Source of the DNA: Oculina patagonica
Lineage: Eukaryota
Assembly (NCBI RefSeq): GCF_052425735.1
Contig: NC_135760.1
Coordinates: forward strand, 14,942,001-15,006,000
Length of the DNA: 64,000 bases
Direction: 5' to 3'
In this document: positions 1 to 64,000 of the stretch, piece after piece
Position numbering within the stretch: the stretch's first letter is position 1
How the letters are laid out: the number at the start of each line of letters is the position of its first letter
Program-made: the position numbers and the translations under genes
Notes under the pieces: model-generated
What the model was told of the DNA's origin: nothing
The model's database searches: none
The model's input: only the letters and a program-made list of their open reading frames with translations

Positions 1-584
1 GCCGCAAACAAAGGATTCAATATCAGATGCAGATGAGTTCGCAGAATACAACGGAACATCGCAGAGCTTTGCAGGTTACAGCTATAAGCAAAATGAAGAC
101 AAGTTCTACAAAAGTTCTTCCAAACATGAAGACGAAAAGAGTGCATTTCCAGGAAGGAATGACTCGAGATCATTTACAGCTCAATTCGGTGAAAAGGAAA
201 CCAATGACATTCCAGAAAATGATTCCATTAAGAAGGCCCAAAAAGAAGAATCGCATAACAAAAAGCAGAAATCTTCTGATGAGCCCGACTACAAGGACGA
301 AATTGAGAAAGAAGCTGTTGAACAAGAAAAAGAAGCCGATAAAAAAGCTGAGGAAGAAGGAGGTCACCATGACAACGACGACGATGATGATGATGACGAC
401 GAAGATGACGACAGTGATGATGAAGATGACGATGATGAGCAGAATGATGAGGATGATGAGGAGTTAAAGGACGAGGGACACTCCGTGCATGATAACACTG
501 AGCAAAAGGACGACATTAACAATCCCGCTGAACAGTCTTTTGCCGTTTCACCCACAGTGGTACCGGGAATGTGTCCGCCATGTC
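1..584 (+). CDS. Exon: Asp/Glu-rich acidic region ending in MCPPC (frame +2)
   Basis: Frame from position 2 is open: [13 protein letters not shown]...[36 protein letters not shown]...VVPGMCPPC, then donor GTAAGT at 585. The listed ORF 27..467 is an off-frame reading. Confidence 0.85.
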
Positions 585-2891
585 GTAAGTAACACTTTAT
601 CGTTTTTAACAGTTTCGCGGCTTGATTAATCACCTAGTCCTCAGAAAGGATAATATCTCCTGATGTAATTGCTGATGTTGCAAACGGTTATCACAAGCAT
701 CCAAATCTTACCATGACTAAGATTGGACACGATAACTGAGAATAACAAAATTACAAATACAGAAATGAGCATAAAATAACTAACATCGACTGTCCCGAAG
801 AATGCAGGAAAATGACAAAGCGAAATAAACGAGAAAACTTACAAGACGAATGTGACGAATCCAAAACTTAAAAGACGAATTGGAAGCTATAAACTGGAAA
901 CTCAAAACCTAACTAACAGAATCAATAAATTACACGTCAACAGAAGATATACAAAATGCAAATGAATATGACATGTTAAAAAAGGCTACTAAACAAAGGA
1001 AACTAACTACACGAAAAATAACACGAAACTATGAAACTCTGTACGAACTATGAAATTCACGTACGAAAATTCTGGCGCCCACAATAGCGAAGTGCGCGAG
1101 GTCTAAAAATAGAATGCAAATGATGTAACCTCCACGAGGCTCAGAAAACATCAGCGTGTTATGAGAAAAATAGAAAGAATCTAGGCGAAGTTTTCGTTTG
1201 ATGAAAGTATTTTTATGGAACACCAGCTGTTTTAGAAAGTGTTTAGGAAAATCGTCCGCCATTTCGGTTTGTGTGTCTGAGTCTTGTCTGAGTCGTGACG
1301 CCACTCGCGCGCTTCGGTATTGCCAACTGCGGATTAAAGCCCGAAAACTTGCGTCTACTTGCGTCTCCGCTTGGCCAAGACTTGCGTACACTTGCGTTGC
1401 ATTTTATGTTGTATTTTCTATAATGTAATTCAGGAAGTTCATTTATGTGGCAGTTGCATTTGTTCAAAAAGGTAGTTACAAGAGCATCATAGTAGTGAGA
1501 AGCGAACCATTTACTCAACCTCGTTCCCAGGGCTTTTCCCTTGGTAATTTGGAACGGGCGGGAAAAGCCCTGGGAACGAGGTTGTTATTTACTATCATAG
1601 GACATAAAACCAGTACACAGTTGATATTTTAATTGGTCTTGCTCATTATTTCAAAACAGTAAAATATATTTCCTTTCTTTTTCTTCAGCCAAACCAACTA
1701 AAGCACAAGGTAAGAGGTCTAACACCAAAATACTGTCCATTCAAATAATTCTTAGAAATTAAGCTGGTATCGCAAAAGTGCATATAAAAGGTTTTTACTC
1801 AGTGAGAAACTTCTCATCTTAGAACTTAAACAACATTAAAAAAGATTCATTTTTTGCAAAAACTACTAAAATTGCAGCCAGGATTCGTGATTCAAGTCTG
1901 CAAAATGTTTGACACTGGCTTAGAATAACGTTAAGACATTCATCTGACCCTGAAATTAGATAATTGCAGCAGAAAGGAAGAGAAAGAAAAAAAAATACTA
2001 GTATTGATATTAGGACAGAAAAGTGGTGGTTATTTATCTTAAAATATAAAAATGCCAAAAAAAAGAAATATCTATTCGTATTAGTAATTTGCGCTATATT
2101 TTTTCCCTCCCCAGCTTGTAATGCAAAAATCGACCTAGCTATTCTAGTCGACGGGTCTTCAAGTGTGGAAAGGTACGGTGTCGGTAACTTCCGAAGGATT
2201 ATCGACTTTGTCCGAGGCCTAACGATGGGTTTCGCCATATCAAGAACTAACACCCGAGTATCCTTGACTGTCTACGGAACAAGACCGAGAATGATCTTCA
2301 ATTTCCGCAGGTTAGTTGCACGCAAAGCTGTCGTTATCAAACTGAACACGGCTTGAAACTGGCAAACGACAAATGATTTCCAGCTCTGAGTTTTTATTTT
2401 TGATGTATAACCGTGCTACTGCCTACAGCCGCGTTGCTTTACCAGGGCCTCTGTTGATAACAATTTTAAACATAAAACTGATAGGGTAGCCCCCCCCCCC
2501 CCCCCCCCCATTAAAATAAAGGCCTTTACTACTTTTTGTTTTGAGGAAGCAAGTAAGTGAAATGCCGGCGAACCTCATAAATAAATACGAAGATCGACAA
2601 GACCGCAAAGATAAGGCCCTGGTAAAAAATAAAAATTTCACAATGTTGAGTACACACATATATTTTAACGCGGTGGGGCTGTTTTTTTCTCTATATTTTT
2701 TTCTCTTTTCTCTATAACACCGCTTTACACCCTTTTTTTATCTTTTACAACACATTACACAGTCCCGGTGAAACTTTCTGGGGGAAAAAAACGCCGACTC
2801 TATATATAAAACGGGGATATTTTCTATATCTTAACTAAACACACGAAAAAAAAAAACAAACTAAACAAAAAAAAAAAAAAATAACCACCCC

Positions 2892-2960
<69 letters not shown>

Positions 2961-5900
2961 AAAAAAAAAAAAAAAAGTCGCAAGAAATATTACAAAGTAC
3001 CTAAAACGGAAGTTAAAGTATAAAAAGACTTCATTGAAAAGAAGTCGATACCAATTCTAAACTAGCCAGAACAATACATTTTATCATTTCAGATACCAGA
3101 GTAACCCGCAGTTGTTCACGGGTCTCAATCGTCCCATTAACTATCCACGAACGGGCGCAAGAACAGGCCGAGCGCTCAGCTACGCGTATAGAAGGCTTTT
3201 CAGCAGAAGTCGACGTTCACGTTCCAGGAAAGTTGTTGTGGTCATCACTGACGGCCGCTCCATTGATGACGTACATAGCGTCTCCAAGCGACTGAGATCT
3301 CGTGGCGTCACCATCTACTCAGTAGGGGTGGGAAGGTACTTTAACGCAAAGGAACTTGATTCCATGGCAACCGATCCCGACAAGACTCACGTTTTCACAT
3401 CGGATTTTAAGCAGTTGCAGTACATCACGAACGATCTCAAGAAAGCCATTTGCATGAGTAAGTGTTCACAAAGTCACAAAACGTTTGTCTCTGATTACTT
3501 TTACCTAAAGTTGTAACTTGATCCGGAACTTGTGAATTGTGTGGTGAAAAGTTAAATAAATGCCAGGCACTTTAATGAGCGAGGCATCGTGAAAGGGTAG
3601 CTTTTGAGATCTATGTAGATAAAAAAATGAGAAGGCTTGTTTATAGAGAACTCGCATTTAAAAAATTAAGGTAAAAAAGAGGAGAACACTTGCCACTGAA
3701 ACTTAGAAACTCTTTTACATCTTTTCTTGTGTCAATTTTCCCGCTTAAAAAAGTAAGTCCATACTAAATTAGCGGATATGCTGTTTTTATCCAACGATTA
3801 AATGAGTTATCATCTTCAACAAGGTTCAAAAGCCTTGCAGACACGTCGACGCGCTTTCTTTTTCTCTCTCATTATATTTTAAAACAAAAGAATCGTCACA
3901 GTAACGAAGTCTCCTGTTCTACAGGGCCCAGTTGTTAGGGTAGATAACGCTATCTGCTGGATAAATCACTATCCAGTGGATAGCGTAGTATGTTTTGTTA
4001 ACATTTTATCCAATGATTAGCGATTTATCTGCAGGATAGCGTTATCCGCCCTTCGAACAACTGGCCCCAGGAGTGCAAAGTATAACAATTTACTCGGATT
4101 AAGATGATTAAAAAAATTGTAGTACTATCACTGTTGTTTATTTTGACTTTTTTTTGTTCAGGTGCTGGTGGTACTCTTTCGATTTCTAAATTGCAGCCAT
4201 GTGTGTGTACTGGGCCTACCAAACCTGTTGGTCCAACCAAGCCAGGCGGTCCAACAACACCAGGTTTGATTAACTAGAATTTTTTATATACTAATTAAAC
4301 ATTTAAAAAATACTCATTCTATTTCAAGTCTTTGCTACGTTAACAGCGTTTTGCAATTTTAAGCTACCTTAAATCTACAGACTATCCAAAGATTACTCAA
4401 TCAAGTAACTTTTTCAGTTGCTCGATATATATTTTAGAGTCGTAGTAACGTAAGTCACTGACATAATCGTCATGATTCATTGTAGCATCAGGGAAGACAA
4501 CAAAGAAACCAGGAGGTCCAGGAGGCCCTGGGGGCCCCGGCGGTCCGGGAGGTCCCGGTGGTCCAGGAGGTCCCAATGGCCCAGGTGGCCCCGGTGGTCC
4601 GGGTGGTCCCGGAGGACCCGGGGGACCCAAGCCTGGTAAAACAACAAAACCAACTAAAGCTCCTCCAGGTAAGAACTAAACATATTAAGTTTAAATTACT
4701 TTGCTGTCGGATGTCACGAAGTTAAAATTGTTTCTATATTTCAACAGGTAAACCCGGTGGGCCGGGAGGTCCAGGAGGACCGGGTGGGCCCGGAGGTCCG
4801 GGTGGACCCGGGGGACCCGGAGGACCAAGCGGACCAGGAGGTCCAGGTGGTCCGGGCGGCCCGGGGGGACCCGGAGGACCGAAAACAACTCCGAAACCAG
4901 GAACAACAACAAAGCCTCCAGGTAAACCTGGGGGACCTGGCGGACCCGGAGGTCCAGGAGGTCCCGGTGGCCCAGGAGGCCCAGGTGGTCCTGGGGGACC
5001 AGGCGGACCAACAACTAAGAGGCCAGGTATGGTTGTGTTATTTCTTTTGAACAGCGTTTTAACACAACCTTATAAACGTTACGTTATTCGATATAACGTG
5101 TTGTTAATAAGCTATCCAGAAACCAAAAAAAATCAGAAATCAGAACAGAAAGGGATGTTCAGTTTCTTATACGATGAATTAGAACATCGCCCATCTTAGT
5201 GTATCATGAAGGGTGTCAATTCGTCATTATAAACTTGAAAATCTAAACAAGCCCTAAAAAAATCGAACGTCCTGTCAGACTTGTTTAGAATTTTTTAACA
5301 CTGATTCCAAAAACGTAATGAATATTGCAAATGCTTACAAAATAACCCTTGTCACAAGACTGGACAATCTCAGATGATATATTGATATGCATCAAAAACA
5401 CTTTCAAATTCCTTTTGAATGAAGGAGGTCAGTACAAATTCGAAAGTTCTGCCATGCATTCCAGTGGTATTTTAGTCTCCGTAGAAAAGCACATAAATTT
5501 AGGTACAGTGAATGTGAAATAAATCGCCAAATTTCAGTGTTATTGCGCATATTAAAAAATAACATTCTAAAAACGTTTTCTGTAAGCACAGTGTCACAGT
5601 TAGAATCCCGGAATATACTTCGTAGTCTCAGTTGAATGCTCGAAACTTTTAGACTTTCGAATTGTTGTCTTTATTACTGGAATTCTTCTTGCAGGTAAAT
5701 CCACAAGACCAACAAGACCAACTAAAAAAGCGCCGGGAACACCAGGTGGCCCTGGAGGACCAGGCGGTCCCGGCGGACCCGGAGGTCCAGGTGGTCCGGG
5801 GGGTCCAGGAGGTCCAGGAGGGCCCGGTGGGCCCGGCGGAAAGACAACACCACGTCCTGGAAAAACAACAAAGCCAACGAAACCCACAAAGAAACCAGGA

Positions 5901-8900
5901 ACTCCCGGAGGTCCGAGTGGACCGGGTGGTCCTGGCGGACCAGGAGGGCCTGGTGGTCCGGGAGGACCTGGTGGCCCCGGTGGCCCTGGGGGACCTGGAG
6001 GAAAAACGACACCACGTCCTGGGAAAACGACAAAGCCAACCAAACCAACAAAGAAACCGGGCACACCGGGAGGTCCAGGTGGTCCCAAGGGGCCTGGCGG
6101 GCCCGGAGGCCCGGGAGGTCCCGGAGGACCTGGAGGACCCGGTGGACCGGGAGGTCCTGGTGGTCCCGGAGGCCCAGGGGGTCCAGGAGGACCCGGTGGT
6201 CCCGGTGGGCCTACAACGAAATCTCCAAGAGTGCCAACCAAGAAAACCACACCAACTCCGTATGCCCCGGGTAAGCCTAATGGCCCAGGGGGACCAGGAG
6301 GTCCAGGGGGACCCGGCGGACCCGGTGGTCCGGGTGGACCAGGAGGGCCCGGTGGACCAGGAGGACCAGGAGGTAACGGAATACTTCTTGTTTTTGCTTT
6401 ATGTATCGCGTCATTTATGTATCATTGATGTATCGTTTAGGTATCAGCTGGACCAACTGAGAACGAGAATCGCCGAGATTTGAAGGACCAGAGTCATAGG
6501 CGTACGAGGCGGGGGGGGCGAGGGGGGCTGCAGCCCCCCCAGTGCCAAAATTTTTCGGGCAAAATGGTTAGAATTCGGGCAACAAGCCTAGGAAAAAAAT
6601 AGAAAATAAGCCGACAAATCTCAACATTATGTTCAAAACGAGTTACATCAACAGAAAAAGTATTGGAAATATACCGAACTTTGTGGTTCAAAAGTTATCT
6701 GCTTTTGTTTCCTCTCGAACATTGATCATGTTCGATTTTTCTCGCAAATTCTGCGTGATCCCTCAGTTTGTTTCAGTTTCAATCATTTTGAAGTGAGTGA
6801 AAAATTGGCGAGGGCGACCAGAAGTTAGGATTTTCCATTTTCCGCACGGTGGATCCAGTGTAAGACCTTAAAACAAAGTCGTTACAAATGCGATGAAGCT
6901 TATGCTTTTGACTCAAATGTAAGTTCTAAGGACTAGCTCAAAACTTTCGACGAAATTTTTTAACTCATTTACCCCTGAATTTCTCACACGCTTTTGTATT
7001 TCTCTCAAGTGGAGGAAAAACAATGTAAAATTGGCTCCCCAAAAATACCTTATTTTTTTTAACAAGAGTGAATAAATAAAATATTTCCGAAGAAAAATGA
7101 TTCAGTGCATTGGCATCTTCGGGCAATGCCACGAAATTAATTAAGAACTATCGTTTCCCTTAAGCAAGTAGGAAAAGTTTGTACACAATTATTTCAATGA
7201 ACGTTTTGTTGTCCGTTTTATATGCCTTTAAACGCATGTCATTTTTTTTTTCGGGCAGTTAGGTCTCCGCCCCCCTAGGGCTGAAGGTGCCCGTACGCCT
7301 ATGACCAGAGTTGCACTAGAGTTGTCTTCAACTCTAAGCGAGCGTAGATAAAACAAGATAAATTAAAACTCGCGACTTTTAATGAAAATTTGAACATGTT
7401 CTAATCGGATAAGAGCACAGTACAGTTGACGAGGTCGTGGAGAGCGCTTGAAAGTTTCAAGGAGCGTTATCTCTTTGTTGTTTGGCCAAGGCGTAAGCGA
7501 CGTTTCTTTCCAATTTCGCTTCCTTCATTTAGCAGAACTGATCTACTGATCTAAGTGCTCTTTTGTTTTTTTGAGTCTAATGCTTGCGTGCGCTTTGCGC
7601 ATGCGCATTAGACTCTTTGTTATATGAAAAAAAGCTGTTAGCAATCCCAAGGGAATGGTTCGGGATCGATAATTGTTCGCTGTAATGTAGAAAACAATGA
7701 TCAGCTGCAAGAACGGACTCCGTACGGACACGCACGATTAGTTTCAATTAAAAACAGCCAATCAGCGACACGTGTTCCCACGCATAATTAAAAGTTCTTT
7801 CTCAAGTCACGATTATTGAACACTTGAACAGGACGAAATAATTTTCCAGTTAAGACATTTGTAAGCTTTTTGTGAAAATAAATCTTCGTTTTCAGTTCAG
7901 TTAAGCACTTGTGTTTTCGTCTTGCTTAAAAAGCAAGACGTCTTTGAGAAAAAATATTTCGACGGCGACTCGCGTTTATTTACACAATGCGACCAAATAT
8001 TTATTTTGTTTTAAAAAATAGAAAACTTTACCTCGGTTTTTGTATTTAAGTCATTCGAATTTTGACCAATTTTTTCTTTACAGTGTAAACAAAAACCTTC
8101 AAAAATAAAAGATGTACATGGATAAATGTAAATCAAGTTACGCGACTAAATCAAAATGCGTTTGTTTGGCCGCTTTGCAGTATTACACTGTCCCGGCCTT
8201 TGCCATACACTGAAATCGAATTTCATGCTTTTACGACTCTCAGAGATCTTAAGTTCTTCTTACAGCTAGAAAAATCATAAAATGGTTACATTGATATGGA
8301 AGTGATGATTCGCGAAATTTGTACATCATGATAAATAGTCTTCGCTCCTGTGTATGGTAGCTCGATAATAATTGCCTAGTTTCCAGCGTTCAAAAGGTCA
8401 TCATTATATTGACGTGAGCATTTACACCCGTTTTTAGGAAAATCTGTCACTAAGTGCTTACAGTACAATGGAGTAACAGTCACTATTTCAAGTGCTTTTA
8501 TTGCAAAATCTGTTTCAAGAGTCATCATCAAAATGGTGAAAAATCTGAAAGAAAACGATGTGAAGTTCTTCAACCCTTGTTGTAATGAACATGCTTTTTG
8601 TAAATCGTCACGCAATCTTGTCCAAATGTTTAATCGTTTCTGCTTTTACGGACAATACGGAAGAAGTAACATCAACTCCTGTTCATACTTTAAATTTTGT
8701 GAAGCATATAACATTTATGACTGTTTCGTTTTCATCCATAATCATCCACGATGCCCCTAGCTTGCTATAAGCATTTTAAATTAAACTCCCGAACACAAAC
8801 CTCTAACCAATTTTAACCGGCTTACGAAAACCGCGCAATCTGTATCACTATGCCATACGGCATTAGACTCATGTCACCCTTGGTGACCTATTTTTTTTAA

Positions 8901-11900
8901 GTGTATCGCCATTACTAAACGTTTGAATGACAGTTTGCTGTTGAAGACAACATTTATTTTAACACTGCTCACACATTGAAAAGCGCGTTCTAACCTCTGG
9001 TTACTTCTGATGAGCTTTGTTATAGCAACGCTCACAACAATAATTAAATAGAATTGAGGCTATGCGTAGGATAATATAATAATTTATGTAACACTTTTTT
9101 ATCATCCTTAACAGTTTTCGTGTAAATCTTTGCTATGTACTAGTAGTAACAAACAGAGTTGAACCAACCTGTCCATACTCTTTCGCCATTCTAGGCGATA
9201 TTAGAAATTCACATTATAAAATTTTCAATAACGAGGAAATTTGTTTCTATAATCTTTCAGGACCGGGTGGACCAGGTGGTCCCGGAGGTCCAGGTGGTCC
9301 GTATGGTCCCACGACAAAGAAGCCAGGTAAACCAGGAGGGCCTGGGGGTCCTGGAGGTCCAGGGGGACCAGGCGGACCTACAACAAAACCCCCCGGTAAA
9401 CCAGGAGGGCCAGGAAAACCGGGTGGTCCCGGTGGCCCCGGAGGACCCGGCGGTCCAGGAGGCCCAGGAGGTCCCGGTGGCCCCGGGGGTCCAAATGGTC
9501 CTAAAACCACAACACCACGACCGGGTGTACCAACGAAGAAGCCAACGACTAGAAAGCCGGGATCACCAGGAGGGCCCGGTGGTCCTGGAGGCCCCGGAGG
9601 ACCAGGCGGTCCGGGTGGACCGGGTATGTCACATATCTGTTGATTGTATATTGCTTTACATATTGTCATGATATCACGTGTACAATGCGCTACACTCAGT
9701 AAATTGCATTCCGAAACCTTCCACCAATATATTTTTCATATATTTAGGAGGAGGTATAATTGATTCGATGCTTTTCGGCTTTTTTCTATGATTTCAAAAC
9801 GCAAAAACCCTCTAAATAGTTGTGAAATCGTGGTTGAAATCATGACGTACTTTTTTTATGGGTAACTTCACACGGCAGGGGTATTTTGCAGAACGCATAA
9901 CGCAGAATGATGGTCAGCGGTTTGCGTGCGGTAAGCTTTCACTCCAGTTTGCTTGCGGTTAGCTTTTATTTGTTGGTTAGGGCATTATACTATCGCTGTT
10001 CCGTCACCACATTCTGCGCTCTGGGTTCTGTGTTCTGCATTCTGTATTTTACATTCTGCCTTCGGCAAAATATTATTCAATATTTCCGCCGTGAAAACAG
10101 TTACTATTGCTCGTAACCTTCCTTGACCTGAATTAGACCAATACCCTGTTTAAATCCAAGGAACACAGGGTAATGGTCCATAAAGAAAGTTACTACTTAA
10201 CCAGAACTAGGAGTTGCAGAACTAATCAGCCCGATTACCATGGTTTAAACTAGAAATCAGCATAAGAGAGGTGAAAGATAGGTTACTTCAATGGATATAA
10301 ATGTATTGTTGTGAATAAAACCCTGCTATTGTCATGTCAAACAGGTGGACCGAGCGGTCCGGGAGGCCCCAGTGGACCCGGCGGTCCTACGACTGCGAGA
10401 CCCGGTGTCCCAACTAAACCAACCAAGCCAACAAAGAAACCGGGTAAGCCGGGTGGTCCAGGTGGTCCTGGTGGACCCGGTGGTCCAGGAGGACCCGGAG
10501 GCCCTGGTGGTCCGGGTGGTCCAGGAGGCCCCGGTGGACCCGGTGGATCTACAACTGCCAAACCCGGTGTACCAACTAAATCAACCAAGCCAACAAAGAA
10601 ACCCGGTACTCCAGGTGGACCCGCAGGCCCTGGAGGTCCCGGGGGACCCGGCGGCCCCGGCGGGCCTGGAGGCCCCGGTGGACCCGGCGGACCCACAACT
10701 GCTAAACCCGGTTTACCAACAAAACCAACCAAGCCTACAAAGAAACCGGGTACTCCTGGTGGTCCAGGAGGTCCAAAAGGACCCGGTGGACCGGCAGGCC
10801 CCGGAGGTCCAGGAGGACCCGGTGGCCCCGGCGGGCCTGGAGGCCCCGGTGGACCAGGAGGGCCAGGTATGGTTTATGTTTACTTTAAAATTTTATAACG
10901 GTTTTTGAAAGGTCAACATCAATCCGCGAGCTTTGAGTCTTACATGAAACTTGATCGTATCAGAAGCAAATAGAATTAAGTGTGTTCATAATAAAAATTT
11001 TGGTTTGTATCTGGTCTTAAAATCGGTTTAAAAAAGTTGGTAAAAAAGTATAAACTGAATTTTTGGTAACTCTCTGTTACCTTCATCAGAGTTAAAATTG
11101 GTTCAGTTTTTGCATTATAAGTTTTTATACACCGCCGGTCTCTAGGGATGTTCCCAATGTTAAATAAACTTGTGGGAAATGCACATGCTCATTCACACAG
11201 TTAATGTCCTGGATAGAATGTAGCGCTTCTAGGAATAGGCGTTGTTGCCTATTGTTGACATTTCGTTGAAGGTAAAAATGAAAACTTTCTTAAAAGCATT
11301 TGAGATTGCAGTTAATATATACAATGCTAAAATACTTGCAAGAAAATGAGTAATCAGATAAGGAGTTCGCTATCATTAACTTCTATGGAACACCACAATC
11401 TGTTTAAATATCACAAAATTAAGTCTAAAACGAAATTACTGTCTTTTTAATCCAATAGCGCAAAGTCAAAACTTGTTTAGAGATCGTTTAAATTACCGAC
11501 AAAAACTCTGTTACCTTATGAAAATGTGGCTGAAAGTTTAAATTCGCACAATGCAAAAGGTTTACATAAGAACTACACAGTCTAAAGGCGCTTTCAATTT
11601 GTCAGGACTGGCCGGCCGATCCGGTGATTTTGAATGTGAAATGGGCCTTTCCCAGGGGATTTTCCCACAAATCCACTACAACTGTATAATATTTATGCAT
11701 TGAACGATTCGACAGGACCTATCTGACTAACAACGGAATTCTGTTCTCGAATTTACCGGTCTGGCAACCTGTAAGCGACAAGTTTATCCTTATAAGCATT
11801 CGGTGATCAACTTAAAAATTTGAGTTTGGTGCTGCAGTATCGACAAGAATACGTGTCAGTTACTACTTGGGGCTTGGGATTAACAGGGATTGTGTTTGAT

Positions 11901-14900
11901 TCCTTGTTATAAGGTGGACCTGGAGGACCTCCAGCAGGACAACCAACAACACCAGTGACAAAGCCACCGGGTACCCCAGGGGGCCCCGGAGGTCCAGGGG
12001 GACCTGGCGGACCAGGAGGTCCGGGAGGACCCGGGGGACCCGGAGGACCAACAGGGCCAACGAAGCCAACGAAACCCCCTGGTAAACCCGGGGGTCCAGG
12101 TGGACCAGGAGGGCCCGGTGGTCCGGGAGGTCCGGCGGGACCAACAACAAAGCCACCAGGAAAACCCGGCGGACCAGGGGGACCTGGAGGACCAGGAGGC
12201 CCGGGAGGTCCTAGTGGCCCAGGAGGACCCACAACAAAACGACCAGGAACTCCAGGTAATGATGGACAAAACAAGGTCTCAATATAACAGTATTAGAAGG
12301 AACGTCGGAGGTATAGAGTTTGGTATAGCATATGTCTTGTATGTTTAGCATATAGCACTGGTGAGCAACAAGAAGCGTGGGCTTATAAGAAACGAAAGCT
12401 GCAAGTTGTGACATAATTATATCAAAGGAAAAATCAGGAAAACAAACCTGGTATCGATCTAGACAAAATAATAGGCCATTTCCGAGTTGCTATTTTCCTC
12501 TGTGTCACAACGAGTCTTTTTGTCAGCTGTCTTGTGAGGCCATTAATGTGGAAATGAGTATCACCAACACGTTTTGCACGAGGCTCTTTAAAAATAGAAA
12601 CAAAAGGCAACTAGGAAATTGCCTATTGGAAACCTCAAATGTCAGCTCCAAGTCAAGGAAATTTGCTGTGCGTTAGACTTCAGCTGAGGTACTTGTATTG
12701 CTTTCTTGGGCGAGACACTTAACTCTCAGAGTGGTTCTTCCTACCCAGGGATATAAATGGGGATTTACGAACCGTTAGGGCATGCAACGTGACAAAATGG
12801 TAGTGGTTACCTGCGATAGACTCGCATATGCCTACCCTTAGCCGATCGACATTACTTTGTCTCTGGAAAGGCTTTACTTATTTTGTACATAGCATTGAAC
12901 ATAATTTTTATTATTCAGGTGGCCCAGGAGGTCCCGGTGGCCCGGGAGGACCCGGAGGACCGGGAGGCCCAGGAGGTCCAGGGGGACCCGGCGGTCCTAC
13001 CACTAAACGACCGGGATCACCAGGAGGTCCCGGCGGTCCCGGAGGGCCTACTACAAAACCAAAACCAGGAAAACCCGGAGGGCCTGGAGGCCCGGGTGGA
13101 CCAGGAGGTCCAGGGGGACCCGGAGGTCCCGGCGGACCAGGAGGGCCTGGAGGACCAACTACGAAACCTTCAAAACCAGGACAGCCCAAGACGACACCCA
13201 CGACTAAGAAACCAGGAAAACCAGGAGGTCCGGGAGCTCCTGGGGGACCGGGAGGTCCAGGAGGACCCGGGGGTCCAGGAGGCCCGGGAGGCCCGGGTGG
13301 GCCTGGAGGACCAGGCGGCCCCAAGACAACAAAACCAGTTCCTGGAGTGACAACGAAACCAACCAAGAAACCAGGGACACCCGGCGGACCGGGAGGTCCA
13401 GGGGGACCAGGAGGCCCAGGTGGGCCGGGAGGACCCGGCGGCCCCGGCGGACCTGGTGGACCCAAGACAAAACCTCCTGGTACTATAACCAAGCCGACCA
13501 AGTATGCACCCGGAAATCCAGGCGGTCCCGGGGGACCGGGCGGACCAGGAGGCCCTGGGGGACCCGGAGGACCCGGTGGACCTGGAGGGCCACCCAAGAC
13601 TACTCCTAAAACACCTAAGACACCAGCACCAGGTTAGTGCAGATAATATGGCAAAATAGGTGAAAAATATTTGATATAAAAAAGTCAAATAATATTCAGC
13701 AGCGTTATCCTTTCTCCTTCGTCATTACTATTGTATTCATAACAGTATTGTATTGCTATTGTATTGCTATTATAATCACATCTCTTTTTAAGATAGATGT
13801 CCACTTAAACATGTTTTTTTTTAAGATGTTGCCCTATTTCAGCCAAATCAATCTGTGACAGCAATCTTTAAATGTATGCCGACGAAAATATGAAAAATAG
13901 CGCCTGAAGATGCAAATAATGGTTGCATGCGCTTCTTGTTCAAAAATCCAAAGCATGATATGGTTGATTGACGGGCAACCATGAGTTGAAATATAAAACA
14001 TAAACTGCTTAACTAGCTTTTTCTTAACTGAATCGAATGTTTCCTTTTTGAAAAGCCGAAAGCACAGTTAAAATCCTACACCATTTTATCCGTTCAACCA
14101 AGAATGGTTAATCGCACTTTAGCTTTGTGGTCAGTCATTTACAAAAAACTTAAAGTTTGTTGTCACGAGCCGATTTTCATTACTCAGCTCATGATCAGAG
14201 CCTTGGTTTGAGCCTTGCTCGAAGTTGGTTGAAAAATTAAAATCCCAAAGCGACATTACGTGTGATTAAAAACGTAAAATATTAAACTAACTAATAAACA
14301 GGTGCCCCATGAGGGATTTTGCTATCACTGATGTGTGATTTATTATCTTACAGGCAAACCTGGTGGACCTGGCGGGCCAGGTGGCCCCGGAGGACCAGGG
14401 GGACCAACCACAAAGCGACCAGGAACCCCAGGGGGACCAGGAGGACCTGGTGGTCCCGGTGGTCCGGGTGGACCCGGAGGTCCAGGCGGCCCCGGTGGTC
14501 CAGGCGGTCCAACAAAGAAACCTGGAAAGCCTGGGAAAAAAACTACAACTAAACCCCCGGGAGTACCCGGTGGCCCAGCAGGTCCGGGTGGCCCCGGAGG
14601 TCCAGGAGGCCCGGGAGGTCCAGGAGGTCCTGGTGGACCCGGGGGGCCAGGGGGACCCAGTGGTCCTACAACTGCTCCCCCAGGGAAACCCGGCGGACCT
14701 GGAGGTCCCGGAGGACCAGGAGGTCCCGGTGGTCCTGGTGGTCCGGGAGGTCCAAAAACATCTCCACCCGGGAAACCGGGTGGCCCAGGAGGACCGGGTG
14801 GGCCCGGAGGTCCTGGAGGCCCTGGAGGACCCGGTGGACCCGGAGGTCCCGGATGTGTTATGAAGCCGACGGTACCAGGAGCAAAAACTACACCGAAAAT

Positions 14901-17900
14901 TGGTCCAACAAAACCTGGAGCTGCCACGCCAACAACTGGAAAACCATGTATCACGATTCCACCAGGTGACCTGATGATAAAGCTTATAGCAAAGTGAAAG
15001 CTTGCTATCTATCATTTGATTGTATCGTGTTTATATTATAAGCATGTAATAAAACTTGCCACTAACTGTAGCAGTCTATTGTTTCTGCTGTTCTTAAGAT
15101 ATTCTCCTTGCCTAACAAGTATTATTGTTGCTTGTCAGTCTTAACTGCCAGGGTCCCATTACCTGTTACTAGGAAATTTCAGCAAACCATTGCCTTTTCA
15201 ACCTTGTCTTTTAAATTTGGAAAGTAGCATAGTTGTTTACGCACATCAGTAATATATTCTCATAATCATTATTTTAAGAACTGCTGTCGTTTTATGATTA
15301 AGGTTTTACCGTTGTAAGGAAACCAACAACTGTTCCCACGCGGCCAACTGGACCATCAGGACCCACTAAAAGGCCTGCTGCTACAACCTCACCCAGTAAA
15401 GGTATTGATCTGTTCAATCTTCTGACGAATTTTTTTTGTTTGAGGTGACTTACTTATACCGAGCAGACTTAGCAGAGCCGTGCAATCAAATTCAGTATGT
15501 GTGAGCGTGCACCATACGCCGATAGTGTGAGCAAATCGCTTTGCCAGAAATTTTTCCCCTTGCGTGAGTTTTGAGAGCTACATAAATCCATTGGTTCATG
15601 CTTTTAGCTGTGCACTATCGAGTTATGGTGTAAGCAGGAAATTTGGAAAATACTCAGGAAGTTAAAATATTGCGTTCCAAAGTTTGGCGGTGAAACTTAA
15701 CATATATGGGTTGAAATTAAAGTTAAAGATGCTGAACTCTGATGAAGGTGTAAAGTCACCGAAAATTTAGGTTGTAAAAAAACAGATCGGCTTAAAAAAC
15801 CGTTTCATTTCATAAATGTCCTGCACCGATCGCCATACTGGTTCCTGAGTTTTAAAAAATTAATATAGTATAAATATGTATTTAAATGTACTGTAGACAT
15901 CTCGAAGGGTACTAAACAATTTTTCTCTTATTCTGAACACAGTGTGCAAAGCAAAGATGGATATTGCATTCGTGATCGACACAGGCAGTGGTGTCAAGAA
16001 AATCTTCAGCGGTATAAAGAAATTCTTCCTAGAACTGGTCGACTCCTTTACCATTTCAAGCCAGAACGTCCGGGTTGGTTTGATTGAGGACTCATACCGT
16101 CCTCAAGTCAAGTTTAGCTTCGGTCAGTACAACAGTCCTAGACAGATTAAACGCGTTGTTCAACTGTTACAGCCAAAAGGCGGAGCTAGACGGACAGGAA
16201 AGGCATTAAAACTCGCATCAAAACGCCTCTTTCCCGCCAGCAAGGGAAAGAAAACGTTAATTGTACTGACCGCGGGAAAATCTTTCGACCCAGTGCTTGG
16301 TCCGGTACAACAGCTAGCTGCTATGGGAGTCGATATCTTCAGTGTTGGCGTGGGGCCTGGTGCTAGTCGCAGTGAGGTTCTTACTGTGGCTAAAGATCCT
16401 CAGCACGCGTACGAGACAAACTTCAAAGGCCTGGGGACTATAGTGAAACGAGTTAAGGACAAAGCATGCGCAGGTTTGTTCATCTTCAATGGTATTGTGA
16501 TAATGTTAAAGTGGAAAATCAGACAACGCAACTTAGCTTCACTATATTAAAATTCATTACCCTTAATCTCAATAAACGTACATTAACTGCACTGTCCAAC
16601 AGAGACAAACACAAATTTAAGCATACTAAAATCAGTCAATCAGAATGTGTAATGGCCGGTCCCCGGCATGACTTCTACGTTTTGGAATGGGTGAAGTTTT
16701 CTTAACTGTTTAGACACTGTTATGGCTAAAAATTTAACTATTTAAAACATTTTTTAAATTTGATTTCATCATTATCTTTTTGCTGTTTTGAGCTGTATCA
16801 CCGAAGTTCTGAAATAAATCTCTCGTCGAAAAAGCTTGTCCTGGGTACTTCTCTATTATAAACCACTTCGCATTTTGTGGTATTTTTATGATTAAATATC
16901 ACGCTCAGAAAACTTCATATTATGTTAAGTTCTGTCTTTTATACTAAATTGACCCTTTTTATTTTTATCACAGAGGCAGGAGGCAGTCCACAGAGACCGA
17001 AAAAGCCAACTAAACGGCCAAGTAAGTAATTAACAAATGTAATTAATATGAAATTAAAAAAAAGTTTTAATAAATTAATTTCATTAATACCCTAAAATGT
17101 AGCGTACTGTTAGTATGTTACAACTAGCATCTCGGGACTACTAGCACGAAACGACTTTACGTAATTTTCTGTCAGTTCAGCAAGATCAAAAGAGAATCAT
17201 TGGGACGCCAAAAGACAATTTGATGTCAAATTTTCGCCGACATTTAAAATCCACTGACTGCGAAACACATCGTCTTTGCCAATTAGTTATTTTAACCCTA
17301 CTGGCAGCATGCAATTTCATCCCTTATTTACATCGTGTTGCTAATTGTAAACATCTGTTCTCAAACCAGAACCACCGAAAGCTGTAGCCATCTTCCCTCT
17401 AAACAAACGAGCTCGGGGTAAAGACATCGGTCCCTTGAAAAACAGCCCAGGAATTCTGTACAATGTTCGACCCGCCCCAGGACCAAACGGCCAACCTGGT
17501 GGAGCTGTCAAGTTCCCTAAATACAAGACAGGCTACGTTGAGTTCCCCAACAGAGGAAAACTGGATACTAAAAATTCCATAACCGTGATCGCCTGGGTAA
17601 AGCCGGACGGACCGGGAAAAATCGTCGAGTACAAGCCAAGAGGTGTGACGTTTGGCATTCGTTCGCCGGATACTCTGTATGTTCGTTTTACTCGCCGAAA
17701 CGGACGGCCAACCAAAACTGTCAAAACAAGGCGACGAGGAGTAACTCTTCGAAAGTGGAATTACATCGCAGTTACGTACGATCAGCGGACCGGGACTGGA
17801 ACCATTTGGCGAAATTCTCGCCCCGTTGCCTTCCAAAAACTTGGTTGGATTAGACTGGCCACAAAGAATGCGCTGAGACTGGGCGGGGCTACTCGCGGCC

Positions 17901-20900
17901 GGCGTCCATTCAAAGGCAGTATCACGTGTCTTCAGGTCTACAGCGATGCTTTGACTGGACCTCAGATCAAGAACGTACAGAACGTCTGCTTCAGACCAGG
18001 TAATAATAATCATGTTGAACCTGAATCTTACTCACAGCATGGTAGACTAGATCGATGGGAGAATTGCTTTTTATCTGAAGTCTCATAAGCCAAACCTTTA
18101 ATATCCTCCTATCTGGTTATGTACTACAAAAAGAACATTTTATTTCTACGTTTAACTGACGGTAACATCATGGGAAGTAAGGCATCAAAATAACTTCAAG
18201 GAGTTATTTACAAAAAGGCAATTTTTACGGAAGCATAATAAGAAAACTCACAAGACAGTTAGATACATAGAGTTCAGTCGCATATATTAGTTGCTGTAAA
18301 TTGAGAAGCTAGTTTCTCTTTATATCCAGAGTTCTTGGCTACAATTTACCAAGGTCGGGTGTATTGTTAATTTTGCTTAATCAACAGACTTGGACCATCC
18401 TTAAAATATTACGAAATCGATCGTGGGTAAAAAAAAAATTGACTGTTTTATTGGTAAAGATATAAACTAAGACAACTTTGTTCTGCATGGTTTGAAGTTT
18501 AGCTGACGAGGCTCTTGTATTTTCAGGTCAACCGACTCCCACACGTCCTCCTACACGCCCTGCTCCAGGTAAGATGAAAGCTTAACTCCGTTCTAAATAT
18601 AGCACTTAAAGATTACTTACAAAACGTTTCACTGCCAATACGGTCAAGAACTAACATTGCAGTCAGACTATGCTTTTAAAGATAAAGTATGTAATTAACC
18701 ACAGGCCGCGCGGAGATTTTGTCATGACTTAAAACAATACGACAATAGCTGAAAGTCAAGGTAAAATATTTTGGTAATTTGAATACTTTTCCTATTTGCA
18801 CCCGATAAGGAAAGGTACCATAGAAATCACAACAGATATTCGACACGTCTAAATATTTTTTTTGACCAGCGTTTAACTGAGTATCGGGGTGATTTTAAAA
18901 ACAATTTTATGTTGTATTTTCCCAGCGTTACCGCCTGCAATGGCATTCTTCCCGCTAACATCCAAATATGGTCCACGAGACATAAGTCCCACCAAAAACC
19001 TCCCAGGAAAAATCGTTGGCGCATTACCAGACAAAGGACCCGACGGCCAACCAGGCAACTCGTTCAAGTTCCGAGGTCGTCCCGACAGCTTCATCGAGTT
19101 TCCGAACAACGGCCGACTAGATACGAAGGATTCTATAACGATTCTTGCGTATGTCAATCCTGAATCGGCTGGACCCATCTTCAACTACAATCCAAAAGGA
19201 TTCGGAATGCATTTCTGGATGGTTCGTCCCAACGTTCTGTTCGCTCGCTTTGTGAAAAGGTCCAAAAAATTCACAAGGCCCGTAGCTACGAACAGAGTTA
19301 AGCCAAGAACCTGGAATTGGGTGGCGGCTACATACGATAAGAACACCGGATACGCGCGACTGTACGTGGATTCCAGAATATCAGCTGAGAGAAACATTGG
19401 CAGAATAAAACTTGCTACTAACTACCCTGTGAGGATGGGCGCGCGCATTGGAGACAGGAGATTTTTCCGCGGGAAAATCACGTGCGTTCAGGTGTACAAC
19501 GTGGCGCTGACGAGCCGACAGATCCGTGCTGCTAGAAAGAATTGCTTCAGACCAGGTTTGTTAAGTTAAACTAATGACATCTTTTTTATCTCGTTTGCCC
19601 TTACATATTTAAAAAGTTTGTAAAAATTGGTGTTTAATTTTGGGTGGTATAATTCTACTCGAATTCTATTACATTCTATTACAAGTGGAATGTTATCGTT
19701 CATCATACAATTTTAACTAATAGGAATTCATCGTTCGTTTGAAAAGTTTTCCAATCTTTTTTAAAAGGAATGTATTGATTTATATTCAAGTTATTTTAAA
19801 TGGGTTAATCATGCGTAAAAAAATTTAATATCATTTTGAATAAAACAGAAAAAATGAAAAAAAAAATGAAAAAATGAAAAAACTCTTTAGCGACCCCTGT
19901 GGCTTCAGCTAATCATGTGACTAAATTATTACTATGCCTACCCTGTTTTAGGAAGAAGCACGCCAACCAAACCAGTGCCAGCTCCTACCAAGCCCACTCC
20001 TGGTAAGTCTTTTCCCCTATGCTTCTATTGCTTGTTCAGTTATATGCAAATAACTCTTAGCAATCAAAAAGCAACATGATTTTCGCTACAAAGGGAAGTC
20101 TTTGAGTACTTCTTCTAGATGATGTTCATCAAAAGCAATTAATTTTTTTTGTTTTTCTTTTCATTTCGAACAGCTATCCGTAACTTGGTAGCCGTGTACC
20201 CACTAGACGCTACTTCCGGTGCACGTGACATAAGCCCAACCAAAAACCTCCCAGGGAAACTTTCGGGTGTAAGCATCGTCCCAGGCCCCGACAGACAGCC
20301 GAACACTGCGCTGCGATTCTCAGGCAGTCCTAGCAGTTACATTGAGTTTCCAAACAATGGGAGACTGGACACCAGACGTTCGATCACAATCTTGACGTGG
20401 TTGTTCAATGAAGGGAGGGGTGGACCAGTATTCGAGTACAACCCCAAGGGTCAAGGAGTTGGATTGAGGATCAAGGGCGCGAATAAACTTGAAGCGCGCA
20501 TTATCAGTCGAAGAAGAACAAAAAATATCCCTGTTACTACCCCAAAGAAGGTCTTCAAGCCCAGAACCTGGACGTACGTTGGCTTCACTTATGACTACAC
20601 CTCTGGCATTGTGACGGTTTATGTAAATGCAAAGCCAGTCGTTAAAAGGGTTGTTGGTCGAGTTGAGCTTCTTACAAACAAACCGGCGCGATCTGGATCC
20701 AAAAAGCGTGGAATTCGATTCTTCCGTGGGCGCTTGTCGTGTATACAGGTTTATAGCAGGGCCTTGACTGTTAGTGAGATCATAACTGCGAGGACAAGAT
20801 GCTTCAAAGGAGGTATGGTGCTCCTAATAGTCTGCTATCACTTTTCACGAATTCATCTCCTCATCCAAAAGGCTGGTGGGCTCTTTCTGAGTTAAAGGTT

Positions 20901-23900
20901 TCAAAATGAGGCCTGAGACACCTCTCCATGAACATTAACACGCTATACATGAAAGGTTTTCCATCGGGTCGAGTTTTAAGACAGAGGACTTGTTATCAAG
21001 TTTATACTGAGTTTGTAATGTTGTGTTCTTGAGCTTATATCGTCTCAACTTGGCATTTGATCAGTGCTAAATGTTAAAAAATGTCTTGATATTTTTCATA
21101 CATTGACTACTACAGAGCAAACTCTTTTTTTAAGGTCAAACTTTTTGATGAATCGCCGTTTTTGAATGAAAAATAATTTGTTTCGATTCTCGTGATTCTG
21201 AAAGAATATTTGCAATTTTAACTGCAAAATTATCTATAAACAAAAGAACGAAGTGAAGGAGGGAAGGAAAAAAGGAAGGAAGGAAGGGAGGTAGGGAGGG
21301 AGGTAGGGAGGGAGGGAGGGGGAGGGAGGGAGGATGGGACGAAGGGAGAGAGGGACGAAGGAAGGGAGAAAGAAAAATATAAAATTTGGATAAATGCCTT
21401 TGAATAAAATTGTGCTTTTGACTTAACAAATCCACATTTTGCGTTCTTCTTGCAGGTGTAACACCTCCAGGAACACCTTCGACGGGTAAGTTGCAACAGA
21501 TTATCACCATCACGACTAGGTGTCCGTTGTTTAATGATATTTATCAATTATAACTCTGTGTTCTTAATTTTAGCTAACCCAGAGCCAGTGGCTACCTACC
21601 CGCTCAGTGGTGTTCTCCAAGGACGAGACATTTCTCCAAATAAGAACCCGCGAGCCAGACTTCGCAAGGTGCGGCCAGACACCGGACCGGATGGTCTACC
21701 CTCGGGCGCCATAAAGTTCACTGGTCGCAGGAACAGCTATGTGACATTCCCAAACTATGGAAAAATCGATACAGTGAACGAAATAACAATTACAGTGTGG
21801 GTGAAACCGAAAAGCGCTGGACCAATCTTTCATTACAAGCCCAAGACCTGGGGTGGAGTCCACGTCTGGGTGGTGGGACGACCTGGCCAACGCAAATTTT
21901 TCGTCCGATTCTCCACCCGCTCTGGCAAGACTGTGAAAGCGATAAGGAGCAGTAATATTAAGATGGGACGATGGAACTACCTGGCGGTTACTTATGATAA
22001 AAAGAAGGGAGTTGGAACCATCTGGAGAAATGGTTTCCCTGTGGCTCAGGCAAGTCACCAAACACGGCAAAAATTTTTCACTGTGCTCTCTAAATTTGCG
22101 TGGGACATTTTGACGGATAACTCAAGTACGGAATACCGTACAGACCTGAGACTTGGACACGTTAAATATCTACTAATGTTTTACAACGTGTAATATCGCG
22201 GCTTGACTCAATAGTTTTCTTTTTTAGTCATCATCGTTTTCCAGAGCTTTGGAAAAAGCATTGTTCTCTATTCCCTTAAAAGTGTTTCTGCAATAATTTT
22301 GCTAGCAACTTAAATTGCAGTATTAAAATTCTTTTGCTACCTCGCTGTTTCTCTAAGACTCTCTTTGACGTATTATTTCTTGATTCGGCCTGTGGTTGGC
22401 TCCAAAGCTGTGTTTGCGTAAAAAACGATCGATTGACAACCCGTGAAGAGGGTTCAGGAGAGCCCTCCTTCGTTTCCATTTTCGTCCTTGCATTTTTCCC
22501 TTTTCCGCAAACTTGCAGCTTGGATCAGATTAGTGCCTAGTAATAATGAGTCCGTGTAACTAATGTGAATGTTTTTTATTCAATTAGCGGCGTGTTGGAA
22601 GTTATAAACTTGCCACCAACTACCCCGCTGTCATGGGACGCAAGCCAAATGATAGACGGATCTTCAAAGGAAGTATTTCTTGTTTACAAATCTTCAAAAA
22701 AGCTTTAATTGGGCCTCAAATCCGAGCACAGAAGAGGAAATGCTTCAGGCGAAGTAAGAATTGTTAGCTTGTCTTTTATATTTTTTTTATATGACTTAAA
22801 ACTTGGTCAACAAACACAGACAAATTAACAGACATGAAAAAACAGGCAAACCCAGCTTACAAAAAGAATGAGTTACAAATATATTATAAGCAACATGCTC
22901 TCGACATAAAAGATGATAAGCGATTGGAGAAGATTTTAACAAAATAGATACTTTTGTTACAAAGCAATAATATTTATTTGTTCCGAAAACTTAACTAGAT
23001 TAAGTTCTGGTTCCCAATGAAACATTGGACAGCAAATGTCTCCGCAAACGTTCGTGATATTTTGCTTTCGTTATAACTTCAGTTACTGAATACTGACTCT
23101 AATGTTCTTTATCTCTCCTCTTAGAACCGAATCCGAAACCACCAAAGCCTAAACCAGGTATGTTGTTGTATGAATGTACGTCCAATGTCGTTCGAATCGA
23201 TACCTAGTTGTTAGGCGCCGGCCAGAGGTCTGGGATCAATATTGGACACTTTACCCTCATAGTGCCTCTCCCCACCCTATTGTGTAAATAAAACTTTAGG
23301 AATTGTTGGGGTTGACGAGATACTGGGAGTAAGTCAGTTATGGGCTAAAATGTTGCTTGAATTCGTTACTACTCGAATGTCAAAGCAGTTGTCAAAAGTA
23401 TACAGTTTAGACGTCATCATACCAGCCTTTTCATAGAAATATTCACGAAGAGGAATCGTAGCATTATTCCTCCCTTTCTCAAAAAGGTGCACAAAAAATA
23501 TCTCAGTTCCTTGCTGCTTACATTCTGCTTTACAGTTGGCTGCTTTGTAGGCGAACGATATTAAACTTTAATGTTTGAAAAAAACAAAAATTGAGATACA
23601 TAAACAATGAAATAACAGCCAAAACCAAAAAAGTCTAAAACAGGCTTCCGCTCATGAAGCGTGACAGTTTCGTCAGCTATGAATTATTATTGACTTGTTT
23701 TACTTGGGCATATTTTGATGTTAATTTGTTTTAATATGTTTATTACTTTACAGCTCAACCAATGCTCATGGGACTTTATCCGTTTGACCCAATCAGTAAG
23801 GGCCGAGATAGAAGCCCTAACAAGGCACCTAAAGCCCTGTTCAATAATGTCCGCTTGACGCAAGGACCGGATGGTCGACCAAACTCCGCCGTCAAACTGC

Positions 23901-26900
23901 TTGGTCTTCCAAACAGCTACGTTGAAATTCCGAACAACGGCAAGCTACGTACATCAAACGCCATCTCCATGTTCGCTTGGATTAAACCCGAAGGACCCGC
24001 AGGTCCGATCATTAACTACAACAGAGGGCCTGCTTGGGAGACCCATCTATGGATCACAAACCCCAAAACGCTATTTGTTCGTTACGTGAAGGTAGGCGGT
24101 GCCCCTACTCCTCCAGTTACCAAGGCAACTCTAAAACAAAAGGCGTGGAACTTTGTCGGTACGACATACGATGGAATATATGCGACGTTGTGGGTGAATG
24201 GCAAAAAAGTGGCCTCGCGGAAGATCGGAAGTATTCGGCTGTCAACGATTGGACCGATTAGGATCGGAGCTAAGATCGGCGATGCTCGTAACTTCAAGGG
24301 AGCCGTCGCCTGCGTACAGCTTTATCGAGTGGCTTTACAGAAGAAACAAATACAGAGAGCAATGAAACGATGTATTAGACGTGAGTACCGTATTTCAATC
24401 GATGAGTCGTAATTAAGGAATGTTAACAAGAAGTAGAGTACATTAAACAAAATGTTTTGCTTGGAATTTGTCACCTTAGAGCAGTTTTCAATTGAGTGTC
24501 GTAAAACCAAAACCAAAGTAATTACTCTGGCCAATCACAAAGGACACAGACAATCCAGTGAACCAATCAAAACGCGAAGCAAATACATGTAGCTGGTACG
24601 AAGCGCGGGAAAACGTGCGCACGCGAGTCACGATTGGTTTTGGTTTTAGTTCTGATTGGCTGAGAAAGTGGCGCGAAATTTTTAAACAAATCACTAAGCG
24701 TAGAAATGCAAAACCAAAGCAAACGAAATTAACTTTCAACACTCAAGTGAAAACCGCTCTAATACAAGTTTAATAATTCACTTCTTGCTTACACTCATTT
24801 TTCCCCCTCCCCCTCCCCCATTTCCACCTTATTTATATTGTTAACACTCTAGTTGGTTCATGTTTCCGAAATCTAACGAGTAGTCTTCGAGTAGTCATTG
24901 GTATTCTCTGATCCCTGAGATTTAAAACGACTCAAACGTAGCACTTTTTAAAAGTTGACTAATTGTTATTCTTTTAAACTCAGGTCGTCCGCCTAAACCC
25001 GTGGTACCTCGTACCACTCCACCTCCGCCACCACCAACTCCGGCTCCTTCACGTAAGTTAAAATGTCTTCTTCGTCTTTTTGTGCTAACGGGTTTGACGA
25101 ACAGCAAGTACTGATTAAGCCTTACTGGGCAGTTCAGTCTTATTCCAACGTTCTCGGCCGATTTCTGAAAAATGCAACGGAAAAATGCTGCGAAGCGCAT
25201 TTTTTCAAATCTGTTAGCGCCTTCAGAGTTACTTAAGGTAACGCGCAGGACCCTTGCTCATTAATAAATTCATTAGCCAAATTTCTTGACGGAGTGCTAT
25301 CTTGTAAAGCTTTAATTTGCTAGATTTTGAACATCGATTCCTCTAAAATTTATCAAGGATATTAAGGGATGATGGAATTACATCATGATTGTCCTTTTAC
25401 TGACAGATGACCGTTTACTGTAATGTTACAGGCTCTTAAAAGTTTAACTGCAGATATTGCGATTTTGTGTCCAAGTTTTCAGCTACAATAGCGCACCGAA
25501 TTAGAAGATTATATAAACTAGTGATGAATCATAACCTATTTTGTGTTATGACAAGAACGAAATTTTAGATTTCAAAAACTGCTAGAAGTTATCTGCTTCT
25601 AAGAGAGTAAAAATGTGAAAACTAAACTTTGAAAAGTGCTATCTTCAACTTGAGAACGAAATTTCAAAATTCGCTCTTGTCATAACACAATAGAGTGCAC
25701 CAAGTTCATGTTCCTCGCGAATCAACTCCTGAAATTCTATATCGGCGGAGAAAACTTGGACACAAAATTGCAGGATTTTCCGCTTCCGAAGACCTTTCGA
25801 GTCAATGTTTACAACCGTCTTGTGCTATAGTTCGCAGCTGTGAATCTAATTATGATAATTCGCTTTGTTTAAGCGCACGGTACGCAAAGCGGAGAACAAT
25901 ACCGTCTAATTACTCGTACAAAGAACTTTAAGAAAAACATTCTCATGAATATTTCGTTTGTTGTCGGCTTCAGTCGTCGCAGTTCGTGCATACTCTTTAA
26001 ATAAATACATACATAATGATTTCAAGGGTCCTGCGCGACCTTAATTCACCGAGTTGTTGTAATTGCTTCTCTTCGTTGGGTAGAATGCGTTAAACTTCAT
26101 TTCAGTGAGGAATGATTTTGACTAAACAACTAGCTAATCAATTGTGCGGTATGTTAAAGGAGGTTACTAGATAAATCTAAGATGAGAGACAAAACGAAGG
26201 AGGACAAGTAGATCAATATACAATACATAGGAATATTTTGGACAGTCTCCACCCAGGCTTAGCGGGCTATTATTCAACATTATTTTTTTCCAGAAAAGCG
26301 CGAAGCGCTAGACACTCAAGGGGGTTAGGGTAAAATATGATCTGCCTCTCACTGGCACATGGTGAGCGTCTGGTATTTCGCGCTTAACCGCAAAGATCAA
26401 GCACAATAATCCCAAAATCTGTTTTTACATTACATAGAGGGTCTGGATGGGGGGGGGGGGGGGTACAAAATGTCAGTTGTCATTTAAAATTGTGGCCATT
26501 TATCAGTTGTCAGTTAACCCTATCCAGACCCTCTACATAGACCGTTTAAACAAGATCACGTGGGTGATCACGTGCTCGATCTGCTATTGTAGTCAATAAT
26601 TAAATGCAATTCGAGTGTCCGCATTCGTGTGTGCAGCCCGGCTAGCTCAGTCGGTAGAGCATGAGACTCTTAATCTCAGGGTCGTGGGTTCGAGCCCCAC
26701 GTTGGGCGCAATTTTTTTTGAAATAAACAGGAGAACCTTTTTATTATTGCACTTTTATCGTATTATTTTTATATTTTTCCACAGTACCTCCCAAAACAGT
26801 TGTTATGTACCCATTTAACAAGCGGTACAGAGGAATTGAAAAACTTGGAAGGAATCCGCCCGCCTTCTTGAGTAGAGTACGACTGGCGCCTGGGCCCGAC

Positions 26901-47679: not shown

Positions 47680-50003
47680 AGCACAGCCAAAACATAAAGT
47701 ATGAAGGTAAGAAACTTATCACATCAGGGATATTGAAAAAAGTATAGTTACAAGAAAGAACTCAAGCTAAGACAGGCCGAGGGAGGCTGGTGAAAACTGC
47801 AGTTGCAGAGTTTCATGCATCATCCCATTTCCCGCTTTTAACAGCAGCTTGCGATATAATAAACGCGTTAAAAAACAAGTGACCTCCTTTTATCCAGATA
47901 TAAAACTGAGGCTGCTTCAGCACGAAGCTGTTATTGTAGTTCCATGCAACAGTTTTGCAACCAAGAACAATTTACTTGTTTTCTAGATTTACGTGTCCAT
48001 AATAACCGTTCTCATCTTGTTTTATTTGCATTTTCAGGTTCTATCATTACTCACAAGGGAAATAATGCAAGACAAATTTTATCTTAGAGATAAAAAATAA
48101 ATGAAGAGATATTCTTATAGTAACTAGTCTGCCGTGGCAGTGATGCACAACATGTCCAACCGACAATAAAGGGTTCTTTTACGTGCGAGATTTTTGAGAC
48201 GGCTCTGCATACTGGCCAAAACAAGGTCAAATGACATCTGTGGTAGAGACCTTTGTTATACGTAACAAAACAGTCAGTCACATTAGTTCAGATATTTTGC
48301 AAAGCATTGAACCACCTAAAGCTTTGCTTCAATAGCCCAATTTCGATATTTTAAAATTCAGCCCAAAGCAATAGGCATCACTACGAGGCTCTTGGGAATC
48401 AAGCCCACACACTGTATAGTTTCTAGAGGTCTATTGTTTTACGCTTAATTTTACTGAATATATCGAAACTGGGCTATTGGCTGCTAGTTTCTGTCTCCTT
48501 TGCGCTGTTCTTTTGACACTGTGTCAAATCGGTCTTGTTCGCTTGTTTGGTATTTTCCTTTGATAAGAATCAAATACATACAGCATAGACGATTTTTCGT
48601 ACAGTGCAAAAAGTCACAAGGGGTTGAATTTTCAGTGAGGCGGTTTCTATTGCGCCCACCACGAAAAAATACTATTTGCTTGGTTATGCGTCATCAGAGT
48701 TTTATTGCATCATACTAGAGGCCAAGAAACAGTGAACATTCTTGTTGTACGGGATATAAGATTAGAATTTCTCAAAGTGTGAGACAATATTATTATTTTA
48801 TCTAAGCGGAAAAAGCAGGCTATAGCTATGTTGATATTTTAGGAGTAGTATGCTAATATAAGTAGTATTACGTAGTCATTTAGTTCAGTATTAAAGCATT
48901 AACAGCTAAAATGCAATGCAGACGTGTATTCAATAAAATGGTTTATACTTCCCCGATGAAATCGTTTGTTTGAAAACACACGAGAGAGGAAAAGCAACTG
49001 AACTGGAGCATTCCTTTTCTAGAATTTCACCTGACTTGAATAAAACATGAAAAGGCTCATTCAGTCGTGCCTTTTAGCAAATCTTCTTTGAATCAGCCGA
49101 CGAGTTTACGATTCTCAGCGCGAAAACTGGGAACTAAACCGAAATTTTTCATGCCAACATCCCGCAATGACTTCATGTTGCTTAGCAGCTTTGTTAACAA
49201 ATACCGCGGGTTCAGTCAGTTCTCGGCCTGAACTAGTACTTGCTTCCCCGACTGCGTTCCAAACGGCGGGTTCAAAGAGAAAAACGGAGGGTGGACTGAG
49301 GAGACCTGAGGGCAGGAAGGGCGGGGAAGAGATGTTGCCCACTCTTTCTCTCCCCAGTCGTTTCTCGTCTCTGCGCGATATCTTACCCACGTCAGTTTTT
49401 GCCCGCGAAGTTTGGATCTAAAAATAGCTATCTCGCAAATCTGACGGCGCGCGTCGCAAATACAAAATAAACTCTTCATGTTATAGTTTTCTGACGAAAA
49501 CATTGTAGTGTTTCATAAACACGGCTCGTAAGCGCTGTTATGTCACCTCCAGTTTTCCTTTTCAACATGTACCTGTCCAAAAACACGAAAAGACAATGAC
49601 TCGAAGACAAATTCAATTTTCGCTTATTAATTATTACTAGCGCCTGTTCATACCTCCAAGCGAACGTAATTTTTTGACGGAAAATTTTATCGACGAAAGA
49701 TTGTTTTCTAAACAAGAGTTAATGTTTATGGATTGACAAATAATTTTGTTTAAATACCACCTCACTGGTGTACAGAAGCTATGTTCCCTTCACTAAATCT
49801 GCTCCGAAAGCAAGGTTTGTTCTGTTTCCAGTTTTGTCGTGCTGTTTGTTGCTGAGGGAAGCGTAGCATTTTGTTGACGTATTATTTTGATTTTCTTTGG
49901 TGTGATATTCCTTGCTCAGTTGCACAAAAAAATAATTAATTCAAATTCCTTGCCTTAAAAATAATAACTAGTTTAAAAGAAAGGAAGCGAAGCAGCCGAG
50001 TCA

Positions 50004-52009
50004 ATGGAGGCGAAGCTCGTTCTTCACCTCACGATACTTGTGTTTGTATCAGGTGAGTGCACTGGTCTTTAGACAGCTTTGTGTTTGCCTTGTTTGTTAC
50101 CATTGTGAACTTCAACCTTGAGCTAGTACGTAAAAGATCTTTTGATGGCATTAGAACCGACATTAAAACTTTCCCCTTGCAAAACTAACCAAGCATTTCT
50201 TCTCCCAAGAGGAAGACAGGTTGATACAGTCTCGACCTGGGTCTTGACGGTCAAACAATTGTTGAACAAAAATGACAAGTAGAGTGGGAGGGTCTTAATA
50301 TTTCGGGGTTTTCGTCAGTTGTATTAATCCATTGAGACAGTCACCAACGGTTTGCAATCAACTATAAGATCAGCAGTTTATACTGCTTTCAACTGCACTG
50401 TGATGTACGCAGATACTACCTGATCAGTAAACAAAACTCAGTTTTAAAGATTTAGTTGAAGAGGCGAGAAAAGTATAGAGACCAAAGCAGTAAGAGATTT
50501 GAAAAAGTTACATATTAATTGTTATTAATTTGCTATTAATAGGAATCGTCTGCCGCAGCACAGCTCACGAGGACAAGAAATCTTTGACCTCACTGGACTT
50601 GGCAGCAGGTAAATAAAGAGGAAATCACAGCTGAATATTTTTTTCATATAGTGTGTATTACCTTGAGTGAGAGGTCAGACTTACGTTATCAGACTTGGTA
50701 TCAGGGTAAGTTGTCTGAGATAGAGTCCTGTGACTCTCATAACGTGGTACATTATGGAAATAATATTTCATACTCATTTTCATCTCTCAATGCCAGAAGT
50801 ACTCACAGGTGTTAGGCCAACCTGACGAAATATTTTAACGTTGTAATCTTTCATGTTCAATGGGTGGAATGTGGTAAAGATACGTAAAGAAAACAACCAC
50901 TTATGCAGCGATTTTGCATGAGACGGCAAAATAACTACTAAAGTTAATTCTTAAATAGAATTGTAAGCGAATAAAGTCGTGAACCACAATATATGCGTTG
51001 CATCGGACTAATTTGTGCAAAATGTCGCCGCACCTTGCAAAAAGGATGGTTGTTAACGTGCGATACAAAACGTTTCAGCTTGCAATGCAACGAGGTCGAA
51101 TAACTTTTTATTTACAAATCAGTAGTAATAGAAATAAAGATTGCATGACTAATGAGTAAATATAAATGACTATTTAGAGTAGATAAAAGCCAAACACTTA
51201 TTGAAAATTGAAAGAGTGAAGAGGAGTTTAATTGTCTGATAAGTAAATCAGTGAAACATCTCTAACATAGAGTTTCTTTCCATGTTTCAGAGAAACGACT
51301 GACGGTTTGTTCGAAAGGAAAGAAACCGCTAACTTGTGAGTCCCCTGGATCAGCTATCGCCATTACAGGAGTGTTTTGGGGTCGACAATCACAAGATATT
51401 TGCGCCTCGGAAGACGGGGATCCGGTCACAAATTGTCCAACAGCCCCTGAGGCCGAACACATTGTCAAACAAATGTGCGAAGGAATGGGCAGTTGCATTT
51501 TGGAAGGGAAAGCTGACAAATTACAAAATGGAAAACATTGTTATGGCGTCCAGAAATACCTTCTTGTGAATTATACATGTGTGCCTCAGAAAAAGGAAGC
51601 CATCTTGTGTGACTCGGAGAGGTCAATAATCTCGTGCCCATCTGATTGGATACTGAGGGTGAACTCGGCATTCTGGGGCCGCGAAAGACCGGAAGTATGT
51701 CCATCTGCGAGAGGACAGGAAGTGTGTCCTGGCGCATCAGAGACTGTCTCGAAACTGAGGAGCAGATGTAACAATATTCCTTTCTGCCCTGTTAAGGCAT
51801 TTTACAAGGAGTTACAAAATGGAGGCGAAAACTGCCCTCATATAAACAAGTATCTTGTTATCAACTACAGTTGCCGACCCAGTCCTGATATAGGACGGCG
51901 CGGCCAACTCGGGCTTATTCCACTCTCAGTTTACCGAGGACTCAGAATCAGATCACGAATTTGGAAGCCTAGTGATTTTAATCTGAAAGATTCTAAAGAT
52001 AACATATGA
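50004..52009 (+). CDS. Secreted double SUEL/rhamnose-binding-lectin-like protein 1 (exons 50004-50052, 50543-50608, 51291-52009; 277 aa)
   Basis: Signal-like MEAKLVLHLTILVFVSG; two 8-Cys SUEL domains (FWGR...C...HCYGVQKYL.VNYTC; FWGR...NCPHINKYL.INYSC); short tail. Confidence 0.85.
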
Positions 52010-52735
52010 GGAGACAGTCACCAAAGGACAAACATCGTTTATAGTTTATTGATGTTTATTAAAACCATTAATTGTAAATATGGGACAAACTCTTTCTGTG
52101 GTAGCAAACTGCATTTTATAACAATGATGTATCAATGTTGTATTCAATATTACACTGCTTTAATCAAATCGTTAGCTTAGAATATGGCTATTTCCCTGTA
52201 AAATATGAAAAAAAACTATTTTTGTAAGTATTGAAGTAAGTAAACCATTTATTCTGTTTAGCCTTTGAGTTTTTGTTGTTGTACTTATTTAATCTTGTAG
52301 TCACTGAATCGACTCCCTTTTCGAAAGTGAAAGACATGTTATTCATTTCGAGAGTTAGGCCTATTACAAACCTCAGGGGTCTCTCCCCCTGCTCGATGTT
52401 GCTTCATGGGGTTTGCAATCCACCCGGCTTTATTTTTACAGCACGACAACATTGAAAACATTGAAATATGGGAGAAGGATGATTGGAAATTTGCCCAAGT
52501 GTCTCAACAGTTTTGTCCAGGATTGAAGGTCAAAGCTTTATATCTTTTATAATTTAAGGGGTGACTCAGTTCACTAAGAACAGATAAAAGCATTTGATCC
52601 AACATTTCGAAAAAGTGTCATTAAGCCTTGAAACGCGTACTTTTGTATATCAAATCTAGGGACAATTTGAGGACAATTTGCAAACAACCTGATTTTCAAG
52701 AATCGTTGGATGTTGTCCTTCAGTAGCATTTTAAA

Positions 52736-52908
52736 TGAAAATGGTAAAAGTTCAGTTGAAGCCTTACACTACTGTAAAATGATATTAAAATCGTTTAAAA
52801 ATCCAAGCTTTTGCCGATCTACGGCATCATTTCTAGCTTGGATTTTTAAACGATTTTTATATCATTTTAAAGTAGTGTAAGGCCTCAATTGAACTTTTAT
52901 CATTTTCA
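52736..52908. repeat. Long AT-rich inverted repeat (~73-bp arms)
   Basis: TGAAAATGGTAAAAGTTCAGTTGAAGCCTTACACTAC...ATCCAAGCT pairs with AGCTTGGAT...GTAGTGTAAGGCCTCAATTGAACTTTTATCATTTTCA. Confidence 0.8.
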
Positions 52909-54349
52909 ACCTGATTTTCTATTCCTGATCATGACCTCATATATTTAAACTGTAGCATAGTATACATAAAGACCAATGCTCTGATAACAGTTGTTCCTAC
53001 GAAAAGAGTAAACTAAACTCTGTTTCAAAAGTAATAACAATAAAAAGTGTGCTGCCTCAGTTTCTTTAGACATGACAAAGGCAACACGGTCTGGTGGAGC
53101 AGACCGCAATTGCAATGGCACCCTGGTCGGCACCCTGGTTAACGAACTAAGTCGGCTCCGCACATTTTGCTCCTTATATCCGACGTTTTCCAACAAATAT
53201 CTGGGGACCACAAAATCGCTATATCCGAGTTCTTTCTACGACGATCGCACTATATCTTAAATTATTTTAAAGCTTTCTAAGAGTATAGAAATTAAAATAA
53301 CGACATCGCGAGTATGGAATGGTCCTTCAGCGGGCGATAGAGGCCTACAGTTTGTGAATGTCTGCGTCGGTGGGTTGCAGTATTGTAAAACTGGGCAATT
53401 CGCTATTGTACTGACCCATAAACTGATATCTAAGGCGTCGAACGAGCAGAAGCGACGATGTGAAACATCAAGAGCTTTTCTTCTCAATCCAGTAAGAGAA
53501 GCAACAGTTCTTTGTTCTTGCACGAGGAATACTTATTAGATCACCCAGATCTTATTCCCTCTGACAACGAGTCGGATATATCAGTGACGTCATGCAATTC
53601 TTTCATTATTAACATTTGCGCGTAAAGTCATAAGACGAGCAAGGAGAGATAAGAAACCGCAACGCGAAAAGGCCCTGGAAAAAGGTTGGTTAGATTGTTT
53701 TGGTGTACTGCTTTTGTTTTTGTTTGGGTTATTGCACTTTATTGTGGAAATTAGAATTATTATCACCTCGGCAAAGTAAATCAAGCAAACCGGAATGTGT
53801 TTGCTGTAACCTGTCGTTTTGCCGGGCGTGAAGGCTTACGGAAGAAAAATTTACAAAGGTTTTCTATGCCTTCTTTCTTACTGAAATCTTTTTAGGATTG
53901 ATGCATAAAAATCAAATCTTTTGTTGCAATTTTTGTGATGCCTGGCCTGTTGGAGAAAAAGAGAAAAACATAAATGTTTAGTCTATGTTAATCGCAACGA
54001 TTTGATTTTGTGTTTGGTCTCTGACCCCATGTTTTAACGAAATTCGTTTTTGATTGAGATAAATTTAAGGCGTTAGACGTACGTCCGGTTACTTCTTTAT
54101 ACTGGATTTAGTTTCAAATGTGTTTTAAAATGTCCAGAGAACGCACTTAACTGATTCAGGTGATAAAAACAAATTTTGACCTGCTCTTAATTTCTAGCCA
54201 CCTGTTGCTTAAATTGTTTTCCGGTTCCTTCTTGTGGTGAGTTAAAAACATAACGACACACACTTTGGCTCCTGCCTTTACTAATTGCTTTTCAAATCGC
54301 TTTTCCTGTCGTACGTAACATCGTGTTTCTTTTATTTACAAGGGCAGCG

Positions 54350-57300
54350 ATGGCAACAAGCCGTTTAATTTACAGTTTATTTTCTGTTCTTGCCATTCTG
54401 GATATAGGATTCGCGTTTGTACAAGGTAGGCAGTTATTGTTTTGAATTCACTGATTTCTAAACGCGCCAAATGTAGCGGATTATACAGATACAAGCTTAT
54501 AATTGCGCGCGTAGAAATTGTAAACCGTTTGGCTAATTTCCTCACTAGTGTTTAGCATCAGTGTTTGTTTTACGCTGTATGCCATTATCCTGGAAGCCCT
54601 AGCAGTAGAGCATAAATCCCTAGCTTCACTGATTTTGGTGACGACCAAACTTAGATACAGTAGAAACCCCGCCTCCCGACCAACGCGTTATTATGACTAA
54701 TTTTATATATTGACGCGAACAAACGCACGGTCCCTGTTTTCCCTTTTAATATAGCCAACTCTTAAATGGCCAAATGTGGGGGGTCGTTGGTTGTCAGATA
54801 AACTAGGGTTCCACTGTATTAAGATCACTGAGCAATTCTTGCAATCAGTAGAGTGTCATATGAAGCTTAACACCACTTACAAAACTAGCTGTTGGCAGAA
54901 GACGATTTCACAGCCATGGCCATCATTTTTAAGGTAGCACTAAAACTGACGCGAAATAACATTTATATGGATTTCTTTATCGTCTCACTTATTTTCAAAA
55001 GCAAATCAGATTAGCGATCGCATTTAGTGCTTGCCAACCTATAAGTTGTTAAAAAGATTGAAAACCTTCTACAACATACCTGTGGCTAAACAGTGATACA
55101 GAGTGCTGGTGTTGTTCTGTAATTTTTCAAATACTATTTCAGCTGCTCACCATGCCAAGTGATGAATCTATAAACTAGGTCTGCAATGCATACAGATGTA
55201 CAAAGCGGAAAATGGGCACGACATTAGGCTTTCCATTAAAAATGTAAATATTTACCCGTTTGAACATTTGGTTTTATTTTAAGGTGGAGTTCACAGTCAG
55301 GATGCGGGAGCTGGTTTAAGCCAGATTGATCTGGAAGCCTGTAAGTAACGAGCTTTCCAATAACAACCGACTGCACGTCAGTTATTTATTTTTCTAGTTG
55401 TAACGAAATCTTTTGTTTTTAGCGAAAGAGATTACCATCTGCACTACGCAAAAGAAACCGCTGAGCTGCTCTTACCCGGGCTCAAACATCGCAGTGACTG
55501 GTGTATTTTGGGGCCGTAAGTCTGGTTCGATTTGTCCTTCGGATGATGGTGATACACAGCTCGACTGTTTCACTGCGCCGGAATCAGAAGGCATCGTGAA
55601 GGGAAAATGCGAAGGAAAGGAATCTTGTGAACTTGAAGCCAGACATGCGCTGTTACAAAACCCCGGCAGTCAACATTGCCCAGGAGTAAATAAATACTTG
55701 ACTGTAAACTACACATGTATACCTGATGCAAAAGAAGAAGTGATGTGTGATTCGGAGAACTCGAGTCTTACCTGCCCAGCTTCCTGGAAGATTGGAGTCA
55801 ACTCAGTTTTCTGGGGACGGCAGTCAACCACCGTTTGTCCAGCGGATAATGGACAGACTATGTGCACTGGGGCACCAGAGAGTCTTGGAATTGTTAAGAA
55901 GTCATGTGACGGGCTGACAAAGTGTGACGTGCATGCGTCTTATGACCAGGTACAGAATGGCGCGGAAAACTGCCCAGGAGTACAGAAGTATTTGATTATA
56001 AACTACAGCTGCAAACCACATCCAAACATAGGTAAGATAATGAGCAATCAGTGGGTCATTTTAACGCATTCACGTGACATCCGAACAATCTTTGTTTAAC
56101 AAGTTTTCAAAGTCTCCGATCCAGTACTGCTTTTCTCGTTTATATAGCGAACAACATTATAAAAACATGTCGCATTTATGACATTGTGTAGGTTTATACA
56201 TAAAATAACAGTTATTTTAGAGTTACATGTCACATGGAATGTGATCAACTTTGTGGCACCGCGCTTGCTTGTTACACTGGGGATAAACTGTGTCTGTTTC
56301 AGTTGTGTCAGGCGGGAATAAAATCACGTAAATGCGAGGAAAGTAGGGTGGAAAATGGCTAGTGCGTAAGGCTTGAAATCAAAGGTCAACCCTAGGCGTT
56401 TTTATTCTCAAAGTCCCTTTCTTTTTCTACTTACACATTGCTTGAGAAATCAGGTAAATATGCCGAGGGAGGAAGGAAGGGAAAGAGTGAAATGATGACC
56501 TACGGTTGACCAGAACCCGTTCAGGGGAGAGTAAGCTGTTTCATGCTACATGCTACATGCTTGGTTTCTGAGTACTGGTATATTTAACGAAGTCTCGTGT
56601 TTTTATTTCATTCCCCAGGAACCGAAGATGATGCCGTTCAAGATGACCAAGAACCAGCACCCGTTAAGATTCCTGCTCCAAACAAACCTAACCCAGGCCT
56701 CGCTCCAAACGTCGTGAGCGATTTAAAACAACTGGACGGCGGACAACAGGTGGTAAAGGTACCGGCAGAGGAGGGAAACAGTGTTGTTGGAGAGAACTTG
56801 AACATTGGTCGGTTAGGCATGGGAGGTCTGAAGGCCCTGGAGAAAATCAATAATCTCATCAAGGCCTCCGCCGAGACACAAGCGGATGGCGACGAACCCG
56901 GGGCAGATAATGCTTTGACAGACGAACAAGCGCAGGCGATTGAGCGTATGATTATCGAAGGAATCCATCATATTAAGAAGAAACCTACACAGCCGACAGG
57001 ACAGAGAGCTTCAATTCCCCGACAGAAGAACGCGCAGAAACCTTTTCCCAAGTTGCCTCAAGCGCAGAGACGGAAAGGAGCCCCGATACCTTTCCCGCCA
57101 AAACCAGTACCTCAAAGAAAGGATGCCAGAGCTGTACCAACGCCAGTTCAAGTGGGCGTCCCCAGGCTGCAGAATAAAGGGGCAAATGGGAAAGGCGCGT
57201 CATCAGGTAATCAGAATGACGAAAAGAAAACGGTAAATGAAAACAAAGTGCCATCGTTAAACGGCCCAGTCAAAGGCCCTGCCAAGATGAGGCCCATTCC

Positions 57301-57400
57301 TGTTCTTAAGAGCCAACCTGCGGACGAAAGAAAGAAATCGAGACCTGGAAAACCTCTTGGCTTAGGACTCGGGAATGCTGGATTTGGGAATTCGCCTTAA
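54350..57400 (+). CDS. Secreted double SUEL/RBL-like protein 2 with Pro/Lys/Gln-rich tail (exons 54350-54425, 55284-55340, 55423-56031, 56619-57400; 507 aa)
   Basis: Signal-like MATSRLIYSLFSVLAILDIGFAFVQG; exon 2 ends IDLEA (paralogous to LDLAA and IDLET); two SUEL domains; about 260-aa low-complexity tail. Confidence 0.85.
54656..54818. repeat. Tc1/mariner-type MITE remnant
   Basis: TACAGTAGAAACCC ... GGGTTCCACTGTA termini. Confidence 0.5.
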
Positions 57401-59384
57401 AATCTTTAACAAAGAAAAACTTGGAATACAAACATTGAAAACAAGACGAGTTCTTGTACGCAGTAAGCGATATTCGAGTTGCTATGTTCCTTAATAACAA
57501 CTGGATTTTTTATGGAAAATCTGCGCTTGCTTTTGACAATAAACTTAGGTTCTTCAATAGTTGCTCTTTGTAGCAGAAACCCATATGCGTTTCTGATTGT
57601 ATTAAATAATTTCCTTGAAGGAATCCTGTAAGACTTTCTTGTAATCTTATAAGTGATAAAGAGAAAATAGATACCTGGTTGTGGTTGCAATCGTTTAAAA
57701 AAAATAGTTAAGAACAAATTTTGCAACCGAAATAACTCGGCTTTGGGCTCTAAGTGAAAATTATACAGTCGCGAGTTGAATTTTAAGCATGTTAAAACTT
57801 CACTGTAAATACTGCTCGATTCTAGGTAATCGTTACTGATGTTAATGATCACATGTAGTCGAATTCCGCTAGTCACAGATATAGTGAGACTACCGAAAGT
57901 TTACCTATTTACTTTCACGATAAGAGAGGGAAATAACACTCAAAAACACGAAAGGACGGATCGCTTGCAATGCTTTTTTTTCACCCCAGTGCTCTGCTCT
58001 AGAAAACCAAATGCTTTGCAGATACAACATCGTGTTTTGATCTTGTTAAATAGCTCTAGACAGAAATTAATCGACCAACAACTGTAAATGTTTTCAATAA
58101 AGAACAAACTAAAAATATGATTTATCGTTCTCGTGATTGTGTCAAATATTCAAATGCCTTATCCTTTCACCTTGCGCCAAATGCTCCGCTGTTACTTAAG
58201 CACCACCAGGGAGGAAAACACTGTCCGGTTTGATTGTGTGGGGGGGGAATGACTAAGGCCGATTGTTTGAGAATCAACCAGGGCTAGGTAAGTCTAAAAA
58301 TCACCAAATCTTGTTTCACTGGAACTGGTGACTGTAATGATTGTTATGTTCATGTGATTCAAGGCGGTTACAAGTCATTCGCATTAGTTCGGCACCTCAA
58401 ATCACGTGTTTTGCTTTTTCTTACCTTTTCCAATTCTCACTTCCAAGCTAGCAGTTATCGACTTGTGCTCCTACTCATAGCATGTCTTAGCTAGTGCCCA
58501 ATACTGAAACAAGCTTTGAATCATAGCAGCAGCTACACCACAACCACCAGCAGGGTTATAAACGTTTGTAGAACGATTATTTGCTGTTAATATTGCACAA
58601 AAATAGGACTGCAATGACAATTACGAAGCTATCGTTTAACGATCTTCAAGTTTTGGAACACATTGAAGAGTTTTGCGTAAGTTCTTCGGTACGAGGGGAT
58701 ATTGATTATTTGACGTTTCCCCCGAAATCATCGTCGAAAAATCGACCGGAGGAGCTGGGCACTTGTGGCTTACTAGCCTATTTTGCCGCCTTTTGGTATA
58801 ATATGGATAAGTCAAAGTTATGGACCTTTGGCTTTTAAACTCGGTGCAATGGTTACTCTAAGCTGCTGCAGCTGATACTCGTAAAGATTTTCAGTTGTAT
58901 GGTGTTTTTTGATTGGCTCGTACCACGCCTTCCCATAGGCCTTCGCGCAAAGCTGACAAGGCAGCTTGAGGCGAAGTCTGGTCACAGACGCCTGAGCAAA
59001 CTTGACGTAAGATCTAAAAAAGAATAAAAACCAAACACAAGCTCAAACGAGTTCCTTTTCTTGGTAAATAAATCTGCTAACAATGCATTATTTCATATTC
59101 ATATTATAATCAGTTTCTTATAGGGCTAAAAACGTTTGAAAAGGATCAGGAGCGAGATTTTATTGCTATTCATAAATATTTAACTAAAAATACGAGACTT
59201 CGACTTTTTTCAGTTTGTGAACAAGATGACCTTTTGCTGGTGCCGAGGTCATAGAAAATGGGTTGTCCACGGTTCACTTAAACAATCTTAAAATGAAAAT
59301 CGAGATCGTAGAATCAGATTGGAAATCTAGTGGTATTTTGTGAACAAAAACTCGACGCAGGATGTGAGAGAATGCGGTCTGACG

Positions 59385-62300
59385 ATGAAGAAACATTTGG
59401 TGATTGTTGTGTGGCTTTTGTCTGCTGTGTTAATCGATAAGGCGGTCTCAACTGGTACTCTTGATCAGTTATCAGGTAAGAGGTGATAAACACCTTGTTA
59501 TGTCGTCGTAAGGCTTAGGTTACACTACGAAATAAACAACACCGATTTAGGAACATACCGGTGAACTGCCACAGACCGAGCACAAAAAAACGTATTTCAC
59601 GCAAATGGTACTTCACGCTCCAGCTAGAACAGTAGCTTTCGAGTAATAAGCTTTCCGCTCAGCGAGGAATGAATAGAGAGAAGGGGCAAGGCGAAGATCA
59701 AACATTTGTCGTGTCATGTTGGATGTACCAGCTAAACAAACCGACAACTTTTGTCGCATAAACGTTGGCTGAAAATGTTTAATCAAGCTCACATAATTAT
59801 CCAACACGAACATTTGTTTGTTCGTTTAACCAAGACTTCATGGTTTTTAGCTTCCTTGTTAGTGTCGTACACAGTAGGTATGACAGATATCGTTGAAATT
59901 GACGGATTTCTGCACAAGGTGCCTGTAAAAAATTTGTGGCTTAAAAATGAATTGTGTACATGCCAGCGGTATCTGCGGACTGAACGTCAAATGGGTAGAT
60001 GTAATTGCATTTAGTGATTACGAATAAGCCGCGCAATTTCGGTCGAGTCTCTAGACGATGGTGTACAGGAAACATGTTACATTATGGCAATAGAGTACCG
60101 TAAAAAGCCCTCTTTAACCCCTTTTCTTATACGCCACCTTCTGGGCGGTTCACTTTTCTTAACAAGCCCCCCCCCCCCGGGGGGTAACCAAAAAAGATTT
60201 ATTCGGGGAGGCTCCACCCCTAGCTCTAACCCCTTACCGTTTTAAATCCAATTTTGACAGAAATTGTACCCCTTTCGTATACCTTTTACTGAAAAAGATA
60301 CCCCTTTCATATACCTAAAAGACATGGCATAGACTTAGAACAGGACGTTTTCTTGTCATTTACATGTAGCGCTTAATAAATTAAAATGATACAGCCATAA
60401 ATTGCGCCTGTTCGAAATATTTTAATTAAAGGCCCTTTTAAATAACTAAATAGCAGATTTCCATATCCTTTCGTATACCTAAACTTGTGAAATCCCTACC
60501 CTTATATATACCTGAAGCCTGAAAAAAGGTACCCCTTTCGGGCGGAGTCTCCCCGTATAGGCCATTATAGGGAGTACCCCCCCCCCCCCCGGACAAGCCT
60601 TCCCCCTTTCCAAGATGGTCGATCATGACAATTTGAGAACAAGACAAAAGGTAACTTTACATTGATAGTTCATGTACCTGGTAAATGCAACCAACAATTA
60701 AAGGATTTTGATGGTATGTACGTTGACTTAAAAACAGACTTTGAAAGTGACATTGAAAAACGCACGTTGCAGAGCTCGAGGACCAAAAGCAGCTACAATG
60801 AGCGGTCGATTAATTAAACGTAATCCCTTTTTTCCGCAGCACGAACCGCAACTCCAGGTGCAGCAGGGAGACCAAGAAGCGAAATTGATCTAGAAACAGG
60901 TTTGGTGGTTTGCCTTAAATATATAACACTTTTGAGTAGCCAAGTTAAATGTAAACGATATTCCATTGAATACCAGTAATGATCTGGAAGGATTACGCTG
61001 AAATTTCACTCTCTAACTTTACTTGTAACAACCACATCAGGTATTAAACAACAACAAATCAGTATTAATTGCCTCTCTCAGATAAATCCGTCATCATTTG
61101 CGCTGGTCAGAACAAATCACTGGAATGCTTCTCTCCCGGGTCAAGCATCGCTATAGAGGAAGCTTTCTGGGGCCGCTTATCAGCTGAAATCTGCCCCTCG
61201 GAGGACGGAGATCCGGTCACTAACTGTCTCAGCGATCCTACAACCACCCCTATCGTACGGAATCTGTGCGATGATAAAGAATACTGTGAGATCCCCGCCC
61301 GTCATAACGTTCTACAACCCCCAGGGGTCAAGCACTGCCCTGGTGTTAACAAATACCTGGCTGTGAAATATAGGTGTACACCTGAGAAACATAAATTTGT
61401 GCTGTGCAATGGCGAAACAACAGAGCTTCAATGCGGCCAGGGATGGAAGATACATATCATGTCAGCCTACTGGGGTCGGGATTCACCATCTACCTGCCCT
61501 ACGCCCTTAGGGAAGTTTTTCACCTGCGCTAACTCAGCGGATAGCGTGTTGGCGTTGAGGGAGAGATGTTCTGGTAGAGAGAGTTGTATCGTCACCGCAG
61601 ATGATAACCATTTGACTAAAGAAAGAAGCCATTGCCCAGGAATTGATAAGTACGCTCTGATCAGTTACAGATGTCAGCCACCAGGAGAGGTCGCAGGTGA
61701 GTGAACTGAAATAGAAACTGAAACCAAGCAAGACAGTGATGGATAACAGGGTTCACATTTTACACTTTCGAGCTGTAATTAAGACGGCTCTCTTCCTACA
61801 TCCCCATTTCTGACCAAAAGCCTCTCCGCAAGTGCTCCGTTTCAGGGCTATTCAGTCCTGTAGGATGATATGATAGAACCTTTTGGACAATCGGAACGAA
61901 CTTTTATTTTCTTATGAAGATATTGCGCACGATGAAAAGCATTTATGTCACATTTCACATCCAAAAATCATCACCTCATGGCTCATGAAGTTACCCCCTT
62001 ACCACCCAAAAGCGAGTGGAGTTTTGTCCTGTTGCTTTTTTAATTCCTTTCTTTTTGACAGATCCGTCCAGAGACAGTGGAAAAAAGCTCCTTGAATTAC
62101 CACAGGAAGATACATTAAACACACTCCACTCCTCACTGTACCCTACAGCAAATTCCAAGACCCCTTCACTTCAACAGGCAATGGGTGAACTGAACCTAAG
62201 CATGTTACTTCCTGTTCCTCAGTACAATCGTGCAGATAAGCTGAAGCCAATTATCGACTTCCTTGGAGAAGAAAGTGGAGGGAAGAATCAGACAACGCTT

Positions 62301-64000
62301 ACTGGGGAAACTCTCCCTGTTCCTAAAGATTCCCACCCGATCATGTCAAACAAAAAAGACAGCTCTTCTTCACCAGCTCAGAATGGAATAGCACCCTCCG
62401 CCTTCGCAAAACAAAATGGCATTTCGTCATCGACAAAGTTGCATTTAACCGATAATGTTTCGAGCTCCACGTCAGCTGTAAATAGTGTCCTCGGATCCTC
62501 AAAAAGTCAAGCTGCAGTAATTTCACAAAGCATACAAGCAAATGAAGCTTCCACATTGGGCTCGGTTAGACCACTCCAAACAGTTAACCATAATTCTGCT
62601 TCAGCCACGACTGATGCAGTAAAAAGACCTTTAGAGTTGTCAACAAATCCAACACAAAAGCCGCAAGTTTCTACTGCAATACAGCCGCTTGAGGATATTA
62701 CAGAAGGGTTGGTAAAGAGCTTTCTTAGCAGCAAGTTTGGACAGGCGCTTGGCAAAAGTCTTCTTGACTCTGGTACAATTGAGGACTCCTCTTATAAAAA
62801 TATACTTGCACAACATTTCGGTTCTAGCGCCAAACCAACCTCATCGCCAGCAAAACAAATTCCCGCAAACCAAGATTTGATTGCCAACCTCGTTTCAGGC
62901 CTGATACACAAACCCACAAAGCAAGATTCAACAGGCAACTCGGCTTTGAACAAGAACAATGAGAAGGAGATCTCAAAGCCTGTTAAACAAGACTCCACTA
63001 ACAACTTGTCTTCTCCAACTGTTTCAATAGGAAATAAAGTTTTCTCATTGACTGACTTGGCAAATTCTTTGCTTAATGAAAAGCCAGCTTCGAGTAAATC
63101 AAAAAATGTAAATAAAGATATCCATCCAGTCAAGCAGCGAAACAAAGAAAAAATTAGAAGACTTGATGAAAAGATTGCCACATTGGAAACTTTAAGTGAT
63201 GCTTTAGACGCTTTAACAAATCAGCTATCGCCAGACGAAACGTCAGAAGGCGAACAGAAACACAAGGAAATCTCGCTCAGCTCCGACAAACCAATTATCC
63301 AAGAACAACGACCTAACAAGCATCACACACATCATCATAAGAGCGACCCATTCTCTGAAGATCTAGACATGTTGAGTGCACTTTTAGCACGGGACACAAC
63401 TCTACCGCACACAGAAAAGAAAAAGCCTGTCGTTTCCAAAAATGATAAAGACTCGACCACTATCGTGGGGATAAAAGGAAAAAAAGGGTTGAGCTCAGCA
63501 GACCTAGAAATGTTGCAAAACAAAATCAATCAAGCCATAGAAATGGCCGAAGCCGTGGGACGACAGCACAATACCGCTTCGCAAGCCAAGTCAGCCACTT
63601 CGTCGTCTTCTTCTTCTTCTTCTTCTTCTTCTGCTTCTTCTTTCTTGCCTCTTCTTATGGCAGGAAAAGTAAGTGAAGACGTCGGAGCACAAACACGGGA
63701 AGAAGTGGCAAAAATTCACACCAATAGTGTCGCTTCGAAAGGAACCTTGCCGTCTAAGGATCATGAAATGCAAAGCTTGCAAGCTATTTTAACAAGGCTT
63801 ATTGACAGCGCTATGCGGAAGGGAACATTGAACCAGTTAGTGCAAACATGGGGTCGTAGTGGAAGTCCATTTGCAGACATAGCGAAAAACATTTCACTAT
63901 ATTTACAAGGCAATAGCAAGCTTAAGACGCCAATTTCGAGACTGGGAAGCAAACAAACCGCGGTCGTCACCCAACCTAAAACGAACACTGGTGCAACAGT
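59385..64000 (+). CDS. Secreted double SUEL/RBL-like protein 3 with long Ser/Thr/Lys-rich tail, 3'-partial (exons 59385-59475, 60840-60899, 61082-61696, 62062->64000)
   Basis: Signal-like MKKHLVIVVWLLSAVLIDKAVS; two SUEL domains (AFWGR...HCPGVNKYL; AYWGR...HCPGIDKYA). The exon from 62062 reads without a stop to the window end (DPSRDSGKKLLELPQ...PKTNTGAT). Confidence 0.83.
60177..60592. repeat. Interspersed repeat with CCGGGGGG...CCCCCCGG termini
   Basis: Inverted G/C-rich ends and repeated internal TACCCCTTTC(G/A)TATACCT motifs. Confidence 0.55.

Follow-up and report, generated by a model that had tools for sequence, protein, structure and literature searches.

VWA domains, a ConA-like (TSPN/LamG) domain and stretches with Gly at every third residue occur together in collagen VI and in the FACIT collagens XII, XIV and XXI, and very large secreted proteins with Lys/Arg-rich regions and lectin- or VWA-type modules are found in marine adhesives such as flatworm Mlig-ap1, sandcastle-worm cement and sea-star Sfp1. 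In cnidarians, the Nematostella proteins NvvWFA-WSC, NvvWFAConA-1 to -4 and NvvWFAGGP are secreted and join VWA to WSC, ConA-like/LamG or Gly-rich modules; they are found in cnidocytes and mesoglea, several being cnidocyte-specific (PMC12549020). The cnidocyte-specific matrisome table of the same paper holds vWFA+WSC, vWFA+ConA-lectin (one automatically named "trichohyalin") and vWFA Gly-rich proteins, and its main text reports that vWFA paralogues differ between nematocytes and spirocytes (PMC12549020). Judged by their descriptions, none of these mosaics combines all of the modules with (GGP)n, poly(Arg-Pro), an Arg-rich helix and a charge of ~+950, which is the combination predicted for the coral protein described here.

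The window analysed (64,000 nt of Oculina patagonica contig NC_135760.1, positions 14,942,001 to 15,006,000) contains a ~48-kb gene that is real, expressed and conserved. This is probably one plus-strand gene that begins before the window, ends at 47679, has at least 55 exons in the window and encodes a single secreted scleractinian protein of ~6,000 aa; the action that we infer for it is that of an extracellular scaffold with a structural or adhesive role. The 55 exons rebuilt across 2..47679 (Table 1) form one open frame of 5,677 aa (17,034 nt), and the introns of this chain comprise 54 of the GT-AG type and one GC-AG. The first stop codon, TAA at 47677-47679, coincides with the end coordinate given by an earlier sequence-only reading of this DNA, whose single frame is retained and which counted more than 5,700 aa and 58 exons. 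A few mini-exons have probably been missed in the rebuild, and exon skipping could yield shorter isoforms. The gene starts upstream of the window, with the N-terminal exon A0 truncated at the window edge. In L005, the one relative in which it was seen, an exon for a signal peptide (MIFSLLLRGTLLLLVVNHSVAQ) precedes the acidic exon by ~0.7 kb and ends in a phase-1 donor; it reads M-IFSLLLRGTLLLLVVNHSVAQ and is phase-compatible with the acidic exon. An upstream signal peptide, whose absence the sequence-only reading had set against its own proposal, is thus present in this relative.

The predicted protein would begin with the signal peptide and an acidic region, both upstream of the window, followed by an acidic poly-Asp exon and VWA1. 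A 1,231-aa (GGP)n core with T/K/P spacers would then lead to VWA2, nine LamG domains joined by P/T/R linkers, VWA3 and VWA4, and the C-terminal part would consist of seven WSC-fold repeats with poly(Arg-Pro) linkers, an Arg-rich helical domain and LamG10. Pfam matches, the frame and partial RNA evidence support this order and these domain counts, and with them the single large secreted modular protein that had been proposed.

Table 1. Exons and other features of the giant-protein gene in the window (positions from the first letter of the window)
Feature	Position	Strand	Evidence and remarks
Acidic exon A0, truncated by window start	2..584	+	net charge -44, poly-Asp run; donor C/GTAAGT phase 1; orthologues 43-81% identical
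VWA1 first half, DxSxS MIDAS motif kept	2115..2310	+	Pfam VWA E 1.2e-9
VWA1 second half, domain split by phase-2 intron	3093..3457	+	Pfam VWA E 5e-23
Linker exon, ends GPTTPG	4162..4263	+	conserved in L005
GGP exon G1	4486..4668	+	L005 aa identity 98%
GGP exon G2	4748..5026	+	vs L005: dN 0, dS 0.51
GGP exon G3	5695..6372	+	
GGP exon G4	9261..9623	+	
GGP exon G5	10345..10866	+	
GGP exon G6	11914..12255	+	
GGP exon G7	12919..13632	+	
GGP exon G8, 3' end spliced onward	14354..14965	+	RNA joint 14965/15303 in 3 runs
P/T-rich linker exon	15303..15401	+	RNA joints both sides
VWA2	15943..16473	+	Pfam E 5e-27; RNA joints
Linker exon	16974..17021	+	RNA joints
LamG1 (Laminin_G_3)	17370..17999	+	Pfam E 7e-19; RNA joints
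Linker exon	18527..18568	+	RNA joints
LamG2	18926..19555	+	Pfam E 3e-17; RNA joints
Linker exon	19952..20002	+	RNA joint 19555/19952
LamG3	20174..20812	+	Pfam E 1e-16
Linker exon (predicted)	21456..21485	+	
LamG4 first part, GC-AG donor CAG/GCAAGT	21574..22049	+	Pfam E 2e-12
LamG4 second part	22588..22753	+	
Linker exon (predicted)	23125..23157	+	
LamG5	23754..24380	+	Pfam E 6e-18
Linker exon (predicted)	24984..25052	+	
LamG6	26785..27423	+	Pfam E 8e-16; 81% in L007
Linker exon	28175..28228	+	conserved in L007
LamG7	28768..29418	+	Pfam E 2e-16
Linker exon (predicted)	29888..29932	+	
LamG8	30180..30818	+	Pfam E 3e-18
P/R/T linker exon (predicted)	31483..31545	+	
LamG9	32295..32927	+	Pfam E 8e-18
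Linker exon (predicted)	33738..33779	+	
VWA3 first half	34040..34211	+	80-82% in L006 and L007
VWA3 second half	34839..35188	+	Pfam E 1e-16
Linker exon (predicted)	35597..35629	+	
VWA4	36233..36760	+	Pfam E 3e-30; orthologues 63-94% identical
RP linker exon 1	37391..37435	+	V4-RP1-W1 joined in Orbicella model P0179
WSC-like repeat W1	37576..37839	+	
Assembly gap inside W1-RP2 intron	37975..38103	.	
RP linker exon 2	38157..38273	+	
RP linker exon 3	38437..38478	+	
WSC-like repeat W2	38584..38838	+	
RP linker exon 4	39358..39423	+	
WSC-like repeat W3	39870..40130	+	
RP linker exon 5	40574..40678	+	
WSC-like repeat W4	41075..41335	+	
WSC-like repeat W5 fused to RP stretch	41799..42125	+	
WSC-like repeat W6	42638..42937	+	
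WSC-like repeat W7	43517..43828	+	
Arg-rich exon, 344 aa, 37% R, no D/E/P, three long helices predicted	44571..45602	+	in frame with LamG10 in cDNA L004
Lys-rich mini-exon	45960..46034	+	counterpart in cDNA L004
Exon X = LamG10 N-terminal part	46304..46495	+	
LamG10	46827..47306	+	Pfam E 4e-12; cDNA L004
Terminal exon, TAA 47677-47679	47639..47679	+	same ending in cDNA L004

The four VWA and ten LamG-like domains of the sequence-only reading all score above the curated Pfam cut-offs, with 39-106 bits (E 1e-9 to 3e-30) for VWA (PF00092, cut-off 23.8 bits) and 46.8-68.9 bits per exon or exon pair (E 4e-12 to 7e-19) for Laminin_G_3/ConA-like (PF13385, cut-off 27.6 bits). VWA1 and VWA3 are each spread over two exons. 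The MIDAS motif DxSxS is present in VWA1 (DGSSS) and the position is altered in VWA2 (DTGSG), VWA3 (ESGGI) and VWA4 (DASVN); the motif is missing from many genuine VWA domains.

The seven repeats that had been called WSC-like each carry two cysteines, invariant over 19 copies from four species. Two of the seven match Pfam WSC (PF01822, cut-off 27.8 bits) below threshold (best E 0.013) and none matches another Pfam family, alignment of the repeat with two canonical WSC domains by hhalign gave E 0.018 and a probability of 2.5%, and a sequence-profile search of the PDB returned no useful match. The AlphaFold2 model of the repeat (pLDDT 92.1, pTM 0.80) finds its best PDB matches in the Kremen WSC domain and yeast Wsc1 (TM 0.64-0.71), with nearly all of the top 20 being WSC, and its matches in AFDB Swiss-Prot are mostly annotated WSC (Kremen, Wsck, WSCD1, yeast Wsc2/Wsc3/Slg1 and fungal WSC-domain proteins), so the modelled fold of the repeats is WSC, as had been proposed. 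The helix and strand cysteines of the repeat align with two of the WSC cysteines of Kremen1/2 and yeast Wsc1. In contrast to canonical WSC domains, which have eight cysteines in four disulfides, the coral repeats keep only two of the eight, have Arg or Lys at 28-38% of positions and do not reach the Pfam threshold. RP linker exons separate the repeats, and the spliced protein holds eight runs of (RP)3 or longer.

The Arg-rich exon contains no Cys in addition to no Pro, and AlphaFold predicts its three long helices with a pTM of 0.41, a sequence rich in Arg, Ala and Leu tending to be drawn as helix. Hydrophobic periodicity in this exon shows no amphipathic or heptad signal above shuffles, and a search of the ESM Atlas gave only chance-level matches (≤0.68). 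Its alignment is free of indels in five species, with constant length and position-specific conservation. The label "protamine-like" given to it earlier fits its composition only: the Arg content of ~37% is shared with protamines and protamine-like sperm proteins, but protamines are short (tens of residues), nuclear and built of Arg clusters, whereas the coral domain is 344 aa long, proline-free, predicted to be all-helical, fixed in length and internal to a predicted secreted protein. Every part after the acidic head, which is also present in L005, is strongly basic, including the folded domains, with the matrix and lectin modules at pI 10-12; net charge downstream of the acidic N-terminal region is ~+950.

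The GGP core, encoded by exons G1-G8, is made up of 29 runs of (GGP)3-14 and contains 45% Gly and 31% Pro (76% together), two Cys and zero acidic residues. All Pro of the GGP blocks are in an X-Pro-Gly context, and spacers of 8-30 T/K/P residues interrupt the blocks and break the Gly register, the longest run being 14 triplets. The core resembles spider flagelliform silk (GPGGX), elastin and Hydra cnidoin in being long, repetitive, Cys-poor and dominated by Gly and Pro; unlike these, compared here by composition, its unit is a bare GGP, its spacers consist of Lys/Thr/Pro, and hydrophobic residues are absent. The word "elastomeric" describes the composition only.

Taken together, the modules would most likely suit an extracellular structural or adhesive scaffold. 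Through its VWA domains the protein could multimerise or dock onto partner proteins of the matrix, and through its LamG and WSC-fold domains it would bind glycans or proteins. The Gly/Pro core, which is probably hydroxylated and glycosylated, would serve as a tether that is both long and flexible. Electrostatic binding of polyanions would fall to the RP rods and the Arg-rich helix, and the acidic N-terminal ~600 residues may be a built-in counter-ion keeping the polycation condensed during secretion. By analogy, the oppositely charged parts suggest coacervate-like packaging as in marine adhesives. The likeness to Mlig-ap1, sandcastle-worm cement and Sfp1 is an analogy, with no sequence kinship found and no evident DOPA-type or phosphoserine motifs in the coral protein.

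Spirocysts are hexacoral-specific organelles whose molecular make-up is, to our knowledge, essentially uncharacterised. A narrower version of the scaffold reading, possible rather than probable, makes the protein a cnidocyst component. It would form either the basic material that fills the spirocyst tubule and stains strongly with eosin or the adhesive microfibrils of that tubule, held against a polyanion until its release as a web both elastic and sticky. The tubule content of Lophelia spirocysts is "highly eosinophilic", is laid down in developing spirocysts and adheres to glass after discharge (PMC5363355), and a net charge of ~+950 would bind eosin, but eosin also stains the acidophilic granular gland cells of corals. 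The cnidocyte-specific vWFA mosaics listed for Nematostella, the X-Pro-Gly context of the Pro residues and the minicollagen size of the 3-14-triplet blocks are consistent with a cnidocyst protein, whereas minicollagen cysteine-rich domains are absent, the pattern CxxxCxxxCxxxCxxxCC occurring nowhere in the 5,677-aa model. Published primers for in situ probes to Astrangia markers of spirocytes, nematocytes and gland cells have no match in the window, a weak point against a spirocyst role since the species, and possibly the gene, is another. Only tentatively would we take it as the main protein of the tubule filling, a giant polycation that its own acidic head, or else a polyanion, keeps condensed until discharge, when it would unfold into an elastic sticky web.

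That the core instead forms a true collagen triple helix (Gly-Gly-Hyp), making the protein a cnidarian relative of the VWA-bearing collagens (VI/FACIT) and not an elastomer, is improbable. The (GGP)n sequence is formally Gly-X-Y with each Pro before Gly, VWA, a LamG/TSPN-type domain and collagen form the FACIT vocabulary, and NCBI has named an orthologous Orbicella fragment "collagen alpha-1(XXI) chain-like"; this name derives from the VWA domain alone, however, and the Pfam Collagen model (PF01391) gave no match at E≤1 to any of the three GGP exons searched. The short blocks with register-breaking spacers, the absence of trimerisation or NC1-type domains and a different domain order set the coral protein further apart from collagen VI and the FACITs. 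Gly at X or Y was among the least helix-stabilising choices in host-guest peptide work.

The exon order is one-to-one in four relatives (L005, L006, L007 and L002), and dN/dS is 0-0.27 across all exon classes, which indicates that purifying selection acts on the gene in several stony corals. When LamG7 was compared by phmmer with 1.84 billion representatives, no multi-LamG orthologue came back, the long matches all being <45% identical, non-basic and without GGP or RP, and the Nematostella matches P0012 and P0031 were judged to be paralogues. The gene is present in public protein sets only as small, exon-sized pieces with misleading names. Such splitting and mislabelling had been anticipated, and is borne out by the Orbicella collagen-like model, which is 266 aa long, and by the acidic exon, named "ribosome production factor 1" in Acropora. 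No such protein was named in the literature searched for GGP/Gly-Gly-Pro repeats, spirocyst proteomes, spirocyte markers or cnidocyte trichohyalin.

Nearly all exons of the chain are phase 1-1, so continuity of the frame is weak proof of a single gene, and such exons would chain in frame whatever the boundaries. What looks continuous could thus be several neighbouring genes (at least two, for example acidic-VWA-GGP-VWA-LamG followed by VWA-VWA-WSC-Arg-LamG), which we regard as very improbable. In four RNA runs, contigs join G8 through its P/T-rich linker to VWA2, LamG1 and LamG2 with their linkers and on to the exon at 19952 (towards LamG3), and intron depth over the spliced G8-LamG2 stretch is zero apart from an unrelated pile-up at 15494-15692; the single class boundary tested, GGP-VWA2-LamG, is therefore spliced in RNA. 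At the 3' end, the cDNA L004 of a relative runs from the Arg-rich exon through the K mini-exon, exon X, LamG10 and the terminal exon to the stop and a 1-kb UTR, and the Orbicella gene model P0179 joins VWA4-RP1-W1. The junctions A0 to VWA1 to G1, those between GGP exons, and those from LamG3 through LamG9 to VWA3 and VWA4 and from W1 through W7 to the Arg-rich exon are predicted from phase, spacing, the lack of internal starts and conservation. The LamG9-VWA3 and W7-Arg-rich exon junctions are without RNA support, which favours separate genes, as does the roughly twofold higher word share of the 3' stretch over the middle stretch in most RNA runs; this difference, however, fits 3' bias on an ~18-kb mRNA. 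Of the words sampled from two 10-kb stretches with exon fractions of 0.41 and 0.45, run X1 contains 0.37-0.38, which we count as co-expression of both. The candidate boundaries are ordinary introns of 0.6-1.1 kb holding linker mini-exons; between modules there is neither a start resembling a signal peptide nor a terminal exon nor a long non-coding spacer, and three relatives keep the same order and spacing. The sole signal-peptide-like frame in 1-48000, at 4104, was rejected as a gene start, as it overlaps the pyrimidine tract of the 4162 linker exon and its Met is missing in L005.

The least probable reading is that the protein gives rise to, or carries, cationic peptides that are antimicrobial or structure the mucus, its Arg-Pro linkers being freed by proteolysis at the coral surface, for despite the extreme cationic character, the eight RP runs and the resemblance of RP stretches to Bac7/PR-39-type peptides, these stretches are short linkers between folded domains under purifying selection, and basic pairs occur throughout the sequence with no defined processing sites.

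As a single scaffold, the coral protein would be among the largest extracellular proteins described from cnidarians, and among those with the highest charge, joining familiar matrix and lectin modules to three unusual elements: an acid-free GGP region, poly(Arg-Pro) rods and an Arg-rich helix without recognisable relatives. As public sets contain only mislabelled pieces, work on corals by proteomics, single-cell atlases or differential expression cannot see the protein, and a correct full-length model would allow such data sets to be re-read. It offers a concrete candidate for the basic secretory materials of corals, such as spirocyst filling, adhesive or gland secretions and partners of the acidic skeletal matrix, as well as a model from nature on which polyampholyte or coacervate biomaterials might be designed.

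The assembly gap lies within an intron, as a run of N whose length need not be the true length of the gap. Upstream of it, the W1 exon ends at 37839 (AG/GTTAGT, phase 1), and the next 135 nt are AT-rich and non-coding; downstream, 53 nt of pyrimidine-rich sequence precede cag/G at 38157, a phase-1 acceptor, so that the reading frame is kept across the gap. From V4 to W2, the gap-free relative L007 has the identical exon set (RP linker, W1, long RP exon and short RP exon), and nothing in these sequences suggests that an exon has been lost. Two conserved intron blocks considered as mini-exons proved to be tRNA-Lys genes.

The first 47.7 kb of the window hold a giant gene that is conserved and transcribed; the encoded protein consists of extracellular modules and, after an acidic head, is extremely positively charged. 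Over this stretch (1-47.7 kb) the plus strand is crowded with stop-free frames whose content can be recognised. One orthologous exon shows 78% identity to a protein of Orbicella faveolata and another, more distant, is from Acropora digitifera, indicating that the window is stony coral DNA. Splice-site scoring identified nearly all coding blocks as phase 1-1 exons, in which the acceptor leaves two bases ahead of the first full codon and the donor one base past the last. With mini-exons added from RNA joints, a composition-filtered search and conservation, the gene model comprises 55 exons from 2 to 47679 (17,034 nt), and its translation gives 5,677 aa up to the first stop, a TAA at 47677-47679. 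The introns are 54 GT-AG and one GC-AG, the latter within LamG4, which is the sole split LamG exon (phase-0 intron 22049/22588, GC donor CAG/GCAAGT). The end coordinate is exactly that of an earlier sequence-only reading, which had proposed a single protein of >5,700 aa from 58 exons; these higher figures are plausible, since our model probably misses a few mini-exons.

Exons of phase 1-1 are expected to keep an unbroken frame even over gene boundaries, and independent evidence of unity was therefore sought. RNA contigs from four runs of two closely related organisms carry GT..AG joints leading from the GGP exon G8 (..14965) to 15303-15401, VWA2 (15943-16473), 16974-17021, LamG1, 18527-18568, LamG2 and on to 19952, indicating that the GGP core is spliced to the VWA/LamG part. 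Intron depth across these joints is zero except for a pile-up at 15494-15692, between the linker exon and VWA2, where contigs from all four runs heap up and their numerous loose ends at 15590-15630 disagree with one another; this looks like a dispersed repeat transcribed elsewhere and not an exon of the giant gene. In the 'organism B' runs the LamG1 joint lies at 17378 instead of 17370, 8 nt further in with 8 differing letters between; the exon thus starts with different sequence in this sister taxon or divergent allele, which is about 4% diverged. In two separate 10-kb stretches, with exon fractions of 0.41 and 0.45, the share of sampled words present in one RNA run (X1) was 0.37 and 0.38. 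In a related coral's cDNA contig (L004) the Arg-rich domain is followed without a break by a Lys-rich mini-exon, exon X (the N-terminal part of LamG10), LamG10, a short terminal exon with the stop, and 1 kb of 3'UTR, and a predicted RefSeq fragment from Orbicella joins VWA4, RP1 and W1 exactly as in our model. For the proposed single protein, splicing is shown in RNA from the last GGP exon through VWA2 to LamG2 and in the relative's cDNA from the Arg-rich exon to the stop. We infer the remaining junctions from phase, from short introns in which linker mini-exons lie, from the absence of internal starts or ends (no signal-peptide-like start or terminal exon was found within 1-48000) and from an exon order conserved one-to-one in four relatives (loci L005, L007, L006 and L002). 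The dN/dS values are 0-0.27 for every exon class, low-complexity ones included; where dS exceeds 1 it is saturated, and the ratio is rough.

The window begins within the acidic exon. In L005 this exon reaches about 95 codons further upstream, up to a phase-1 acceptor, and 0.7 kb upstream of it is an exon that opens M-IFSLLLRGTLLLLVVNHSVAQ and ends in a phase-1 donor, itself preceded by a transporter-like gene. Lack of an upstream signal peptide had been named as a finding that would speak against the single protein; a signal-peptide exon is present in L005, an answer that covers this relative and not the Oculina genome. The same exon (L005:8294-9190) has two dibasic sites soon past the signal peptide (...SFLEKR/E and ...VRQKR/D), which may have arisen by chance, since 24 of its 299 residues are basic. 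A short propeptide with Lys-Arg at its end is frequent in cnidocyst proteins.

Pfam returned the four VWA and ten LamG-like (Laminin_G_3) domains that the sequence-only reading had counted. VWA1 and VWA3 are each interrupted by a phase-2 intron, and the DxSxS metal-site motif is kept in VWA1 only. The first in-window exon is acidic (net -44) and all later modules are basic, the folded ones too, with pI values of 10.2-12 for the VWA domains and 10.8-12 for LamG1-9, and the charge of the in-window protein sums to a net +947 or so. In L005 the signal-peptide and acidic exons together sum to about -93 across 584 aa. Database fragments that represent single orthologous LamG exons are just as basic, whereas multi-domain paralogues from hemichordate, amphioxus and Nematostella are not.

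The seven W repeats (28-38% Arg+Lys) touch a single Pfam family, WSC, and only weakly (two of the seven, best E 0.013). Across 19 aligned copies from the window and three relatives, two Cys and two Gly never vary. The AlphaFold2 model of a repeat is confident (pLDDT 92, pTM 0.80), its best PDB matches are the Kremen WSC domain and the yeast Wsc1 sensor domain (TM 0.64-0.71) with PAN/apple modules scoring lower, and annotated WSC proteins dominate its Swiss-Prot AlphaFold list. On this modelled structure, the repeats are WSC-fold domains that retain two of the eight canonical cysteines; the earlier 'WSC-like' assignment holds for the fold, but not for family membership as judged by Pfam. Repeat number varies by species: the window (37391-43828) and L007 (11300-18750) have seven, corresponding one-to-one, L006 (11400-14500) has W4-, W5- and W7-like copies, and L002 has a W2-like copy immediately ahead of the Arg-rich exon.

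An N run at 37975-38103 has intron sequence on either side. The W1 exon ends at 37839 (AG/GTTAGT), followed by 135 nt of AT-rich non-coding sequence up to the gap, and the 53 nt beyond it close with a cag/G acceptor at 38157; donor and acceptor phases agree, so the reading frame is kept. L007, gap-free there, has the same exon inventory from VWA4 to W2 (RP linker, W1, long and short RP exons), and neither the flanking splice sites nor this comparison gave any sign of a hidden exon within the N run, whose length is not necessarily the true one.

The GGP core (1,231 aa; 45% Gly, 31% Pro, 9.5% Thr, 8.4% Lys, zero Asp/Glu) consists of 29 runs of (GGP)3-14 with spacers between and was not matched by the Pfam Collagen model. 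All of its prolines lie in X-Pro-Gly, the context used by prolyl hydroxylases. The Arg-rich exon (344 aa, 37% Arg) has zero acidic residues and zero Pro. Its alignment with orthologues of four other species is essentially indel-free, with about 70 invariant positions, many of them hydrophobic; three very long helices are predicted (pLDDT 88), with packing that is not confident (pTM 0.41), no amphipathic periodicity was seen, and searches found no recognisable relatives. The 'protamine-like' label given to it earlier therefore describes composition and nothing beyond.

No long orthologue was present among the 1.84 billion representative proteins searched, which yielded exon-sized fragments on short contigs (53-87% identical) and unrelated mosaic proteins. 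As had been predicted of automated annotation, those entries that carry a name are mislabelled fragments. By description, the published proteins most similar in kind are the cnidarian vWFA mosaic proteins of the Nematostella matrisome, among them a vWFA+WSC protein, a vWFA Gly-rich protein and vWFA+ConA-lectin proteins; the table of cnidocyte-specific matrix genes lists all of them (PMC12549020). The automatic name 'trichohyalin' on one of the vWFA+ConA-lectin proteins hints at a charged helical stretch.

This modular matrix protein stands out by its size, its whole-protein charge shift and two elements for which no counterpart is described. The sequence-only observation is confirmed; its interpretation is supported as regards structure, while the function, a glue, fibre or cnida matrix, is a plausible proposal. 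The protein would be secreted and would assemble through its VWA domains, with LamG and WSC-fold domains binding glycans or proteins, the GGP region acting as a flexible tether whose Thr-rich spacers look like O-glycosylation sites, and the RP rods and Arg-rich helix binding polyanions; the acidic head may partly neutralise the polycation in packaging. The most attractive candidate site of action is the spirocyst, to which we give a low probability. In Lophelia, eosin binds the spirocyst tubule filling more strongly than any other cnida material, which marks the filling as basic; it is laid down in spirocyst development and makes the adhesive microfibrils (PMC5363355). Gland-cell adhesive, mucus-binding or antimicrobial, mesogleal and skeleton-related roles are possible.

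Features neighbouring the giant gene, and exon content of relatives' loci
Feature	Position	Strand	Context
tRNA-Lys(CUU)	26636-26709 and 27955-28028	+	Introns flanking the LamG6 exon, same strand as giant gene
SUEL/rhamnose-binding lectin exons, two domains each	51266-52006, 55404-56096, 61069-61701	+	Downstream of giant gene
Pro/Ala/Lys-rich exon and Ser/Thr-rich open frame >670 aa leaving the window	56588-57397 and 61989-63998		Downstream of giant gene
L005: signal-peptide exon, acidic exon, VWA1, G1-G7			Exon order conserved
L007: LamG5 to Arg-rich exon, all seven W repeats			Exon order conserved
L006: LamG8 to LamG10, only three W repeats			Exon order conserved

A block matching the window tRNA-Lys lies between LamG6 and LamG7 in L007 (1900-1962); Lys and Arg codons are unusually frequent in the host gene, possibly by coincidence. 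The exons and open frame that follow the giant gene appear to form a separate lectin/mucin-like gene, or more than one.

Follow-up and report, generated by a model that had tools for sequence, protein, structure and literature searches.

Among the described systems closest to the locus studied here is nematogalectin of the Hydra and Nematostella nematocyst tubule, in which a Gly-X-Y part is combined with a SUEL-type domain, and both kinds of element also occur together at our locus. Nematogalectin is a cnidarian-specific, secreted protein and a marker of cnidocytes (PMC12549020). It carries both parts in one small polypeptide, whereas the Gly-Gly-Pro (GGP) blocks and the SUEL domains found here are encoded by separate, adjacent genes, a giant gene and three lectin genes (L1, L2 and L3); no Gly-X-Y runs were found in the lectins and no SUEL domain in those giant-gene exons that were scanned with Pfam. 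The parallel to nematogalectin drawn in the first-pass annotation is thus a resemblance only, since no protein of the locus joins Gly-X-Y repeats and SUEL. The Nematostella nematogalectins NV2.4511, NV2.5188, NV2.5196 and NV2.5200 are also listed under gene IDs other than those of the NV2.163xx models that were tentatively matched to the locus.

Regarding the lectins alone, the fish-egg and sea-urchin type proteins CSL2, CSL3 and the three-domain lectin of PDB 5H4S share the tandem arrangement of SUEL domains, the eight Cys per domain and the KYL motif, and the best match of a SUEL lectin of the locus to a solved structure had an E value of 3e-32. However, the rhamnose-binding lectins of fish eggs and sea urchins possess YGR and DPC, while the lectins described here have WGR, have lost DPC and, in the case of L2 and L3, bear long tails. 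The giant protein resembles collagen VI, matrilin-type proteins and the Nematostella 'vWFA and ConA lectin domain' proteins as a secreted matrix protein with several VWA domains, but differs from the collagen VI/matrilin type by the absence of a Pfam collagen match, its extreme positive charge, its cationic two-Cys modules and an Arg-rich exon. Sfp1, the footprint protein of sea stars, is a large secreted multi-domain adhesive protein with galactose-binding lectin domains; these lie inside the large protein, whereas at the present locus they are encoded by neighbouring genes. Finally, animal operons and read-through transcripts with two open reading frames (ORFs) in nematodes, tunicates and Hydra are similar to a spliced Acropora RNA that carries the two complete ORFs of the neighbouring paralogues L1 and L2.

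The window, i.e. the whole stretch of 64,000 nucleotides that was analysed, is chromosomal DNA of Oculina patagonica and holds most of the giant gene on the + strand (Table 1). According to our gene model, this gene spans about 50 kb with about 59 exons and encodes a secreted protein of about 6,100 amino acids with a pI of about 11.5. Its ATG lies at window coordinate -2573, about 2.6 kb upstream of the window, together with the signal peptide, from where a single ORF threads through 59 exons to the RNA-confirmed stop codon. The modelled protein consists of the signal peptide, an acidic head, four VWA domains, the GGP region, ten Laminin_G_3 domains, seven cationic modules and the predicted helical, Arg-rich exon. 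This architecture is unusual, because the acidic head (N-terminal 579 amino acids, net charge -89, pI 4.2) is followed by a long, strongly cationic remainder whose net charge comes close to +1,000 over about 5,500 residues. Pfam recovered VWA and Laminin_G_3 domains in the giant gene and SUEL domains in the lectins at the places where the first-pass annotation had put them. In the searchable literature, the giant protein family was found only as an unstudied entry of a matrisome list, and no functional study was found.

Table 1. Features of the giant gene and of the downstream lectin genes in window coordinates.
Feature	Position	Strand	Basis
Giant gene, exon 2 (part), acidic poly-Asp segment	1-584	+	Open frame continuous from upstream; GTAAGT donor after 584
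First VWA domain, two exons	2115-3457	+	Pfam VWA, E 1e-9 and 3e-22; exon chain
(Gly-Gly-Pro)n blocks with Thr/Lys/Pro spacers, about 1,300 aa, about 11 exons	4162-15401	+	Composition
Second VWA domain	15943-16473	+	Pfam VWA, E 4e-27
Nine Laminin_G_3 (ConA-like) domains	16974-33779	+	Pfam on two; ORF list and exon chain for the others
Third and fourth VWA domains	34040-36760	+	Pfam VWA, E 3.5e-15 and 2.4e-30
Seven cationic modules (count outside the assembly gap) with Arg-Pro linkers between them	37129-43828	+	Exon chain
Single Arg-rich exon, 344 aa	44571-45602	+	Composition; homologous exons in other species
C-terminal Laminin_G_3 domain, exons 46304-46495 and 46827-47306	46304-47306	+	Pfam, E 4e-12; RNA contigs
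Last coding exon, stop codon 47677-47679	47639-47706	+	GT..AG joints on both sides; RNA contigs of three runs
3'UTR exon after 331-nt UTR intron	48038-49056 (end approximate, 48.8-49.06 kb)	+	Joint 47706/48038
L1, 277 aa	49474-52200	+	RNA joints; translation; Pfam SUEL, E 2e-26
L2, 507 aa	54350-57400	+	Identity to RefSeq protein; Pfam SUEL, E 4e-35
L3, 1,938 aa	59385-64000 and past the window	+	Translation; Pfam SUEL, E 1e-31

The GGP region (43% G, 31% P and 10% T) contains 241 GGP triplets; Gly-X-Y runs of five or more triplets number 28, and the longest comprises 16. Hence, Gly-X-Y periodicity is present, but the runs are short, and the region was not assigned to the collagens; a Pfam search with two GGP exons returned neither Collagen (PF01391) nor any other family at E ≤ 0.01. 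The nine-domain Laminin_G_3 array, in which Pfam was run on two of the nine exons (E 5e-19 and 6e-18), mostly has one exon per domain with short Pro/Thr/Lys linker exons in between and carries a net charge of +332. The cationic modules of about 85 amino acids with two Cys apiece form a region with 32% K+R and a net charge of +257, whose Acropora orthologue has a faint precomputed WSC match. The Arg-rich exon reaches 46% K+R and is devoid of acidic residues and Pro; homologous exons exist in Acropora (40% identity) and in Nematostella, where it is enlarged to 1,426 amino acids. The borders of the C-terminal Laminin_G_3 exons were set by RNA contigs and their loose ends, and orthologues of the giant gene were recognised through this domain. 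Spliced RNA contigs of three to four runs define the GT..AG joints of the last coding exon (47306/47639 and 47706/48038), which places an intron into the 3'UTR. Contigs of run X1 extend the 3'UTR to 49056, leaving about 0.4-0.7 kb to the 5'UTR of L1, which begins at or before 49474. A dispersed repeat is situated near 48330-48390 inside the 3'UTR exon.

Gene models, Pfam and RNA joints agree with the first-pass annotation that all four genes are located on the + strand, its distance of about 2.3 kb from the giant stop codon to the first lectin ATG amounts to 2,325 nt, and the signal-like N-termini it had noticed correspond to a separate hydrophobic signal-peptide exon in each of L1, L2 and L3. 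All L1 exons are confirmed by spliced RNA contigs: the 5'UTR exon (49474-49810), the signal-peptide exon (49968-50052, ATG at 50004), 50543-50608, and 51291-52009 with both SUEL domains, a basic tail and the stop codon, while the 3'UTR extends beyond 52200. The L2 model comprises 54350-54425 (signal peptide), 55284-55340, 55423-56031 (two SUEL domains) and 56619-57400, the latter encoding a conserved, Pro/Gly/Lys-rich tail of 264 amino acids, and is residue for residue identical to XP_078362682.1 (LOC144646858, Oculina patagonica). L3 is composed of 59385-59475 (signal peptide), 60840-60899, 61082-61696 (two SUEL domains) and a last exon from 62062 onward, which encodes a Cys-free, Ser/Lys/Thr/Asn-rich tail of 1,683 amino acids ending 3,111 nt past the window. 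The L3 tail looks mucin-like, so that the protein resembles a secreted mucin with a lectin head. A search of the ESM Atlas with the L2 tail gave no usable match. Accordingly, the description of the three genes as tandem-SUEL paralogues is correct regarding the two SUEL domains in each protein, but L2 and L3 are more than plain tandem-SUEL lectins.

All three lectins were clearly assigned to the SUEL family (PF02140; 92, 121 and 109 bits compared to a cut-off of 31.4, two domains per protein). Each domain has eight Cys, the Cys columns are invariant in the SUEL alignment, and the proteins contain 16 Cys in L2 and L3, with none in the tails, and 17 in L1, one of which lies in the signal region. 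When L2 was aligned to solved lectins, FWGR replaced NYGR and AENC or SQHC replaced GDPC; the same substitutions were read by eye from the sequences of L1 and L3. The Asp of DPC is occupied by E, Q, K or S in the SUEL domains of L1-L3, and KYL is retained except for KYA in domain 2 of L3. The YGR and DPC...KYL motifs are taken by us, from the CSL3 and latrophilin structures, to make the sugar contacts, hence sugar binding by L1-L3 is not assured. Latrophilin-type SUEL domains bind proteins, and the very slow evolution of L2, whose lectin exon is 81-95% identical across Anthozoa, would be equally compatible with a protein and with a glycan as partner. Simple charge attraction among the four proteins is unlikely, because all of them are basic. 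Furthermore, at least 118 SUEL domain matches exist in the Oculina genome in many tandem clusters, which makes adjacency by itself weak evidence for a relation to the giant gene; on this chromosome, the own-genome scan detected only the six domains of L1-L3.

Acropora, Porites and Desmophyllum share with Oculina the order giant gene, L1, L2, L3. In Acropora digitifera, the cationic modules, the Arg-rich exon, the C-terminal Laminin_G_3 domain, L1, L2, L3 and carboxypeptidase D lie in the same order on a single strand, and in Porites evermanni and Desmophyllum pertusum the C-terminal Laminin_G_3 domain is followed by L1, L2 and L3; the L3 orthologues of these three genera have the same tail. 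A further anthozoan contig keeps the order Laminin_G_3, L1, L2 despite 9 kb spacers. In Nematostella, L1 and L2 are still adjacent to the giant gene, which is inverted to face them, is annotated as a model of 19,043 amino acids and has a homologous C-terminal Laminin_G_3 domain; L3 is absent from this locus. Hence, microsynteny is conserved among four scleractinian genera, one further anthozoan and Nematostella, and the linkage in related genomes, which had been named beforehand as a refutation test, was kept in Acropora, Porites, Desmophyllum and Nematostella. The neighbourhood is at least as old as the last ancestor that stony corals share with sea anemones. In cnidarian genomes, whole chromosomes are kept together while local gene order is scrambled, which makes a block surviving since the coral-anemone split a candidate for real regulatory or functional coupling. 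Poor conservation of microsynteny has also been reported for sea anemone genomes (PMC10719294). However, the unrelated carboxypeptidase D gene is likewise collinear in Acropora and Oculina, indicating that local gene order in Scleractinia is conserved regardless of function.

Outside the anthozoans, Hydra and a medusozoan-like contig contained L2 only, with no recognisable giant gene within 10 kb. The Hydra L2 orthologue lies head-to-head with a 3,100-aa VWA gene, which was set aside as a possible counterpart of the giant gene after tblastn with the whole giant model gave no similarity in the 10 kb available. A short VWA and Laminin_G_3 paralogue 4.7 Mb away in Oculina has no lectin within 10 kb downstream. 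Searches with single parts of the giant gene were less informative: a full HMMER search with one Laminin_G_3 exon listed 2,835 proteins without a giant orthologue, and its long matches were discarded as unrelated mosaics according to Pfam (polycystin-like, tectonin-like), making this domain too promiscuous as orthologue marker in a single-exon search. The Nematostella Arg-rich exon as query gave no match, the search being swamped by low-complexity candidates.

Three independently assembled Acropora RNA contigs hold the complete ORFs of both L1 and L2, and a canonical GT..AG intron that separates the L1 3'UTR from the signal exon of L2 has been spliced out, while a fourth contig retains it. Hence, a processed two-ORF RNA of L1 and L2 was found for Acropora only. 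Older gene models fuse both genes in Acropora and Nematostella. KAL9981134.1, an Oculina protein with a 5' extension of L2, was dismissed as evidence for read-through, since no clean splice sites fit. To our knowledge, spliced-leader trans-splicing has not been reported in anthozoans, and we know of no operons in this class; the spliced Acropora RNA raises the question of operon-like transcription in anthozoans. RNA contigs bridging the giant gene and L1 were not seen in four runs. RNA of both genes occurs in the same four runs, which were chosen for holding this stretch, and the giant:L1 ratios of contig depth were about 25, 4, 1 and 0.5, a crude measure from different organisms that varies about 50-fold.

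A hint to the cell type comes from Nematostella. NV2.16335, which bears the description 'trichohyalin' and the name 'vWFA and ConA lectin domain protein-1' (NvvWFAConA-1), is listed together with NV2.16336, NV2.16338 and NV2.16343 among the cnidocyte-expressed ECM genes, and three of the four (16335, 16336, 16338) carry values from mesoglea mass spectrometry (PMC12549020). NV2.16336, NV2.16338 and NV2.16343 are neighbours of NV2.16335, and domains as well as gene index fit the giant gene, so that NV2.16335 is probably a fragment of the Nematostella giant orthologue according to this inferred mapping. Two other sets of models, NV2.21576-21578 (vWFA-WSC and neighbours) and NV2.8259 (vWFA, Gly/Gln-rich), were dropped as orthologue candidates, since their gene indices are incompatible with the chromosome. 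No mention of the genes was retrieved from the literature under their accessions or LOC identifiers, and the candidate gene IDs do not occur in the supplements of the Nematostella cell atlas. A Nematostella preprint names a 'rhamnose-binding lectin' as a cnidocyte marker, which could not be linked to either L1 or L2 and may be nematogalectin-3.

Collectively, these data are best explained by an old, conserved neighbourhood of secreted genes with shared regulation, whose products enter the same matrix, a reading to which we assign a probability of about 0.42. The genes would stay linked through shared local cis-regulation in one secretory cell type, their products would be deposited into a common extracellular or organelle matrix, and the SUEL proteins may dock on the giant scaffold or on a shared polyanionic partner. 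We infer this shared regulation of giant gene and lectins, as well as their possible physical contact, from the linkage; the developing cnidocyte is our best guess for the cell type, based on the unproven NV2.163xx lead from Nematostella. The co-functional locus proposed in the first-pass annotation is therefore supported in part, by conserved linkage and by the co-transcription of L1 and L2 in Acropora, while the canonical sugar-binding motifs turned out to be altered; a shared function of the giant gene and the lectins is plausible, albeit somewhat short of even odds. If the genes do work together, they would make up a defined inventory of components of a secreted material specific to cnidarians, perhaps of the stinging capsule. 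However, it might also be that the genes are neighbours by descent, because rearrangements are rare or because breaks in such packed units are deleterious, with the L1 promoter abutting the giant 3'UTR and L2 depending on read-through from L1, so that the products need not cooperate. The collinear carboxypeptidase D, the intergenic space of only about 0.4 kb, the read-through splicing of L1-L2 in Acropora, the widely differing depth ratios and the frequent SUEL clusters of Oculina make such neutral or structural linkage a serious, though still doubtful, alternative. It is less compatible with Nematostella, where the giant gene still lies beside L1-L2 after an inversion that ended the head-to-tail packing, with the order kept across 9 kb spacers and with the generally poor microsynteny of sea anemones (PMC10719294).

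The lectins might also act alone, in mucus, pattern recognition or the egg coat, the giant protein being an unrelated component of the mesoglea or matrix. The mucin-like appearance of L3, the strong expansion of the SUEL family, as expected for recognition molecules, and the three putative Nematostella giant fragments quantified in mesoglea preparations (PMC12549020) are in agreement with it, but the evolution of L2 is much too slow for an immune lectin of the usual kind and the linkage to the giant gene survives in Nematostella, making independent action unlikely. Still less weight is given to the combined scenario of an ancient cnidarian secretory cluster, in which an unstudied polycationic scaffold and its SUEL partners would all belong to the cnidocyst matrix, the positive charge would bind capsule polyanions (poly-gamma-glutamate or chondroitin), and L1 and L2 would come from an operon-like two-ORF mRNA. 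The most improbable reading in our view is the speculative mechanism originally suggested, in which putative O-glycans of the giant protein's Thr-rich spacers would be bound by the SUEL lectins and the protein would thus be cross-linked into an adhesive or matrix material. The spacers are indeed rich in Thr, Pro and Lys (10% Thr across the GGP region), two SUEL domains per lectin could bridge two ligands, and the linkage is conserved; moreover, rhamnose-binding lectins have been reported as upregulated in the pedal disc of Exaiptasia (PMC6626399), and that paper cites similar findings for the adhesive secretion of Hydra. Against glycan cross-linking stand the deviating SUEL motifs (WGR for YGR, and E, Q, K or S at the Asp of DPC) and the 81-95% identity of the L2 lectin exon across Anthozoa, a degree of conservation not usually seen in immune or adhesive lectins that bind glycans. 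Protein binding by the latrophilin-type domains also speaks against it, and the mucin-like tail of L3 could itself be the ligand.

Regarding the giant gene model, an assembly gap (37975-38103) is situated within the intron 37840-38156, and both of its flanks are intron-like. The exon before the gap ends at 37839, directly followed by GT, and the next exon begins at 38157 after an AG. The split codon G/GT reads Gly, hence the frame is kept across the gap, and the junction spanning it resembles the remaining module-to-linker junctions.

The four-gene arrangement reported by the first-pass annotation, namely the gene of a giant cationic secreted protein (hereafter the giant) followed on the plus strand by three SUEL lectin genes (L1, L2 and L3, in this order), was recovered and could be extended with RNA support for the 3' end of the giant and for L1. 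For the synteny comparison, lectin orthologues served as anchors and the surrounding genomic DNA was then compared. In Acropora digitifera, cationic modules, the Arg-rich exon, the C-terminal LamG domain, L1, L2, an L3 with a long tail and carboxypeptidase D follow each other on one strand in the same order as in Oculina. Porites evermanni and Desmophyllum pertusum share this order between the C-terminal LamG and L3, and a further anthozoan contig, taken from an ENA assembly and roughly at the distance of Nematostella, shows LamG, 9 kb, L1, another 9 kb and L2. A carboxypeptidase D-like gene, consisting chiefly of one 933-aa exon, was also seen downstream of L3 in Oculina (L003:6311-10000, in the flanking DNA) and is collinear in Acropora.

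In Nematostella, L1 (XP_048582886) and L2 (LOC5522393) stand in tandem, and the next gene, on the opposite strand and convergent, is modelled at 19,043 aa and occupies OW051988.1 at 9.16-9.19 Mb. Its 3' end comprises a VWA domain, an Arg-rich exon of 1,426 aa (L006:22121-26401, minus strand), four times the Oculina length, and exons homologous to the final two coding parts of the giant from Oculina; neither L3 nor carboxypeptidase D was found at this locus. Hydra and a medusozoan-like contig have an L2 orthologue, with no recognisable giant gene in the 10 kb around it. The linkage of giant and lectins is real and conserved in relatives, and represents the strongest argument for a coupling of these genes.

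A JGI metatranscriptome and two run assemblies of Logan yielded three Acropora RNA contigs, each with the full L1 ORF and, approximately 1 kb further on, the full L2 ORF. When mapped to the A. digitifera genome, every coding intron is spliced out, and the contigs also lack an intron of about 680 nt with canonical GT and AG ends. Its removal connects the end of the L1 3'UTR, approximately 1,090 nt past the stop, with the L2 signal exon at a point some 11 nt upstream of the L2 ATG. In a fourth contig this intron is kept, and another stops within the UTR. The three contigs represent spliced read-through RNA and did not arise by the joining of overlapping ends during assembly; L1 and L2 in Acropora are demonstrably one transcription unit. 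Older gene models also merge both genes (A. digitifera, 801 aa; Nematostella, 787 aa).

Contigs of four runs (X1, X2, X4 and X10) were placed on window 46700-52200; they are taken as RNA because they are spliced, the RNA label in the records being only a guess. The last coding exon of the giant, with its stop at 47677-47679, is confirmed by the joints 47306/47639 and 47706/48038 (GT..AG in both cases), which also uncover a 331-nt intron in the 3'UTR of this gene. Nonsense-mediated decay usually follows a rule of 50-55 nt between stop and junction; with only 27 nt from the stop to the downstream final exon junction, this intron should be too near to set off decay. The UTR contigs extend to 48786 in three runs and to 49056 in one. 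The spacing of about 2.3 kb between the giant stop and the L1 ATG, as stated before, was measured as 2,325 nt, of which, judged from the contig ends, only about 0.4-0.7 kb is untranscribed. None of the contigs from the four runs bridges giant and L1. Their giant:L1 depth ratios of approximately 25:1 (X1), 0.5:1 (X2), 4:1 (X4) and 1:1 (X10) show no sign of a constant ratio, contig depths being poor measures and the runs being drawn from three organisms. To a short element at 48330-48390 in the giant 3'UTR, probably a dispersed repeat, numerous contigs whose flanks are unrelated align in each of the four runs, and the assemblies break there.

Coordinates of the L1 exons (window positions) and of large tandem SUEL clusters elsewhere in the Oculina genome
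Feature	Position	Strand	Remark
L1 5'UTR exon	from <=49474 to 49810	+	RNA contigs
L1 exon	49968-50052	+	ATG at 50004; RNA contigs
L1 exon	50543-50608	+	RNA contigs
L1 exon	51291 onward	+	RNA contigs
Large tandem SUEL cluster	C2:43.95-44.26 Mb		
Large tandem SUEL cluster	C4:54.5-54.7 Mb		
Large tandem SUEL cluster	C14:3.75-3.83 Mb		

The giant was modelled with our own exon-chaining program, using codon log-odds and splice scores, and the chain was manually corrected twice, once guided by RNA. A single open frame runs from ATG to stop through 59 exons, predicting approximately 6,114 aa with a pI of 11.5; the model is approximate for small linker exons, and at least one chosen exon (38942-39041) looks doubtful. 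Exon 1 encodes a signal peptide (MFFSLLLRGTLLLLVVNHSIAQ) and starts 2,573 nt upstream of the window, the start of which falls within an acidic exon running on from upstream DNA (L004:9702). Further upstream (L004:1046-2843), an ORF run resembles, by eye, a membrane transporter. Residues 1-579 of the model are acidic (net charge -89), and the part beyond has a net charge near +1,000. ORF lists and Pfam assigned to the plus strand VWA domains, long Gly-Gly-Pro blocks, nine Laminin_G_3 exons and, after these, two further VWA domains, basic modules, the Arg-rich exon of 344 aa and a final Laminin_G_3 domain. No Pfam family matched the basic modules or, in the two exons tested, the Gly-Gly-Pro blocks. 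The assembly gap (Ns at 37975-38103) lies between an exon ending at 37839, with GT next, and one starting at 38157, with AG before; the frame is preserved because the codon split across this intron, G/GT, reads Gly. The resulting junction (...KPR-G-RPRPRP...) resembles other module-to-linker junctions, and the gap could conceal an additional module exon.

Each lectin gene has its own signal exon, as proposed from the N-termini, followed by a short exon of approximately 60 nt and a single exon with two SUEL domains. Because L2 and L3 carry long tails, L1 alone is a plain tandem-SUEL lectin. At its C-terminus L1 (277 aa) has a short basic tail, and a Lys-Arg pair directly precedes the first SUEL domain in most of its orthologues. 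The exon model of L2 (507 aa) translates exactly into XP_078362682.1 (LOC144646858, Oculina patagonica); that it matches a protein of Porites evermanni at 97% reflects slow evolution of the gene and not near kinship. The L2 tail (264 aa, Pro/Gly/Lys-rich, window 56619-57400) matched nothing in Pfam or in Atlas; its blocks NIGRLGMGGLKALEKINNLIKASAE and ERMIIEGI are kept in corals and Nematostella (P0166, P0170, P0192), and a C-terminal G-x-G-N-x-P motif is retained out to Hydra. L3 (1,938 aa) ends 3.1 kb past the window; its tail of 1,683 aa, encoded in one exon, has no Cys, is rich in Ser, Lys, Thr and Asn, and bears 30 N-glycosylation sequons. All three are basic (pI 8.4-9.3). In L3 intron 1 (60120-60600), two similar segments with repeated tacccctttc motifs, each ending in a C run and then G (ccccccccccgggggg), look like small mobile elements. 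Aligned with solved rhamnose-binding lectins, the L2 domains retain the Cys framework and KYL, but WGR replaces YGR and the Asp of DPC is exchanged for Glu or Gln; by eye, L1 and L3 show the same substitutions, with Lys or Ser in place of this Asp in some domains. For the YGR and DPC residues we assume the roles seen in the CSL3 and latrophilin structures.

The first-pass annotation had read the locus as possibly co-functional, with lectins that may cross-link Thr-rich, probably O-glycosylated spacers of the giant. The conserved linkage supports this reading in part, and we tentatively favour a function shared between giant and lectins (probability about 0.4), but their coupling, like the cell type, is inferred, and cross-linking via glycans would be a still bolder step, which we regard as quite unlikely. 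The main rival, to which we give appreciably less than even odds, is that the linkage is neutral or structural. At least 118 SUEL domain matches occur in the Oculina genome, in many tandem clusters, each with some neighbour, hence the adjacency alone is not meaningful. Similarly, collinearity within Scleractinia is less telling because the unrelated peptidase gene is collinear too. The adjacency in Nematostella is the informative case, since sea anemone genomes reportedly retain microsynteny poorly (PMC10719294). Chromosome C3, on which the window spans 14942001-15006000, has no SUEL match besides the lectins of the window. At C3:19702001-19722000 (L018-L019), 4.7 Mb off, it carries a short paralogue of the giant with one VWA and a C-terminal Laminin_G_3 domain, the latter 54% identical to that of the giant; this paralogue has neither GGP blocks nor cationic modules, and no lectin in the 10 kb downstream. 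The assembly has a gap 2 kb upstream of this paralogue.

Regarding the cell type, a Nematostella preprint gives a "rhamnose-binding lectin" as cnidocyte marker, which may be nematogalectin-3, a protein with an identical automatic description. Neither L1 nor L2 was found among the entries of published cnidocyte ECM or mesoglea tables (PMC12549020). NV2.16335, named vWFA and ConA lectin domain protein-1, and its neighbours of the same kind, NV2.16336, NV2.16338 and NV2.16343, are listed among cnidocyte-expressed ECM genes, the first two among nematocyte-specification markers in that sheet (PMC12549020). Domain content, a gene index suited to the ninth chromosome and a label resembling trichohyalin, in keeping with the Arg-rich exon, make it probable that these entries correspond to the 19,043-aa Nematostella giant. 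Three of the four (16335, 16336 and 16338) were also quantified in the paper's mass-spectrometry table of the mesoglea (PMC12549020).

Follow-up and report, generated by a model that had tools for sequence, protein, structure and literature searches.

A strongly constrained Gly-Gly-Pro block domain in a giant coral matrix protein as a candidate for a segmented collagen-like triple helix

Stony corals possess a giant secreted extracellular-matrix protein whose central domain, encoded in the analyzed window of 64,000 nucleotides from the coral Oculina patagonica (NC_135760.1, positions 14,942,001 to 15,006,000), consists of short Gly-Gly-Pro (GGP) blocks alternating with cationic spacers. The protein comprises, in this order, a signal peptide, an acidic poly-Asp region, a VWA domain, the GGP domain, a VWA domain, many LamG domains, a further VWA domain, cationic modules and SUEL lectins, and the start of its gene, which encodes a signal-like peptide, lies 2.6 kb upstream of the window (position 14939427). 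Selection on the GGP domain is strong, and we slightly favor the view that the domain forms a collagen-like triple helix that is segmented and pinned by disulfides, with the cationic spacers as hinges. From the evidence described below we infer the triple helix itself, its trimeric state, the disulfide pinning, the post-translational modification and the mechanical role.

Eight GGP exons lie on the plus strand, all with canonical phase-1 AG/G...G/GT sites (Table 1). Their lengths are all divisible by 3 and add up to 3,693 nt, corresponding to 1,231 aa, which bears out the initial annotation of about 1,230 aa of GGP blocks with K/T/P spacers over eight exons between 4486 and 14965. The gene is real and expressed at the RNA level: contigs assembled from RNA contain the GT..AG joints 3457>4162, 4263>4486, 4668>4748, 5026>5695 and 6372>9261, so that the GGP exons initially described are real, transcribed and spliced. 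Spliced contigs from three studies join the VWA exon, the Cys linker exon and GGP exons 1–4, with the joint 3457>4162 being present in contigs of three runs. The word share of these RNA runs (0.2–0.3) equals the exon fraction. Upstream of these joints, exon 2 would be connected to the next acceptor, with which it is phase-compatible.

Table 1. Features of the GGP domain and its flanks (positions counted from the first nucleotide of the window)
Feature	Position	Strand	Evidence
Exon 2 end, acidic poly-Asp N-terminal region ending CPPC	1..584	+	continuous open frame; donor C/gtaagt 584/585, phase 1
VWA first exon (N-terminal flank)	2115..2340	+	Pfam VWA 1.2e-09; acceptor 2113-2114; 3' limit approximate
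VWA second exon	3112..3457	+	Pfam VWA 3.1e-22; 5' limit approximate
Linker exon E0 with LQPCVC	4162..4263	+	joints 3457>4162, 4263>4486
GGP exon E1, 61 codons, 1 block	4486..4668	+	spliced joints at both ends
GGP exon E2, 93 codons, 2 blocks	4748..5026	+	open frame; spliced joints
GGP exon E3, 226 codons, 4 blocks, two 54-aa units	5695..6372	+	joints 5026>5695, 6372>9261
GGP exon E4, 121 codons, 4 blocks	9261..9623	+	acceptor confirmed by joint 6372>9261
GGP exon E5, 174 codons, 4 blocks, 48-aa units	10345..10866	+	splice sites predicted; orthologues at three loci
GGP exon E6, 114 codons, 3 blocks	11914..12255	+	splice sites predicted
GGP exon E7, 238 codons, 6 blocks	12919..13632	+	splice sites predicted
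GGP exon E8, 204 codons, 5 blocks; ends GGPGC...GKPC(I/V)T(I/V)PPG	14354..14965	+	tail kept at two orthologous loci
Small T/K/P/R-rich exon E9, predicted link to next VWA	15303..15401	+	phase-1 acceptor/donor; sole open T/K/P frame
VWA (C-terminal flank), collagen-VI-type	15943..16473	+	Pfam VWA 3.9e-27

The domain contains 27 GGP blocks of 4–17 triplets each (median 10, single substituted triplets being tolerated), separated by 26 spacers of 5–21 aa with a make-up of T 29%, P 27% and K 24%. Perfect (GGP)>=2 runs number 31, are 2–14 triplets long and cover 693 residues in total. The 1,194-aa core consists of G 45.9%, P 31.5%, T 9.1% and K 8.3%; the two-thirds Gly initially given for the domain is therefore correct inside the blocks but not over the whole domain, where Gly amounts to 46%. 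With 111 K+R and no D+E, the core has a net charge of about +111; it is devoid of Cys and His and holds only 10 hydrophobic residues, while Pro and Gly together make up 77%. The residue following every Pro is Gly or small, and neighboring blocks differ in length (for example 5, 6, 12, 7 and 8, 4, 10, 12, 10, 9 triplets). At the DNA level, codon choice in the blocks is scrambled: 51 of the 64 possible 9-mers occur among 231 triplets, and adjacent triplets are DNA-identical in only 2 of 200 cases; TRF reports a 9-nt period in the GGP DNA with 67–84% matches.

Starting a walk at the N-terminal exon of the gene, we reached orthologues in six further coral assemblies, Pocillopora meandrina among them. 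Compared with these, the GGP domain is 92–95% identical at a dS of 0.79–1.14 (dN/dS 0.037–0.062), meaning that several coral families retain it while synonymous sites are near saturation (dS 0.8–1.1); the N-terminal exon of the same gene is only 34–72% identical between corals. The orthologues of E2 are 95–98% identical at a dS of 0.66–1.22 and those of E4 96–97% identical. GGP exon lengths are often the same across orthologues, the spacers are kept and block lengths are near-invariant, for example 11–12, 10–12, 17–18 and 11 triplets in E3. The two 54-aa units of E3 share 53 of 54 aa at a third-codon-position identity of 39%, and a 22-aa spacer is identical at 22/22 aa with 10 synonymous differences. 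The spacers are under sequence-specific constraint.

The minus strand is open as well and reads (PPG)n with hydrophobic spacers, and its translation, used as a protein query, retrieves many true collagens with Pfam PF01391. This would be in line with an artefact, namely a 9-nt satellite that does not code for protein or a minus-strand gene for a classical (Gly-Pro-Pro)n collagen, to which we assign a negligible probability. The minus strand is not coding because each of the five spliced joints has its GT..AG in plus-strand orientation; moreover, its spacers are hydrophobic nonsense, and the database matches are compositional (25–65% identity) and include no orthologue. In the plus frame, a dN/dS of 0.04–0.06 extends across the spacers and the exon structure is kept in six species. 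The plus-strand joints together with this dN/dS refute both the satellite and the minus-strand collagen, and the same ratio, obtained against six coral orthologues, substantiates the earlier suggestion that the scrambled codons reflect protein-level selection.

Gly at each third residue across the 27 blocks is trivial for GGP, for which two registers qualify. Among substituted in-block triplets, we counted 11 xGP, 2 GxP and 0 GGx in the window and 32 xGP, 3 GxP and 1 GGx in the six orthologues, the orthologue counts not being independent events. When pooled (43 xGP, 5 GxP, 1 GGx), the Gly after Pro is substituted about 9 times more than the Gly before Pro. With this asymmetry, each triplet keeps a single, nearly invariant Gly, the one before Pro, as is characteristic of a Gly-Xaa-Yaa register. 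Such a pattern would be predicted by a Gly-Pro-Yaa helix, but neither by a lattice using both glycines nor by a random coil. The G(K/T)P triplets that precede each block fit the other register. The initial annotation had preferred a polyglycine-II (PGII) bundle or a silk-like elastomer over a triple helix; this preference is not supported, given the approximately 9-fold difference in Gly substitution, the collagen-VI-type VWA flanks and the conserved Cys pairs (see below), while the unequal length of neighboring blocks argues against a back-folded PGII bundle.

A PGII-type assembly, in which threefold PPII strands would pack via two glycine faces, either within the chain or as interchain sheets, is in our estimate very improbable. 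The period-3 GGP sequence could gather all its prolines on a single face of a 3-fold helix, with two glycine faces left free, and poly(Pro-Gly-Gly) reportedly showed PGII-like packing in old fibre studies, both of which would favor such an assembly. It would also be supported by the existence of glycine-rich PPII bundles as a recognised natural domain class (bioRxiv 10.1101/2023.11.25.568672). With snow-flea AFP, ALK GlyR and phage gp38, the coral domain shares a period-3 glycine-rich, PPII-prone sequence; however, in these bundles turns connect strands of equal length and contain most of the Pro, whereas the coral domain has Pro in every triplet, unequal blocks, long spacers and no compact AF2 fold. 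Indeed, given unequal neighboring blocks and spacers that are 5–21-residue extended P/T/K stretches rather than turns, a regular antiparallel bundle cannot form. A lattice using both faces should further constrain both glycines equally, yet xGP exceeds GxP about 9:1, and AF2 predicts no compact domain. We therefore consider an intramolecular PGII bundle unlikely.

VWA domains were identified by Pfam on both sides of the GGP domain (2115-3457 and 15943-16473), and the first exon of the N-terminal one is kept in 6/6 orthologous loci. The best solved relatives of the C-terminal VWA are collagen VI alpha3 (9han_C, 1.5e-86 summed; 4igi, 6.7e-13) and mussel PTMP1 (4cn8, 8.6e-22). Each end of the GGP domain carries exactly two extra Cys per chain, in LQPCVC and GGPGC...GKPC, which are kept across species; about 27 residues separate LQPCVC, which is identical in six orthologues, from the first GGP block downstream. 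These flanking pairs may form interchain bonds. The arrangement resembles that of the VWA-collagens (VI, XXVIII and the FACIT-like XII, XIV and XXII), in which a Gly-every-third domain lies between VWAs, with Cys just outside both ends and phase-1 exons splitting Gly codons. Collagen XXVIII has a heavily interrupted helix, as does the coral helix candidate. In contrast to collagen VI, the coral domain spans 1,194 aa instead of about 335 and has 26 interruptions instead of a nearly uninterrupted helix; collagen VI is an alpha1/alpha2/alpha3 heterotrimer, whereas the coral genome contains no GGP paralogue able to serve as a partner chain. Unlike collagen VI chains, the coral protein also has a LamG_3 array, cationic Cys modules, Arg-rich helices and SUEL lectins, and it differs from VWA-collagens in general in that its Xaa and Yaa positions are almost only Pro and Gly, without charged pairs, and in having no Pfam Collagen match.

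In the triple-helical model, three chains would wind into a collagen-type helix with the Gly before Pro in the axial position, Pro as Xaa and the second Gly as Yaa. The cationic spacers would break this helix into about 27 short rigid segments and might serve as hinges as well as modification or binding sites, while the conserved Cys pairs would pin it at both ends, comparable to collagen VI and other VWA-collagens. The product would be a thin, semi-flexible, polycationic stalk of about 340 nm that spaces and multimerises globular domains. In collagen chemistry, the axial glycine alone is obligatory, and Pro/Hyp or side-chain pairs give stability. In host-guest peptides, glycine in Xaa or Yaa ranks among the most destabilising choices, so that blocks of about 10 triplets may be unstable without Hyp or clamps. 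Since acidic residues are absent from the domain, three chains of +111 each would repel one another, and no trimerisation domain was identified in the protein. The absent match to Pfam Collagen, the unfolded AF2 monomer and the G(K/T)P triplets in the other register likewise speak against a triple helix. The AF2 monomer had a pLDDT of 47 and lacked secondary structure, as would also be the case for a single collagen chain on its own. A trimer prediction on the final 100 residues of E8, in three copies, reached 0.26, the mark for a verdict being 0.32. On the other hand, work on peptides has shown that a triple helix accommodates glycine in both Xaa and Yaa, provided that its strands are clamped in register (PMC13673506), and lysyl oxidase (LOX) genes and prolyl 4-hydroxylase (P4Ha_N) loci are present in the genome, which bears on feasibility only. 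The Lys cross-links and Thr glycosylation proposed in the initial annotation are conjectural.

In the main rival reading, the domain might be a non-helical, hydrated elastomer or tether, or a polyanion-binding block copolymer, acting singly or as a cross-linked network rather than as a triple helix, which we consider rather unlikely. The GGP blocks would then be disordered entropic springs and the K/T/P spacers the working parts, either as Lys cross-link sites like the KP-type of tropoelastin or as regularly spaced, O-glycosylated cationic motifs binding polyanions, such as sulfated glycans, acidic matrix proteins or the protein's own poly-Asp N-terminus. The 77% Pro plus Gly and the scarcity of hydrophobic residues in the core would fit this proposal, and by its composition the core reportedly falls well within the range of proteins that are elastomeric and do not form amyloid (Rauscher et al. 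2006; threshold taken from the literature). So would the AF2 monomer without a fold, the Collagen HMM without a match, the 22/22 aa identity of a spacer despite 10 synonymous changes (expected if spacers are functional motifs), the polycationic nature of the domain as opposed to the poly-acidic N-terminus and the LOX genes. Like tropoelastin, resilin and flagelliform silk, the coral domain alternates Gly/Pro-rich blocks with Lys-containing blocks, has a very high G+P content and is predicted to be disordered. Yet it lacks the hydrophobic content of elastin and the Tyr/Gln content of resilin, and its strict period of 3, asymmetric glycine constraint and deeply conserved block lengths differ from the rapid repeat turnover of elastomeric proteins. 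A coil would leave unexplained the roughly 9:1 glycine asymmetry, the near-invariant block lengths at a dS of about 1 and the three-residue periodicity. Known elastomeric repeats, moreover, usually show DNA-level homogenisation and length change, whereas here the wobble positions are saturated and the lengths kept, and Cys pairs at both ends together with VWA flanks fit a multi-chain collagen better.

For six GGP exons, Pfam Collagen (PF01391) gave no match even at E <= 10, to which the HMMER composition filter may contribute; by library standards the domain is thus not a classical collagen, as had been stated initially. Library searches with GGP exons returned no matches, and we found no published description. 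In practice this calls for caution, as orthologues present in public assemblies were missed by Pfam, by phmmer against 1.8 billion proteins and by word-based searches.

Returning to the triple helix, other short or interrupted collagens offer partial parallels. Cnidarian minicollagens have Gly-X-Y helices of 12–16 triplets. The coral protein is likewise cnidarian, with very short Gly-X-Y segments (median 10 triplets) and cysteines that might mediate covalent assembly; however, minicollagens are small, with a single helix, polyproline flanks and six-Cys CRDs, whereas the coral chain has 27 blocks, T/K/P spacers, no Cys inside and two Cys per end. Collagen IV has a collagenous domain of about 1,400 aa with at least 20 interruptions giving flexibility, and the coral domain is similarly long and interrupted, but collagen IV carries diverse X/Y residues as well as 7S and NC1 domains, none of which occur in the coral protein. 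The designed peptide Ac-(POG)6-Gly6-(POG)5-PO-NH2 (PMC13673506) is synthetic, and in it strong Pro-Hyp-Gly clamps enclose a 6-residue Gly tract; the coral domain has Pro at every third residue and Cys pairs as possible clamps instead of Pro-Hyp-Gly. Tentatively, it may represent a natural (Gly-Pro-Gly)n helix with Gly at Yaa throughout, composed of about 27 mini-helices with cationic spacers and cystine-knot clamps, and hence a distinct, library-invisible collagenous class. If true, this would be an almost side-chain-free collagen helix and a living example of a Gly-rich, low-imino helix that has so far been only synthetic. The 2026 peptide study, in which clamped polyglycine strands joined a triple helix, raised the question of the evolutionary relevance of Gly-rich helices (PMC13673506), and a natural Gly/Pro period-3 domain of about 1,200 residues makes this question directly testable. 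The domain is the unannotated, strongly constrained core of a coral matrix protein of about 10,000 residues, for which a role in tissue mechanics, in adhesion or in the skeleton-forming matrix is conceivable.

The domain of (Gly-Gly-Pro)n blocks and T/K/P spacers is carried by the + strand between 4486 and 14965, where eight GGP-rich open segments (E1-E8) are each flanked by a canonical phase-1 acceptor (ag/G) and donor (G/gt). The lengths of all eight are divisible by three and sum to 3,693 nt, or 1,231 codons, in agreement with the initial annotation, which had estimated about 1,230 aa over eight exons. Public RNA runs were compared with positions 3400-9399, using runs that hold 20-32% of the window's words, which corresponds to its exon fraction. 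RNA contigs of three runs contain the + strand GT..AG joint 3457>4162, and further + strand GT..AG joints were present in contigs at 4263>4486, 4668>4748, 5026>5695 and 6372>9261, showing that the first four GGP exons are spliced, as predicted, to a linker exon (4162-4263) and to the VWA exon upstream of it. The joints from E4 to E9, a predicted T/K/P/R-rich exon (15303-15401), and the joint onto the following VWA exon are predicted from canonical sites, phase compatibility and conservation among other corals. Other contig joints, which skip 586, 152 or 3,378 bases, are either not multiples of three or lack GT..AG and were read as assembly shortcuts across repeats.

Exons of the GGP domain and flanking VWA domains (window positions)
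Feature	Position	Strand	Source
VWA exon before GGP domain	2115-about 2340	+	Pfam
VWA exon before GGP domain	3112-3457	+	Pfam
GGP exon E1	4486-4668	+	
GGP exon E2	4748-5026	+	
GGP exon E3	5695-6372	+	
GGP exon E4	9261-9623	+	
GGP exon E5	10345-10866	+	
GGP exon E6	11914-12255	+	
GGP exon E7	12919-13632	+	
GGP exon E8	14354-14965	+	
VWA after GGP domain	15943-16473	+	Pfam

The minus strand is equally open; on it the array reads as (PPG)n and the spacers are hydrophobic. Third codon positions fail to discriminate between the strands, as the wobble positions of the + GGP and - PPG frames coincide; 22 of 23 changes are synonymous when read on the + strand and 20 of 23 when read on the - strand. When the minus-strand (PPG)n ORF was used as a protein query for ORF-called orthologues, only true collagens were retrieved, through composition. 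If the intron after E8 is retained, the frame read on into 14966-15060 meets a stop 10 codons further; with an AATAAA at ~15048, a short isoform could terminate directly behind the GGP domain.

A Met and a hydrophobic signal-like peptide, 2.6 kb upstream of the window, form the beginning of the gene; its 5' end occupies G000:C3:14939427-14942584 of the coral's own genome (L012:5427, in the locus fetched for the upstream part, to window 584), and exon phases are compatible throughout. After the signal-like peptide, exon 1 is acidic over ~300 aa, while exon 2, which reaches window 1-584, is Tyr/Pro/Gln-rich and Lys-rich, with a poly-Asp tract and a CPPC end. The intron between the two upstream VWA exons contains a long A-rich tract (2839-3020) reading as poly-Lys in two frames. 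Downstream of the C-terminal VWA, Pfam identifies Laminin_G_3 exons, more VWA and SUEL lectins. Among solved structures, the C-terminal VWA best matches collagen VI alpha3 (9han_C, 1.5e-86 over seven domains; 4igi, 6.7e-13), and mussel proximal thread matrix protein 1 comes next (8.6e-22). Exactly two extra Cys per chain stand at either end of the GGP domain and none within it. The first pair, LQPCVC, is identical in 7/7 species; in the C-terminal pair, which is conserved wherever orthologous loci reach, one Cys stands immediately behind the final triplet (GGPGC), with the second 33 residues farther along.

The 1,194-aa core between the flanking Cys consists of Gly (45.9%), Pro (31.5%), Thr (9.1%) and Lys (8.3%); it has 111 Lys plus Arg and no Asp, Glu, Cys or His, and its hydrophobic residues, aliphatic and aromatic together, number just 10. 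It is divided into 27 blocks of 4-17 triplets (median 10, allowing single substituted triplets) and 26 spacers of 5-21 residues (median 13) composed of T (29%), P (27%) and K (24%). Blocks nearly always start with G(K/T)P after K(K/P/R)P, and their ends run into TTK..., KTT... or GGKTT.... TRF reports a period of 9 with 67-84% matches. The synonymous codons are scrambled, as had been noted from the sequence initially: 51 of the 64 possible 9-mers occur over 231 triplets, and neighbouring triplets are identical at the DNA level in only 2 of 200 cases.

Direct searches with the GGP exons were unsuccessful. The GGP exons have no match in Pfam, including Pfam Collagen, and Rfam gave none over 3.5-16 kb; E7 had only chance-level matches among PDB sequences. 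Neither a word-indexed HMMER protein search with E8 nor phmmer with E7 against 1.84 billion representatives returned a true orthologue; as in an ESM Atlas search with the GGP sequence, the matches were compositional or antisense-collagen, bacterial LPXTG-linker or mucin-like ones. In the coral's own genome no GGP paralogue was found, every strong match lying inside this gene and other loci being (GEP)n/(GSP)n or T/P/Q arrays. With the non-repetitive N-terminal exon as query, however, 24 orthologous fragments were recovered, one of them from Pocillopora meandrina; another clusters with Orbicella faveolata XP_020622443.1, which comprises the first exon alone and is annotated 'dentin sialophosphoprotein-like'. 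We fetched the DNA around six of these matches and walked downstream by synteny. All six assemblies carry the same locus, with the acidic exon, VWA, linker and orthologous GGP exons in conserved order and, where visible, an SLC22-like transporter gene upstream. Two species have all eight GGP exons, and P. meandrina, whose gene model has 10,030 residues (L020:11687-21281 of the orthologous locus; GCA_942486045.1, CALNXJ010000049.1), has seven. The annotation of that species splits the acidic first exon away as a separate 385-aa gene, probably a model error. As true orthologues emerged only by synteny from a neighbouring non-repetitive exon, the direct-search negatives are unreliable: GGP orthologues present in public coral assemblies escaped Pfam, phmmer, the word-indexed search and the Atlas alike, and absence should not be concluded from negative results with low-complexity queries.

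Codon alignments of the orthologous GGP exons gave 92.2-94.5% amino-acid identity, with dS of 0.79-1.14, dN of 0.038-0.056 and dN/dS of 0.037-0.062, which confirms and extends to coral orthologues the earlier argument for protein-level selection. The N-terminal region of the same gene evolves fast, its acidic exon being 34-72% identical between corals versus 92-95% for the GGP domain. Alignments between orthologues are gapless in, for example, E2 (92/92), E3 (225/225), E4 (120/120), E5 (173/173) and E6 (113/113), and block lengths are kept (in triplets, E2: 14-16, 10; E3: 11-12, 10-12, 17-18, 11; E6: 10, 7, 8-9). Two 54-aa units within E3 are identical at 53 of 54 residues but at only 39% of third positions; the 22-residue spacer of these units matches at 22/22 residues despite 10 synonymous differences, and near-identical RNA contigs from related corals differ by 22 synonymous versus 1 non-synonymous change. 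The spacers are thus constrained as much as the blocks. By its sequence conservation, the GGP domain is not a drifting low-complexity linker.

The two glycines of the triplet are not equivalent. Among substituted triplets flanked by perfect ones, the Gly after Pro is replaced (xGP) in 11 cases in the window, the Gly before Pro (GxP) in 2 and the Pro (GGx) in none; in the six orthologues, the counts are 32, 3 and 1. The Gly-Pro dipeptide is therefore nearly invariant, while Ser, Ala, Lys, Asn, Thr and Tyr/Phe are all accepted at the position following Pro. This asymmetry, which speaks against both a non-helical coil and a polyglycine-II bundle, points to the pattern Gly(axial)-Pro(Xaa)-Yaa, with Yaa usually Gly. 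A regularly back-folded antiparallel bundle is further ruled out by neighbouring blocks of differing length and by spacers of extended P/T/K sequence. The flanks, with collagen-VI-type VWA on both sides and a Cys pair per end, resemble those of a VWA-collagen. Unequal glycines, VWA/Cys flanks and unequal blocks together favour a multi-chain collagen-type helix over a coil or a polyglycine-II bundle, contrary to the polyglycine-II or silk-like elastomer proposed in the initial annotation, and on balance we read the GGP domain as an atypical segmented collagen helix. According to a recent peptide study (PMC13673506), the geometry of a triple helix allows glycine at Xaa and Yaa, where it is even stabilising once strands are clamped in register. 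In the coral domain, pre-organisation and clamping could come from the Pro in each triplet together with the Cys pairs at the ends, and a helical GGP domain would be ~340 nm long (0.286 nm per residue).

Alternatively, the chain could be a hydrated, non-helical block copolymer in which the GGP blocks act as springs and the conserved cationic spacers are either cross-linked or bind polyanions. We consider such an elastomeric or polyanion-binding tether less likely; it stays the main rival because several points count against the collagen helix. Besides the missing Pfam Collagen match, the G(K/T)P triplets that open blocks suit the other register, the strong positive charge of the chains is not balanced by counter-charges, no trimerisation module was identified, and Gly ranks among the least favourable Xaa/Yaa residues in host-guest peptide data. 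A three-chain structure prediction (E8 residues 104-203 x3) scored 0.26 (mark, 0.32), which speaks neither for nor against a trimer, and the AF2 monomer of E7 had a pLDDT of 47 without secondary structure, a look expected from any lone collagen chain. LOX and P4H genes in the genome make the helix and elastomer readings alike feasible; three tandem lysyl-oxidase catalytic-domain loci lie within 37 kb (G000:C2:15956085-15993084), and at least five P4Ha_N loci elsewhere.

VWA-collagens (types VI and XXVIII) are the closest known kind, while collagen IV has a similar interruption density and minicollagens have helix lengths similar to those of the GGP blocks. The coral domain differs from all three in an X/Y composition solely of Pro and Gly, in spacers with a regular, conserved T/K/P grammar and in its host protein. 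Formal membership of Pfam Collagen fails, while the case that the domain works like a collagen-type helix is moderately supported. We found no description of GGP arrays in corals or elsewhere in the literature on GGP/GPG repeats, poly(Pro-Gly-Gly) and coral. The Oculina/Stylophora skeletal proteome list contains a different VWA protein (TSP1 + F5/8C + VWA) and no GGP peptide, so nothing places the GGP protein in the skeleton.

The E3-E4 intron harbours a 1.33-kb element (7568-8896). Of 606 candidates in the genome, at least 40 scored copies show 99-100% identity, and the RNA-contig depth of the element is 220-790, compared with 3-15 in the host exons. A long ORF, a terminal inverted repeat of >=14 nt and an Rfam match are all absent, and the element resembles a non-autonomous repeat that is very young, transcribed and present in high copy number. 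The intronic pieces 3800-4000 and 6400-6700, where contig depth reaches about 2,000 with many loose ends, are probably other dispersed repeats; a 1-base length polymorphism lies at 6511. Elsewhere in the genome, kilobase-scale arrays of 9-nt period (G000 C11:4.63 Mb, C2:4.69 Mb, C10:21.12-21.17 Mb, C3:8.77 Mb, C3:17.84 Mb and C6:34.92 Mb; loci L010 and L013-L017) are open in several frames and read as (Gly-Glu-Pro)n in one orientation and as (Gly-Ser-Pro)n in the opposite one, with GGP in none; they may represent either satellites or genes for acidic collagen-like proteins.
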